Shown: positions 1 through 64,000 of the stretch, in pieces
How positions within the stretch are numbered: position 1 is the stretch's first letter
Layout: the number at the start of each line of letters is the position of its first letter
NCBI GenBank assembly: GCA_958009085.1
Contig: OY253687.1
Location: 1-64,000, forward strand
Length of the DNA stretch: 64,000 nt
Direction of reading: 5' to 3'
Source: Protoeuglena noctilucae
Taxonomy: Eukaryota
The notes under the pieces: model-generated
The model's input: the letters and a program-made list of their open reading frames with translations, nothing else
Database searches by the model: none
What the model was told of the DNA's origin: nothing
Program-made: the position numbers and the translations under genes

Positions 1-1950
1 CCGTCCGGCGGCGCCGACGGCAGCGTGCGCATGTGGGCGCGTCGCGGGTGGCTGGGCGTGGGGGGCGGCTGGCGCGTGGCGTTCCTGGTGGAGCCTGGGC
101 CGTCGCCGGTGCTGGACGTCACGGTCAGCGGGGACGGGTCCGTGCTGGTGAGGGGACAGGGGGTGGTTGTTAGTGTTAGTGTCGTGTGTGCACCGTTCCG
201 CTTGTGTGTGTGCGTCTTGTCGTGCTGCACGCATGGACCCCGCCTCTCCTCTTCTCTCATCCCAAACCTACCCAAGCACCCCACCACCCCTCTCCCCCCC
301 AGGCCCACCTGCTCCTGTCCGGCTCCGTCATTGTTCACCGCTGGAAGGGCGGCTCCTTCCGCCTGTGGTCATCGACCGGCTGGGCCATGCGGGGCCTGCT
401 GCCATCGTCCATGTGGCAGGGCGCCAAGGCATACGAGCTGTCCATCGGCAGCCGGTCCGGCACCTGCCTGACGGTGTCGTCCGACGGCCGCATGCTGGTG
501 GCAGCCGGGAGCGTGTTTTCGACCGGTCACGCCGCGGGCACTCACGCGGACGCGGGGGCCACGGGCACGGCGCAGGTCTGGGACCTGGAGACGGGGGAGC
601 CGCTGAACCTGCCGGACGACACGGTGAGATGCGTGGGGGGGCGCATGGTGCATGGGAGAGTGGGATGCATGGTGCTTGGCGCACGAAGCACCACACACCA
701 TCACGCACCAGTCTTGTCGAGCTGTCCCAGCCCCCATCGGGTCCGCACTGATTGCGCAGTCTTATTGATATCACGATATCAACAACCCCCCCCCCCCCTT
801 TCAGGTGTGCGGCGACATGGTGACGGTGACGCGGGTGGACGCGGGGGGCGTGCTGCAGCGGTCGATGGCAGGGGTGGCGGCCACGGACATCCCCCTGGCA
901 TACTACGTGCTGTCGGTGCAGGGGCGCATCCTCAGGCTCAGCGTGCTGGCCATGGACAGGGAGAGGGGGGGGTGAGAGTGTGGCGGGGAGGGGTGGGGCA
1001 CTGTGCGTGTGATGCTGATGCACTACACGGTGTCACTGTAACACGGTTACCCCCCCCCCCCACTGCTGTCAACACTCTCTTACTGCCAACCCCACTCCCA
1101 CTGTCTCTCCCTGCACCCTTCTTGCTCCCCTCTGCACCCCCACCACGCAACCCCACCTCAACTTCAACCATCACCCCCACCACCCTCAGCTTCCAAGTGC
1201 ACGAGGAGGGCACGTGGATGTTCTTCTGCGGCGACCCCGTGTGGCGCACGGCAGCCGTGGCGTCCGCGTCCCCCCTGGTCGTGAGGGGCGTGGACTCGCA
1301 CCACGCCATACGCACGCTGCGGCTGCGGTCCACGCGGAGGGGGGAGACCACCGCGGGGAGGGAGGTGAGGGGGGGAAGGGGGTTATGCATGGTGGCGGGG
1401 CATGGTATGGTAATGGGGCATGCCGCGCTGTCTAACTGGGGTGGGGACAGTGCCGCACGTGACGGTGCGGGGTGTGCCAAACGCGCACTGGCACTCGCGT
1501 CGACCAACATTGACTCAACTCTTCATTAATGAACCTTCTCTTTCCTCCCCCCCAGGACTGGATCCGCTTCGGTGCTGTGCGCATCAACAACAGCGTCGAG
1601 GCGGCAATGGAGGGGGAGCGAGCGAGCGTGCGCGAGTGAGGGGCAGAACAGGGCGTGTGTTGTGTGTGGCCTCATCGCATGCCGCTGGCAGTGACAAACA
1701 ACTGGCAGTCACGAACCCCTCTCTCTCAACCATCTCTCTCCACAGGTCCGCCTCCTCGTCCGTCCCCAGGAAATCCGAGGACCCCTCGCGCCACGGCAGC
1801 CCTGATGCGTGGTCGTCCCGCGAGCTGTGGATGCTGTACTGGATGGCGGGGCTGAGCACGGCGGCGGTGGCGGCGGGGCTGCTGGCGGCGTGGCGGTTCC
1901 AGGTCATGCTGGACGCGCAGAGGGCGAGGATCGAGGGGAGGAGGGGGTGA
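1..1950 (+). CDS. 3' part of a WD40-repeat protein with a C-terminal transmembrane anchor (about 6 exons; 5' end lies outside the window)
   Basis: WD-like motifs SGGADGSVRMW, LTVSSDGRMLVAAG and AQVWDLETGE. Exons join through GT-AG introns. The last exon encodes hydrophobic LWMLYWMAGLSTAAVAAGLLAAW plus a basic tail, with TGA ending at 1950. Confidence 0.7.
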
Positions 1951-2422
1951 TGGGGAGAACCGGTGTAAGGGAGGGTGGGGTGGAAGTGACGAGGAGGGAG
2001 GGGGGAGTGGAGGGAGAGGGGAGGACAGCAGTGCGCCCGTAGCAACGTAGTGGGCCGTCCCGCGACTGCCGCGCACCTTTGCATACTAGTCCCTGTGCAT
2101 GCGTATGACCCATGACATGACCTGACAGCTGCGTTGTCAGTACTACGCCCTCGCTAGGGCGCCGCAGCCCATGCCACGCGTATGCGTCTGCATTTCCGCG
2201 CATGCTCTTTCGATTCTGGCGTCCCAGAGCGCTGCGCGGGGCGGGCTTTGAGAGCCTGCGCCTCGCCTGGCAGCGACATGCACCGACGCCTGCAGCCCCG
2301 TGCCCACGCATGCCACACGCGCGTTGAACCAGGCACGCTGCGACTGCATGCCAGCTAGCCACACCGTCACCCATTGCCGCGCCTGCCATGCTCAGCCACC
2401 CCCTCTTTATGCGACCGACCCC

Positions 2423-3239
2423 TCATGGCCCGGCCTGTCGTAGCGGCCCCCCCTCCCCCGCTTCGATGGCACAAACTTGGGCACATTCGCTCACGCAATA
2501 ACTACGCGACCGGAACCCTTCTTTAAACACCACCGGGTCCCACCGCGCAGACAGGGGTCCCAGCCCTGGCGCCCCCTCGCCCCCCCGCACGCACGTGGCG
2601 ACGCACTTGCGCGTGCATGCCTGGATTTCGCGGCCCCCGCGGCCCTCCATCAGCCGTCCGATGCCCCCAGGGACCTGCGGAGGCGACGCAGGGCACGAGC
2701 GGGCATCAGCTGCACCCTCCCGCAGCAGATGGTGCAAGTCATGCACCCGCACCCGCACCCAGGTGCAGCCACAGGTGCAGATCGGTGCAAATCGCACGAC
2801 TCGTACCCGCGGCGACTCGGGCTCGTCTGATGCAGATAGACTGTCGGGGAAACTGCGGATCACGGCGTCCTCCTCAGAGACGCGGCCCTGCAGAAAGGGG
2901 GCGGTCCCGGCGAGCGTCGCTGCCGCTGGCGCAAGTGTATTGGTCTGATCAAGACTTATCCACTATGCGCTTGCAATGCAGTCTCGCCTGCACCGCGAAG
3001 GTCTCGGCCCGCGCGGCTGTCGGGTGGAGAGCGAGGGACACGGCCACGGCAGCCAGCCACACGGGGACACTTACAGCGGCTCGGGAACACAGCGCGTGGC
3101 AGACGAATTCCGAATGCAATCGAATGGACGCTGACCGGGGCCAGCAGGGATGGGTCGGCGGCGCAAGAGACGCGATTGTCGCGTGGTGTTTGTGTAGCCC
3201 CGCCGGCCTCGGGCGCGCCGTGCAGGGCGCGATGGACAT
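2423..3239 (-). CDS. Small Cys-rich protein, probably thylakoid-lumen targeted (3 exons)
   Basis: Exon 1 (3239-2988, 84 codons) has a hydrophobic stretch with an A-x-A site (WLAAVAVSLALHPTAARA/ETF). GC-AG intron 2987-2888 is phase 0. Last exon reads CTRKCVATCVRGGEGAPGLGPL...VVFKEGFRSRSYCVSECAQVC, which I recall from uncharacterised land-plant plastid proteins. Confidence 0.7.
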
Positions 3240-3512
3240 CGCGACTGAACCTAGCTAGTCGCTTACGTGCAACAGCAAATCACTCTACGCGGCTCAACGA
3301 ACCAAGACGACACAGGGTCTCAGTGTCGCCCATCCTGCCGCGCGCAGGGAGTTTCGAGAAGAGCGAAGCGGTGACACGCACACCAGCAGAAGTGTTCCTT
3401 GTCGATGGTTCAATCGCCGGTCTGTTGCGGCTGAAGTGGCCTGTTCGTCATTCAAGACAGCACGAGGTACCCCGTCCCGTGCAGCACAACGGCTTGCTGC
3501 GCAGTCAGTAAG

Positions 3513-4300
3513 TCACTCGTACTGCCAGGCGTCCCAGGCACCGCCCAGGCCCATCCCTGCGCACTCCTTGCAGGGAATAGAGGTCTTTCCCCGGCACAGC
3601 CAGCAGGGGTAGTTCTCGGAGAAAATCTTGTCCGACACGTTGGGCGACATTATGAAGACCTCGTCGTCCGACTTGCGCTGGTCTGCGGGAATCGGAGACG
3701 GGCGGGTAGCCCAACGGTGGGACATGTGATGGGTGCTAAAGCAGGGTGAAGGAAGCAGTCCCAGTTGTCTCACCCTTGGCGTTGACGCCGGACCCGCTGC
3801 AGGCCGGGCACACGCGCTCTCCCGCCCCGCCGCACTCGGAGCATGCCCCGCCTGGCCCCGTCGGCACCTCCACCTCCTCCCCCGCGGCCATCTGCTTCTT
3901 CCGCGCAAGAAAGGCCTTCTGCAAAGACGCAACGCGGCACCGGGTGAGCGCTGCGACGCGACGCGCAGGTGAAATGAGACCGTTGAAGCAGCTATCAATC
4001 GTCGCCGGCCTCACCTGAGCGTCGGAGAGCTCAACATTCCCCTTCAAACCGTAGCGGGCCGTCTCGGGGTCCCTGCGGCGAGACGGGCGGAAATAGAGAC
4101 CGATGGAGGGCGCTGCGCGTGGCATGGTATGTACGTGCATCAACTCTTGCCTAAGCGCCCGGGCCGCGCCGCACAAGACGGAAGCTTGGGGACCCTCACC
4201 GGTGTACCGCCACAGTCACCCGCCGGGAAGCCCTCCCGGCGCCGGGGGTGCCTGGCTGCCACGCCAGCAGCACATGCTTGCCCAGGGCAGTCAGAGACAT
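3513..4300 (-). CDS. DnaJ-type zinc-finger protein without J domain, plastid transit peptide (4 exons)
   Basis: CxxCxGxG-type motifs CSECGGAG, CPACSGSG, CWLCRGKT (degenerate) and CKECAGMG. N-terminus MSLTALGKHVLLAWQPGTPGAGRASRRVTVAVHR looks like a transit peptide. TGA at 3513-3515. Confidence 0.8.
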
Positions 4301-4591
4301 GCCTCAGCAGCGAGTGTGGCGCACGGCAGGTGCGAAGAAATGTGGATGGCGACGATGTGGTGCGAGCCAGCCGTGCAGGTGGGGCGATCTCCACGTGGTG
4401 CAGCTCACTCGCAGACGTGCCGCCGAGGAACGCCTGAAATCCGGCCCCCTTAGCTTGCCAGACCACGCTGATCTGGCGTGCGAGCGGCAACCCGCGAGGT
4501 CCACGTTGGGTCTGGATGCGCTGTTGACTCGCCAGTGACCACGGTATCGCTTATGCATAGTCCCTTCGTCGAACGAGCGGTGCGACCAGAC

Positions 4592-7500
4592 ATGCAGGAG
4601 AGTGTCCAGGCTGCCCCCTCCCGCGGGGCCAGCCTGAGGGTCCGGCCGGATGGGGTGGCGATTATCACGCTCTCGAACGGGCCCATGAACGCCCTGCATC
4701 CCGACGGTGAGGTCTTGCGGGTCGCGAGGCCGGCTCTGGTGCTTTAGCTGGGCCCTCTGGCCCGCTGCGCGGACGACCGCGCGGTGCGCGTCCGCTCCCT
4801 AGCCGAGCGCTCGTGATGTCGTTTCCGGAACGCGCTGTCGGATTTTCCAGCACTGTGGCTCCCCGCGCGCGGCGCTGTCGTACTCGGCAAGGCCGTTGGC
4901 GACAGCCACGCCCTCTCCGGAGGCGACCGCGCCGTCCGTGGTTGATTTTCGGATCAAAAAAGCGAAGGGCTGAAAGTTACTGCGATTGATGCTTTCCCTG
5001 GCGCGCGGTGGGTTCCGGAATTCCCAGCTGGGGAGGGCTCGCGAGTTCCGCGTGTCCGGCGCTTCCCGCGCGCCTGTGGTTACGAAACCACCTAGATCGG
5101 GATGCGAGCATGCATGAGCGCCCGCCGCACCGGCGCACCATTCAGCGGAGGGGACGCGCGAGCCCGTGCAGCCCTCGCGGGCCGGGCGAGCCCTCCGGCC
5201 CTCCCATCGCCTCCTGGCGCCGTCATCCCGGGATCCTCCTGTCGCGCAGTGCTTGGTGGTCTTTTCCGCAACCTGGAGGAGGCCCACCGCCGCGCGGACG
5301 TCAAGGCCATCGTCGTCACGGGCGCTGGTCAAAACTTTAGGTGAGCACCGGCCCCGCCTCGCCGGCGCCGCCGTCTCACATCCAAAGCTCGACTCTCAAC
5401 CTGCCGCTTCTTTCCCTGCCCTCAGCGCGGGCTTCGACATCACCCTCTTCAAGGAGGGGTCCGGCAGCGGCGTGGACGGCATCTGGGTGAACCGGGAGCT
5501 GTGCCGGCTCGCCGAGGACGGGCCCAAGCCCGTGGTTGCCGCTATCCGGTGCGTTGGGCACCGTAGCAGAGTGACGCGGGCGCTGCTTGGCCCGAACAGC
5601 CACGGCCACGCGCACCCCCGCACGTCCACACCCGCAGGGGCTTATGCCTGGGCGGCGGTTGCGAGGTGGCCATTTCGTGCTGCGCCCGTGTGGGCACTCC
5701 CTGCACTCGCATCGGCCTCCCCGAGCTGCAGCTGGGCATCATCCCCGGCTTCGGGGGCACCCAGCGCCTGCCTCGCCTGGTGGGCGTGCAGCGCGCCCTG
5801 CCGATGATGCTCACCTCGCAGCCACTCCCCGGGTGAGACTGTCTCAAGAGCGGGAGTTGCAGAATCAGGCACTGCCACCGCTGTCACTGCCGTCGTGCTT
5901 GGACGCTCAATGGCCGTCACCGCCTGTGCTGGTGTGGTCACTGAAGCTGCACCGCTGCCCTCCCCCATTTGCAGCCCCGCGGCCCTCAAGGCGGGCCTCC
6001 TCGACGTCACGTGTTCCCCGTCGGAGCTGGAGGAGCGCGCGGCCCAGGTGGCCCTGGAGACGGCGGAGGGACGCCGCCCGCGCCTGCGCACCCTCAGCCG
6101 CACCGACCGCCTGGAGCCTTATGCGGACGCGCTGCGTGCGATCGAGGCCGCGCGGGTGGCCTCGCAGCGCCAGTCCCCCAACCTCACCCACCCGCTGCTG
6201 TGCCTGGACGCGGTGCGGCGCGCGGTGGAGGTGGGCGGGTGGGCGGGCGTGGCGTACGAGGGGGAAAAGTTCCTCGAGTGCCAGCGCCTGCCCACGCACG
6301 CGGGCCTCGTCCACATCTTCTTCGCCCAGCGCGCCACCAAGCGCGTGCGGGGCGTCACCGACCAGGGCCTCACCCCGAGGGGCTGTCGGTGCGTGGCGGT
6401 GGTGGGGTGCGGCCTCATGGGCAGCGGCATCGCCACGTCGCTGGCGCTGGCCGGGGTGCGCGTGCTGCTGAAGGAGATTAGCGAGCCGCTGCTGGCCGCG
6501 GGGGTGGGCCGCGTGAGGGACAACCTCGCCTCGCGCGTCAAGAAGGGGCGCATGGCCGAGGCCGACGCCAAGAAGGTCATGGGGCTGGTTGAGGTGAGGT
6601 AGTGCATGCGCATGATGAGATGCTTGGCTTCCCACCGCGTGCCTCTGCACCGCCACGTCACCCCACTCGTGCTCGACGGGTCATGCCACACATGTAAGCA
6701 CAACCCATGCACCCCTCTCCCCTCCCCTCTCTCCAGCCCGTGCTGGACTACTCCAAGTTTCGCGACGCCGACATGGCCATCGAGGCCGTCATCGAGAGCA
6801 TCCCGCTGAAGCAGAAGATCTTCGCCGACTTGGACCAGGCGTGCCGCCCCGACTGCGTGCTGGCCACCAACACCAGCACCATCGACATCACCCTCGTGGG
6901 GCAGAAGATCCGGGACCCCACGCGCATCGTGGGCGCGCACTTCTTCTCGCCCGCGCACATCATGCCGCTGCTGGAGATCGTGCGCGCCCCCGACACGCCG
7001 CCCCAGGTGACGACACGCGCAGCACATGGGGACAGGCACACGGGAGCAAGTGCATGCGTGGTGGTAGTGACTGATGATGTGAAAGAGCATGGGATGGGCA
7101 CTGTCACACAGCTGCAGACAGGCATGCGCACTGTGCCACCGCTTGCGTGTGACCCTGACCGCATCGTGACCGTGTCCACCCTGCTCCCCGTCCAGGTGGT
7201 GTTGGAGGTGATGGAGATGGCGTCCAAGATCCACAAGACTCCCGTGGTGGTGGGCAACTGCACGGGGTTCGCCGTCAACCGCGTCTTCTTCCCCTACACC
7301 ATGGCTGCCTGCATGCTGGTCGACGCGGGTGAGGGAGAGATGGGAGGGGTGTTGTGTGCATGCTGGTCGACGCGGGTGAGATGGAAGCAAGGGGTGGTGC
7401 ATGACATGACACGCCACACCATACCATCTCACTGCCCCGCTTGGCCCATCCATCTCCATCCCATCCCCACACTCGCACCCACCGCCTCACGCGCACCCCA

Positions 7501-8657
7501 TTCCCCCCCATCCCCCCAGGCCTGGACCCATGGTCGGTGGACGCGGCCGTGTGGCGCTTCGGCATGCCCATGGGCCCCTTCCGCCTCAGTGACTTGGTGG
7601 GGGGGGACATCGGACTGCACGTGGCGCAGAGCTACCTGGGGGCATTCCCCGACCGCGTCTACAAGGGGGCGCTCATCCCTCTCATGAACGAGGCCAAGCG
7701 ACTGGGGGAGAAGACGGGGGGAGGGTTCTACAAGTGAGATGGGGGGTGTGCATGTGCATGTGCATGGGACAGAGGGGGATGCACAACCTTAATGAGGTAA
7801 TGCGTGGGAGCGTAGCTCGTTGACAAAAGAGCAGTCAGATAAATGAATGACCCCACCCCAATACCCCGTCGTCCCCTCCCCCCCCCTCAGCTTCGGGGAG
7901 GGCCGCGGTGCCGGCAAGCCCGCGATCGCGGAGGTGTCGCCCCTTCTGGCCAAGAGCCGCGCCGCGTCGGGGCTGGAGGGCCGTGCCAGGTCCGCCGTGT
8001 CTGGCGCGGATGACGTGGTGGAGACGGTGCTGTTCCCGGTGGTGAACGAGGGGTGCAGGGTCATCGCGGAGGTGAGGGGGGGTTGACGTTGCGAGAGGCG
8101 ATTGCCTTCTCATGACTTCTGCCTCCCCACTCACGTCGCGCAACCACCCTCGCACCCCTCCACACCTTACCATCACCCTCGCACCACTACCCCCTCCCCC
8201 AACGCAGGGCATGGTGGACAAGCCCGCGGACCTGGACGTGGCGTGCGTGCTGGGCATGGGCTTCCCCTCCTACCGCGGCGGCCTCATTCACTGGGCAGAC
8301 CACGTGGGGGCAGCACGCATCGCGGCCAAGCTCAACAAGGCAAGGGGTGGTGTTGCGATGATCGCCGTGTTTGTCGATGCAGTCCTTGCATGTCGACAAT
8401 GGTGCTTACGTGCCATCCCCGTCTTGTCTGCCGTCATGCACTCGCGCACCCATCCATGTCCGCACCCCTCACGCTGCGCTCATCTGCCCGTGCCTCCCAC
8501 ATCACTCTCTCCCTCTCCATCCCCGCAGCTGGCCGAGGTGTTCCCCGAGCACGCCGGCTTCTTCCGCCCATGCGAGTACCTGGCCAGCGCGGCGCAGACG
8601 GGGAGGCCACTCTCGGCGGGGGCGGGGCAGGGGGCGGCACTCGCAGCGCGACTGTGA
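4592..8657 (+). CDS. Peroxisomal fatty-acid beta-oxidation multifunctional protein (enoyl-CoA hydratase / 3-hydroxyacyl-CoA dehydrogenase; AIM1/MFP2 family)
   Basis: Hydratase motifs [10 protein letters not shown] and [23 protein letters not shown]; Rossmann [46 protein letters not shown]-terminal PTS1 -ARL before the stop. Confidence 0.95.
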
Positions 8658-8892
8658 GCCACCACGCTCAGTGTCACGCGCAGCCACCGCTCATAGCATG
8701 CATGCTCGTCTTCAGCCTTTGAACTGCACTGCGCATTGCGGCATGGCCAGAGTGGGCAGGCAGGCACAGGGGCGGTCTGCCAAACGCGGCCACTGCTCTA
8801 GTGCACCATCATGACACGCGCAGCTGCCTTTGAAACCAGGCCGGTGCCATTCCCACCACTAGCCCAACTCCTACCCTTCACCATTGCCGCCC

Positions 8893-11544
8893 CTACTCGC
8901 TCTCGTACCCACGGTTGCCACGCCCAGAGAAGCCCCCCTGCCGACCCCGCGCCTCCCCCCAAGCGCCCCATCCCTGCTCGCGCTCGCGCCCGAACGGCGT
9001 GACCCTCGCTCCCCACCGCCCCCCCTCCGGCTTCCCAAACGCCCCCTCGCTCTTGGGCCCAGACCCGAACCCACCCCGGGACCCAAAGCCGCCCTTGCGC
9101 CTATCGCCAAATGCAGAAGAGCCACCCCCCCGGCCTCCGAACCCACCCCTCCCGCCAGCCCCTCCGAACCTCCTCTCTCCCCCGTACCCGCCCCTCTCCC
9201 GCTCCTCCCACGGCCGCCCGCCCCTCCCATCACGGCCATCCAGCGACACCTCGTCCGCCCCCAGCTCCGTGGGGCGCGTCACCGTCACGCCCCCCTCCCC
9301 CGCCGCCTCCGCCGCCGCCACCGCCGCCGCCTGCGCCTCTGGCATGTCCACGAGCGCCACGTCATCGCTGACCAGGTGCACGCGGCCCAGCACGTCCGCG
9401 GCCGAGTTGTGGCCACGCCGGCGCAGCCACCCCGCCACGGCGCCCACGGACCGCCCCGCCCCGCGCCCCTCCAGCCGCAGCGTCACGTGGCCCGGCTGCA
9501 TGCCCAGCAGTGACCGCACCCGGGGCAGCTCCCGCAGACCTGACATGGACGCCAGTGCGCGGCTCATCGCCTCCTCGGCGCCCATCGCGCGCACCGCCGC
9601 CTCCGCTTCCGCCCGGAACAGCGCCGCCACCTCCGCGGGGGCGTCCGACAGCCGCTGCCTCAGATCCTCTGCCGTGGCTGCCACCACGCGCGCGGGGTCG
9701 GGCGCCCCCACGGTCGCGTAGGGCGTGCCCGTCTCGCGCATCAGGCGGGCCACGGCGCCACGCTCGCGGGGGGTGTACATGACGATGGCTGCGGGGAGAG
9801 AGAGGGATGGGGCGTTGAGGCAGGGGAACAGACGCCGCGCCGAGACCGTGACGCTGTCCGCCGCCCATCGCCCCAACCGCAGCCGTGGCCCATGCATGCA
9901 GCGTCTGCATCACCCCCACCCGCTCACCCGTGCCCTTGTTCCCTGCCCGCCCCGTGCGCCCCGACCGGTGCAGGAACGTCTCCTGGTCCCCCGGCAGGTC
10001 ATAGTGCACCACCAGGTCGACGTGGGGGATGTCGAGGCCGCGGGCAGCCACGTCCGTCGCCACCAGCACGCGCGCCTGGCCGGACCGGAACGCCCCCAGC
10101 GCCTTCTCCCTCCCGGACTGGCTGATGTCGCCGTGTAGTGCCTCGCTGGGGTGCGTGCCCGCCACGGCCGCCGCCACCTCGTCCGCCTCGCGCTTGGTCT
10201 GGCAGAACACCACGGCCTTGCCACGGGGGGCGTAGACGCTGATGAGGTCGGGCAGCAGCGACCGCTTCTCCCCCGGGGGCACGGGTGCCGCCAGCACCGT
10301 CACCCCGTCCGCCACGCGCCCCGCCCCCTCCTCTCCCACCAGGTCCACGGTGGTGGGGCTGCGGAGGTACGTGGTCGCCAGGCGCCGCACCCACGCGGGC
10401 AGCGTGGCCGAGAAGAGCATCGTCTGCCGCCCCTCGGACGGCATGCGCTGCAGGATCCAGTCCATGTCGTCGCGGAACCCCATGTCCAGCATCATGTCGG
10501 ACTCGTCGAGCACCAGGAAGCCGCACTCGCGCAGGTTCAGCGCGCCGCGCTCCACCAGGTCCATCACGCGCCCGGGCGTGCCCACCACCAGGTCAGACCC
10601 ACGGCGCAGGGCCGCCACCTGCGGGCCGGTCGCGGCGCCGCCGTACACCGTCACGCACCGCGTGTGGGGCGCCGACTGCTCGATCTCCCGCTCCACCTGC
10701 GACGCCAGCTCCCGCGTCGGGCACAGCACCAGGCAGCGGGGAGCGTCCCCGGGGGACTGGCGGCCGGGGGGGCGCTCTGCGTGGGGAGAGGGAACGGGCG
10801 TGTCATGAGAGGCGGCAGACGGCAGCGGGACAAGCAGAGCAAGCAGCCACGCCGTGAGGGTGGGCATGCCATGCTGCGAGGGTCCGCGGGCGACCTGGCC
10901 GTGCGTGAGCGAAAGCGGGGCAGGTCGCTTGCCATGTTCCCGCCCCTCACCCTTGAGCAGCTTCTCGAGGATGGGGATGGCGAACGCGAGGGTCTTGCCC
11001 GACCCCGTCTTGGCCCGTGCCACGATGTCGCGTCCCTCGAGCGCGGGGGCCAGGCACGCGGCCTGGATGGGGAAGAGGCGCGTGATGCCACGCGAGCGCA
11101 GGGCCTTGACCGTCACCTCCGACAGCGCCGCCTCCTCCAGGGGCCGCGAGTCGTCGTCGGCATCGGCATCGCCCGTTGCGACAGCTGGGGATGGGAGGGC
11201 GAGGGCGTGCGTGAGCATCCCGCGTCGGGGGCGACCGAGCAGCCTGCGCGCTCGCAGATCGCGGACTCACGCACAGCGCTGAGGGAGCGTTGGAACGTCG
11301 AGCTCAGGCGGGAGGTCGCGGGGGTCGCGACGTGAGTCAGCAGCCACTCGGGGGCGGGTCGTCCGGCAAGGGCCCGAAGGGAGGGAGCGGCGGCCTGAGA
11401 GAAACGCAAAAGTATATGTTTGACAGTCAGAGCGAGGAAGGGACGCACGAGGACAGCGCTGGCGCGCGCGACGGGCCTTGCCTGGGTGCCCCGCCAGAGA
11501 TGCAGCGCGGCGCCCCACAAGAGACGCGAGCGGGAGCGCCCCAT
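8893..11544 (-). CDS. Organellar DEAD-box RNA helicase (RH3/RH9/RH53-like) with GUCT-like region and RGG tail
   Basis: Q motif LFPIQ, AKTGSGKT, PTRELA, GTPGR, DESD, FSAT, LVATDVAARGLD, HRSGRTGRAG; Gly/Arg/Phe-rich tail. Start codon uncertain. Confidence 0.92.
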
Positions 11545-12079
11545 GACGGATGGAATACTAGCACGAAGAAGAGGTCACTGACGACGCGAGACGCGGGGAG
11601 GCCTGCGCGGGCGAGCGCGAGAGGGATTGGTTTCCGGGGCGAACACTCGCACCTGCCCGCGTGTCCCCGGGCCGCGGATCATCATGGCGCTGCTGCCATG
11701 CTCTGCACGCGGATATGTTCTAGCGCCGCACGCCGTACGAGCTCACCTCGGCTCGCGCCACGACGCGGGGGGCTCCAGCAGCCACGAGTGCACAGCGGGC
11801 GGAGATCGCGGATACCAGGTCTCGCCGTTGCGTGCGACGGGTGTGCAGAGATAGCAGCGTATGAACAGTGGCCGCGCTCAGTTGATGGGGGCGCTGTGTA
11901 AATCCCCACACGCCTGGGGAGCGCCCCAGCGCCAGTGTCGCAATTTCGATGAAATGCAGCCAAAGGTGCGGGCCTGGATCATCGCTGGAGGTGGCGCAGT
12001 GGTCCGGCACCCGTGGACCCGCCCTCGCCGCTCGGGTCGAGCGGACGGCCGCGCACGTGGCAGCGGGCGCGGCCGCAAG

Positions 12080-12259
12080 ATGCCCACGGTCGTCTTGTAC
12101 GACGACGCGGAAGCAGGGATAGCGACTTCTGAGTCACACGCCGGGTTCCGTGGCAAACGCGGCGACGGGGCGCCAGGGAAGGCGCCCCTGGTGTGGGGCC
12201 TCTTCCGCCCCCCGGAGCACCGCTTCTCCCTCTCCTTCTTCCTCACCCTGCGGGGCCAG
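12080..12259 (+). CDS. Probable first exon of an unknown gene; the rest is missing at the telomeric array/gap
   Basis: 60 codons with GC3-rich coding-like usage (MPTVVLYDDAE...LVWGLFRPPEHRFSLSFFLTLRGQ), ending in a CAG|GCGAGT donor like other GC donors here. Head-to-head with the helicase. Confidence 0.45.
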
Positions 12260-12299
12260 GCGAGTGCTGAGGATGAGCATGGATGCGGTACGCTCGAAA

Positions 12300-12571
12300 G
12301 GTTAGGGTTAGGTTAGGTTAGGCAGGTAGGTTAGGGTCAGGGTTAGGATTAGGTTAGGATTAGGGTCAGGGCAGGGTTAGGGTTTGGGTTAGGGTAGGGT
12401 TAGGGTAGGGTTAGGGTTAGGGTTAGGGTTAGGGTTAGGGTTAGGGTTAGGGTTAGGGTTAGGGTTAGGGTTAGGGTTAGGGTTAGGGTTAGGGTTAGGG
12501 TTAGGGTTAGGGTTAGGGTTAGGGTTAGGGTTAGGGTTAGGGTTAGGGTTAGGGTTAGGGTTAGGGTAGGG
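12300..12571 (+). repeat. Telomeric (TTAGGG)n array with degenerate proximal units
   Basis: Variant units (TTAGG, TCAGGG, TTAGGA, GTAGGG, TTTGGG) to about 12410, then pure TTAGGG up to the N gap. The G-rich strand points toward the contig end. Confidence 0.95.
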
Positions 12572-12771
12572 NNNNNNNNNNNNNNNNNNNNNNNNNNNNN
12601 NNNNNNNNNNNNNNNNNNNNNNNNNNNNNNNNNNNNNNNNNNNNNNNNNNNNNNNNNNNNNNNNNNNNNNNNNNNNNNNNNNNNNNNNNNNNNNNNNNNN
12701 NNNNNNNNNNNNNNNNNNNNNNNNNNNNNNNNNNNNNNNNNNNNNNNNNNNNNNNNNNNNNNNNNNNNNNN
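12572..12771. other. Assembly gap (200 N)
   Basis: Run of 200 N; same length as the second gap, so probably a scaffolding placeholder. Confidence 0.98.
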
Positions 12772-13943
12772 CTCGCCTGCACCAGTGTCTTGGCGTGCCC
12801 CGCCCCCACGCCCATGTACTTGCGCATGGCTACGTAAAGCATCGCGTTGACGATGACCTTGTACACCCGGGGGTGGGGGCTGTTGAGGATGCTGCCGGAC
12901 TCGCCGTATAGGAGGAGGCGAAGACCTGAGGGGAAGAGGGGTGGGGGGAGAGGTGGGGGGTGTGGAGAGCAGTGGTGGGGGGTGCGTAGCGGGGCAGTGT
13001 GCGGACAGTTGCCGTGGGTGCAGTGCAGGGCAGAGTGACAGGCAAAGGACTGATATCGACTCTCCCAGGTATGATAAACAACCACCCTTACTCACCAGCG
13101 CGCCGAATGTGCCGATGCATGCAAGGATGATGGGGGCGGCCAGGCTGGGGAACTTGAGGCCCGCCTCAGCCATGGATGCCAGGGTGGAGCTGAGCATCAG
13201 ACTGCGGGGGTGAGACGGGCGACAGATGGTAACAGTCAGTTGCAAAGGCAGGTGGTCGTGACAGCTGACACTCACACACGCGAGGCTGCCCCAGGACAGC
13301 TGTGCGTTCTTCTGCGCATCGCTGCGGATCGATGCGCAATCCATGGCAGTCATCGCACAATGATCCTCGCCTGTGCAGCGCAGTGACGGCGACGGTGACG
13401 GGGCGCGAGGAGAGCAGGTCGCGCACTTTGTTGGGCGCGTAGTCGATCAGCCAGGTGATGGCCATGGTGAGGAAGACGATGTACGGGTCCTCAAACATCA
13501 GAAGCGGCTGCGGGGGGAGCGAGCGGGGGGCGCGGCATCGGGATCGGCGCGGGGAGGGGCGAGGGACCAGGTTGCGACTTGCGGGAACAAGCGCCACTCG
13601 CCAATCCAAGCAGCACGTTCGCGATGGTCACGCCACCGAAGCTCCCGACGTACGTGACGACGCAGGCGGCCAAAACCGACGCGGGTCGCTCGTCCATGAC
13701 CATCTGCCGCACCAGGGCCCCGATCTTGAACACGTGACCTGCGCGACAGGCCGGGAGATGGCCGCGATCGCCACGCGAAGCGGCACTGTGTGCGGCTACG
13801 GATGCGGGAGCAAGCCCGGTCCGACGCGCAGGCCAATTTCAGGCCCAGCTGGCCCCTCCCATTTTGCGCAGCTTACCAGCGTAGATGACATGCTTGGGGA
13901 TCTCTCCAAAGAGGTCCTGAAGCGAGGCGAGGATCTCTGCCAT
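12772..13943 (-). CDS. TRIC (TMEM38-like) trimeric intracellular cation channel, 3' end cut by the gap
   Basis: Spliced product ...YVGSFGGVTIANVLLGLPLLMFEDPYIVFLTMAITWLIDYAP...PIILACIGTFGA matches the TRIC pattern FGGG-x-LL-x-P...W-x-x-x-Y-x-P as I recall it; several TM helices. The phase of intron 4 is unresolved. Confidence 0.7.
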
Positions 13944-14607
13944 GGGAAACGCGGCGCTATCCGGGGCGGCCGCGGGCCAGGATGCTGGAGGGGAGCGATG
14001 TCCGGCAGACACCCTTTTCGGACCGGGTACACCTCCTGACGCACAGAATTCACACAACTATCAGCGCTGCCGCTGCCACGGCCCGCTCCACGCCGGTCCC
14101 CGGTCCACTTTACCCGCATGCCAGAGGTGGCAGCCGCGAAGACCGCCCGGGGCGCCCGCGATCGGCCACAGTGATGTGTTCCGCCACTAACGACAGGACT
14201 TGGCTATCCTTATCGTGCATGGCTCGGGATTTTCGGCAGGTGAGTCCAAACTGCCCCCCACGTCGCCGGCTCCGCGCCTCAGCTCTGTATTCGGGCTTTC
14301 TGCATGCGATCGCGGACCAAGGAGTCTGTCGTGCGCTCCAGCCCGCTTCCTATCGCCCGGGGTGGCGTTCTCTCGCGCACTTGGAAAACTCGGGTGCCAT
14401 TCCGTCTGGACGCCCCGGGACGCGGCGCGGCGCCGGCGTTCGTCGGGAGGCGCCTTTTCCGCTGCGCTGGGCGTCTGCACCCCATGCCCGGGTCCGCCCT
14501 CGTCGCAGAGAGCCTGAACGGTTTCACGGCCGGGCAGGCCGTCGGGCCGCCTGCCGTAGCGGTCCATTCGGGCCCTCAGTGAGGACGGAGCGCCTCACGC
14601 GGCCGCG

Positions 14608-17600
14608 ATGAGCCAGAGACCGACGCACCCGACGGCCAACTGGGCCCCGACGCCCGACGAGCACGACGCCGCAGATGGAGCCCGCGACACGCTGCACAAG
14701 GACACGGGTGGGGCGCGCGAGGCTCTTTCCGCATCTCATGCATGTCCCGGTCACCCCGCATGCGCGCGGGGCCGCTGCGCGGCGACTAAGCGCGCCTGTC
14801 CGCCCCCCGCGCAGGCACGGCCCTCGGGACCGCGCCGCTGCCCGCGAGCGGGTCGGAGGCCAAGGTTCGGAACTCGCAGCACGAGGAATCTGCAATCCAC
14901 TCGTCCTCCGGGTGAGCGGCCCGCACGGCGGCCGGGCCGGGCGGCGGCAACGGCGCCCCCAACTGCACACTTGTTGCGCGACCCCGCGCTCGTCCACTTC
15001 GCCTCTCGCAGAGAGTCGGACCAAATGGAGTCGCGGGACCATTTGGAGGACCTGCCGACGGTGGTTCGGCGGCAGCGGCGGAGGGGTGCGGGGGCCAGCT
15101 CTGGGCGGGTGCGCGTGGCCCCAGAGAGCCTGAGCAACTACGGCGCTGCGCTGGCGGCGGACGTGGCGGTGGCTGCGGCGTCGGTTGGCGCCCGCCGCGC
15201 CTACCCCCCCGTGGAGATCCCCCCCGCGGAGTCCCCTTCCGCTTCCGGCTCCGACACGGCCAGCGTGCCCTCCCGGTCCGTGGGCGCATCCGTGGGGGCG
15301 TCCGTGGGCGCGAGGGCCGCCCCCTCCGCCGCCGACGTGCGCGGCCGCGACGACGCCGCCGGCCGCGGCTACCTCCCGTCCATCCAGGAGTGGTCGCGGC
15401 GTGCAAGCGACTCGGGGCGTGCGGACATGGGTCCCCGGCGGGAGTCGAACGGCGGCATGGCTTCCGGCGCGTCGTCGTCCATGCTGGCCCCGACGGGACT
15501 GGGGATGCTCCCGGCCGGCATCTACCTGCCTGCGATGGAGGAGAGCGGGTCCCCCCCACGCACGCGCGCGGGTGACCGCGAGCGTGAACGTGACAGGGAG
15601 AGAGAGAGGGAGAGGGACACGCGGCGGGCGAGGGGGGGCAGGAACGAGCGTCCTCGTGGCGCGGGGGACGGCGCGGGCGCGCGTGGCAGCCCGGAGGAGG
15701 TGTCGCAGCGTGCAGTCGATCCCATGAAGAGCATGTCCATGCGGTACGCCAGGATCGGGGCGGGGGCGGGGGGTGACGGCGCGGGTGGTGCGGGCCGCGG
15801 GCGTGGGAGCGACGAGGGCCGGGGGGGTGCCGCTGTTGGCGGTGCGCGCCCGCTCTTGTCCCCCTCCTCCACCACGGCAGGCGCGGCGTCGACTCCCCAG
15901 GCTGAGCTGGCGAGTCGCCTGTTGATCCCGGCCGAGTCGATCGAGATCGACATGGCGGTGCCGGAGCTGGGCAGGGGGGGCTTCGCAGTGGTGCGACGCG
16001 GCAAGTACCGCCCCAACATGCGGGGCCCGGCCAAGGACGTTGCTGTAAAGATCTACACGAGTGACCGGTCGCTGACCCAGGCGCAGCTGCGGGAAGAGGT
16101 GGTGAAGTTCCTCGACGTGGTGCTGCACTGCACGCACGTGGCCAAGATGTACGGGTTCACGCAGGTGAGGGGGTGGGGCATTGCGCATCGTGCTGTGAGG
16201 GGTGGGGTGGGGTGTGAGGGGTGATGTGAGGGTGCTGTAAGGGCGGGGGGGGGGGGGGTTGAACAGGCTCTGTGCGTGGTTGGGATAGGGTGGGAAGGGG
16301 CCAAATGGGCTGCGGTGGCAACTGCCGCCCCCCAACACTCCGCTCCCTCTCTCATGGTATCCCTGATGTCGTATAATTTTCAAGCTTAATCATAACTCTC
16401 TCTCCCTCCGCCCCCAGTTCCCCGAGGGCCACTCCTTCCCCGGCAGCGCCATCGTGATGCACCTGTACCCCCAAGACCTGCGGCAGTATTTGAAGCGGCA
16501 CGCCCCGGACCCACCAGCCGTCGAGGAGGCACTGCGCATCGCCATGGAGATGGCCTGGTGAGATGTATGGGAGATGGCATGCATGAGTGACGACGGAGGG
16601 GGGTATGTATGGTATCATGGCATGCATGTGTGATATGTGTGATGACGGAGTGAGGGGGTGTAAGATAGATAGTACTATGAGATGCCCCTTCCATGTTCTA
16701 CCCACACTCATCACACCGCAACCACACCACCACCACCAACCAACCCCCTCCCCCCCCCATCCCCACCCCCCCAGGGGCCTCCAGTCCATCCACGAGGAGC
16801 TGGGCGCAGCACATTCCGACCTCAAGCCCCAGAACGTGCTGCTGGACCACAAGCTGGGGGTGCACATCAGCGACTTCGGCGCACTGAAGGCGCTCGGCAG
16901 CGACAAGCAGGTGGCGGTGGAGGCGTATACGCTGGCCTACTGCGCCCCGGAGCAGGCGGAGGAGCAGGGGGGGCTGCTGTCCACGGCCAGCGACGTGTGG
17001 GCGCTGGGGTACATCGCGGTGGAGCTGCTGGTGGGGCGGAGGGCGTGGAAACCACGACAAGCGCCGGACTGGGACGCTTTGCCCGCCCACGTCCCCCGCG
17101 ACCTGGTGGACACGCTCAAGCAGTGCTTCCACTTCGAGCCCGACCGGCGCTGCACGGCGCGCGACGTGGCGGAGGCGCTTGAGGAGGCGCTGAGGGCCGC
17201 GCACGGCAACCCGCGGCTGCAATTGCCGGCGCAGATGCCGTCGGGGCTGAAGGCCTTCTGGAAGGCGGAGGTGAAGGGAGGGGGAGATGGGGGTGGCTGG
17301 GGGCAAGCTCTCACCCACTCACTGACACACACTCACTCCCCCCCATCGATCGCAGCTCTCCTCCGACACGGACCGCGTCCCCTGGGACACCTTCCGCACC
17401 GCCCTGCGCCGCCTGGCCCTGAGCCGCCCCAAGGTCTCCACGGTGCTGGACCGGGCCAACGAGGCGGTGGTCGCGGCGCTGCAGCGGATGCGGGTCGTGG
17501 TGCGGAGCGCGCACAAGAAGGACCCCTTCCTGGGTGAGATATGAGAATAGAGGGGTGATGGAGTGATGTGTGGGAAGAGAACAAGAAGGACCCCTTCCTG

Positions 17601-20600
17601 GGTGAGCAGTGGGGGATGGGGGTTGATGGAGCGACGTATGGAATGTGCGAATGTGATGTATGTGCATTACTGTGCTAGTAATACACAAGGACCCCTTTCT
17701 TGGATGAGAGTGGGGGTGTGGGAGTTGTCGTACATGTGGGGTACGGTAGCGTGTGCCGCCATCCATCCCACACACACCACACACACAGAAACACACACAC
17801 ACACCCCTACCCCCACCCCCCCAGACATCGTGCTCATGGCTCGCCTGGATCCCAGCCGGACGGGGGTGGTGGAGGCGTCGCAGCTTTACGCGACCTACCT
17901 GGAGCTCACCACGTGGCTTCGGCAGCACGGGCAGGCGACGGGGCTGAAGGACGTGGCGGACATGGAGGAGATGGTGCAGGTGGGAGAGAGATGGGGGGTG
18001 TTAGTGGTGGTTGACTGGGGTGAATGTGCTGTGTTGAGAGTGGCCAACATGGAGGAGATGGTGCAGGCGAGGGGTGGCAGTGAATAGCACACATGGGTGA
18101 TGGTTGGATTGCATCAGACAGGGTGGTGATGGTGCAGGGGAGAGACGAGGGGGCGACAGCGGTGGTGTAGCTAGGGTGATTGCATGGTGTGTGACGGGGC
18201 AGAGATGGAGCAGGCGAGAGAGACACAGTGGTCGATTGATGGTGCTACCGCATGCGAGGGTGGTGGACAGGGCAACGGGCCGGAGTGTCCGCCCCACCTC
18301 ACCACGCATCCTCACCCCCCCCTCTCTTCATCACGAACTCCCACCCACACCCCACCCCCCACCCACCCCAGGTCCTCGCCGCCCAGTGGCAGATGGACGG
18401 CGCCAGTGCCGACGTGGCATTGGACGTCTACACGCGCGTCAAGCAGGAGCACCTTCGCAGGGTGCTCGACCACGCGGCCTACGCCCAGAGCGTGGATCGC
18501 ATGCGGAAAGAGGCGCAGAGGATGCAGCAGGGGACGCGCGTGTGGCTTCAGCGCATCGTAGACCACTGGATGGGCGCCGAGGGGAGCGTGTCCGCGCTGG
18601 CCTCCCAGGGGGCCTTCGCGTCCCAGCCGTCTGCGGGCATGCACAGGTGGGGGAGGATAGGGTGATTGGGTGATGTTGATTGGATTGGATTGGATTGGAT
18701 TGGATTGGATTGGGGGGGATGTAGTAGCGTGGAGTGTAGTAGCGGGGAGGTAGCTTGCGTGACTGCCCACTCATTACCGCACCCCTCACCACCCCCGCTC
18801 CCCCCCCCCCCCGCAGCCGCGGCCGCCCCCCCGGCACCCCCCGCGGCGGCAGCACCCGCGAAGGCCTGGGCGCCCCCCCCAGCCTGGGCGGCACGTCGCT
18901 GGGCACGTCGGCCCCCCCCACGCGCGTGGACAGGGACCGGAAGGTCATGGCCATCGTGGGGCCGGGCGGGTTCGGGAAGACGGTGTTCGCGGCAGCCATG
19001 TGCGCGGCCAAGGTGAGGGGGTGGGGTGGGGTGTGGTGGGGGTAGCGGGGTGGGGTGGGGTGGGGTGGGGGTAGCGGGGGTGGGGGAGGTGGCAGGGAGA
19101 TCTGCGACGGAAGCATTCTGCATGCATGCGTGAGCATCGAGCATCCCGTGCCACCGTCGTTACCTCTCATAGTGCCACGTGAGCACTCCCATGACTTCCC
19201 ACCACGCTCACCCCCCCTCTCCCCCCATCGTAGAGAACGGAGGTGAAGGCGTTCCACTTCTGCCACAGCGCCGACGAGGCGACCCTCTCCGCCCGGGGCC
19301 TGATCCACTCCATCGCCTACCAGCTGGCGTGCAACGTCCCCCAGTCGTTCGAAGCGGTGCTGGACGCGGCCGTTGCCATGCAGGACGTGGACGAGCGACA
19401 GGCCGGGGGGTCGCACGTCACCACCGCGTTCGCGGAGCTGCTGGAGGGGCCGCTGAACGGCGCGTATGCGCAGAACGCGGGCTTGCCCCCCACGCTCGTG
19501 GTGATAGACGGCGTGGACAAGATGCCCCCCCGCGAGTGCGCGCTGCTGCTGGGGCTGGACTGGGAGGCGCTGCCGCTGCGCGTGCTGCTGCTCTCGCGCG
19601 ACGCGGCGCTGTCGACGCTGCGGGGACGCGCGGCGTGGGTCGACCTGCAGCAGTACCGCGCGGAGCTGGAGAGCGACGTGGAGCTGTACGCACGCGCCCA
19701 GCTGCAGTCGCTGGTCTCTGCCGACGAGCTGGACGTTGCCGTGCGCGCCCTCGTGCACCACTCCGGGAAGTCCTTTTTGTACATGCGCATGATCGTGGCG
19801 CAGGTGGTGGGCAGGGGCGGGCCCTGGACAGCGCAGGAGCTGTGGGAGCTGCCGGCGAATTTGGAAGACATCTTCGAGGGGGACCTGGCGCAGGTGATGA
19901 TTAGTGACAATGATACACATTAATCAACGACATAGTAGATGGCATGCGTGGGTGTGTTGATGATGACATCTTCGAGGGGGACCTGGCGCAGGTGACAGAG
20001 ATAGGGGGTGATGGTTAGGGACATTGATGCACATCGATTGACAGATATAGATAGCAGTACTGGTAGATGGCACGCGTGCAATGGGGTGAGGGCGTCTTCG
20101 AGGGGGACCTGGCGCAGGTGAGGGATGGGGACTGATCAGCGACAGTAATAAGCGACAGTAATAGATCGGTACGTAGCGTGTACCTGCGCATACATCAATG
20201 CATCGCAACCATCCACATACCGTATCCTCACCTCTCCACCCCCCTCTCACCACCCCCAGGTCTACGACGGCCTCGACCCCGACATGCGGCAGCGCGTGGA
20301 GGGCCTGCTGCAGGTGATGGTGGCGGCCAGCGAGCCCCTGCGCGTGGCCGAGGCGGCGGACCTGCTCCGGAACGCGCGGACGGGGGAGCCCCTGCGGCCG
20401 GCGGACGTGGTCACGCTGCTCTACCGACTGCACGTGAGTGCCTAAAGGGGGGGGGGGGGTGTTTGCGCGAGTTGGTGTGTACGTCCGCGGCTGTATTCTC
20501 CGCACATGAGTGGGCGTGAATGGGTGTGTGTGATGATGTTGATGAGTCGGGGAGAGTGGGCCAGCGTTGCTGTAACTGTAATCATCAACATCCCCTCCCC

Positions 20601-22866
20601 CACCGCGCCCCACTCACACCTCCCCCCACCCCTCCAATCAACCCCAGGAGCTGGTGGAGGTGTCGGACGGCGGCCCCGAGGCCCTCCGCACCCTCCACTT
20701 CCACCATTTAAGCATGCGAGACTGGATGCTGGCGCGGGCGGGCGTGCGCGCGGGGCGGCCGGACCGCAAGCGCGACGAGGCCGCCGCACGCCGCGCCTTT
20801 TTGGCGGACTTGCACGAGCAGATGGCGGTGCGGTGCATCGCGGTGGTTCATCGGCTGCACATTCATGACTTGTTCTCTTCCCACCCCATCTACATGGGCA
20901 GCGCCCACACGTACGTGCTCAGGCACACGGCCCGGCACCTCATGGTGCCGCTGGACATCGAGCTCGAGGCCATCGGGGCGGCCACCAAGGCGAGACGTGC
21001 ATGCGTAGTCTATACATGTGGGGGAATGCGCATACGTGTGGGGGAACCAGTATGCGTGGGGAGGGATGCGGGGGGGGGGGGGGGGGGGTGGGTGTATGGG
21101 CTCTGCCTCTCCTGCATGCTCTCTCTTTCGCCATCGCTCTCTCTCTACCACCCACTCGCTCTCACCGCACCCCTTCTCATCCACATGCTCATTCACTCAC
21201 ACTCCTTCCCTCACCCTCACCCCCAACCCCCCCCCCCCCCCCACCCCCAGCAGCAACCCCTGGTCACCCGCGAGGCCTTCCTGCGCATCCTCGCCCTCAC
21301 CTGCCAGGTGGTCACCAACGTGGCGCTGGCACGCGCGCACCTGGAGGCGGGGGAGCTGCGGTTCCAGGACTTCATCACCGACGTGGGGGCACTAGTGCGC
21401 AAGATCCACGCGCTGTATCGACTGAGGGAGGACCTCAAGGGGGGGGTGACAGCGACTGCAGGAGTGGGCGCGAGGGGCAAGCGTGGTGCGAGGGGCGGGA
21501 ATGAGCTGCTGCTGCCGGGGATGGGGGCGGCGGCGGGGGCGGCGGGGGGAGAGGCGGCGGGGGCGGCCGACGCGGACGAGCGGAGCAAGTGAGTGCTGGA
21601 AAGGGAGATGATGTGAATGACAGTGGGAGTGAATGGAGACGCGGACGAGCGGAGCAAGTAAGTTTGTGTGGGTGGGGGTGGGGGTGAGATTGATTTGAAT
21701 TTGAATGAATGAGGGAGTGCATGGGGACGCGGACGAGCGGGGTGTCTCGCTCCCTTCCCCCCCATCGCATCGCATCTCACCCACCACCCCCCCATTCCCC
21801 CAACCCAGGATCCGCACGCAGCTGCGCAACCTGAAGGAGATGCTCCACTTCCTGGGCTCCCTCCAATCCTACGCCTCCTCCCCCGAGGCCGCGTCCCTGC
21901 TCTTCCAGGCCATCATGTCCTGCCCCGAGGGCACCTTCCCCCGCACGCTGGGGGAGCACCTGGCGATGGACCCGGAGCTGCCGCTGCACGCTTGCCTGGT
22001 AGAGGACGGGGCCAGGATGCCCGCGCCGCTGGTAAGTTTTCTGTGAAGGGGGGGGTGTATGGGGGGGTTGGGTTTGATGAGGGGGGAGTGGGTGGGGTGT
22101 TTTCTGTTGCTCATCTCCCCGTCTCTCTTCTCTCCCACCGTCGCGCACTCTCACTCTCCCACCCACTCAATCACTCACGCCCACTGCCATTCACCCCCAC
22201 TCACCCCCCTCTCAGGTCGCGTCCCTGGCCATCCACAGCCACCCATAGCCACTCTCACCATCACTCTCCCACTCACTCATCCACCCCCCCCTCCCCAGGT
22301 CGCATCCCTGGCCATCCACAGCCACCCCGTGGCGGACGTGGCCGTCACCGGCGACGGCGCGCTGGTCGCGTCGGTCGCGTGCAACGAGGAGGACATGCAG
22401 GGAGAGAGCCACGTGGCGGTGTGGAGCGTGGCCGCGGGGAGGTTCCGCGGTTACCTGGGCACCATGAGCGGGGCATCGCTGGCGTGTGTGACGGCCGACA
22501 GGGGCGGGAGGGTGTTTGCGGCGGGGGGGGTGGACGGGCGGCTGTACCTGTGGGAGGTGAGGGTGGGGAGTAGCAGCTGCAGTAGCAGTGTTGGTGATGG
22601 TGATAGTGGGCGGGGCTGCCTGATTTGATGGCAGTGGTGGCTGTTTGCAGCGTTCGCGTCGCCCACCATTCCCTACCCACTCACAACACACAAACAACAA
22701 CCACACACACCCCCCCCCCCACCCCTCCCCCATCTACCCAGGTGATTCTCCCCGCCGGCCAGGCTTCCTCCACCGCCACCGGCAGCAGCACCATGCCCGT
22801 GAGGGAGGGGAGCGGCTACGGCACCACGGCCGGCCCCACCGCGCTGATGCGCGAGGCGCCCCCCTC
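14608..22866 (+). CDS. Kinase + EF-hand-like + NACHT/STAND NTPase + WD40 protein (NLR-like), 3' end cut by the gap
   Basis: Kinase: LGRGGFAVV, VAVK, HSDLKPQNVLL, DFG, YCAPE, SDVWALG. NACHT: AIVGPGGFGKT, AFHFC, SIAYQLA, LVVIDGVDK, VLLLSR, FLYMRMI, LPANLEDIF, FHHLSMRDW. WD40: HSHPVADVAVTGDG, AAGGVDGRLYLWE. Start codon uncertain. Confidence 0.85.
18678..18712 (+). repeat. (GGATT)n microsatellite in an intron
   Basis: gattggattggattggattggattggattggattg. Confidence 0.9.
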
Positions 22867-23066
22867 NNNNNNNNNNNNNNNNNNNNNNNNNNNNNNNNNN
22901 NNNNNNNNNNNNNNNNNNNNNNNNNNNNNNNNNNNNNNNNNNNNNNNNNNNNNNNNNNNNNNNNNNNNNNNNNNNNNNNNNNNNNNNNNNNNNNNNNNNN
23001 NNNNNNNNNNNNNNNNNNNNNNNNNNNNNNNNNNNNNNNNNNNNNNNNNNNNNNNNNNNNNNNNNN
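22867..23066. other. Assembly gap (200 N)
   Basis: Run of 200 N. Confidence 0.98.
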
Positions 23067-26000
23067 CCTTCCCTTCCGCGCAGAGGGGTGGCGGGGGAAC
23101 GACCAGGCGTCAACACACCCGCACTGCCACCCGCACCCGCACCCGCACCTGCACCCCCACCCCCGCTGCCACCCCCGCTGCCCCCTCCTTTGCCACTCCC
23201 CGGCGTGCGCCCCGTGCGCAATCGCCTACTTGCCAGCGTCTCATCCCCATCCCCATCACTCGACTCATCCTCCTCACTAGATGCAGACCCATAGCAACTC
23301 CCACCCTTACCACCGCTCTTACCACCACTCTCACCAGCACTCTTACCACCACCCCCACCACCGCTCCCAAACAGCCGCCGCGTCACAAGTTGCTCCCCCT
23401 CCCCCACTGACCCCCCCTCCCGCACCTCCCCACTCCGCACCCCACCGCTCTTGCTGGTCGGCGTGGGGGTGTTTGAAACCCCGGGCGACGAGCCAGTCTT
23501 GCGTGTTGGGGGCGAGGCGGTGCTGCCGCTGCTCGTCTTTTTATGCGATGCTTTGGATCCCGGCAACTGGCACTCGAAGTCTCTCAGTAGCTGGGAGGGC
23601 TGGATGGTGCGTCGGGGGCGCGAGGTGGCGGGGGAGGTGGGGTGGGGTGGGTCGGAGGTGAGTGGTGAGATTGCGGGGGCGTCGTCCTGCGACTGGAGAG
23701 AGAAGGGGGAGGGTGTGGTGAGTGGGGTGGAAAGGGATTGATGGGTGGACGGGGGTGGTGAGAAGGGGCGATGAATGCTGCTATCACCCCACCCCCTCGG
23801 CTGCGACACCACCACTCCTGCGTTAACACTGACCATGGCAATCGTCCATCACAACAACAAACCCCAATTTCACTCCCATTCACCCCCATCTACATCCATC
23901 CCCTCACCTGCGACATCACCACCCCCCGCAGCGGCGTCCTTCGCGGCACCGACCGCGCGAAACGGTCGGACTCTGGCGAGTCGGGGCATTCCCCTATGCG
24001 GTCCCCAGTTCGATCCCCACTGCGGGCCCCATTGCAGTCCACGCCGATTGCGGCCGGCAGGGGCCGGTCGGACCCCACCGCGCCCCCCACGCTCAGCTGC
24101 CCCTTCCCAGCCACCCCGCTCCCCTGCTTGCCACCCCCTGCCAACCCCGCACCCGCCTTTATGCCATTTGCACCCCCCTGCTTGCCGCCCACCGCCCCCG
24201 CCGCCACCCCCGCACTCGTCTGCATGTCGACAGCACCCCCCTGCTTGCCGGTTGCTGTGCCCCGCACCCGCGGCGACGGCGGCGGCATCTGCGCCCGGTC
24301 ATCGTCGCCCCCAGTAGCAATGACAGTGGCAGTGGCAGTGGCAGTGGTGGGCGCATCGCGGTGACGGGGGCGTGAACCCAAGTTGGGGTCTTGGGAGTGG
24401 GTCTGCAGTGGGGGAGGTAGCAGGGGGTAAGTAAGTGAGTTGGCATGTTTGAACATGACAGCGCAGTTCGGGAAGTAAGGGGAGCAAGGCAGCGGGTGGG
24501 CGTCTAAGCAAGCGCGCGTGCGGGTGCGCCATGCACCACCAACCCCATCAACACCGAACCATTAACGTTTCATACAATCCCTCAATGTTTCACGCAATCC
24601 GAGGCATCAGAGATGTTTCATACAACCACCTGCACCCACCTGGAACGCGTAGGGGTCCGCCTGACTGGCGGGCTGACTCAGGTGCGCCTCCCACGCCGCC
24701 ACGCCACCCCCCGCGCCCCTCTCCCCCCTCCGCAACCCCTCTCCCGCCCGCGCACGCGTCACCCACCCCGCCCCCGCCGCCACAGGCGCACCCGCACCCA
24801 CCGCCGCCCCCAGCCCCCACAGCCCCGCACCCGCACTTGCATTCACACCCACATCCTCACTCTCTCGCCCTCCCTCATCCGTTGTTTCGTCTTCTGACCC
24901 CGGCATGAGCGAGTCGAGGAGCCTCTCTGCGTCAGCGATGGCCATGCCGGGGAGGGGGGGGCAGGGACGGGGGGGGTGGGGGGGCGGTGGCGGTGGTGGT
25001 GGTGGTGGTGGGTGCGGGTGCAGTGGTGGCATTGGCAACTGCCATCGACTTGGCAGTAGTAGTAGCAGCTGTAGCAGCGACCATCGGCAGCGACGCTGAC
25101 ACTGGTGCCGATGCCGCGACAGCCGCCGATGTCGCTACCAATGGCGATGGGGCGGTTGTGCTTGGTGCAACCGCCATCAATGCTGGGGTTGCTGTCGGTG
25201 CCGCCACCCCCGCCGGCGCTGCGCCTGCGATCCCTGCACCCGCACCCGCAGTTGCCACCGCCAACCGCGGCCACTTATGCCCGCCCATCTCCCCCCCCTC
25301 CCCCCCACCCCCGCCGTCCCCCCCGCTCCACCCCCCCGTCCCAAACTCCAGCGATGCGACGCCCACCCCTCCCCCCGACTGCTCCGGCGATCGCGGCGGC
25401 GATCGCGAGGGTGATCGGGACCCCCTCTCATCGTAAGCACCCTTCGCGTTCCATGCAACCCCTAACGAGGGCGCTTGGCTGTCTGGAGCCATGTCCGCCA
25501 TGCTCCCCACGCACCCCGCGCTGCTCTGCGGTGCGCTGCTGGGCCCCCAGCGATTGTCGAAGAGGAGAGAGGGGGGAGGGGCGAAGGCGGGGGCGGGGGG
25601 GTCCAGGGGGGTGAGGCCGCGGCTGATGCTGATCTGGGTCTGAAGGGGGGTAGAGAATGGGGGACGTTGTCAATTATTATAGTCATGTTCGTCATAGGTA
25701 GCATGGTGAAGTGTGGATCACAAGATGTTGGTCATGCAGATGGGCTGGTAGGGTCAGGGCACGAAACGCAACTGACAAGAAAGCACCTCACGCTACCCAG
25801 ACACGTACCACTCTTATCCATCTATCGTCCCATCACCCCACATCCCACCCCTCACCTGCTGGCTGTCCGGCACCGCCCCCACCGCCCCGCCCCTCGCATC
25901 CCTCGCATCCCCGCCCGTCGCCACCGTCCCCTCCCCCCCACTCGCGCTCCCCACCCCCGCACCGCTCCCCAAACCTCTCACCCTCTCCCTCACCGCCCGT

Positions 26001-29000
26001 GACTGTGCCTGTGACTGAGTCTGTGACTGCGTTTGCGTTTGCGTCTCTCTACCACCACCGTTACCATAACCACCGTTACCATTACCACCACCCTGCGTGT
26101 CGATCAGATCCAATCGCAGATCAACCGGTGACCCACGGAAGCTGTCCATCGTTCCATGAGCATCCGCCCCATCTGCCCGCGACCCCATCTCGTGGCTGCC
26201 TAACGACAGCCCCACACCGTCGTCGCCGTGCCAGGCGCCCGGGCTGCACGAGCCACGGAACGCGGCGCCCTGGCTCTCACATCCCCGGGACTGGCTGGGG
26301 TGCTGGCTGGGGTGCTGGCTGGGGTGTTGGCTCGGGTGCTGGCTGGGGTGTTGGCTGGGGTGCTGGGAAGGGTGCGCGCGCGATTGGCTGTTGGTGATGC
26401 GCAACTGACTGGCCGCATCCACCCTCGCTTGGCTATTGATGTTACTGATACCCATCGCCCGCGATTGGCTGCCCACCGCAGGCCCCATCCCCACCGCCCT
26501 CTCCCCCCTTGCACCCCGCCCTGCGTCAGTGGTGCCAGTCACCCCCGCGTCGCCCACAGCACGTTGCCCTCCCTCCCCCGCACCCTCCCCCGCCCCTCGC
26601 CTGTGATGTGAGAATAGTGGTGCTGCTGCCCCTGACATGGACACCGATGCTCCTTTACCCCTCAGTGACCCCTGGGATTGCGTGGTTGCGTCCCAGACAT
26701 CGTCATCGCCAACGCTGGGATCCACCGATGGGGCAGTGACTGGGGGGACATGCGCCTTTACCAATGAAGCAGCATGGTCAGCGTGGGTCGCGTGGGTAGC
26801 GTGGGCGGGGGGTGCAGGGGGTGGCATGGTATCGCCCTCTCCACCATCCGCCGTCCCTTGCCCCGCCACGCCATCGCCGCTGCCATCCTCGTGACCCCTC
26901 TGCCCCTCAGCCACCCCACCGCTGCCGCCCGCCCCGCCATCGCCAATCGCAGGTGCGGGTGCGGGTGCGGGTAGGGCGGCAACTGCATCCCCGCTCTCCC
27001 TCTCTCTCCCCCCGCTGCCATACGCGGGTGAGGCCCTCACTTGCGCCACGGGGGCCTGGCTGCCCGTCCCCTGCATCGCAAGACACGCAGACAGGCACAT
27101 CAGCAATCCATTCGACCATCCATATGACAGCATGTCATCACAGACACTACCAATAATCCATCTCATTTATGCATGCTAAACGAGTCAATTCACACGCACA
27201 CCATCACACCGTCACCTGTGCTGCCGCGTCCCAGAGGGGCGACCCCACCCCCACGCTCGCGGGGCCAGCAGCACCCTCCCCATCCCTGCCACCCCCATCA
27301 CGCTCCCCATCCCCATGACCCTCCCCACCCTCAGCTCTCTTGTCACCCTCCCCATCCCCATCACCCTCCCTGCCCTCAGCTCTCTCATCACCCCCCCCAC
27401 CCTCCCCCCCCACTGCTCGCAGCCACGCCTCTTCTGCCGCCCTCCCGCTCTCGTGCCCCGCCAATAAAGCAACGGACCCACCCCCCACGCTCACAAACGA
27501 CCCCCCGCCATCTTCCCACGACGCACCCCCGCCCCTCGCGCTCCCCGCCCCTGCCCCAGCCACCTCCGTCCCCACTCCCGCACCACTCGCACCCGCACCC
27601 GCCTCCGTCCCCACCTCAGTCCCAACCTCTACCCTCATTGCCGTCCCCACAACCACCTCCGTCCCCACCAACGCCCTCCCCTCACTCCCCACCCCCCCCG
27701 TGCCCGTTCCCCGCCCCTCCCATTCTGCGATGCGTGCATTGCGCAGGGCACGCCACGCCCTCTCGCACTGCTCAGTCAGGGACTGGAGCTGCGGGGGGAG
27801 CGGGTGTGAGAGGGGGGGTGAGCGGGGTGGTGACGGGACATGCGGTGGGTGAGGGAGGGTGTGAGAGGGGGGATGATGAGAGGGAAGGTGTGGGAGAGGG
27901 GAAACACGTCACGCAGACAATCACTCACAGCCGGCCCCGTCACACCTTATCCTCTCCCTCTCATTCCTCACCCCCTCCTTCCCCAACACTAACACCAACA
28001 ACCCCATCGCACCCCTAACCCCACACACCATCCTCACCCCTTCTTTCCCAAGCGCCTTCCTCGCCCCCTTGGCCACCGCCCTCCACGTCCCCTCCGCCTC
28101 CTCTGCTTTTAATGCCCCATACGCCACTCCCGTCGGGTCCATTAATGCCCAGGCGTGGCCCTCGCGCCACTTGCGAGCCATCTTGACTGCCAGATACGCG
28201 CGCTCGTACTCAACCGCAGAGAACGTGGCAGCAAGGGGCGGCACGGGGGTGGGCAGAGTGGATGGATCGGACACCGCAGCTGCGGGGTGCGACTCAGTAA
28301 CCGCTGCCGTACTCCCCGCACCCGATGCTGTGCCACCCGCAGCCCCACTTGCACCCCCTGCTGACCCCACCACACCCGCACCCGCCGCCACCCCCGCTGA
28401 CACAGACAGCCCTGCGCCCTTCTCCACCCCCTGGCTCCCCACATCCAACTCGTCAGCGCCGTCCGCTGGCAGCGGCGCCCCCGGTCGGCGCGGGGGCGGC
28501 AGTGGGCCACCCTGGCTGCCGCACACGTCCAGCTGAGAGGCGTGGAGGGGGGCAGGGTGGGTGTTGGAGTGGGTGGGGTGGGCAGGGTGCATGGTGTTGA
28601 GCGCGGTGGGGTGCGTGGAGTGGGTGGGTTGCACGGGTTGCGTGGCAGGTAAAGCGGGGAGGGCGTCGTTGGATCCGAGGAGCAACGACGACCCCGCCGA
28701 CACGGGGAGCGAATGGGGGGCCTCGGAAAAGGGTTCGGATCCCGGGGCAGGCGCTGAAGGGGGATGGCCGGCAATGGGCCCAGGCGCTGGTGCGTCGCCA
28801 TCGCCGGGAAGCGGACCGGCGGGCTCCCCCGCTTCGCCCCCCGCTGGATCCCGGGCGGCAGGCGCCGGCGGTGCGCGGGCGGATGGGGTGGGAAGCGCAG
28901 CATGTGCGCTTGCGTCAGCTGGGCCCGCCTCGTGGCGCGGCGGGGCGGGTCGGGTCGCCGGCTTCGGATCCACGAGATACGATGGCTCGATTTGGGTCGG

Positions 29001-29438
29001 AGGAAAGATGTCGTCCTGCGCGGGGAGGGAGGGGCGAGGGTGTCTCGGGCTAGCAGAGAGGGCTGGCAGGTCCAGGGGACGCGAAGCGGGTCAGTTGCAC
29101 GTGCACGAGGAGCATATATATTTGTCGAGACGTGGAAGCCGCGCGGCACGACGCGGGGCGGCTCGAGGGGGCGCGCGGCGGGCACAGCGCAGCGGCACGT
29201 CCCTTGGCGCGAGCGCGGACAGCGGCGGCGTCGAAGACGGGCCAGAGCGCTCCGAAGAGTCGAGGATAACGATATAAATGAGATGCGAATGCCAGAGCGC
29301 CGGGAGTGTACGCCGCGGGGGCGGGCGGGGGGCTCGCCCAGGATCCAGGCGACCGCTCACCAAAGAGCCCGCATGCGGCAGAGACGCGCCGTCGTCGTAC
29401 CCGACGAACTGCGTTCCGGGTATGTCGCCGAAATCCAT
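23067..29438 (-). CDS. Large, mostly disordered SQ/TQ-rich protein of unknown function, 3' end cut by the gap
   Basis: Long Gly/Ala/Ser-rich minus-strand ORFs bounded by GT-AG sites (MDFGDIPGTQF...; DDIFPPTQIEP...; VEYERAYLAVKMARKWREGHAWALMD...; (HPSQ)n; ETQTQTQSQTQSQAQS). Exon chain and start only approximate. Confidence 0.6.
26290..26368 (-). repeat. Coding 12-bp minisatellite encoding (HPSQ)n
   Basis: ctggctggggtg units on the + strand; translates as HPSQHPSQHPSQ... on the minus strand. Confidence 0.9.
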
Positions 29439-29915
29439 GATCGTTCCGCGCCCCGGGCTCGCGGGACGCGAGGACTACCCCTGCAAAGCGCGCACAGCGT
29501 GTCAATCGCGGAGGCCCTCACGCTGCGCGATTTCACGCTCAGATGCCAGGCAGCGAGCACGCGCATACCTGTCGAGGAGAGCGGACGAGCGCGCCGGCTC
29601 GCGACCGGCGCCGCGCGCCACGGCAGTCCCGCAACCGATGTGCAGAGCAAACCCAGTCGCTACACGCGTCTCGCGCAGGCTTCTATCTTTCCGCAGCTCC
29701 GTGACTGCCTGCCAATTTTGTGCCATGCGGGGGTAGGCTGGGGCAACGTCTCGGTAGGCCAAGCGAGCGCCAGACTGGCACCGGCGCCGCAGGACCGCTG
29801 CAGGAAGCCTGGCTGTCGCTCGAAATCATCTCATCTCGGCAGCGTCGGCGCCCTCAATAGACGTAGCATCGTAGGCCGATCGCGGGCCTCCCAGCGATTG
29901 CGTGTCCGCGTCGCC

Positions 29916-32881
29916 ATGACGCGTGCGACGAAGAAGCGGCGTCAAAGCCAGAACGGGACGACCGTGGCGCTCGCGGAGGGCTACCACGTTGCGGTGGACT
30001 ACTTCCAGTGAGCCACGCGGGCCTGCTGCGCGACAGTCTGAGGCTGCGAGGGCCCAGCTGGCTGTCGAGGGTTGCTTTTGTTTGAATCGCGCCCTTGCCG
30101 CGGCGGTCCGCGCTCCCCCGCCGCGCCGGGGATGCGTAACGTGATATCGGTTCCCCGCAGGGATGGCATAAGGAATGCGGGTCTCCTCTTCCTCACGCAC
30201 CTGCACCAAGACCATCTCACGGGGTTGCTACTCAAGCGCGGCGTGCGGGACGCGACGGGCGCGCTCCGGACCATCTACTGCAGGTACGTGCGACAGCGCT
30301 TTCTCGCTCTTGGATTCGAATTTCATCGCACCCACAATATGTTTTTGCAGTTTCAAAACGCACTTTTCGCCACAGCTGCAGCTGAGAGACGCCCTCTGCG
30401 TCTTCTACTCGCAGCGAGGAGACATTTGCGATGATCCACGACCCCTCGAGCCCATTCCATCGCCTCGCCAAGCGCGCCGTCTTCGTCCCCCTCCCCCTCA
30501 ATCAGCACTGCACCCTCTCCTTGCGCCACGTCATCGCCGGCACCCACCTCGCGCGCCACGAGGCCCCCGCCCCCACCGCCGTGTCCGTCACGCTGCTGCC
30601 CTCCAACCACTGCCCCGGCGCCGTCATGCTGCTCTTTGAGCCTGTCGATGAGCCCACCACCGGGGGCGCTCACTCCGGGGCAAGGGTGTCTGTGGACCGG
30701 GTGCTGTATATGGGCGACGCCCGCATCGACGCGGACATCCTGGCAGCGATGCGGGGGGACGCGGATGCGGGGTCGGCGTCTCATGTGCCTCCGTGCGTGT
30801 ACCAACCGCAAGACTACGCGCTGGCGGGGCGTCACTTGCAGAGAGCCATCCAGGTGGGGAGTATGAGAGGGGAGAGGGGTCGGTGGCTGTGAGGCGTCAT
30901 TTGCTACTGATGAACAGGATGTGCAGGACACCACACCACGTGCGCCACCTCACTGGTCGTATGCGCTTGTCGCCGACACTCGACATGACACCACCACCTC
31001 TCACCCCTGTTCCCCCACCCTGTCTGCAGTTGGGCCTGGCCGAGGTGGTCGTGGACACCACCTACCACCGCAGCCCCTTCCGCGTGCCCCCACGCCACGA
31101 CGCCCTGCGAGACTTGCGCATCCTGGCATCCCTCGCCGCCAGAATCCCCGGGTTGGTCCGCAATTCCAGTAATGACAGAGTGACAACCGCTGAGCGGGGG
31201 TCGAGGTCCCACGCGCCCCACGCCCCGTGTCAGACCCGCGCGCCTGCCAGTGCTGCGGTGTCAGAGAGAGACGCAGGGCCGCGTCGTGCGATGCTGTGCC
31301 TGGCTCTGGACAAGCTGGGGAAGGAGGAGGCGGCGGAGGCAGTGCGGGGAGCGGTGGCGGCGGTAGCCAAGGGGTGCGGGCTGAGGTTCGCGGAGGGGCC
31401 GGGGCGAGCGGTGCCGTTTCGGCATTGCAGGGGGGGCCTTGGGGAGTCTGCGCTGCGGGACTGCGGGGGCCGGGTCGGGGTGGAGGTGGAGGTGGTGGAG
31501 CGGTGGCGGGTGATGGGGGGGTTCGAGGGGGTGCTGCATGTGAGGGAGGGGTGGGGGTGACTGCAAGGGGCGCGCATGTCGTGGCTACGTGTGATGGTCT
31601 GGGTTTATTCGTTCGTGTCCAACACACAGCCTCTTTGGATTGTATGCACCACATGCAAACCTCTACGGCACTGTCATCTCCCCCTTATCTGTAACTATAG
31701 CGCCATTCTAACAGTACCCCTCGTCACCGCAGACTTGCAAATTCGGGAGCTGTCCCGTGGCACCGTACACGGTGGTGCTGGTGCCGTCGTGCCAGGCACT
31801 GTGGCCGGGGGAGTGGGAGGGGCAGATGGTGGAGAAGGTGAGGGGGAGTGGGAGAGGAACAGGTTATGTGCTTGGCAGGTCATAGCTGGCACCCATGCTT
31901 GGCGACCACGTGCACATGCGACTAAAGTTCTGCCCCGTCCTAAGTCCTGCCCTGTCCTATGCCCCTCACATCCCACCGCCACTCTCGCAGGCGCAAACCC
32001 CCGGCCTGCACCCGACGCCCATGTACGGCCTCGACTTGAGCCACCCCAGCCACGCCTGGCTGTCGCCCCAGTCCCTGCGTGCCCTGCGCACGCCCGTCCT
32101 GGCCAGCCAGGCCACCACGGAGGCAGGAGACACACTCGTGATGCTCCACGTGCCCTATTCCAATCACTCATCCCACGATGAACTGGGTGATTTCTTAGAC
32201 TGGGTGACGGTGGGTGGGCCGGTCGGGTGGCACACGCGGCTGTCTTCGTTGGTCGCGGAGGGGAACAGGGCGAAAGGGGTGCGGGGGGGTGGTGGTGCGG
32301 AGGGGGCGCAGGGGGCGACAGGGGCTGGGGCTGACGAGGGGTTGACTGGGCAGGAGGGTGGCAGCCGTGAGCGTGAGAGGGGCAAGCGAGGGAGAGACAG
32401 GGACCCGGAGGGCGTGCGGGAAGGGAGGGGCGCCAAGAGTGCGAGCGTTGGGGCCAGGGCTGTGGAGGGGGCGGTCATGACAGGCACACCAAGGCGTGAC
32501 GGGGGCGCTGGGGTGGCAGTGGGAGCGGGGAACGCGGGGCGGGGTGTGCGCGGGGCAAGTGCGGGTGACGGGGAAGGGAGGGGGAGCGGGGGAGATCGAG
32601 CGCAGACGGTGCAAGGGGGGCGAGAGGCGGCGGAGGGGAGAGAGCCCGAGGGGGCGGTGACTGCGGTGCCGGCGCGTGGGCCGACGCCGGTGCGGGGCGT
32701 GAAGGGAGAGGAGGGCGTGACGGGGGTGTGGCAGTGGGCAGCATCGAGGTCGGGGGGAGCGCCCATGGTGGTGATGGAGGGGTGGGGCGCCGACGCGCCG
32801 ACGGTGGTGGTGGGGGAGGGGCGCGTGGTGGTGCAGTGCACGCCCAGGCGGCTGTTCCGGGATGGTGACGAGGGGCGGTAG
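29916..32881 (+). CDS. SNM1/Apollo/Artemis (DCLRE1) family metallo-beta-lactamase/beta-CASP nuclease
   Basis: VAVDYF, FLTHLHQDHLTGL, LLPSNHCPGAVMLLF, LYMGDAR, VVVDTTY, LDKLGKEE, HVPYSNHSSHDEL. Confidence 0.88.
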
Positions 32882-33158
32882 GGCATCGGGTCTGGCGCAC
32901 CGTAGGGCGCTGGAAAGCACGTGTCGGTGTTGGCACGCTTTGAGCAAAGACTTGATTTGCCTCCCTGCTCGCGCCAATGATGCACGCGCGCATCTATTAG
33001 TGACCGATCCGGCACGGGTTGAAGAGAGGCCGCCGACGCACAGGCCTTGTCCAGCTGGTGGTACGTCGCCCCAGCGCCCTCCCAGGGCCTCTCTCGCGTC
33101 TTCTTTGGCTCACCGCGTGTTTTCTTAGAAACAATCGCAGCGCTGCGCCCCCCGAGAT

Positions 33159-35513
33159 ATGCTGCAGGCCGCGGCGTCGTGCAGCCTGGTCCCACGCCTT
33201 TGCGCAAACAGGTGTCGGGGCGCAGCGCGGTGCCGGGCGCCGCGAGGCGGTTTGCGCAGCCATCTTACGCATCTCATGGCGATAAGCTAGCAGGGAGAGC
33301 ACATTACCATCGCTCTCGGGCCCCGGTGACCCGCAGCCGTCGCTTCCCCAGCCTCGCCGGGCGTGGTGCCGTGTGTTTGAGGCTCCAGACGCGGTCGCTT
33401 CGCGCCAGCATGTCGGATTCGAGTAATGGGAACGTGCGCGCCGGCGCCAGCTCCTCGCCGCAGCGCGAGGGCGGCGCTGGGCCTGCGGTCGCCCCTCCGG
33501 CTGCCGAAGGGCCCTCCTCGACCACGGACGGCAAGGGCCGCCGCAAGGGCAACGTCGAGTGAGTATCCGCACATGATTTGAGCTGAATCGTTGCTCTCAG
33601 CCTTTTGATACAGCGAGCTCGCGTCGCGCTCGCCTCCGCAGCCACTATTTGGGGTCCGCCAAGACGTTACCCCCGGGGCACAAGGAGACGGGATGGCTGA
33701 TGGATGCACAACGGAAGGCACAAGCGGAGCGGTGAGTCGGCCTCAGCTCGTGCCTCTTCCCTGTCGCGAGAGCCAAGGCTCCCCACGCGAAGCCAAAGTT
33801 TTCCTTGTTTTCCCGCAGGGGGTCCGTCAAGCTGGCGGAGGGCCTGAAGGAGGACCCGTTTGCGGAGCTGGGCATGGACTGGCGCGTGCTGGAGGAGGCG
33901 GGGGCGGTGCGGGTTCGCCAGCACGTCAACCCTCTGGAGAGTCGCTTCCAGAAGCCCGCAGGTGACGATTGGATGCGTGTGACGAGGCATATAGAGTGTT
34001 TCTGTATGCCATGAAGCTGCAGATATGCTTGATGTGCACCAGACGACGCGCTGAGGGCACGTGTGATGGTGTGGCCGATGCGTACGTGATGCAGCTCATG
34101 CCTGCGCGCCGCTCTTCCGCCTGCAGGTCCGCTGGAGTGGGACAAGATCTTTGAGGATCCCAGCAAGCCCCTGGTGGTGGACATCGGGTCCGGAAGCGGG
34201 CGCTTCCTGCTCCTGATGGGCAAGCGGTGGGGCGGAAGCCACAACTACCTGGGCCTCGAGGTGACGACGGCCATTCGCGCACCGAAACGCTTTTCTGGTA
34301 TATGCCGCAGCAGCCGCTCTCGTCAACTGCATATCTTTTTCTTTTGGGTCGCTGCTGGGGGTTCATGGGATGGGGCTGTGTTGCGGTGCGCCTGCCGATA
34401 CTTGCCAGTGCCTTGGTACCGAGCTGTACTTCCACACGCTTGTCCGCAGATTCGCGAGAAGCTCGTGGAGCGCGCCAATCGCTGGGCGGAGCTGATCCAG
34501 CTGGGCGGCCGCGTGCACTTTGCCTTCTGCAACGCCACTATCTCCATGCGCACGCTGCTGGGGAGCTACCCGGGCCAGCTGGACCTGGTCACCGTGCAGT
34601 TCCCCGATCCGCACTTCAAGAGGAAGCACCGCAAGCGGAGGACCATCCAGCAGAACACGGCCAGGTGGGGACTGGCAGGGGCGGTAGGTGGCTGACCATG
34701 GGTGGCCAAAGCGGGATGAGCGGTTGCCGACGGAGGCGTGGCGTGGAAGCAAGCATGAGATGGCAAGTGTTAACGTTCTTTGTCTATGACCCTGGTTGTC
34801 AATACGGGTCGTCGGTGTTCGCTTCGCCTTTGCAGGGACATCGTGGACCTCTTGCGCGTGGGCGGCCGCGTGTTCTTGCAGTCTGACGTGGAGGAGATCG
34901 CCATCGACATGCGGGATCAGTTCGAGGCGCTTTCCGAGGGGAGGCTCGAACTGGCGGACGAGCACGGCACAGCGGAGACGTTCCCGGCCAAGCAGGCGGC
35001 GTTCTACGAGGGCGTGAGGGTCGAGGCGAGTGCGGGGGGGGGGAGGATGGATGGGTAGCAAGATGGTGAATGGAAAAGGGAGCATTTGCATGGATGAAGA
35101 TGGGGTGTAATGGAATTGTTTGCTGCCCACTGCGCGAGTGGATGTGGTCCGCCCGATGTCACGATGCAGACCCGTGCTCGTCACCTTCCCCGCAGCTGCT
35201 GCGCGAGCAGATGGCAAAGGCCAACCAGCGCAAGTCCAAGAAGCGGAAAGTGGAGCAGGGCGAGGAGGGTAAGGGCAACAAGGGCGAGGACGGGGAGGGG
35301 GGCGAGAAGGCGGGCGGTGCGGGGGAGGGGGAGGGGGAGGGAGCGGAGGGGGGACTGGAGCCCGAGCCGACGTTCGCGTCGAAGTGGGCGGAGGCCGGGT
35401 GGCTGGTGGTCAACCCGCTGGGCGTGCCGACAGAGCGGGAGGTCTACACGTCGCAGACGGGAGCGTTCGGAGGCACCGCGCACCGCATCCTGATTGTGAA
35501 GAAGCGGGAATGA
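33159..35513 (+). CDS. trmB: tRNA (guanine-N7)-methyltransferase, TrmB-type, organelle-targeted
   Basis: RVRQHVNPL, VVDIGSGSGRFLL, NYLGLEIR, FCNA, QFPDPHFKRKHRKRR, FLQSDV, PLGVPTERE; N-terminal transit-like peptide. Confidence 0.92.
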
Positions 35514-35887
35514 GTTTTGATAGGAGCAGCCGTTCTCTCTGCCGATTGAAGAGCAGCTTGGGAGGGCTGCATGTTCCTGGCGCCAAGCGAGCCGCTCAGG
35601 GCACTGACAAGACGTCCGGATTCTGGAAATGGCTCAGAGGGCGTAAGCGAGGTAAGTCGCACGCCGATAAGCCGGATTCGTGTTCGCCTGGCCGGGTGCA
35701 GCTGGTCCCTCGCATCGTTTGCAGGCTGCTTTCGCGCTGAGTGGCCCGGCGGTGGTGTTGATCGTGCAGCCATATTTAAATTGATCGTGTTACTGCCAGA
35801 GAAGCATAGGCGGGGCGATCGGAGGCGTTTCCGCGCAGCAGGCGCTTCCGCCTGCTCCTCGAGTGTTGCTGCGGCCGTCTGTGGCCA

Positions 35888-36581
35888 TGCTGGGTCGCAA
35901 GCGCAAGGTAGGAGACTCATGGCGTGAATATGGTTACGTACGCGCGGATCATGCTCTCGACCAGCCAATATTCGCTTCCGAACGTGAGCGTCGATGCCCG
36001 AAGCTGCCCCATCTGCCTCCCCCAGGCTCCCGGCGGCGCGCCCATATCGGTCACGTGTGACGAGCAAGACCATTCGACCGATGGCGCAGACGGGGACGCC
36101 TTGGTGAGGGCGCATGGGCTGGTGGAGTGCCCCGGGACGTCACACGTCGACCATGTGAAGCATTGCAAGCGGCATTCTCCCACCATTCTCGACACAGATG
36201 GAGCCTGATGTGCGCGTCTGGCATCCCGTGGACGACGGCTATGAGGACGCCGTGATTGATGTCCTGGATTCATCGGACGCCGTGGCGCTGCGCATCCCGT
36301 GCCACCGCAGCGTCGTGTGCTGGGCACTGCCAGTCTTGCGCGACCAGGATCGGCAGACGGACAGCGTGGTGGAGGGGAGAAAGCGGCTGGTGATGGCGGA
36401 CGACCCCGAAGACGTTCGCCGCATGGTGGCGGAGCTGTACCGACTCGCTCAGCAGTGCTCAGACAACGGGACGGACGTCGCGTCCCTCTTCGACAAGGTG
36501 CGCACCACCAGGCATTTCTTCCTAAAGATGAAGGCCATCCAGCGCTCTAAGCAGCGGCATAGCTCAGAATACGCATGCTGA
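35888..36581 (+). CDS. BTB/POZ-like protein, tandem copy 1 (short C-terminus)
   Basis: Exons MLGRKRK | APGG...GDAL | MEPDVRVWHP..DGYEDAVIDV...IPCHRSVV...LVMADDPEDVRRMVAELY; resembles the BTB pattern D-x-h...hxxHRxVL...hxDxDP..h..hh.hhY. Confidence 0.6.
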
Positions 36582-37030
36582 AGCGAGATTATGCAAACTA
36601 GCTCTGCGCAGGGCGCGTTGAACACCGTGTTGCTGCTGATGAAACGTGAATGGTCGGCAGGGGCAGGCAGGTGGTCCAGCATCGCATCGCCGCGAGTGCT
36701 GGTGAGCGCTGTGCCAGGGAAGCGAGTGCGAGGGGTTGGAGGAGCGGATACAGCTCCCCGGTGGTCAGAAAGGAACAAATAGCTTTCAAGACGACCATCA
36801 TCGGCCGTGCTGAGGTTCCGGAGGTCCGTCGCGGGCGAACTTCGCGACCGTGCACATCACGAGGTCTGTGGTACCTTCTGCCTCGCGGCGCCGGTCCGAA
36901 AGCCTGGTGAGCGGTTCTCATCGCCATGTTTGAGAAGACTAGAGTCGTGGGTCCTTATAGCGACCCTGTGATCGCGTCATGCATGAGCTCGCCGCGATTC
37001 ACAGGCGACCCGAAGAAAGGCGGTGCTGCC

Positions 37031-37922
37031 ATGCCGGGAAAGCCGGTGAGGCGCTCGACAAAGCGGCCCGCAAGATATGCGGTCGCCGGCGTCGAGTCAG
37101 CTCGTGAGCTCGTCGCCGGGACGGACACGGTGAGCGCAGCTTATCCTGTGTCTGGGATGCGCCAGCGCGAGGGCTTTCCATGGATGAGGGTCTCATGAAT
37201 CCCTCCTGCCGCCCTCTCAGGCTGTCCCAGAGGTGGGTGAGTCGTTGATCTGGCATCCGGAAGGGTCTGATGGCTACGAGGACGCTGTGATCGACGTGCT
37301 GGACGAGTCGGGCGCCGTGGCGCTGCGCATCCCCTGCCACCGCACCGTCGTGTGCCGGGCGTCGTCGGTGCTGCGCGACCAGGACAAGCAGACGGACAGC
37401 GTGGTGGAGGGGCGGAAGCGGCTGGTGATGGCGGGGGACGACCCGGACGACGTGCGGCGCGTGGTGGCGGAGATTTACCGGCCCCTAAGCATGGGCTGGA
37501 GGCGGGACTCGAAGCGGATCTCCAAGAAGTACCAGCGGTCCACGTACGGGACGTTCCACAGGACGATCAAGGCCCCCACGCTGCTAGACGCATACAAGCG
37601 GGTGGTGGACCGGTGGGGCCGCAGCCGCTCGCTGAGGGAGAAGTACGACGTGAGCCTGGCGGTCATCGAGATCGACGACATCATGGAGGTGTACGCGCTG
37701 CACAGGGGCCGGCACAGGGCCGGGAACGCGGTCACTGCGCAGGACGTCAGCGTCGCGACCTGGGTGGCCCAGACGGTCATGGTCCAGGGGGACCCTACGC
37801 GGGACGAGCACGTCGGCATCCTGCAGGACCCAACGATGACCAAGTGCCTCTCCAAGGTCGCGGGGGACGAGGCGGGCCTGGCCGCCAAGTTCGTGGCTGG
37901 GTTGGCGCAGAAGGCCGGCTGA
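37031..37922 (+). CDS. BTB/POZ-like protein, tandem copy 2
   Basis: Exon 37031-37129, phase-0 intron 37130-37220, then DGYEDAVIDVLDESGAVALRIPCHRTVVCRASSVLRD...GDDPDDVRRVVAEIY. Confidence 0.7.
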
Positions 37923-38394
37923 GCTCCGCGTGGATCGCCTGCAGGCATGATCGGGTAGTGGAGGTGGCAGCATGCCTGTGAAGCCGAGGTGGGAGCTCAG
38001 GTGCAGCTCAAATTCAGCTCGGCCTGATGCGGCCTGATGTCCGCTTGGGGAGCCCGTGCCAGCGAACCCTGCCCGATGCGCTCGCCCGCAACGTCCATGA
38101 TGGGGAGCGCGCAGGACTTTCGCCAGTAAGCCACATCTTCGCATCGCGAGCCCGCTGCGAATCCTTTATTTGTCAGAGAAAACGCTTTGACAAAGGCCAT
38201 CAAGCAATTTCTGCCAAATTCGAGCCGCGCGCAAGGTGAGGCGTTGGGTGGATGTTTGCATTAATAATACTACAATTCGGATATGGCCACAATATGCTGG
38301 AACCGCGAGGGGGCCCAGCTGTGTCGATTTCAGATGCACCTGCAGGCGCCGTGTGATTTAAGGGTGATTCTGCAGGGATTTGCGGTGGACGGAC

Positions 38395-39532
38395 ATGGCC
38401 ACGACTGAAGTAGATATGTTGCACCCGTCTGGCGAGGGGTCCGTGTCCGCAGGATCGCTGGGTGAAGCAGAGGTGGGTGATGTTTGGATCGGCCCTCTTG
38501 CACGCATGATTGCCAGCCCTGCTGCGTCGTAGTTCAACGCGACACGAACCTTTTATGTCTCCAATTCAGAGGACCGCGGCTGGGCCCGTGGTTTGGTACC
38601 CCGAGGGGCCGGAGGGAGACGGCTACTAGGACGTCGTGATTGATGTCGTCAACGCGTCGGGCGCCGTGGCCCTGCGCATCCCCTGCCACCACAACATCGT
38701 GTGCCGGGCGTCGGCGGTGCTGTGCGACCAGGACAGGCAGACGGACAGCGTGGTGGAGGGGCGGAAGCGGCTGGTGATGGCGGGGGACGACCCGAACGAC
38801 GCGCGGCGCATGGTGGCGGAGATCTACCGGCAGTGCGGGCCGGGGCGCGACCAGGTTTTGGTCAAGGAACGAGCAGAGTTTACACTGTCGATCATTCCAG
38901 GAACTCAGCCGCCCTCCACGCTGCTGGAGGCGTACAGGCGGGTGTATGAGCGGGTGTATGAGCGGTGGGGCCACAGCCGTCACCTGCGTGACAAATACGA
39001 CGTCAAGCTGTCATATGTGGAGGTGGACGACCTGGTCGCCGCTTATGGGAGGTACGGCGGGGCGTCATTTGTCGGCAAAGAGGCCATCACCCGTGCCCAA
39101 GCCGACGTCGTCAGCTGGGTGGCGCAGACGATCATGGTGCAGGGCTTGCCGGAGATCCTGAGCGGGGAATCTTTATCGACAAAAGTGGTGGCCATCATAT
39201 CAGACCCCTCCGCTGCGTACGTCCTGACTCAAGGATCCCGGGGTTTCCAGGGCGACCTGGAACGTGCTGCGGCGTTCACCACGAAGGTGCTGTCCGCGCA
39301 GTCCGCCGGAACGAAGGCCAAGGCGACGAACGCGTGCAACGATGCGGTGGCGGCCCTGCAGGGCCATGCAGAGCTGAAGCGAATCTGCGACAGGTGCCGC
39401 CATGTCATGGAGGGCATGAACTGCGGCTGCGCAGGATACTTGCAGCCAAACCACAACCACCACGCTCTTGTCGTCCCCCTCTCGGCCGCTGTGAATATCG
39501 TCAACGCCATCGACACCAAGGTGGCGAGTTAG
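38395..39532 (+). pseudogene. BTB/POZ-like tandem copy 3 with a premature TAG
   Basis: GGC TAC TAG GAC (TAG at 38627-38629) aligns to GGC TAC/TAT GAG GAC (GYED) in copies 1 and 2. The reading frame is open for about 300 codons after the stop. Start approximate. Confidence 0.65.
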
Positions 39533-39869
39533 CGCTGCTTGAATGACGCTGTGACACTTGCTGTGTTTATTGTGGCTCTGCGAATGACCCAGCGCCACGC
39601 TCTTGAATTTCAATCGCGCAGTGCTTCCCAAAACAGGCTCAGCGAGCATGTCACTTGCACGCGCACACAAAGCACAAAGCACATAGCACTGCTGGAGTCG
39701 ATTTAAACTCATTCCCGCACCGCTCTGTTGCTCCATCACACATGCGGACGCCCCAAAAGTCACCCAACCCCACAAACACCACCCAGCCTCGCACGCCCGG
39801 CGACCCCCCACCCGACACCGCAAAGCCTGAAGAGTGAAGCAACTGGCATCTCTGCCTTTGCAGATTCCC

Positions 39870-42800
39870 TTAGCTGCAGAAGTACCTGTCCCCGAACTCC
39901 CCCACCCCGGGCACCAGCAGCCCCCGCTCGTCCACTCCCTCATCAATTTCCGTCGTAATCACCGTCACCTGCAGGCGATGATGATTGTGGTTAAGTCTTC
40001 TTAGCAGTAACGGGTTCTGTGACGGGTCATACGTGTCATGCGGTGTGCCCTCGTTATTGCTTACTGGTAATTGTTTTGTACCCGAGAGCTCCCCATTGGC
40101 GTCGCGTCGGTGTTTGTTGTTGCATGGCCTGCCCCGTCGCTACCCTGTCCTCCTCAAAAGTCACCTTGGGGTACTTGGAGCAAATCTTGGCGATTCCCTG
40201 GGGCGCGCAGATGAGGGTGAGGAAGAGCAGCCGGTCCTGGGGCACCCCCTTGGACAACAGCACGTCGATGGCCTTGTCAGCAGAGTTGCCCGTCGCCAAA
40301 ATCGGGTCCAGCAGCAGCACGTGGCGGTCGGCGATGTCCGCGGGGAGCTTCTCGTACACTGCGAGAGGTGTGGGTGGTGGTGGGTGAGTGGGGTGGGAAG
40401 AGCAGAAAGCTTCTCGTACACTGCAGAAGGGGCGGGTGGTGGGTCATGGGTAAGGCACCCTACTATGGCGGTGACAAGAGCAGATAGCTTCTCGTACCCT
40501 GCGGATGCCGTGACCGTGTCTCTAAGTCATTCATCATCAAGTCCATGCACCACCACGCCCCTCTCACCCATGGGCGGCGTCTCTAGGCTGTCCATGTCGC
40601 AGGCCGCCCTGTGGATAAGGATCTTCCCGATCTTGATGCCCTTGCAGCACGCGCGCACCGCCTGCTCCATGGCCTCCCCGGAACTGCAAAATGGGAGTGG
40701 GAGCATCATGGTGTCAGCGCAGGGGCATCAAAGCACAGCATCAAAGCAGGCAAAGTCACAGTATCAGCGCTTCCATCGATAAACAGTGATGACTATAATC
40801 AAGCATGTGCCCTCTAACCACCCTCACCGTATGAGTGACATGGCGCACCGCGTTGCAATCACAGACACATCAGCCACAATGCACCACTTGCTCCATCACC
40901 CTTCTTTCACCGAAAGAGTGACACGGCGCACAGCATTGCAATGTTACATCCTAACCCACACCTTCTCTGAATCTCACCGGATGAGCGACACGGCGCACAG
41001 CTTGCGTGAGAAGTCCACCCCCGTGTACGGCTTCCCCGGCGGTGTCTCCACGGTCTTCTCCTTAAAGGGCAGCAGGCCCAGGCCGGCCTCGACCAGCAGG
41101 CGGATCAGACTGGGGGGGTGGCAGTGAGGGTGGCAGTGGGGGTGGCAGTGGGGGTGGCAGATGGGGTGGCAGTGGGGGTGGCAGTGGGGGTGGCAGAGAG
41201 GGTGAGGGTGGCAGTGAGGGTGGCAGAGAGGGTGAGGGTGGCAGTGAGGGTGGCAGTGAGGGTGAGGGTGAGGGTGGCAGCGAGGGTGAGGGTGATGGTG
41301 AGGGTGAGGGTGAGGGTGAGGGTGGCAGTGAGGGCGTTAGACGACAAAGTCATTACCCTTGCACTATACCACACTATCGCTGTACTTCCTGCTGACGCAT
41401 GTTACTTGTACATCGCGTACTATTGAAAGCCACTCACCGGTCTGCGTAGAAGATGAAGTCGTTGCGCGAGGTCTCCTTGTCGCGTATGATGGTGTGCATG
41501 CCGCGTATCTGCTTGTTGCTGGGCACGATCTGCAGGTTGGGGAACACCCTCTGCAGGTACGGCATGTCGATCTTGGACCTGAGATGCAAGGGGAGGAGAG
41601 GGAGTGGGTGATGCTGTGACACTACTCTGTGCAGGTGGGGCATGGGATGGGTGCAAGAGCGGTGCGAGGGGTGGGGCAGCAAACGTGCGGGGTTGCATGG
41701 GGATGGGGATGGGGATGGTCGTCCATACCAACCCCTGCTGTCATCACTTAGTTACCGATACCCCCTCCATCTACCACCCTCCCATCTCCTCACCGTATGT
41801 GCTGCACGATAAGGTCGATGGCCACATAGTTGTCCCCACGTGCCCATGGAATGATGGCCACGTATTTGTCACCTCATCACCCATTCCATCCACCATTACC
41901 CCCTTAATCCTCTCACCGGATGTGCTGCACGATGAGGTCGATGGCCACATAGTTGTCCCCACGTGCCCATGGAATGATGATGTCCGCGTGGCGACGGGAT
42001 GGGGCCACGAACTGATCGAAAGCGGGCTTCACGAACCTCGTGTACTGCTCAATCACGCCCACCACATCCCTGCCACGCTCGGCCACGTCGCGCTGGATGC
42101 GGCGAGCCAGGCGGACGTCGTCGTCTGGGTGGAGTGGTGGGGGGGTGTTGAGGATAGTGAGGGTGGGAGTGGGGGTGGTTGAAAGGGTGGCAGTGGGGGT
42201 GCAGTGGGGGTGGCAGTGGGGGTGGTGGCAGTGGAGATAACAACAGTTCTCTTGTCTATCTATCGCATCCATAACCTCCCCTTCGCTCTCCACCACGCAC
42301 ACCCCCCCTCACCGGTGTCCACGAATATCTTCATGTTGAGCATCTCGCGTATGCGCTTCATGTGCAGCACCAATATTCCCTCGATCACCACCACGTCCGC
42401 CAGCTGCACTTTATCCGTCCGGTCGCTGCGCTGGTGCTTGGAAAAGTCATAGACGGGCACGTCCACATCCCGACCCTCCCTCAGTGCAGTCAGTGTGTCG
42501 ATGATGGCCTCCTCGTCAAAGGCGCTGGGGTGGTCGAAGTTGTAGTTCTTCACGTTGCGCATCTCCTCCTGCGAAAGAGAAGGGAGATGACGGGGATGTT
42601 GTATGTACCATGTTTGTGGTGGAGCACACAGCGGTGCACAATGTGCTGTGGGTGAGGGTAGCCATACCAACCCAGCACAGCAAGTCAGATGGATGCAAAC
42701 AAGGTGGCACGTTGACCGCTGACCTACCATTACCTCGCCCCACGTCACCTCCGCACCCACTCCACCACTGCGCCTTGCACCCACGACCCCCACCCACCCT

Positions 42801-43604
42801 ACACCCCCTGTCACTACTACCATCCTCATCCCAGCGCCCCCGCAACCGCAGTCACCTCGGTGAGTCCCCGATAGAAGCTGTCCTGCGATATGAGCACCGC
42901 GCACTGCTCGCTCAGCCGCTGCATGATGCTGTCGCACACAGTGGTCTTGCCGGACGCCGTGCCGCCCGCCACGCCGATGAAGAAAGGCTGCCGGCCGGAG
43001 TTGAAATTCAGTGCGCGACGGCCCTGCGGACGCGCAGGTGGGTGAGGGAGGTGAGCGGGGGGGCAGGAGAGCGAAGGGCAGGGCGCAAAGAGGCGCTGCG
43101 GCTGTGGCACGCACTGCTAGAGCAAGTTACAGTCGATGTTTCTATTGCGGCTACTCGGTAACGATACCCAATAATCAAAGAGCGCAAGCGAAGGCCGCAG
43201 GATGGGGGCGGCGGCGCGCGGTGGGAGCGCAAGGCCGCAGCCGTTGCCGTGGCGGCTCACCCGGACCAGCGCCTTCTCGACGCTCGATGAGATGCGCGAT
43301 GCCGACCTCTCCGATGTAGACAGATGTGTTGGCGGATTGTCATCGTGGACCCGGCGCTGCGGGAGGGAGCCGGCGACGAGGGTCGGGCGCCAACTCAGGC
43401 ACGCGCGCGTGGCGCGTCGCGCGAACGTCCGACCGCGCCCGCGCGCGGACGCTTTGTTTTCGCAACAAGCAAGCGATTGCAATTGCCCGCAGCTGCGCCA
43501 CCGCAGCGCACCGGGACGGGCATGGGTCGGTACTGGTTGTGATAGGCGGGAGGCGTGCTGGCGTAGACGGCGGGGTCCGGCGACCTCGAGAATATCTCAT
43601 CCAT
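39870..43604 (-). CDS. Uridine kinase / uracil phosphoribosyltransferase fusion (UKL family)
   Basis: [99 protein letters not shown] at 39870-39872. Confidence 0.96.
41111..41335 (+). repeat. Intronic hexamer array (GTGAGG/GTGGCA)n
   Basis: Mixed gtgagg, gtggca and gtgggg units in the 3' part of a UKL intron; reads CCCTCA/CTGCCA on the sense strand. Confidence 0.9.
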
Positions 43605-44030
43605 GCTCCCCGTCGACTGGCGCGGCGGCGTGCCGGGCGGGTCGTCCGTCCGGTCGCTCCGCCCGGACATGGGCCAGGGTGGTGTCGTGGCTGCGGGCGG
43701 GCGGACGCGGATCGGGGGCGCGACGGGTGCGGTTTGCAGCTGCGATTCGTCACATGGTGCGTCCCGATGCCGAGCTGGGCTCTATCCGCTCGCAGGTTGC
43801 GACAACTGGCGTCCCACTGGCGCGTCGCTCCTGGTCGTTCAATCGATTCACTGCCGCGTCCACATATTGGGTCAACTCGATCCGCCGAGTCACACGCTTA
43901 GCAGCACTGCTGCTTCTTGGTGCATGCTGCCCATCCTTGACATAGGTGAAGCAACTGCAGTGCTGCTGAGAGGCTGCCCCAGTTTGTCACAGTGTCTCCC
44001 TCACTGCAGCCGCGTCAAGCTGCCACCCCA

Positions 44031-47000
44031 TCACTGCGGCCTGTAGTAGGTCGTCTTGACGAAGGGCATCTTGGTCACCGTGGCCGAGTTGGACTGCAAT
44101 GAGGGAAAGGGAGAAGGGGAGTGATGGTGAGGGGACATGAACGTGTGGTGCAGTCGAGGAGGGGAGAGTGACTGCAGCGCAATGTGAAGAAAGCGAGCAG
44201 CAGTACATGGTATCCACTGTCACCCTCCCTGACCACCTCCACTGTCACTCTCTCTGCCATCCTCACCACCACCTCGCACCCCCACCCGCCACCACCCTCT
44301 CTGCCCCTCTCACCTTCCCCCGCACCACCACCTGCACCTCCGTCCCCACCCATTGATACCCCCACTACCCCTCACCTTCCCCCGCACCACCACCTGCACC
44401 TCCGTCCCCGCCTTGGCGAAGTCCTTGTGGACGTACCCCATGGCGATGTTCTGCTTAAGCGTGGGGGAGAAGGCACCGGACGTCACCTCGCCAATCTGCG
44501 AGATAGGAGGAGAGGAGGAGGGGAGGGTAAAGGGGTGTGGGTGGGGATCGAACCGAGACGGCATACCCATCCCAGAGCACCCGCTTGCAATGCAATAGAG
44601 CATCCAGCATTTAGCCCCAATAACATCCAGCACCCATTGGCAATCGCAGTTACTCTCAGTACACCCACTCTCGCATCCGCAACCCCCATGCACACCCCCC
44701 CCCCACCACTCGCCTCCTTCCCGCTGCCGTCCGCGATGACGGCGTGCGACCGTGCGGGTGCCCCCTTCCCCACCACCAGCCCCACGCGCCGCTTGGCCAC
44801 CCCCTTGTCGACCTGGTCCCTCAGCACGCTGCCCCCCAGCATCGAGAAGGCGTCGCGGCGAGCCTTGCCCACCGTCCACGTCAGGCCGGCCTCGACTGGG
44901 GGTGGGGGGATGAGAAATGTGGGGTACTACATGAGATCGGGTGTCAGATGAGATGACGTGAATGGATTGGGGTGTATGGTGTGGGGTGCTGTGCATCGCG
45001 TGCGGTGTGCGGGAGGTGCGGTGAGGGTCGGTGCGTAATGTGCTCCTCCAGGTCGTTCCCATACTCTGATAGTAACTATCACAGTAACAAGCACATCCAT
45101 CACATCCACTCACTGGGCGTGATGTGCTCCTCCAGGTCGTTCCCGTACAGGGGCAGCCCCGCCTCCAGCCTCAGGGCGTCCCGGGCACCCAGCCCCGCCA
45201 GGCGCACGCGGCTGTCGCTGGTCAGGACCGATGCGAGGGACTCGGTGTTCTTGAGGGGGACGGAGATCTCGAAGCCGTCCTCGCCTGCAAAGAGGGGAAG
45301 GGGTGATGGTGATGGTGAGAGATGGGAGGTGGCAGGAGATCTCAAAGCCGTCCTCACCTGCAAGGATGTGATGTGGGGGAGGGAGGTGGTGAGGGATGGG
45401 ATGGGATGGGATGGGGTCTGACATGTGCTGCATACTGGGGAGATGACAGGCCATGAGCAGCCATGCGATGATGCATGTCGCGTGTACCTACCACCTGCAC
45501 CCTTTCTTATCCCCCCTCACCCGTGTACCCCGTGCGCGTGAGGTAGCAGTGCGCCCCGTTGATGTCCACCTTGGCGAAGTTGCTGAAGTAGAACTTGGAA
45601 AGGTCCATCTTCACGTGCTTCTGAAGGGCATCGGCGGCAGCCGGGCCCTGGAGGGCTGCGGGGGGGGGGGGGGGGTGTCGGGGTTTCGCATAGTTTGCAC
45701 ACACACACTATGGTACACGTGAAAGCCGCACGCCCCGCCACCACCATTGCGACTCCACCTCACCACTTTTAGCAACATTTCCCACCACGCCACACCATTC
45801 CACCACCACTCTACCATCCCTCTACCGCTCTCACCCAGCAGCCCCCTGTCCCTGTGCTCGGTGAGCGTGACGTCCTTGCCGCTCTTGCGGAAAGGCTCCA
45901 GGTACTTGCGGATGTGGGCCAGGTCCTTGTCAGCGCACCCAGCGTTCAACACCAGGTAGACCTCCGTGGGAGAGACCTTGGCGAGCACTGCGGGGGTGGG
46001 GTTTGAGGTAGGGTGGTGAGGGTGTGGCGGTGAGCAATGGAGGTGATGAGTTGGTGACCGCTGGGGGTGTGTGGAGACTGTTGTTGTTGAGGGGAGAGTG
46101 AGAGATAGACGGTGCCAACAGATTTTACGCGCGACGATCGGTCATGTGCTGCACAGGGTGGGCAGTCCCTGAAGGCTCTGCACCCTGCGATGGTCACCGG
46201 TGTCGTCGACGATGCCGCCCTTCTCGTTGGTGAAGAGCGAGTAGCACCCCGTGTTGTCGGCGAGGCCCTTCACGTCCGCGACGACCATCTTCTCCACGAA
46301 CTCGACGGCATCCTTGCCGGAGAAGGTCACCCCGAGCATGTGAGAGACGTCGAACAGCGACGCGTGGGACCTGCGAGGGAGCCCCGTCAAGGCTCTGAGT
46401 GACGACAGTTGATGTCAAACGCAAGAGCGGAACAGTACAAGCCACTGGGCAGCATCAAAGGCGGCGGCGCGGGGCTGGCGAGCGGGATGGTGTGGGCGCA
46501 GGCACAACATGCCTCGCGCGCGTCGCGCTCAACCAAGCTGTGAACAGCACGGGACCCGCAACGGATCGAGGATGTCATGCACAGTTGGCGGGCGACTGTC
46601 CGCGCGGCCGCGCCAGCCGGCGGGGCCAGCATTGGGCGCGGATCGAGCGGTTACGAGGGCGGGGGACTCCCGGCGCCCCGGGCGCGGGAGCGGGTGCGGC
46701 ACTTGCGCGATCGCGAGCTTGTGACGCAGCGATCGAACATTTCAAGCTCCTCCGGTCCCTGCTCGCCTGCAGTGGAGCGTCGAGTCCATGATGGAGTCGC
46801 CGTACTGCACCGGCATCGACCAGCCGGCGAAGGGCACCATCTTGCCGCCGTGCTGCACGTGGAAGTTGTACAGGACGGTCTTCTTCAGGTCCGCGTCGGC
46901 ATCGGACGCGAAGCCCCGCGAGGATCCGAGGGCCGCTCTGCCGAGCGTAGTAGGCCCCACCCACGCCCCGAGGATCGCGGGGCCGGAGAGGTGGACCCCA

Positions 47001-47050
47001 GCCCTGGAGGACGCCAGGCGCGCCAGGATGCCAACGGCGTGGCGCGACAT
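44031..47050 (-). CDS. gcvT: Mitochondrial glycine cleavage system T protein (aminomethyltransferase)
   Basis: [88 protein letters not shown]; mitochondrial-type presequence. Confidence 0.97.
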
Positions 47051-47560
47051 CTTCCCGGTTCAAAATGCAGGAGCGCGGACCGCGAGAGGCGCGATGGGGG
47101 ACCCTCGGGGGCGATGCGTCGTCCGGAGCGGCTGATTGGCCGCGTTGCGATGTGGGGCGGGGCAGGCGCCCCGCGTGTCCTCGAGCCGGCTGCGAACGTG
47201 CTGGGCTGGCAGTTGCAGCACAGGGCGCGGCGACAGCGCATGCGACAAACAAGGCAAGATTCGTGTACAATGCGTCAAGCCTGCATCGGTTGGCCTGTTT
47301 GCCGTGCGCCATCGAGCGCTGAGATGGCGCATTGAGCGTTTGTCATCGTTGCTGCGAAAATGCCGCGAGGGTGCCCCAGCCGCGTGTGCGCGTTATGCAG
47401 GAGCCATGCCTCGCTCGGGAGGATGGCCCGCGGTTTCGCGGAACGGCCCTCCCGGGACCCCAGGGCCACACCAAGCGCTGCGGTGCGTGGAGGCCCCCCA
47501 CCGGTTCCCTGCCTGCGTCGATGTCCGATATCTTGGTCTGACTGCGATGGGAGCGATTGC

Positions 47561-50500
47561 ATGCGTCTACCGCGAACGGGTCACGCCCGCGCGCAGTCCC
47601 TGCGCCCGCGCACTCCTGCCCACACGCGCTCGCGGTTGCCGGGCTCCCGGACGCTGCCGCTTGGGTCCGGAGGCTTGCGCGCGTTCGATGGGCCTCCGTG
47701 TTTGGATACTCCATCGATCGCGCGTTCCCCGACAACCTGTGCGCTGCGCGGCTCGACGCCGGGGGCAATGAACGCGGCTGCTCGCTCCCCGCGTCCCGCA
47801 GCTTGCGCCCCGATCGCGCCGCCCTCGGCCGCCGTGCTCACCATTGCTCGAAATCACTGTCCGCAGTATCCGGGATCCAGGGGACCGGGAGCCGTGCCCC
47901 CCGCGCCGCCGCCCCCGTCCCCAGCCATCGCCAGCCTCATCGAACGAATTCGCGCGCAGCAGGCCAAGTCGGCCTCCGCTGGGCGCGGGACGCAGACTCC
48001 GGGACCTAAGGAACCTGCGCGCGGTGGCCCCACCATCGCGCCCATCGCCCCGCGGGTGAGGAAGGATGTTGTCTTGTGTCACCCCTCGCTCTGGCATCCT
48101 CATGCACTCCCCGCCCGCCACTCCGCCGCTCTTCCGCGCCCGCAGCGCTCGCCGAGTGATATCGCGGCTGGCGCGGCCGCCGCCCGGCGCATCCTGGGCC
48201 CCAATCCCCGGGCAGGGGCGTCGCCCCAGAGTGACACCCCGCCTTCGCCTACCCCAGCCGCCCCCGTGAACTCTGTGGCTGCTCTGTGGGAGCGTGCGAT
48301 GGCTGCGAAGGAGCGGAGGGAGCAGCGGGATCGGTTACTGGGGGAGCGCATCCGGGCAAAGATGCAGGGCGCGAGGGAGGGGGGCGCGGTGAGGGGGTTG
48401 GGTTGGGTTGAGTGGGGGCTGGGTTGTGGGGCGGTGTGGCGACTACTATTGCAGTGCCGTGTAGTAATGACTCTCTTTTAGCTACACGTCACTGTCTCAC
48501 GGACTGCCTCTCCATGTTTCTTTCTCAGTTGGGTTCGAGGCCAACACGGCTGCCATCGGAGGAAGCGAGGGAGAGGCTGCTGAAGCTGCACGGGGAGATG
48601 ATGGGGGTGGCGGGGGGTGGGAGTGGGGGGGGTCAGAGGGTGGCGGCGGGGGCGGTGGGGGCAGGGTTGGAGGAGGGGGGCGAGGAGGAGGGGGTTGCTG
48701 ACGGTGAGTGCGTGTGGCTAAGTGGGGAGTTGGGAATTGTGCGAAGAGTGGCAGGTCGCAGTGGCTTGGTTGCTTCCCTCATCGTTGTTGCATCATACAT
48801 AACCTCTCACATACATGATGTTGCGCGCAGAGGTCGTTGCAGTGGACAGCCCTGCGTTAGATGTGGCCTTTGACGATGCCCCGGGGCCGGTGGGGTGGGG
48901 CGATGGGGGGGTGCGGGAGGGCCGCAGGCGTCGTGGCAGTGGCGCATCAAAGGCCAAGGATCGAGTCGATAAGGCATCCAAGGGAGGGGCTGATGATATG
49001 AATGGACGTGCGGATAAGTCCACAGACGCTATGCCCGTGCGGCGTGGGCAGCTGCGACGGGGCATGACGGTGCGTGAGTTGGGGTCGTTGGTCGGGTGGG
49101 CGATGGGGCGGGTGGTGGAGGTGGCGGGGGGCATGGGGGAGGCGGTGATGGGGGAGGAGGACCCTCTGAGCTTGGAGTGCCAGGAGTTGGTGATGCTGGA
49201 AGCCGGGGTGGAGGTGAGGAAATTGCCCGGGTGTGTGTGGGTGTGGGTGTGTGATGATGGCAGAGTGGGTGATGCTGGAAGGGGGGTTGGGATGAGTGAA
49301 TGTGTATTTTTACATCGTAGCCGCACCTCTCACTCACCTCAACCCCCTCCCGACCCCCTAACCCCCCACCTGCACCCCTCACCCCTCACCCCCCGTACCC
49401 CCCCCTCCCCCCCCCAGCCCCTCCCCCCCGTCACCGACGCCGCCGCCTCGCATCCCCGCCCGCCCGTCGTCACCGTGATGGGTCACGTAGACCACGGCAA
49501 GACGAGTTTGCTGGATGCACTGCGTAAGACGAGCGTGGCGGCTGGGGAGGCGGGGGGCATTACCCAGCACGTGGGTGCGTTCGCGACGAGGCTCCCCAGC
49601 AGCGGCAAGTCGATTACGTTTCTCGATACGCCCGGCCACGAAGCGTTTGGGAATCTGAGGAGGAGGGGGGCGGCCGTGGGGGACGTGGTGGTGCTGGCGG
49701 TGGCAGCTGACGACGGGGTCATGCCGCAGGTGATATGAGAGATAGTATATACAAATATATCGGCTGGATGGATAGTAGATGATGGGTTGTGAGTGGTGAT
49801 GGGGACGTGGTGGTGCTGGCGGTGGCGGCGGACGACGGGGTCATGCCGCAGGTGCGATGTGGGGGATGTGTTGAGAAATGGATTCGTGGGTAACATGTAA
49901 TCGATCCAACAATAAACAGATAGTCGACCTTACAGTTTCTATCATTGTATTCCCTCAGACCCGCGAGAGCATCCGACTGGCCAAGGAGCTGGGGTGCGCC
50001 GTCATCGTCGCCATCACCAAGGTGAGGGGGGCGGTGGGGAGTATGCACATTGCTTATCATTGATAAGCAATGAGTGCTTATGGTATCTCGTGATTCTGTC
50101 ATCTCATCCATTCTCTCTCGTGACATCTCTCAAAGCATAGCATCTCCTCACAACGGTCCACCTCCCCTCAGGTGGACATCCCAGGCTCTGACCCGGCCAG
50201 GGTAGCATAACATGATATATATAATTATTATATGTAATATATAATAACAACTGTCGACTCCCCACACCCCCATCTCTTGCAGGTGGACGTGCCAGGCGCG
50301 GACCCCACCAAAGTAGCAGAGGAGCTAGCGGGCGAGGGGGTGGTATTGGACACATTAGGCGGGGACGTGTTGTCTGTCGAGACAGCCGCACCATCTGGGA
50401 AAGGGATCGCTGAGTTGGAGGAGGCAGTGGTGATGCAGGCAGAGACGATGGGACTGAGGGCCAGGAGGGAGGGGGGGGCCGTGGGCACGGTGGTGAGCTG

Positions 50501-53382
50501 CTTGGTGGCGGATATCCAGTTGATGTTGTATTATATAGACATTGTGTCAGATGGTGAGAAATAATGACACTGAAGGGGCTCAGGGCGAGGAGGGAGGGGG
50601 GGTGGGTAGTTGCCTGGGCTGTGATACTACTACAAATTATGATAGTAACAGTGACACATTATAGTAGTTACTGTCATTACCATATGACCATTTCTGATCT
50701 TCATAACAAACCCCTCTCTCCTCAGGTGGATGCCCGGTCGGACCGTGGCAAGGGTCCTGTGGCGGTGGTGGTGGTGGGGGAGGGGACGCTGCGGGTGGGG
50801 GACGTGGTGGTGGCGGGGACGGCGAGCGGGAGGTGAGGGGGGGGGGTGAAGGGTGGGTGGGGATAAGTAGAATGGCGATGAATGGATTGGTAGTGGTTGC
50901 AATCGGTTGCAATCATGGGTGCGCTTTGATGAGTGTGTGTTGGACATACGGATGGAGATGGAGAGGTTGATAGCTGCTGCAGTGGCAAGTGCATGCTGCC
51001 GTGTATGTATCATATATCTGCAATCGCGGTATGTCTCTCATATCTCAGGGTGCGCCACATGTACATTCCGGGTGCCGACCGTGCGGTGGAGGAGGCGGGG
51101 CCGGGGGAGGCGGTGGAGGTGTCGGGGATCGCCGTGCTGCCCAGGCCGGGGGACCCGGTGAGGTTAATGGGAAATGGAGAGAGTGGATAGGATGAGTGGT
51201 TGTGTGATGGTGGGGAGGCAGTGGAGGTGTCGGGGATCGCAGTGCTGCCCAGCTACTCAATCCGTTTTCATCAGATAGGGTAATAATGACTATCATATCC
51301 CAATCGTCACACCCGCGTCCCCCCAGGTGATGGTGACTGCGACCGAGGACCGTGCCAAGCGCATCGCCAGCGCACGGGCCAAGTGGGAAGAACAACGCAC
51401 GCAGCACACACAAATCACTAACAGCCAATCCAACCCATCCGCACCCGCGTCATTGATCGGGACATCCGCGCCACTGACTGCTACCAACGACACATCAGCA
51501 ACCGGCAATACGGCTAAACCCCACGCCGCCACCTCACCCACCGCCACCCCCACTGCCACTACCCATGCCACCCCTACCACCCCCGCCATTCCTCGATTGC
51601 CCGTATTGGTTCCCTTGATACTGAAGGCGGACGTTCAGGGGTCATTGGAGGCACTGCGTGCGATGGTGGAGGGGATGAGCACGGCAGTGGTGGCGCTGAG
51701 GGTGGTGGAGGCGTCGGTGGGGCCGCTCAAGAGCAGCGACGTGGTGCAAGTGAACATCGCGGAGTGAGTTAGGGTGGTTGTATTGATGTGGGTGATTACA
51801 TATCATATGAACATGGGAGTAGCAGCAACGCGGTGCTTCGTCTCTGACCATGCGTCCTCATCCCATCACAGCACCACTCATCCGCAATTGTTACAGGTGA
51901 CTGTCACATTCATTTATCGTATACCACCCCTTCCCATTACAGACAAGGCTCTTCGTCATCCCGCGGCGCCATCGTGTGTTTCAACATTTCCATCGACAAG
52001 GCCGTGGCTGCCCAGGCCAAGCAGACCATGGGGTGGGTCACATTGAAGGAGAAGGTCATCTACCGACTGCAGGAGAAGGTGGGGGGGGATGGATGGCGAT
52101 GAGTGGTACTTGTTGGTACTTATTGGTTGTGGTACTTATTGGTCGACTGGGAGTGAGGGTGGGATGCGGGGTTGTGATGGGTCATCTACCGACTGCAGGA
52201 AAAGGTGAGGGGGTGATGGGTGGCAATAACCATGAAAGAGATAGTAGCAAGGGGGATGGTTGACGGTGCTCTTTTGGTAAATGGTCATCTACCGACTGCA
52301 GGAGAAGGTGAGGGGGGAATGGTGGTGATGATGGGGTGGATGGCAACAAGTGGTTGAGTGTGTGTGGGATGCGGGGTTGTGATGGCTCATCTATCGACTG
52401 CAGGAGAAGGGGGGGGGGGGGGGGGGGGGGGGTGATGGGATGGGGGAGTATCAGTGGTTGATTATCAGTGATAATAGTGAGAATACTAGGCATCGTTGAC
52501 CGCCCCCTTCCGTATGCAGCACCCATCGCTACTAGCATTGATGACGTACCATCCATCACCACACCGCCCCTGCAACCCCCCTGCAGTTGCAATCCCTGAT
52601 GTCGGAACGTGCTCCGCTGATCCGCGTCGTAGACGTGGTGGGCCACGCGGACGTGCTGCAGACATTCGTGGCGGGGCGGTCGGGGCAGGTGGTGGCGGGG
52701 TGCAAAGTGCGGAAGGGGGAGGTGCGGGGGCCTGCGAAGGGGTGCAGGGTGAGTGGAATGGTGTGGTGGGAATGGGCATGTGTGCATGGAGTGGGTGTGT
52801 ATGTTTTCACGGCGTGGGGAGCAAGCGGGTGCCGGGTGAGGGAGTAGGGTGGAGTGGGTGTGCATGAAGGCATGCACTATATATATTTAGTATGACTTAC
52901 ACCATCCACGCATCTCCCCCCTCATTTCAGGCTTTCCGCGTGTTGCGCCGTGGGCAGGTGGTGTGGGAGGGCCCGGCCAAGGACCTGCGCAGATTCAAAG
53001 ACAGCGTTAACGAAGTGGGGGAGGGGAACGACTGCGGGGTGCTGCTGGAGGGATTCGACGGTGAGAGAGCGAATGGAGGGGATGGTTCATAGTACTATCA
53101 TGTAGCCATTTGCTATGTAATTACAGATGATAATCATAGATTTACTGTTTATTGTATATATAGCATGATGTTGTTTACGTATGTATAATTTTATTGTCTC
53201 CTTATTCATCTTTATCTATATCCTTAACATAAATATAAATCCACGACATCCCTTCCCCACCGCACGCAGCGTACGAGGTGGGTGACGTGCTGGAGTGCGT
53301 GGCGGAGGTGGAGCGGCGAATGGACCTCCACACACCGGTGGAGAAGCAGTTGGGGATACGGGGGTATGAGACGACGGTATGA
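47561..53382 (+). CDS. infB: Organellar translation initiation factor IF-2
   Basis: [88 protein letters not shown]. Start codon uncertain (47423-47770). Confidence 0.93.
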
Positions 53383-53563
53383 GATAGGAGGTGCGGGTGG
53401 GGGTTGAGGGATAGATAGGTGGAGGGATGACGGACTGAGGTCGTCGCTTTGTGCCCGTAATGAGAGGTGGGGTTTGAAAGTCATCAATGGTTTCGCTGAA
53501 ATTCAAATATCGTCACATTGACTAATGCCAGCCATATCAATCACTTCGCCCAGCCGTGCCCCG

Positions 53564-55258
53564 TCACATGTCGTATAGCTCTGGCCGCTCCTGGATGCCC
53601 ATCCCCGCCATCAGCTTCTTTTTGCTCATCTTGCGACCCACTGCGGGGGAATAGAGAATTAATCAAACAATCACACACACACTAGTCATCCACTCTTACA
53701 ACCCCACCCACCCCACCCCACCACTCTCCCCACTACCCTCACCTGCGTTTTTCACCACACGTCCCCCCTTGACCCCCACCCCCGTTCCTGCCTTGCCCCC
53801 CCTTCCCTTTCCCCCCTTCGCCCCCCCCTCGTCGCCCCTTGCGTTGGCAGTGCCGGGTTTGACCTCCCCCCTCTTAATGGCCGCCTCCCAGGCCAGTCGG
53901 TGGCGGTGGTAGAGATACAGGGCTGGGGGGGGAGAGGTTAAGAGAGGTGGGGGTATAAACGACAGACCTTTGTATAGTACTATCTGTCTCCACAGTCGAC
54001 ACAGCCATGGACAAACGGCCATATAACCACACCAATATCTATACAACCACATATCATTACAACCAAATATATTCACACTCACACCCAAACACCCACCCGT
54101 CCATCACTCACCGCACCGCGCATCCTCCACCGGCGAATGCGACCCCGACTGAATGCTCAGCCCCAGCACCTCCTCAGACAATGCTCGCAAACTCCTGGGC
54201 CTGGGTTTGCCCTCTTTTCCCTCCGATGCGGGATCGGTCATGAGTGGGGGGTAGCATGCGGTGTCGCGTGTGAGGTGGGGGGGGTGCGTGAGCTGCAGGG
54301 CTTTGAAGTCGTTGTGCACGGCGTGGCCCACCACCACGCGGCCGCGAAGGAGGTCCGCGACGCGCTCACGGACCTTGCTGGGAGCACGAAATGGGTGGGT
54401 GTGGGTGGGTGTTGGGGGGTTAAGGTGATATAGGAGCACCCTAGAAGAGGGTGGGGCAAGATCAGCACAGGTGGGGTGGTGATGGGGACGCAGAGAGCAG
54501 TGGAACGCCACCCTGGTTGATTGGGATGCACACAAGCACAGCGAAAGAGAGAGAGGGGATCTGCGGCACCCGCAACACCAGCCCTCGTCCCCCCACGGCA
54601 CGTAGCACATCACGCAGCACGTTCCCCCCTCACGTCACACGTGCTCTTACCGGAAGGGCGGTGCGTCCCGCAGGTCCCTGGGCCGCAGTCCGCTGAACCG
54701 CGTGCGATAATCGGTGATGCGACGCTCGGGGCGGCACTTCTCATCCAGCAACACGTGACCCTCGTTGTTAACCACCACCACGTGTGCCAGCGCGCTCGTC
54801 TTCTCGGGGCCCACGCCGACCATCTCACAATCGATCGCGACCACGCGAGTCGGACCCGCAGAGTCGCCGACCGGGCCGGGCGCGGCGGGGGCGGGCGGGG
54901 CTGCAACGTCCGACCCTCCCCCGCCCGCATGCTTGGCGGTCTTGCGGCGCTTCTGGGCGCCGGAGTGGGACGGCAGCTGCGCGCGGAGGGCCTTCCAGTT
55001 CGCGTCGCCCGCGCGAACGGGGCCGGGGGCCGCAGCGGGGCCCGCCGCGCGCGGGGGGCGGGTTACAGACGCGTCCCCGTCTGCTTGCCGCCCCGACGGG
55101 CCCGCCTCGCCGCCCCTCGCGGAATCCGGACGCGACCGCGACCGCTTTCGCTTCTTGAGACGCGGATCCCCGTCCGCATCCGCCCTGCCGCGGCGCGGGG
55201 CGGCTGCGGCGGCACCGGCGGCCGGGACGCCGCCCCTGCTCCGCCCGCCCGACGCCAT
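53564..55258 (-). CDS. REX4: RNA exonuclease 4 (DEDDh)
   Basis: NWKAL, VVAIDCEMVGVG, ITDYRTRFSG, VVVGHAVHNDFKAL, RDTA, IQSGSHSPVEDAR. Confidence 0.93.
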
Positions 55259-55804
55259 CGCGGGACCTGCGGGAGGCGTGCACACACGACAGAGCTAAGG
55301 GGATGCTCGCGCGCTTCATCGCGCAGCTTGGCGCTGTGAGGAGCACGGGAGAGACGGAACAGTGGCACGCTGTAGGGTTCGAAGGCCATGCGCGCCCCGG
55401 GGCGATCGAGAAAGCGCTACTCACGAGCCGCTCGATGCTTTCAAGCTTCGAGTAGCCGATGATGTCGTCGCGGGGTGCCGAGAGCGACCCTCTTCGCCAA
55501 TCGTTGCGTGCGAAGCGCGAGCGGTGCGCTGGATGCTGCAGGAGGCGCGAGGGCAGCTGCAAGCACACCGCGGCTATTCCAGTATGCTGATACATGCAGT
55601 GCCACTCGGGCGCTTGCCCAATGACCCCGCGTCGGCCTGCCCGACCGCGGTCATCCCCCACTGGCGGACTTTCCTGGCGCCCCGGTTCATTCGGACGACC
55701 GGCGCGGCGCCGCTGCCCATTGCTTACTTTCGTGCGGGCAAGCGGAGAGCCTCGTCGCTGGATGGGGACCGGCGCGCAGGTTTGAATTCGCTGCCCTCAC
55801 GACC

Positions 55805-58800
55805 ATGGCGCAGAAGCGCAGGCCCGCGGCCGCGGCGCGCCACGCCGCGTCGTCTGCGGATGCCGAGACGTCGAAGCGACCGCGGAGGGACGCGGCGGAC
55901 GCCGCTAAGACCGAGGAAATTTTAAGTGAAGGTGGGTCGCCAGGTGGCCCCGACCCGGGCTCCCTGGGGGCTCTCGGCCGTGGCCCCCGATCGGATGCGT
56001 CGCGAATAGTTGCATAGTACTCGTTGGGATGGCCCCGCGGTCCAGACCATCCCTTCCCGCGACGCGGCTCGGGCTTTTCGCCACCTCCTGTGTTCGTTGG
56101 CGGGAGGGCCCGCGGCGATCGCCGATGGGCTTCCTGCGACCACGATGAATGCATGCGCTCAGCCGCTTGTTGGATCATGCCTCGGAGGCGCCCCCGGCCG
56201 GGCGGCAGGGCGGCACGCGCCCATCCCCACGCAGCCGCTCTGGGGGGCGCCCAGCGCTCATCCGGGCCTTCGCTGTCCTCAGCCGCACCGCAGCAGACCA
56301 CTGGATATCGATAGCAGTAATCTCTGACTCCTCCCGCCCTTCCGCGCGGTACCCCGCCCTCGGGCGGGGGCGCTCCACAACGCGGAGGCCGCGGGGCCCC
56401 GCGCCGCCCGCCCCCGCGCCCGTGCGGCCTCGCATTGCGTTTGCGCGCTCAGTTTTTTGCCGCACTTTTTCTTGCAGACCCCATCGGTGCGCTCTGATCA
56501 CCCCAGCGCGCCCCGTCCCGCCCTGTTGCAAGCTGCTTTCCCTCGCCCGATTTCGCCCGCAGTGAACGGTCGGAAGCGCCGCGCGGCCGAGCGGAGCTAC
56601 AAGGAGTCCCCGGTGCACATCCGGGAGGACCGCATCGCGGTGGTGGAGGTCCCCGTGGCCGAGACGGAGGCCGATGCCATTGCCGAGGTGCGGATGTGCA
56701 CCGCGAATCTATAGCTATGCGCATGCGGGGCATGGGGCATGGAATGAGGCGAGGCGAGACATGTATCTGATGGATGCAGTTGACCCACGCTACGCCAGCT
56801 TTAGCAGCCCTCGCCGTCCACTCACCTCCACACAGCACCTCGCTCCCATCACACCCACGTCCCACCCACCTGCGCCCCACAGCCGATGCCACCCCCACCA
56901 CCGCTTGCCACCCCACCCTCTCTCCTCATATCCATCATAACTCATCCCGCAGACGGGCGGCGCCCCAGCATCTGGCCCTGCCATCCGTCGCCTCGTGGAT
57001 TTCCGCATCGCCGATGCCGCCGGCGCCCCCCTCCCCGTCGAGTGCGTCGACACCGGTTCTGACACAAACTCTGACAAGCACTCTGGCGCTGACGTCAGGC
57101 TGTCCGGCTGCGTGTACCCCGCCGCGGGGCAGCTGTCCAAGGGATCCGGGCGCCGCGTGGCGTCCCTGGATCGAATCCTGGGGTGGGAAGTGCGTTTCGG
57201 GAAACCGGCGCCCGTGCTGGTCATCCGCACGGCCCTGGGGGAGTACGAGTGCGGGAAGCCCGAGGCGCGGTACCGCAAGGTGAAAGGGAGTGGGGTGGTG
57301 GTGGGAGTTGAGGCGGGGGTGTGCTGGTGCGGGGTTGCTGGTGTGCATGGATGGGGGTGTTGGTGGAGGGGATGGGCGAGGGTGCTGAGTGGGTGCAGAC
57401 CAACGTCATCAACTCTACTCCTCATCTCTCTCCCCTTCCCTCCCCACCCACGCAGGTCTTCGACTCTTTCATGGAGCAAGCCACGCTTGCCAACGAGGTC
57501 GCCCTGGCCCTCCTGCCCCCCCTGGGCGGCACCCTCAGCGCGCCCCTGGATTCCGTGCTTGCGGCCGTAGCACGTTCCGGCACAGCACGATCCTACGCCT
57601 CGTCCCGCCAGGCCCTGCAGCTCAACGCCACCTTCGTCGTCGCTCAGCTGGACAAGGCAGCTGCCAGAATGGAGGTGTCGTTCCGGAAGTGCCCGGCTTA
57701 CAAGGAGATCGCGGAGATGGGGACGGGGCTGGGGTACAGGGTCGAGGGGGCGGGGGGAGGGGTGCGCATTGCGGAGGGGGGGGAGAGGGAGAAGCCCAAG
57801 ACGGGTGAGGGATGGGAGTGAAGGGGATTGGGCTGAGTGGGGTGTGCGTGTGGCTGTGTGAGTGCGTGTGCATGAGTATGCAAGAGAGTGAGTGAGTGCG
57901 TGTCCCAGTGTCTGAGAGTAAGTGGCTGTGTAAGGGCTTGAAGTAGTTAACAGCAACGTGACCATCCACTATATCTATTCCCCATCCGCAGACCAGGAGC
58001 GGATGGACATGGAGATGGCGCTGCGTCTGGATGCAAAGCTCAACGGGGCGGGGCAGACGGGGCGCAAGGGGGGCAAGGGGGGGAAGCATGCCGACGCGTA
58101 CCTGCAGGTGAGGGGTGGGGAGTGGGGGTGGGGTGGGTGGTGTTGCAGCTGTCGGCCCTGCTTACTCTGAGCCATGCTATCTCGTCTTTGCACCCTCACT
58201 GCCACCCTCACTGCCAACCTCACTGCCAACCTCACTGCCACCCTCACCCTCATAACCCATCTCACTATTTCTTCGTATGCAGGTGGAGTGGTCCGAGGTG
58301 GCCCCCTACTACCCCACCCCCGGGCAGTACAACGGCGTGGAGGGGGTGGAGGAGATGGATGAGCTGCTCACCGTTTGCGAGGAGGACTACGCGGGTCTGG
58401 ACGCCTCTCACTTCCCCAGGCGGCTCATGAGGAACTTCCACATCTACGACGCAGAGAGGGTCACGGGTGAGGGGATAGGATATGAGCATCACGATCACTA
58501 ATACTATATTATCGTACTGCACTGTGTTATCACGCCACCCCACTCCCACACACCAGTCCACCTCACCACCCCACACCACCCCACCTCACCACCCCACACG
58601 AACCCCACCCCACCTCACCTCGCCCCCCGCAGCTGCCCTAGAGTTGGCCCCCATGTCTGGCGGCATCGACTCTGCGGTCGAGTTATTCCTTTCTGGCGAT
58701 TTCATCGAGGAGGATGGGACATGGGAGATGGCAGGGCAGGCGGTGGGGGGAGAGGGGGCGGAGGGGGGGGATACTGATGAGGGGGCGGAGGAGGGGGGGA

Positions 58801-61800
58801 GTGGTGGGAGTGGGAGTGGTGGGAGTGGCAGTGGGAGCGGGAGTGGTGCTGGCAGTGGCAGTGGGAGTGGTGGCAGTGGCAGCGGTGCTGGCAGTGGGAG
58901 CGGTGCGGGCAGCGGGAGCGGGAGTGGTGCGGAGGGTGAGTGGCAACATGGCATGGCATGAGGGCTTGCAAATTGCAGTGCATGCGCCTGTGTACATGCA
59001 GTTGTGCCGCACAACTCAACCCCTGCTTCCACCCTCACTGCCACCCTCACCACCGTTACTCCCACCCCCACTGCCACCCTCACTCCCCACTCACCCCACC
59101 CACTCACCCCCACCCCACCCCTCCCCCCCAGCCCCTTCCACTGCCCCCGGCTCCTTCGGCGTCCGCGTCTTCACCACCCCCGTCCGCGAGGGGATGGTGG
59201 AGCTGTCATCGGACACGCTCTTCATCAGCGCACGCACCGACTTTGCGTGGTACCGACTGGTGGACCCGCTGCCGGACTACGCGCCCTTCTTCGAACAGGC
59301 GAGAGGGGATGTACTGTTATCATTGAGAAATGTACATGTGATGTCTATGAGTTGGTGATGTGTTGTGACCCTCTCGGGGACTACCAGCCCTTCGAGCAGG
59401 CGAGATGGGGATGTACTGTTACTGGCTATGTTTAGCTGTGCAATCGACACTGTTTGTATGGATAGATTTACTGTCATCGCTGGTTTGCGCTCTCCCATAC
59501 ATGGACTCTTCGCTCGCCTCTCACCCTCTCACCCCACCTCACCAATCCCCTCACCCACCTCCCCCCCCAGGTCGTCAAGGCCTCCCGCGTGGGTGCCCAC
59601 CTCCTCACCGCCCTGGCCGAGCAGTCCCGCGCCTCCCGCCTGTCACTGCCGGATGCCGTGCGCGCCCTCGCATCGCAACCCACCACCTCCCCCCTGCACA
59701 TCAGCCGGCGCGTGAATGAGGTCGAGCGGTACCTGGCCGTGCACGGGCAGGTGCTGCTGGGCATCCTGTCCCGGTTCCCCAATCGTGCTGTGAGCCAGGC
59801 GCCGCTGCTTCGTGCTCTGCGCGACCACATGGCCACGTGCCGCCACCACAAGGTGTTCGCCAGAGCGGATCGTGCCGCGACGCGCAAAGCACGTACCGCC
59901 AACCCCATGACGGACCGGCTGGCGGGGCAGAGGCGGCCCATGGAGGCCACGGCGACGAGATTGGTGCGGGGGGTGTACCAGGTGAGATTGGGGGATTGGG
60001 ATTTGAATGGGGATAGAGTTGGAAAGTGTGGGGGGTGTACCAGGTGAGATTGAGATTGTGGGGAACTGGGATTTGAATGAAGATGGAGTGGGATGGAGTG
60101 AAGGGCATGTACCAGATGAGATGGGGAGAGAGGGGTAGATGGGGTAGTGAGGTGTGAGAGGTGTGAAGGGGGGGGTGAGAGTTGCAGAGGGGTGTACCTG
60201 GTGGAGTGAGCATGCGGAGCGGGAATCACTAGCTATAGAAGGCAATGATGGGCTCTTTATTTATCTACAGCTAGTAACCATATCATCCCCATCATCCCCC
60301 CCAGGAGTACTTCCACCGCCGCTTCAAGTACGACAAAGAGGGCAGGGCAGCCGAGGCAGTGGCACCCGCCGCTCTCAAAGACGAAGACAACGACGACGAC
60401 GAAAAGGACCAGGGGGACCAGGAGGTCGGGGGTTCGAACCCCGCCGCTGACGGCGCCGTTTCCGGAGTGGACGGTGCGCTGGGGGAGGAGGAGGCGGAGG
60501 TGGATGCTGATTTGGAGGACAGGGATTTGGATGCGGCGGTGGAGGATGTGGGATTCGCGGGGGTGACGAGGGCGCGGAGGGGGCGCATGGGGGCGAGGGC
60601 GGCGGGGGAGGTGAGGTGGTGTGGGGGGTATGTGGGGGTGGTATGTGGGGTGAGGGTTGGTGGTTGATATCTGGGCGTTCACTATCTGGGCGTTTCTCTA
60701 CTTCAAGTGTTTTTCAGTATCGCTCAGCACACCACCACCTCTCGTCTGTTGCTACCACCACCACCCCCCTCCGCCCTCCCTCATCACCCCAACTCACCCA
60801 TTCATTCACCTCCCTTCCCCCCCCCCCAGGTCGCCGAGCTGACTGGCACCCCCATTCAATACGACGACGTGCTCTACTGGCCATCCGTGCAACTTATCAC
60901 TTCCAACATCACGGTCAAGCCCGGTGACGTGGTGGCATTCGACATGGATGCTATCATCAAAGAGATCGATGAGAGGGGCAAGAAGGGCAAGGGGAAGGGG
61001 GATAAGGGGGAAAAGGATGAGGGGGTGGAGGGGGAGGGGGTGGGGGTGGTGCAGTGTCTGGTGGAGAGGGGGGGGCGTGCGGTGGCGCAAGTGCGGGTGC
61101 TGTGGGGGGGAGAAGAGACGGGTGAGGGGGAGAGGGGGTGTGGGGGTGTTGGGGTGTGGGTTTGGAAGCGTTGGTATGAGAAATGGATGGGTGTTCAGTT
61201 GTTGGATTGACTGGTGTTGGATTAACTGGTTGATTGACTGATGGGTGATTGGTGCGACGCATGATGGATGGGTCGATGGCATCATGGTACATGGACTGAT
61301 GACTGATATCAGTAATATCAGTAATAAAACCTCGATATAACAACTACTGAACTACTCACCCCTTCTCTCTGTCCCTTCAGTGCTGGGCGATGCGGCCCCC
61401 TCCTCGGAGCTCTTCCTCACGGAGCTCTCCCACCTCGTCCCCGCCTCCGCCCTCACCCCATGCCCCCACATTACGAGAGATGAGCGGCCGTGGGGGCCGG
61501 GAGCGCGGCTGGCGGCTTATGAGGAGGGGGTAAGGAGGGAGAGGGAGAACGCCGACAGGGAGAGGAGGGGGGAGGTGCGGCAGTGGACGTACAGGTGAGG
61601 GCTGCAGGGGGGGAGTGGAGTTGTATTTGTAATAAGTGGTGTGGGGTGTGTTGGTTGCAAGTGGTGAGAGGGAGAGGAGGGGGGAGGAGCGGCAGTGGAC
61701 GTACAGGTGAGAGCTGCAAGGGGCCAGTGGGGTTGTATGGGGTGACATGGTAGTTAGATGTGATATAATAATCATTTTGTAATAACACTGTCATCTTGTT

Positions 61801-64000
61801 ATTATACAACTGTTATAAATTAAGTTTTGACAGCTTTCTAGATTTGTGGTAATATTACGAACATTCCTCCCCCCCCTTGTGCTCTCCCAGGCGCCTGTAC
61901 ATCCCCCAGGAGGGCATGTTCTGCGACCTGCCCTCGGACCTGGGCAGCGGTCGCTGGTACTCACAGCACGACCGCAGTGAGAAGAAGCCGGAAGTGGTGG
62001 AGAGGGAGGGGGGGGTGGTGATTATCGCAGGGGGGACCGAGGTGAGGGGATGGCGGGGGGGGTTGGGTCATGGTGGCTGGTGGGTGTAGTGGTGATGGTG
62101 GTTTTCTTGTTATGTGACACTTACTATTTGGTAATACCGATTTTGTGATTTGTATCACCGACATCACGTATCACATATCATCACTCATTCCCTCACTCTC
62201 CCTCGCCCTTTCAGATCTCCCCCAGTGACTTCGCGTGCTTCATCACATATCATCTCACATGTCATCACTAACTCATTCCTTCTCCTTCTATCTCCCCCCT
62301 TCAGATCTCCCCCGGTGACTTCGCCTACGTCAAGTGCAGCGCCTTCCCCCCCGAGCCCCTGGCCCGCGACACCCGGGAGCGACCCTCTTATGTCAAATCC
62401 GCAAAGGGGGAGCTGCAGGGAGTCGATGCCTGGCACGTGGTGCGGGTGGTGGAGGTGGTGGGGAAAGAGAAAGCGACACGAGTGAAAGTGGTGCGCTACT
62501 TGCGGCCGGAGGAGGTGTCGAGGGAGCTGAGGTGAGGGAGTGGGGATATAGTTGCGGGGTTGTTATTATATCGATAGTAATGATCAATAGTAATGATAGT
62601 GAATGGAGAGCTGGTGCGCTACCTGAGGCCGGAGGAGGTGTCGCGGGAGCTGAGGTTAGAGGGTGAAGGTGGAGGACGCAGTGGGGTAGCAGCGCTGGCA
62701 AGGTTACTCATTCATAAAGTTACTATAACTATTACAGCTATGCATTGCTCTTGCACTCATCTCCCACCCAGGCACTCCCGCCCGTACCGCGAGGTCTTCT
62801 CGTCGCGCCTCACCGCCACCGTCCCCGTCAGCGCCCTCGTGCGCCGGTGCTTCGTCTGCCCTCCCGGCACCGACACGCGCCATCTGGACGTCTTTATCTG
62901 CGAGAAGCGGTATCTGGGGGTGAAGGGAGGCGTGGAGGTGGAGAGGGGCGCTGCTAAGGGTGGCGGCAAGGGCGCGGCCAAGGGCAAGGGCGGGAGGGGT
63001 GGCAAGAAGGGCAATGGGGCGGATAAGGGCGGGAAGGGAGGTGCGGATAAGACGGTTAACAACGGTGGCGAGGGAGGCAGCGCGGAGGGAGCGGTGACGA
63101 ACGCCAGTGGCCGTCCCACCCGCGGCAAGCGCGTGCGCTATGCCGAGTTGGACGGTAGCAGCGATGGCGGCAGCGACGATGATTATGAGGATGAGGGGGT
63201 GGTGATGGAGGGCGATGCGGGTGTGGAGGTGGAGGGGGGTGAGCCTGTGTTTGAGGAGGCGGGGGAGGGGGACGTGGGGGCGGTGGAGGAAGGGGCCCTG
63301 TGGGAGGGGAGCGTGGTGCCGGCACACGACGCGTTAGACGGTGAGTGGGGGGTGAATGGGGGTGTGTAAGTGGGGATGAGGTTGTATTGGTGGGTGTGGA
63401 AGTGTGGGTGCGGTTGTCGGTGTGGGTGTGGGTGTGGGTGTTGCAACTGTAATTTCCCTCACCACCGCTCATCCCCTCCCCCAGAGCCCCGCCGCCTGCG
63501 TACCCTGGACATCTTTGCCGGCTGCGGGGGTCTGAGCGAGGGCATGCACCAGGCGGGGGCCTGCGTGACGAAATGGGCGATCGAGTATGAGAGGCCGGCC
63601 GCAGAGGCGTTCAAGCTCAACAACCCGGATGCGCACGTGTTCTGCGACAACTGCAACGTGGTGCTGCTCAAGGCCATGGAGAAGGCGGGGCAGGTGAGAG
63701 TGGCAGTTTAGAGTGGCAGTCAAGGGTGATAGTAGTAATGTTACATACTCACTGCATACTCATGACAATCGATCAAAACTGCTTCGCCCTTTCCCACCCG
63801 CTCTTCCAACACCTCTCACCCCGTCCCTCACCCCACCTCCCTCACCCTCCACCCCCCTCTCTCAGATGTCCGACTGCTTCGCCCCCCCCGACAACCTCAC
63901 CGCCGCCTCCGCCTTCCCCGCTTCCGATTTCGATGCCCTGCCCCTCCCCGGTCAAGTCGACTTCATCTGCGGCGGCCCCCCCTGCCAGGGCTACTCGGGC
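55805..64000 (+). CDS. MET1: DNA (cytosine-5) methyltransferase MET1/DNMT1, 3' end beyond the window
   Basis: Two RFD-like segments (RRLVDF; RRLMRNF...RTDFAWYRL), ATATRLV, two BAH-like segments ([14 protein letters not shown]), motif [20 protein letters not shown] and motif [16 protein letters not shown]. Confidence 0.96.

Follow-up and report, generated by a model that had tools for sequence, protein, structure and literature searches.

Exon-edge copies in introns of the window

The window, the whole 64-kb stretch of DNA that was analysed, comes from a GC-rich, green-alga-like genome. It forms our whole dataset together with the gene models built for this analysis, which comprise 16 loci with 101 introns of 40-700 nt and were partly checked against the intronless orthologues of a relative. 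Introns of several of these genes contain copies of the neighbouring exon edge. Such a copy, lying inside the adjoining intron, is called here an echo, and the edge that is contiguous with the exon is called the master. All 22 sets of copies listed in an earlier note on this DNA are present, 21 of them with a local score of at least 17, and one set that was absent from that list (49184/49263, in IF2) brings the catalogue to 23:

7310..7380, forward strand: MFP, donor side; exon edge with GTGAG 7310-7333, echo 7357-7380 (24/24), C-free spacer of 23 nt
17513..17709, forward strand: NLR/kinase gene (NLR), donor side; master 17513-17538, echoes 17581-17606 (26/26) and 17687-17709 (91%)
17953..18223, forward strand: NLR, donor side; master 17953-17980, echoes 18040-18067 (93%, GC donor), 18117-18145 (83%) and 18202-18223 (86%)
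19864..20121, forward strand: NLR, donor side; master 19864-19897, echoes 19962-19995 (97%) and 20095-20121 (27/27)
21569..21740, forward strand: NLR, donor side; master 21569-21594, echoes 21638-21663 (96%) and 21726-21740 (15/15, no donor)
22204..22327, forward strand: NLR, acceptor side; echo 22204-22244 (90%, own CAG), master 22287-22327, spacer of 51 nt with 2% G
40346..40503, reverse strand: UKL, acceptor side; master 40346-40362, echoes 40408-40424 (17/17) and 40486-40503 (94%)
40823..41001, reverse strand: UKL, donor side; master 40974-41001, echoes 40907-40934 (89%) and 40823-40851 (86%)
41789..41979, reverse strand: UKL, donor side; master 41912-41979, echo 41789-41856 (66/68), the longest of all
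44261..44412, reverse strand: GcvT, donor side; master 44368-44412, echo 44306-44350 (96%) and a third, weak copy at 44261-44283; exon borders set by the relative's intronless orthologue
45033..45148, reverse strand: GcvT, donor side; master 45117-45148, which stops 3 nt short of the junction, and echo 45033-45064 (94%), not followed by a donor
45253..45366, reverse strand: GcvT, acceptor side; master 45253-45293, echo 45326-45366 (85%, own TTGCAG)
49184..49290, forward strand: IF2, donor side; master 49184-49211, echo 49263-49290 (86%)
49679..49854, forward strand: IF2, donor side; master 49679-49732, echo 49801-49854 (52/54)
50169..50318, forward strand: IF2, acceptor side; echo 50169-50207 (79%), master 50280-50318
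50447..50602, forward strand: IF2, donor side; master 50447-50477, which stops 14 nt short of the junction, and echo 50572-50602 (87%)
51104..51252, forward strand: IF2, donor side; master 51104-51144, which stops 13 nt short of the junction, and echo 51212-51252 (39/41), then unrelated sequence
52054..52419, forward strand: IF2, donor side; master 52054-52089, echoes 52180-52213, 52283-52318 and 52387-52419 (94-97%)
59289..59412, forward strand: MET1, donor side, weak; master 59289-59310, echo 59390-59412 (95%, 1 gap, GC donor)
59964..60126, forward strand: MET1, donor side; master 59964-59990, echoes 60026-60052 (96%) and 60108-60126 (89%), spacers homologous
61554..61718, forward strand: MET1, donor side; master 61554-61606, echo 61666-61718 (94%)
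62203..62332, forward strand: MET1, acceptor side; echo 62203-62242 (85%), master 62293-62332
62489..62665, forward strand: MET1, donor side; master 62489-62542, echo 62612-62665 (89%, donor now GTTAG)

The weakest set (59274/59379) rests on 22 aligned nt with one gap and scores 13.5-15.5, where the controls of this query reach 11 at most. The relative's protein P0001 is unbroken across the intron position of NLR set 19864, and IF2 echo 49801-49854 matches the relative's IF2 protein too, as a second segment. The echoes are concentrated in few genes, a grouping made post hoc.

Exon edges, each taken as 60 nt of exon and 8 nt of intron, were compared by alignment with the intron that they adjoin and, as controls, with the 100 other introns of the window. 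A score of at least 18 is reached at 21 of the 202 junction sides (17 donor, 4 acceptor) and in none of the 20,200 control comparisons, whose top score is 17.5. The own intron outscores all 100 controls at 27/202 sides; chance alone would give about 2. A search made without annotation, for direct repeats of at least 18 nt spaced by 25-450 nt, returned 35 pairs, of which 26 involve an exon-edge copy, 7 are low-complexity arrays and 2 are others. The copies are always direct and always located in the adjoining intron: no reverse-complement copy of an exon edge is found in its own intron (0/202), and none in the intron on the opposite side of the same exon (0/174). Nor do the 19 pairs that 660 windows yielded include any complex duplication internal to an intron and unrelated to exon edges. 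The enrichment is far above all controls, be they other-intron, inverted, wrong-side or intron-internal, which supports the proposal of a systematic process tied to splice junctions. About one intron in five bears decaying copies of the neighbouring exon edge with its splice signal.

Boundaries, splice signals and spacers of the echoes

Along the diagonal of 21 donor echoes, identity to the master is 0.92 at positions -20..-11, 0.85 at -5..-1, 0.73 at 0..4 and 0.48 at 5..9, and it equals background from about +10; the outer edge ranges from -15 to -63. Since real intron starts paired at random reach as much as 0.80 at 0..4 and 0.34 at 5..9, the end of the copy coincides, within the limits of the consensus, with the junction. 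The five acceptor echoes analysed give the mirror image of this pattern, with likeness at background past the CAG. A CAG lies ahead of all 7 acceptor-side copies and a donor-like site behind 22 of the 28 donor-side copies; in the other 6, the junction is left out, as copying reaches only to 2-14 nt before it. That the copies usually include the splice site, as previously stated, therefore holds for every acceptor-side copy and for most, not all, donor-side ones.

The description of these sites as near-perfect decoys is borne out on the donor side, since their median score with a position weight matrix is 10.0, compared to 10.1 for real donors, whose 10th percentile is exceeded by each of the 22. 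Use of a decoy donor is predicted to cause a frameshift or a stop in 21/22 cases, the sole exception being in NLR set 17953, where 87 nt would be added in frame without a stop. Older copies are found in which the GT is replaced (ATGAG, GGGAG, GGGGG).

Echoes are between 79% and 100% identical to their masters, and the neutral divergence estimated from the echoes is about 5% per copy. Mismatches between echo and exon number 14/261, 10/262 and 29/261 at codon positions 1, 2 and 3 (p = 0.002), and this excess at third positions indicates that the exon copy has changed at silent sites too. Both copies drift neutrally, and there is no homogenisation. In most introns with several copies, the one closest to the exon is the most similar. 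The two echoes of NLR set 21569 are perfectly alike in their exon-derived part and only about 74% identical in the spacer part that they share, for which neither plain drift nor unit duplication accounts. By reading of the alignments, many echo-exon changes lie at CpG.

The spacers, 17 to about 100 nt long, were previously described as unrelated and of low complexity. This is true for 17/21 consecutive pairs, which are at null similarity in gapped alignment, so that plain tandem duplication is not what is seen. When the first spacer is compared with the rest of its intron, it scores above all controls in only 4/17 cases, the filler being untemplated from the same intron in the other 13. Spacers form no sequence family (spacer-to-spacer top score 12.5, equal to background) and their content is not telomerase-like, with 6 telomere-type hexamers compared to 8.2 expected. 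The filler appears to be new. On the donor side, it is rich in G, T and A and poor in C (7%, compared to 17.3% in the corresponding zone of other introns and 15.5% behind the last echo); on the acceptor side, it is rich in C, T and A and poor in G (2-7%). Spacers hold internal short repeats, and Tandem Repeats Finder reports none of the echo sets.

A few sets have homologous spacers and the appearance of ordinary tandem duplications, namely MET1 59964, MET1 61554, where likeness continues for about 30 nt into the intron, and NLR 19864, where a 16-nt block is common to the spacers preceding the two echoes; the same impression is given, by eye, by MET1 62203, in which the pyrimidine tracts preceding both copies seem related, although this was not scored. 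Units of UKL set 40346 have 16 nt in common beyond the echo, and about 30 nt of upstream spacer are common to echoes 1 and 3 of IF2 set 52054.

Echo introns have a median length of 262 nt, compared to 179 nt for the others (p = 2e-5). Once the arrays are subtracted, their median falls to 150 nt and the excess is gone, showing that the arrays account for the greater length, as anticipated from the suggestion that the process lengthens introns. Echo arrays make up 10.9% of the intron DNA.

Similar duplications in other systems

Paired nicks in plants reportedly gave rise to tandem duplications in the work of Schiml et al. in 2016. Small tandem duplications have also been attributed to fill-in at break ends by Pol alpha-primase/CST (PMC8355091). 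Both kinds resemble the echoes as short direct duplications of tens of bases, at breaks with overhangs, and no link to splice junctions is reported for fill-in within the part of the literature covered. They differ from the echoes in that their copies are reported to abut, without long unrelated spacers.

Two other systems resemble the echoes, as far as the available parts of their reports go. Human F7 intron 7 carries a 37-bp minisatellite whose first unit lies across the exon 7-intron boundary, and the exon edge and 5' splice site are repeated within the intron, as here; the downstream pseudo-sites are intact but normally silent, the most upstream site being chosen (PMC1557585). By analogy, these silent pseudo-sites could offer a ready explanation for the tolerance of decoys. 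F7 is, however, a single locus with identical head-to-tail units, whereas echoes occur here in at least 22 introns of 6 genes, on acceptor sides too, with mostly non-homologous spacers and no array visible to Tandem Repeats Finder. Ostreococcus tauri transformants contain insertions of unknown origin, of 55-83 bp, with direct duplication of the integration site (PMC8002553). This marine green alga thus shows the same direct order of target copy, insert (17-100 nt here) and target copy. Its events follow transformation and involve duplications of up to 518 bp, whereas the echoes are of 15-70 nt, recurrent and junction-anchored.

Introns may also be gained through tandem duplication of an AGGT-containing exon segment, according to the parts of the reports available (PMC3265369, PMC4974935, PMC2891723). 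There, as here, a local duplication sets spare splice sites beside the real ones and the spare copy becomes intronic. In the Rogers model, the 3' end of the new intron is said to be formed by the copied end of the upstream exon, which abuts the next exon. An echo, unlike such a copy, lies 25-130 nt from the donor and has its own donor-like site, and the intron continues for another 100-300 nt. Introners, which according to Huff et al. in 2016 reportedly co-opt a splice site from the target-site duplication, share with the echoes a splice site within the duplicated target, an occurrence in marine algae, and intron growth or gain. As described in the accessible parts of the sources, introners are intron-creating transposons (PMC9860276; transposon-derived introns are reviewed in PMC11282704) and form sequence families with short target duplications at intron borders, whereas we find neither a family nor a border duplication beyond the consensus.

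The earlier statement that no described mechanism has this signature is therefore too strong, in view of the filler and target duplication of O. tauri (PMC8002553) and of the silent repeated donors at the single locus of F7 (PMC1557585). It stands as regards pervasive splice-junction anchoring, for which the literature searched, covered in part, yielded no precedent. A splice-junction-anchored DNA duplication that lengthens introns seems to be previously undescribed.

Possible origin of the echoes

The explanation that we favour, to which we give a little under an even chance, is that the echoes are neutral, decaying scars of recurrent local DNA rearrangement by error-prone break repair, anchored at intron ends. 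In the primary event, 15-70 nt of exon edge would be rewritten, in direct orientation, 25-130 nt into the adjoining intron, the copied stretch usually reaching through the splice-site consensus, and new strand-skewed filler, C-poor at donors and G-poor at acceptors, would be set between the two copies. The exon-contiguous copy would stay the working splice site while the inner copy would turn intronic; with further events, the older copies would come to lie farther from the exon, and some arrays might later expand as entire spacer-plus-echo units are duplicated. Error-prone repair of breaks at the borders of G-rich or C-rich intron tracts would be the most likely source, by end joining or in a synthesis-dependent manner, with the flank filled in or re-copied so that the target would be duplicated and filler added. 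Selection would discard the outcomes that harm the outer exon-plus-splice-site copy.

The geometry of the sets suggests breaks and their repair as the cause. Canonical G-quadruplex motifs are not enriched (5/22 echo introns, 14/79 others), which gives no support to a G4-driven break. Intron-internal events would be neutral and should, on a rough count, outnumber junction events; as none is seen, random breaks with selection cannot account for the junction anchoring and a positional cue is required, which could be the edge of a nucleosome, the border of an R-loop or a signal coupled to splicing. Further points against break repair are that 17-100 nt is long for end-joining filler and that a simple staggered cut with fill-in does not predict the 6/28 donor-side copies that stop inside the exon.

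Slippage or unequal exchange would duplicate head-to-tail units of exon edge, donor and intron start, whose spacers would then change very fast. We consider this unlikely as a general explanation, although it has a close analogue in the available account of the F7 minisatellite (PMC1557585). Unit duplication does happen, as spacer flanks are common to echo-to-echo pairs; moreover, spacer similarity is above all controls in NLR 19864 (0/117) and MET1 59964 (0/169) and marginal in two more sets, and the intron likeness of MET1 61554, the pyrimidine tracts of MET1 62203 and the short repeats within spacers also point this way. A neutral divergence of about 5% per copy would nevertheless predict spacers about 90% identical, whereas background is seen in the 17/21 null pairs, including sets with 24/24 or 26/26 identical exon parts. 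In IF2 51104 and GcvT 45033, the sequence behind the echo differs strongly in composition from that behind the master, and the silence of Tandem Repeats Finder argues in the same direction. Alternatively, RNA could supply the position of the junction, through a co-transcriptional RNA:DNA hybrid ending at the splice site or a cDNA of an unspliced transcript or splicing intermediate of the same gene, captured close by. This would fit the coincidence of copy boundary and junction on donor and acceptor sides alike, and the restriction of copies to the sense orientation and the adjoining intron. Donor-like GGTGAG and branch-like CTCAC words are, by eye, frequent in introns without duplicates there, so that a DNA motif alone cannot be the cue. 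We judge an RNA-guided origin decidedly unlikely all the same, as a copy of spliced RNA would run into the next exon and one of unspliced RNA into the intron, neither of which is found, and as the lack of A-rich tails (by eye, in printed layouts) and of inverted captures (0/202) leaves no sign of reverse transcription.

That the extra donors and acceptors are functional decoys, kept for U1 recruitment, for marking intron borders or for unproductive splicing coupled to mRNA decay, seems quite improbable. Their matrix scores, the frameshift or stop expected from nearly all of them, as a decay-coupled switch requires, and the post hoc clustering in few genes would agree with it, but the copies decay, older ones have no GT, and 6/28 do not include the junction. 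Mismatches also fall outside the silent sites of the echo, a pattern that fits drift of both copies, and the 20-60 nt of exon copied is more than any splicing signal needs. The target-insert-target layout resembles a target-site duplication, and introners that co-opt a splice site from a duplicated target are said to be known in marine algae. A mobile element, introner-like or other, with the spacer as the element and the echo as a long target-site duplication, is still very improbable, given spacers of such varied length that form no family and the absence of inverted exon-edge copies from the adjoining introns (0/202). Furthermore, similarity is seen in only 6/5,050 intron pairs, each time owing to a single 12-nt repeat array, and intron-border repeats are no longer than in shuffled pairings (2.14 and 2.19). 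An artefact of assembly or haplotype merging, finally, is scarcely credible, even though the window is a scaffold with two 200-N gaps. It would not respect splice junctions, and the copies, flanked by unique sequence, differ from their masters. Exact ORFs spanning echo sets occur, from two sources, on 13 public contigs for MFP set 7310..7380 and on 5 plus 7 others for NLR set 22204..22327. For 44000-53999, a stretch of which echo arrays make up about one tenth, 0.96 of the words sampled are present in an independent metagenome run.

Extent of the echoes and the introns that carry them

Exon edges are echoed in the window, i.e. copies of an exon end, often together with its splice site, lie inside the adjoining intron, as the earlier note had claimed from reading the sequence; they can be picked out by eye. 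When every exon edge is aligned to its own intron, with the 100 other introns as controls, 21 of the 202 junction sides score at least 18 (17 donor and 4 acceptor sides), against a control maximum of 17.5 among 20,200 scores of exon edges with introns not their own; this is the comparison which that note had called for, here run within the window. All 22 sets it listed are recovered, 59274/59379 only weakly, and an additional one is found at 49184/49263, giving a total of 23 sets in 64 kb. An annotation-free scan for direct repeats of at least 18 nt, at a distance of 25-450 nt, yields 35 pairs: 26 with an exon edge, 7 in low-complexity arrays and 2 of another kind. The echoes affect 22 introns in six genes, designated here by short handles.

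Introns with echoes, by gene (echo introns/all introns)
NLR, 5/15
UKL, 3/8
GcvT, 3/7
IF2, 6/12
MET1, 4/17
MFP, 1/9
All other loci, 0/33

The clustering of echoes in certain genes is suggestive only, since heterogeneity over all genes is not significant (chi-square, p = 0.11; Fisher with post hoc grouping, 4e-5).

An assembly artefact is rejected. Two exact ORFs running across an echo set are also present on other public contigs (that of the MFP set on 13 contigs, that of the NLR acceptor set on 5 and, with another start, on 7 more), and an independent metagenome run contains, for 44000-53999, 0.96 of the words sampled. Of these words, 0.29 and 0.22 are present in metatranscriptome runs, approximately the exon share of the exon models in this region. 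The exact look-up of echo-spanning ORFs gives no match for 8 of 10, which is uninformative as gene callers may choose other starts.

The window, 64 kb of nuclear DNA, comes from an intron-rich eukaryote; its GC content is 0.56 to 0.73 and it includes two 200-N scaffold gaps. Among named organisms, green algae have the closest relatives of its DEAD-box helicase (Pedinophyceae sp., 64%; Elliptochloris, 63%; Chlorella, 61%), whereas a protein atlas yields bacterial helicase clusters only. Gene models were obtained with a small codon-bias HMM and then curated, the coding signal being strong because exon third positions are ~0.8-0.97 GC; the exon borders of GcvT and IF2 were checked against a relative known from metagenome contigs. 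The models comprise 16 loci with a total of 101 introns, which are 40-700 nt long and sum to 21,777 nt. The donor consensus is GTGAG and the acceptor CAG; donors are GT in 90 introns, GC in 10 and GG in 1, the latter being a hand-set IF2 border, apparently misplaced by one base. GC donors (10/101) are rarer than in Emiliania huxleyi, for which an excerpt of PMC4028052 gives ~60%, and intron density is far higher than in pelagophytes, put at less than one intron per gene in an excerpt of bioRxiv 10.1101/2024.10.30.620910.

Sense-strand polarity is constant in all 101 introns (e.g. 7329-7519). From 5' to 3', they are composed of GTGAG, a G/T-rich, C-poor first third, often an AT-rich middle, and a C-rich, G-poor last third, where CTCAC-like (branch-site-like) words lie ahead of CAG. 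Exons have a median length of 167 nt, approximately that of one nucleosome. A search of the window against Rfam gives no family. Other features of the window are:

12300-12571, ~46 copies of GGTTAG (TTAGGG-type telomere unit) abutting the 200-N gap 12572-12771, representing an interstitial telomere-like array or else a chromosome end at which scaffolds were joined
23067-29500, long stretch of low-complexity repeats, C-rich and G-rich, immediately beyond the second scaffold gap; coding signal weak on both strands, no confident gene model
36198-36556, 37221-37913 and 38630-39523, three tandem paralogous ORFs with a common N-terminal block of ~70 residues and few or no introns, in contrast to neighbouring genes

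Anatomy, spacers and drift of the copies

The copies are direct in every case: no inverted copy of an exon edge is found in its own intron (0/202), nor any copy in the intron across the exon's other side (0/174). No exon edge is duplicated on the opposite side of the intron, donor-edge copies lying at a distance of 25-330 nt from the donor and remote from the acceptor. Identity along the echo diagonal amounts to 0.92 between 20 and 11 nt inside the exon and to 0.85 in its last 5 nt; past the junction, it falls to 0.73 over GTGAG and 0.48 in the next 5 nt, and is at background from about +10. As unrelated real introns are already 0.80 identical in their first 5 nt and 0.34 in the next 5, the copy ends at the splice junction, to within the consensus. 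Acceptor-side echoes give the mirror image of this profile. Six donor-side copies end 2-14 nt short of the junction and are followed by unrelated sequence, and the outer border of the copies is variable, 15 to 63 nt into the exon. Directly 3' of the third IF2 echo lies a run of ~25 G (52410-52432), within which the donor GT of the echo is lost.

Consecutive copies are separated by spacers of 17-100 nt. In 17 of the 21 consecutive spacer pairs, similarity is at the null level, i.e. no closer than to other introns, and homology is restricted to a minority of sets, named here by the start of the master, the copy contiguous with the exon (NLR 19864, MET1 59964 and 61554 by score; MET1 62203 by eye). 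Donor-side spacers contain 7% C, versus 17.3% for the corresponding zone in other introns, and acceptor-side spacers 2-7% G. In donor echoes, C sites change about three times as often as G sites (0.098 versus 0.029); C-to-T purging was considered as the source of the C-poor spacers and rejected, being far too little to erase homology.

The copies drift, without any upkeep of identity, and the echo is not refreshed. The 53 mismatches over 784 aligned exon-part sites are distributed as 14, 10 and 29 over codon positions 1, 2 and 3 (p = 0.002), and this third-position excess indicates that the exon copy, too, has changed at silent sites since duplication. Gene conversion holding the echoes identical is ruled out by the same codon-position pattern. 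As neutral divergence is ~5% per copy, spacers that had genuinely been duplicated are expected to be still ~90% identical. The absence of this identity is the main argument that, judging from the sequences, most spacers were never homologous. In multi-copy introns, the copy closest to the exon is usually the most similar. Echo-to-echo pairs have spacer flanks in common, and the arrays (echoes plus spacers) therefore also grow by duplication of a spacer-plus-echo unit.

Among 5,050 intron pairs, 6 score at least 25, all via one 12-nt repeat array. Arrays of this unit (CCACCCTCACTG type, as read on the sense strand) occur in introns of UKL and MET1, which are unrelated genes, and are the window's sole intron-to-intron similarity:

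41110-41437, array of 12-nt units
42125-42312, array of 12-nt units
58108-58282, array of 12-nt units
58804-59131, array of 12-nt units

Possible origins of the echoes

Only three sets by score, and a fourth by eye, are compatible with plain tandem duplication; for the others, the null similarity of most consecutive spacer pairs speaks against it, and Tandem Repeats Finder reports none of the sets. The minisatellite of F7 IVS7, as described in an excerpt of PMC1557585, has head-to-tail units that are homologous over their full length, which most sets of the window are not; both nevertheless have a first unit with the real splice site and later units with intact pseudo-sites, 22 of the 28 donor-side copies carrying a donor-like site here. 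Telomerase-made filler is rejected, telomere-type hexamers being observed 6 times versus 8.2 expected. Introners constitute a multi-copy family and have a target-site duplication at both intron borders. The spacers, in contrast, form no such family (the spacer-to-spacer maximum of 12.5 equals background in the 64 kb searched) and border repeats average 2.14 in real introns versus 2.19 in shuffled donor-acceptor pairings, so that a mobile element is rejected as well. In the Rogers model, where an intron is gained by tandem duplication of an AGGT segment, the upstream exon end is reportedly copied to the 3' end of the intron and the downstream exon start to the 5' end; the window differs on both counts, its donor-edge copies being remote from the acceptor and each edge being kept to its own side.

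The remaining candidate is a rearrangement in which the flank is duplicated and new filler inserted, a combination which is a known signature of error-prone break repair. Like end-joining scars, the echo sets have a direct flank duplication around an insert unrelated to the flanks. Polymerase theta makes templated filler by copying, in direct or inverted orientation, sequence no more than ~100 bp away from the junction. The echo as such is a copy of nearby sequence; as for the spacers, the first one scores above all controls against the remainder of its own intron in only 4/17 cases in direct and 1/17 in inverted orientation, low complexity limiting the power of this comparison. Inserts of 55-83 bp of unknown origin, with direct duplication of the integration site, are described for Ostreococcus tauri transformants in an excerpt of PMC8002553. 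In the window, the exon edge would be re-copied, and skewed filler added, during repair of a break at the intron end.

Break repair alone does not account for the anchoring at splice junctions. The earlier note had raised the possibility that duplications are equally dense away from these junctions; no purely intronic 'duplicate plus filler' event is seen in the window. Since such events would be harmless and yet none is seen, a positional cue is needed. This cue could be: (i) the edge of an exon-phased nucleosome, (ii) the border of an R-loop formed over the G-rich start of the intron, or (iii) something coupled to splicing. Canonical G4 motifs are not enriched in echo introns (5/22 versus 14/79 in the others). 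A bolder and rather unlikely reading is that splice junctions are rearrangement hot spots, positioned by splicing or transcription or by exon-phased chromatin, and act as an unrecognised intron-expansion engine. Staggered breaks could, for instance, be provoked where an RNA:DNA hybrid or a stalled complex ends, at the 5' and 3' splice sites; introns would then grow inward from both ends, with spare splice sites seeded continuously. If true, the same engine might also drive splice-site turnover and the gain of introns, in a lineage rich in introns with a close relative in which these genes have none.

We found single-locus analogues and general models in the literature, and no report of pervasive exon-edge copies in introns. 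Intron growth and the origin of splice sites are still debated mostly from single cases, whereas one 64-kb stretch provides 23 dated scars of one process, which adds 50-130 nt per event to intron ends and leaves near-perfect spare splice sites beside the real ones. Should junction anchoring hold genome-wide, it would point to a mutational mechanism that 'knows' exon ends, something for which DNA sequence alone gives no explanation.

Splicing, intron length and the intronless relative

The near-perfect decoy sites announced by the earlier note are borne out by matrix scoring: decoy donors, i.e. the donor-like sites carried by echoes, are predicted to be as strong as those of the masters (median 10.0 versus 10.1, with a 99th percentile of 8.9 for intronic GT/GC sites). 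Their use is predicted to cause a frameshift or stop in 21/22 cases. G-rich sequence 3' of a donor reinforces that donor. The spliceosome may deal with the decoys by choosing the most upstream of identical donors, as in F7, where this choice is made among several identical donors and the pseudo-sites are normally silent in RNA (excerpt of PMC1557585). With ~22 strong decoy donors in 6 genes, the window offers a natural test bed for spliceosome choice among identical neighbouring sites. Three echoes have an AG before them and a strong donor after them, and could be in-frame micro-exons repeating the preceding residues:

17578-17601, candidate micro-exon of 24 nt
44314-44331, candidate micro-exon of 18 nt
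52302-52307, candidate micro-exon of 6 nt

The gene-finding HMM took an echo for a micro-exon three times.

The echoes lengthen introns, as had also been claimed. Echo introns have a median length of 262 nt versus 179 nt for the others (p = 2e-5); once the arrays are subtracted, the median is 150 nt and the excess is gone (p = 0.16). Of all the intron DNA examined, 10.9% consists of arrays.

On metagenome contigs of a relative, IF2 adjoins GcvT as in the window, and both genes are intronless, whereas GcvT has 7 introns and IF2 ~12 in the window. This relative is even more GC-rich (0.69-0.72), with a protein identity of 60-90% to window 44034-53376:

L001, 6206-7741 and 9274-10963, IF2/GcvT genes of the relative, also present on L002 and L003 (metagenome contigs)

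The contrast reflects either massive gain in the window lineage or massive loss in the relative. Metagenome contigs were also searched with GcvT of this relative: no introns are present in the 3 closest loci, and a blastn comparison of 44000-55800 with the full set of 80 loci gives no match at the level of introns. Since these genes have no introns in a more compact alga related to it, the window lineage is promising for watching intron gain and growth.

The NLR protein of one relative is continuous across the position of an echo-bearing intron, which hints that such introns are young; this protein could also derive from a partly spliced transcript. Compared with window 19243-20439, an NLR-like ORF of a relative (P0001) has a 39-residue proline/serine-rich insert where the window exon is continuous. 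This insert resembles an intron read through in frame, at a position where the window has no intron, in which case intron positions would differ between the relatives.
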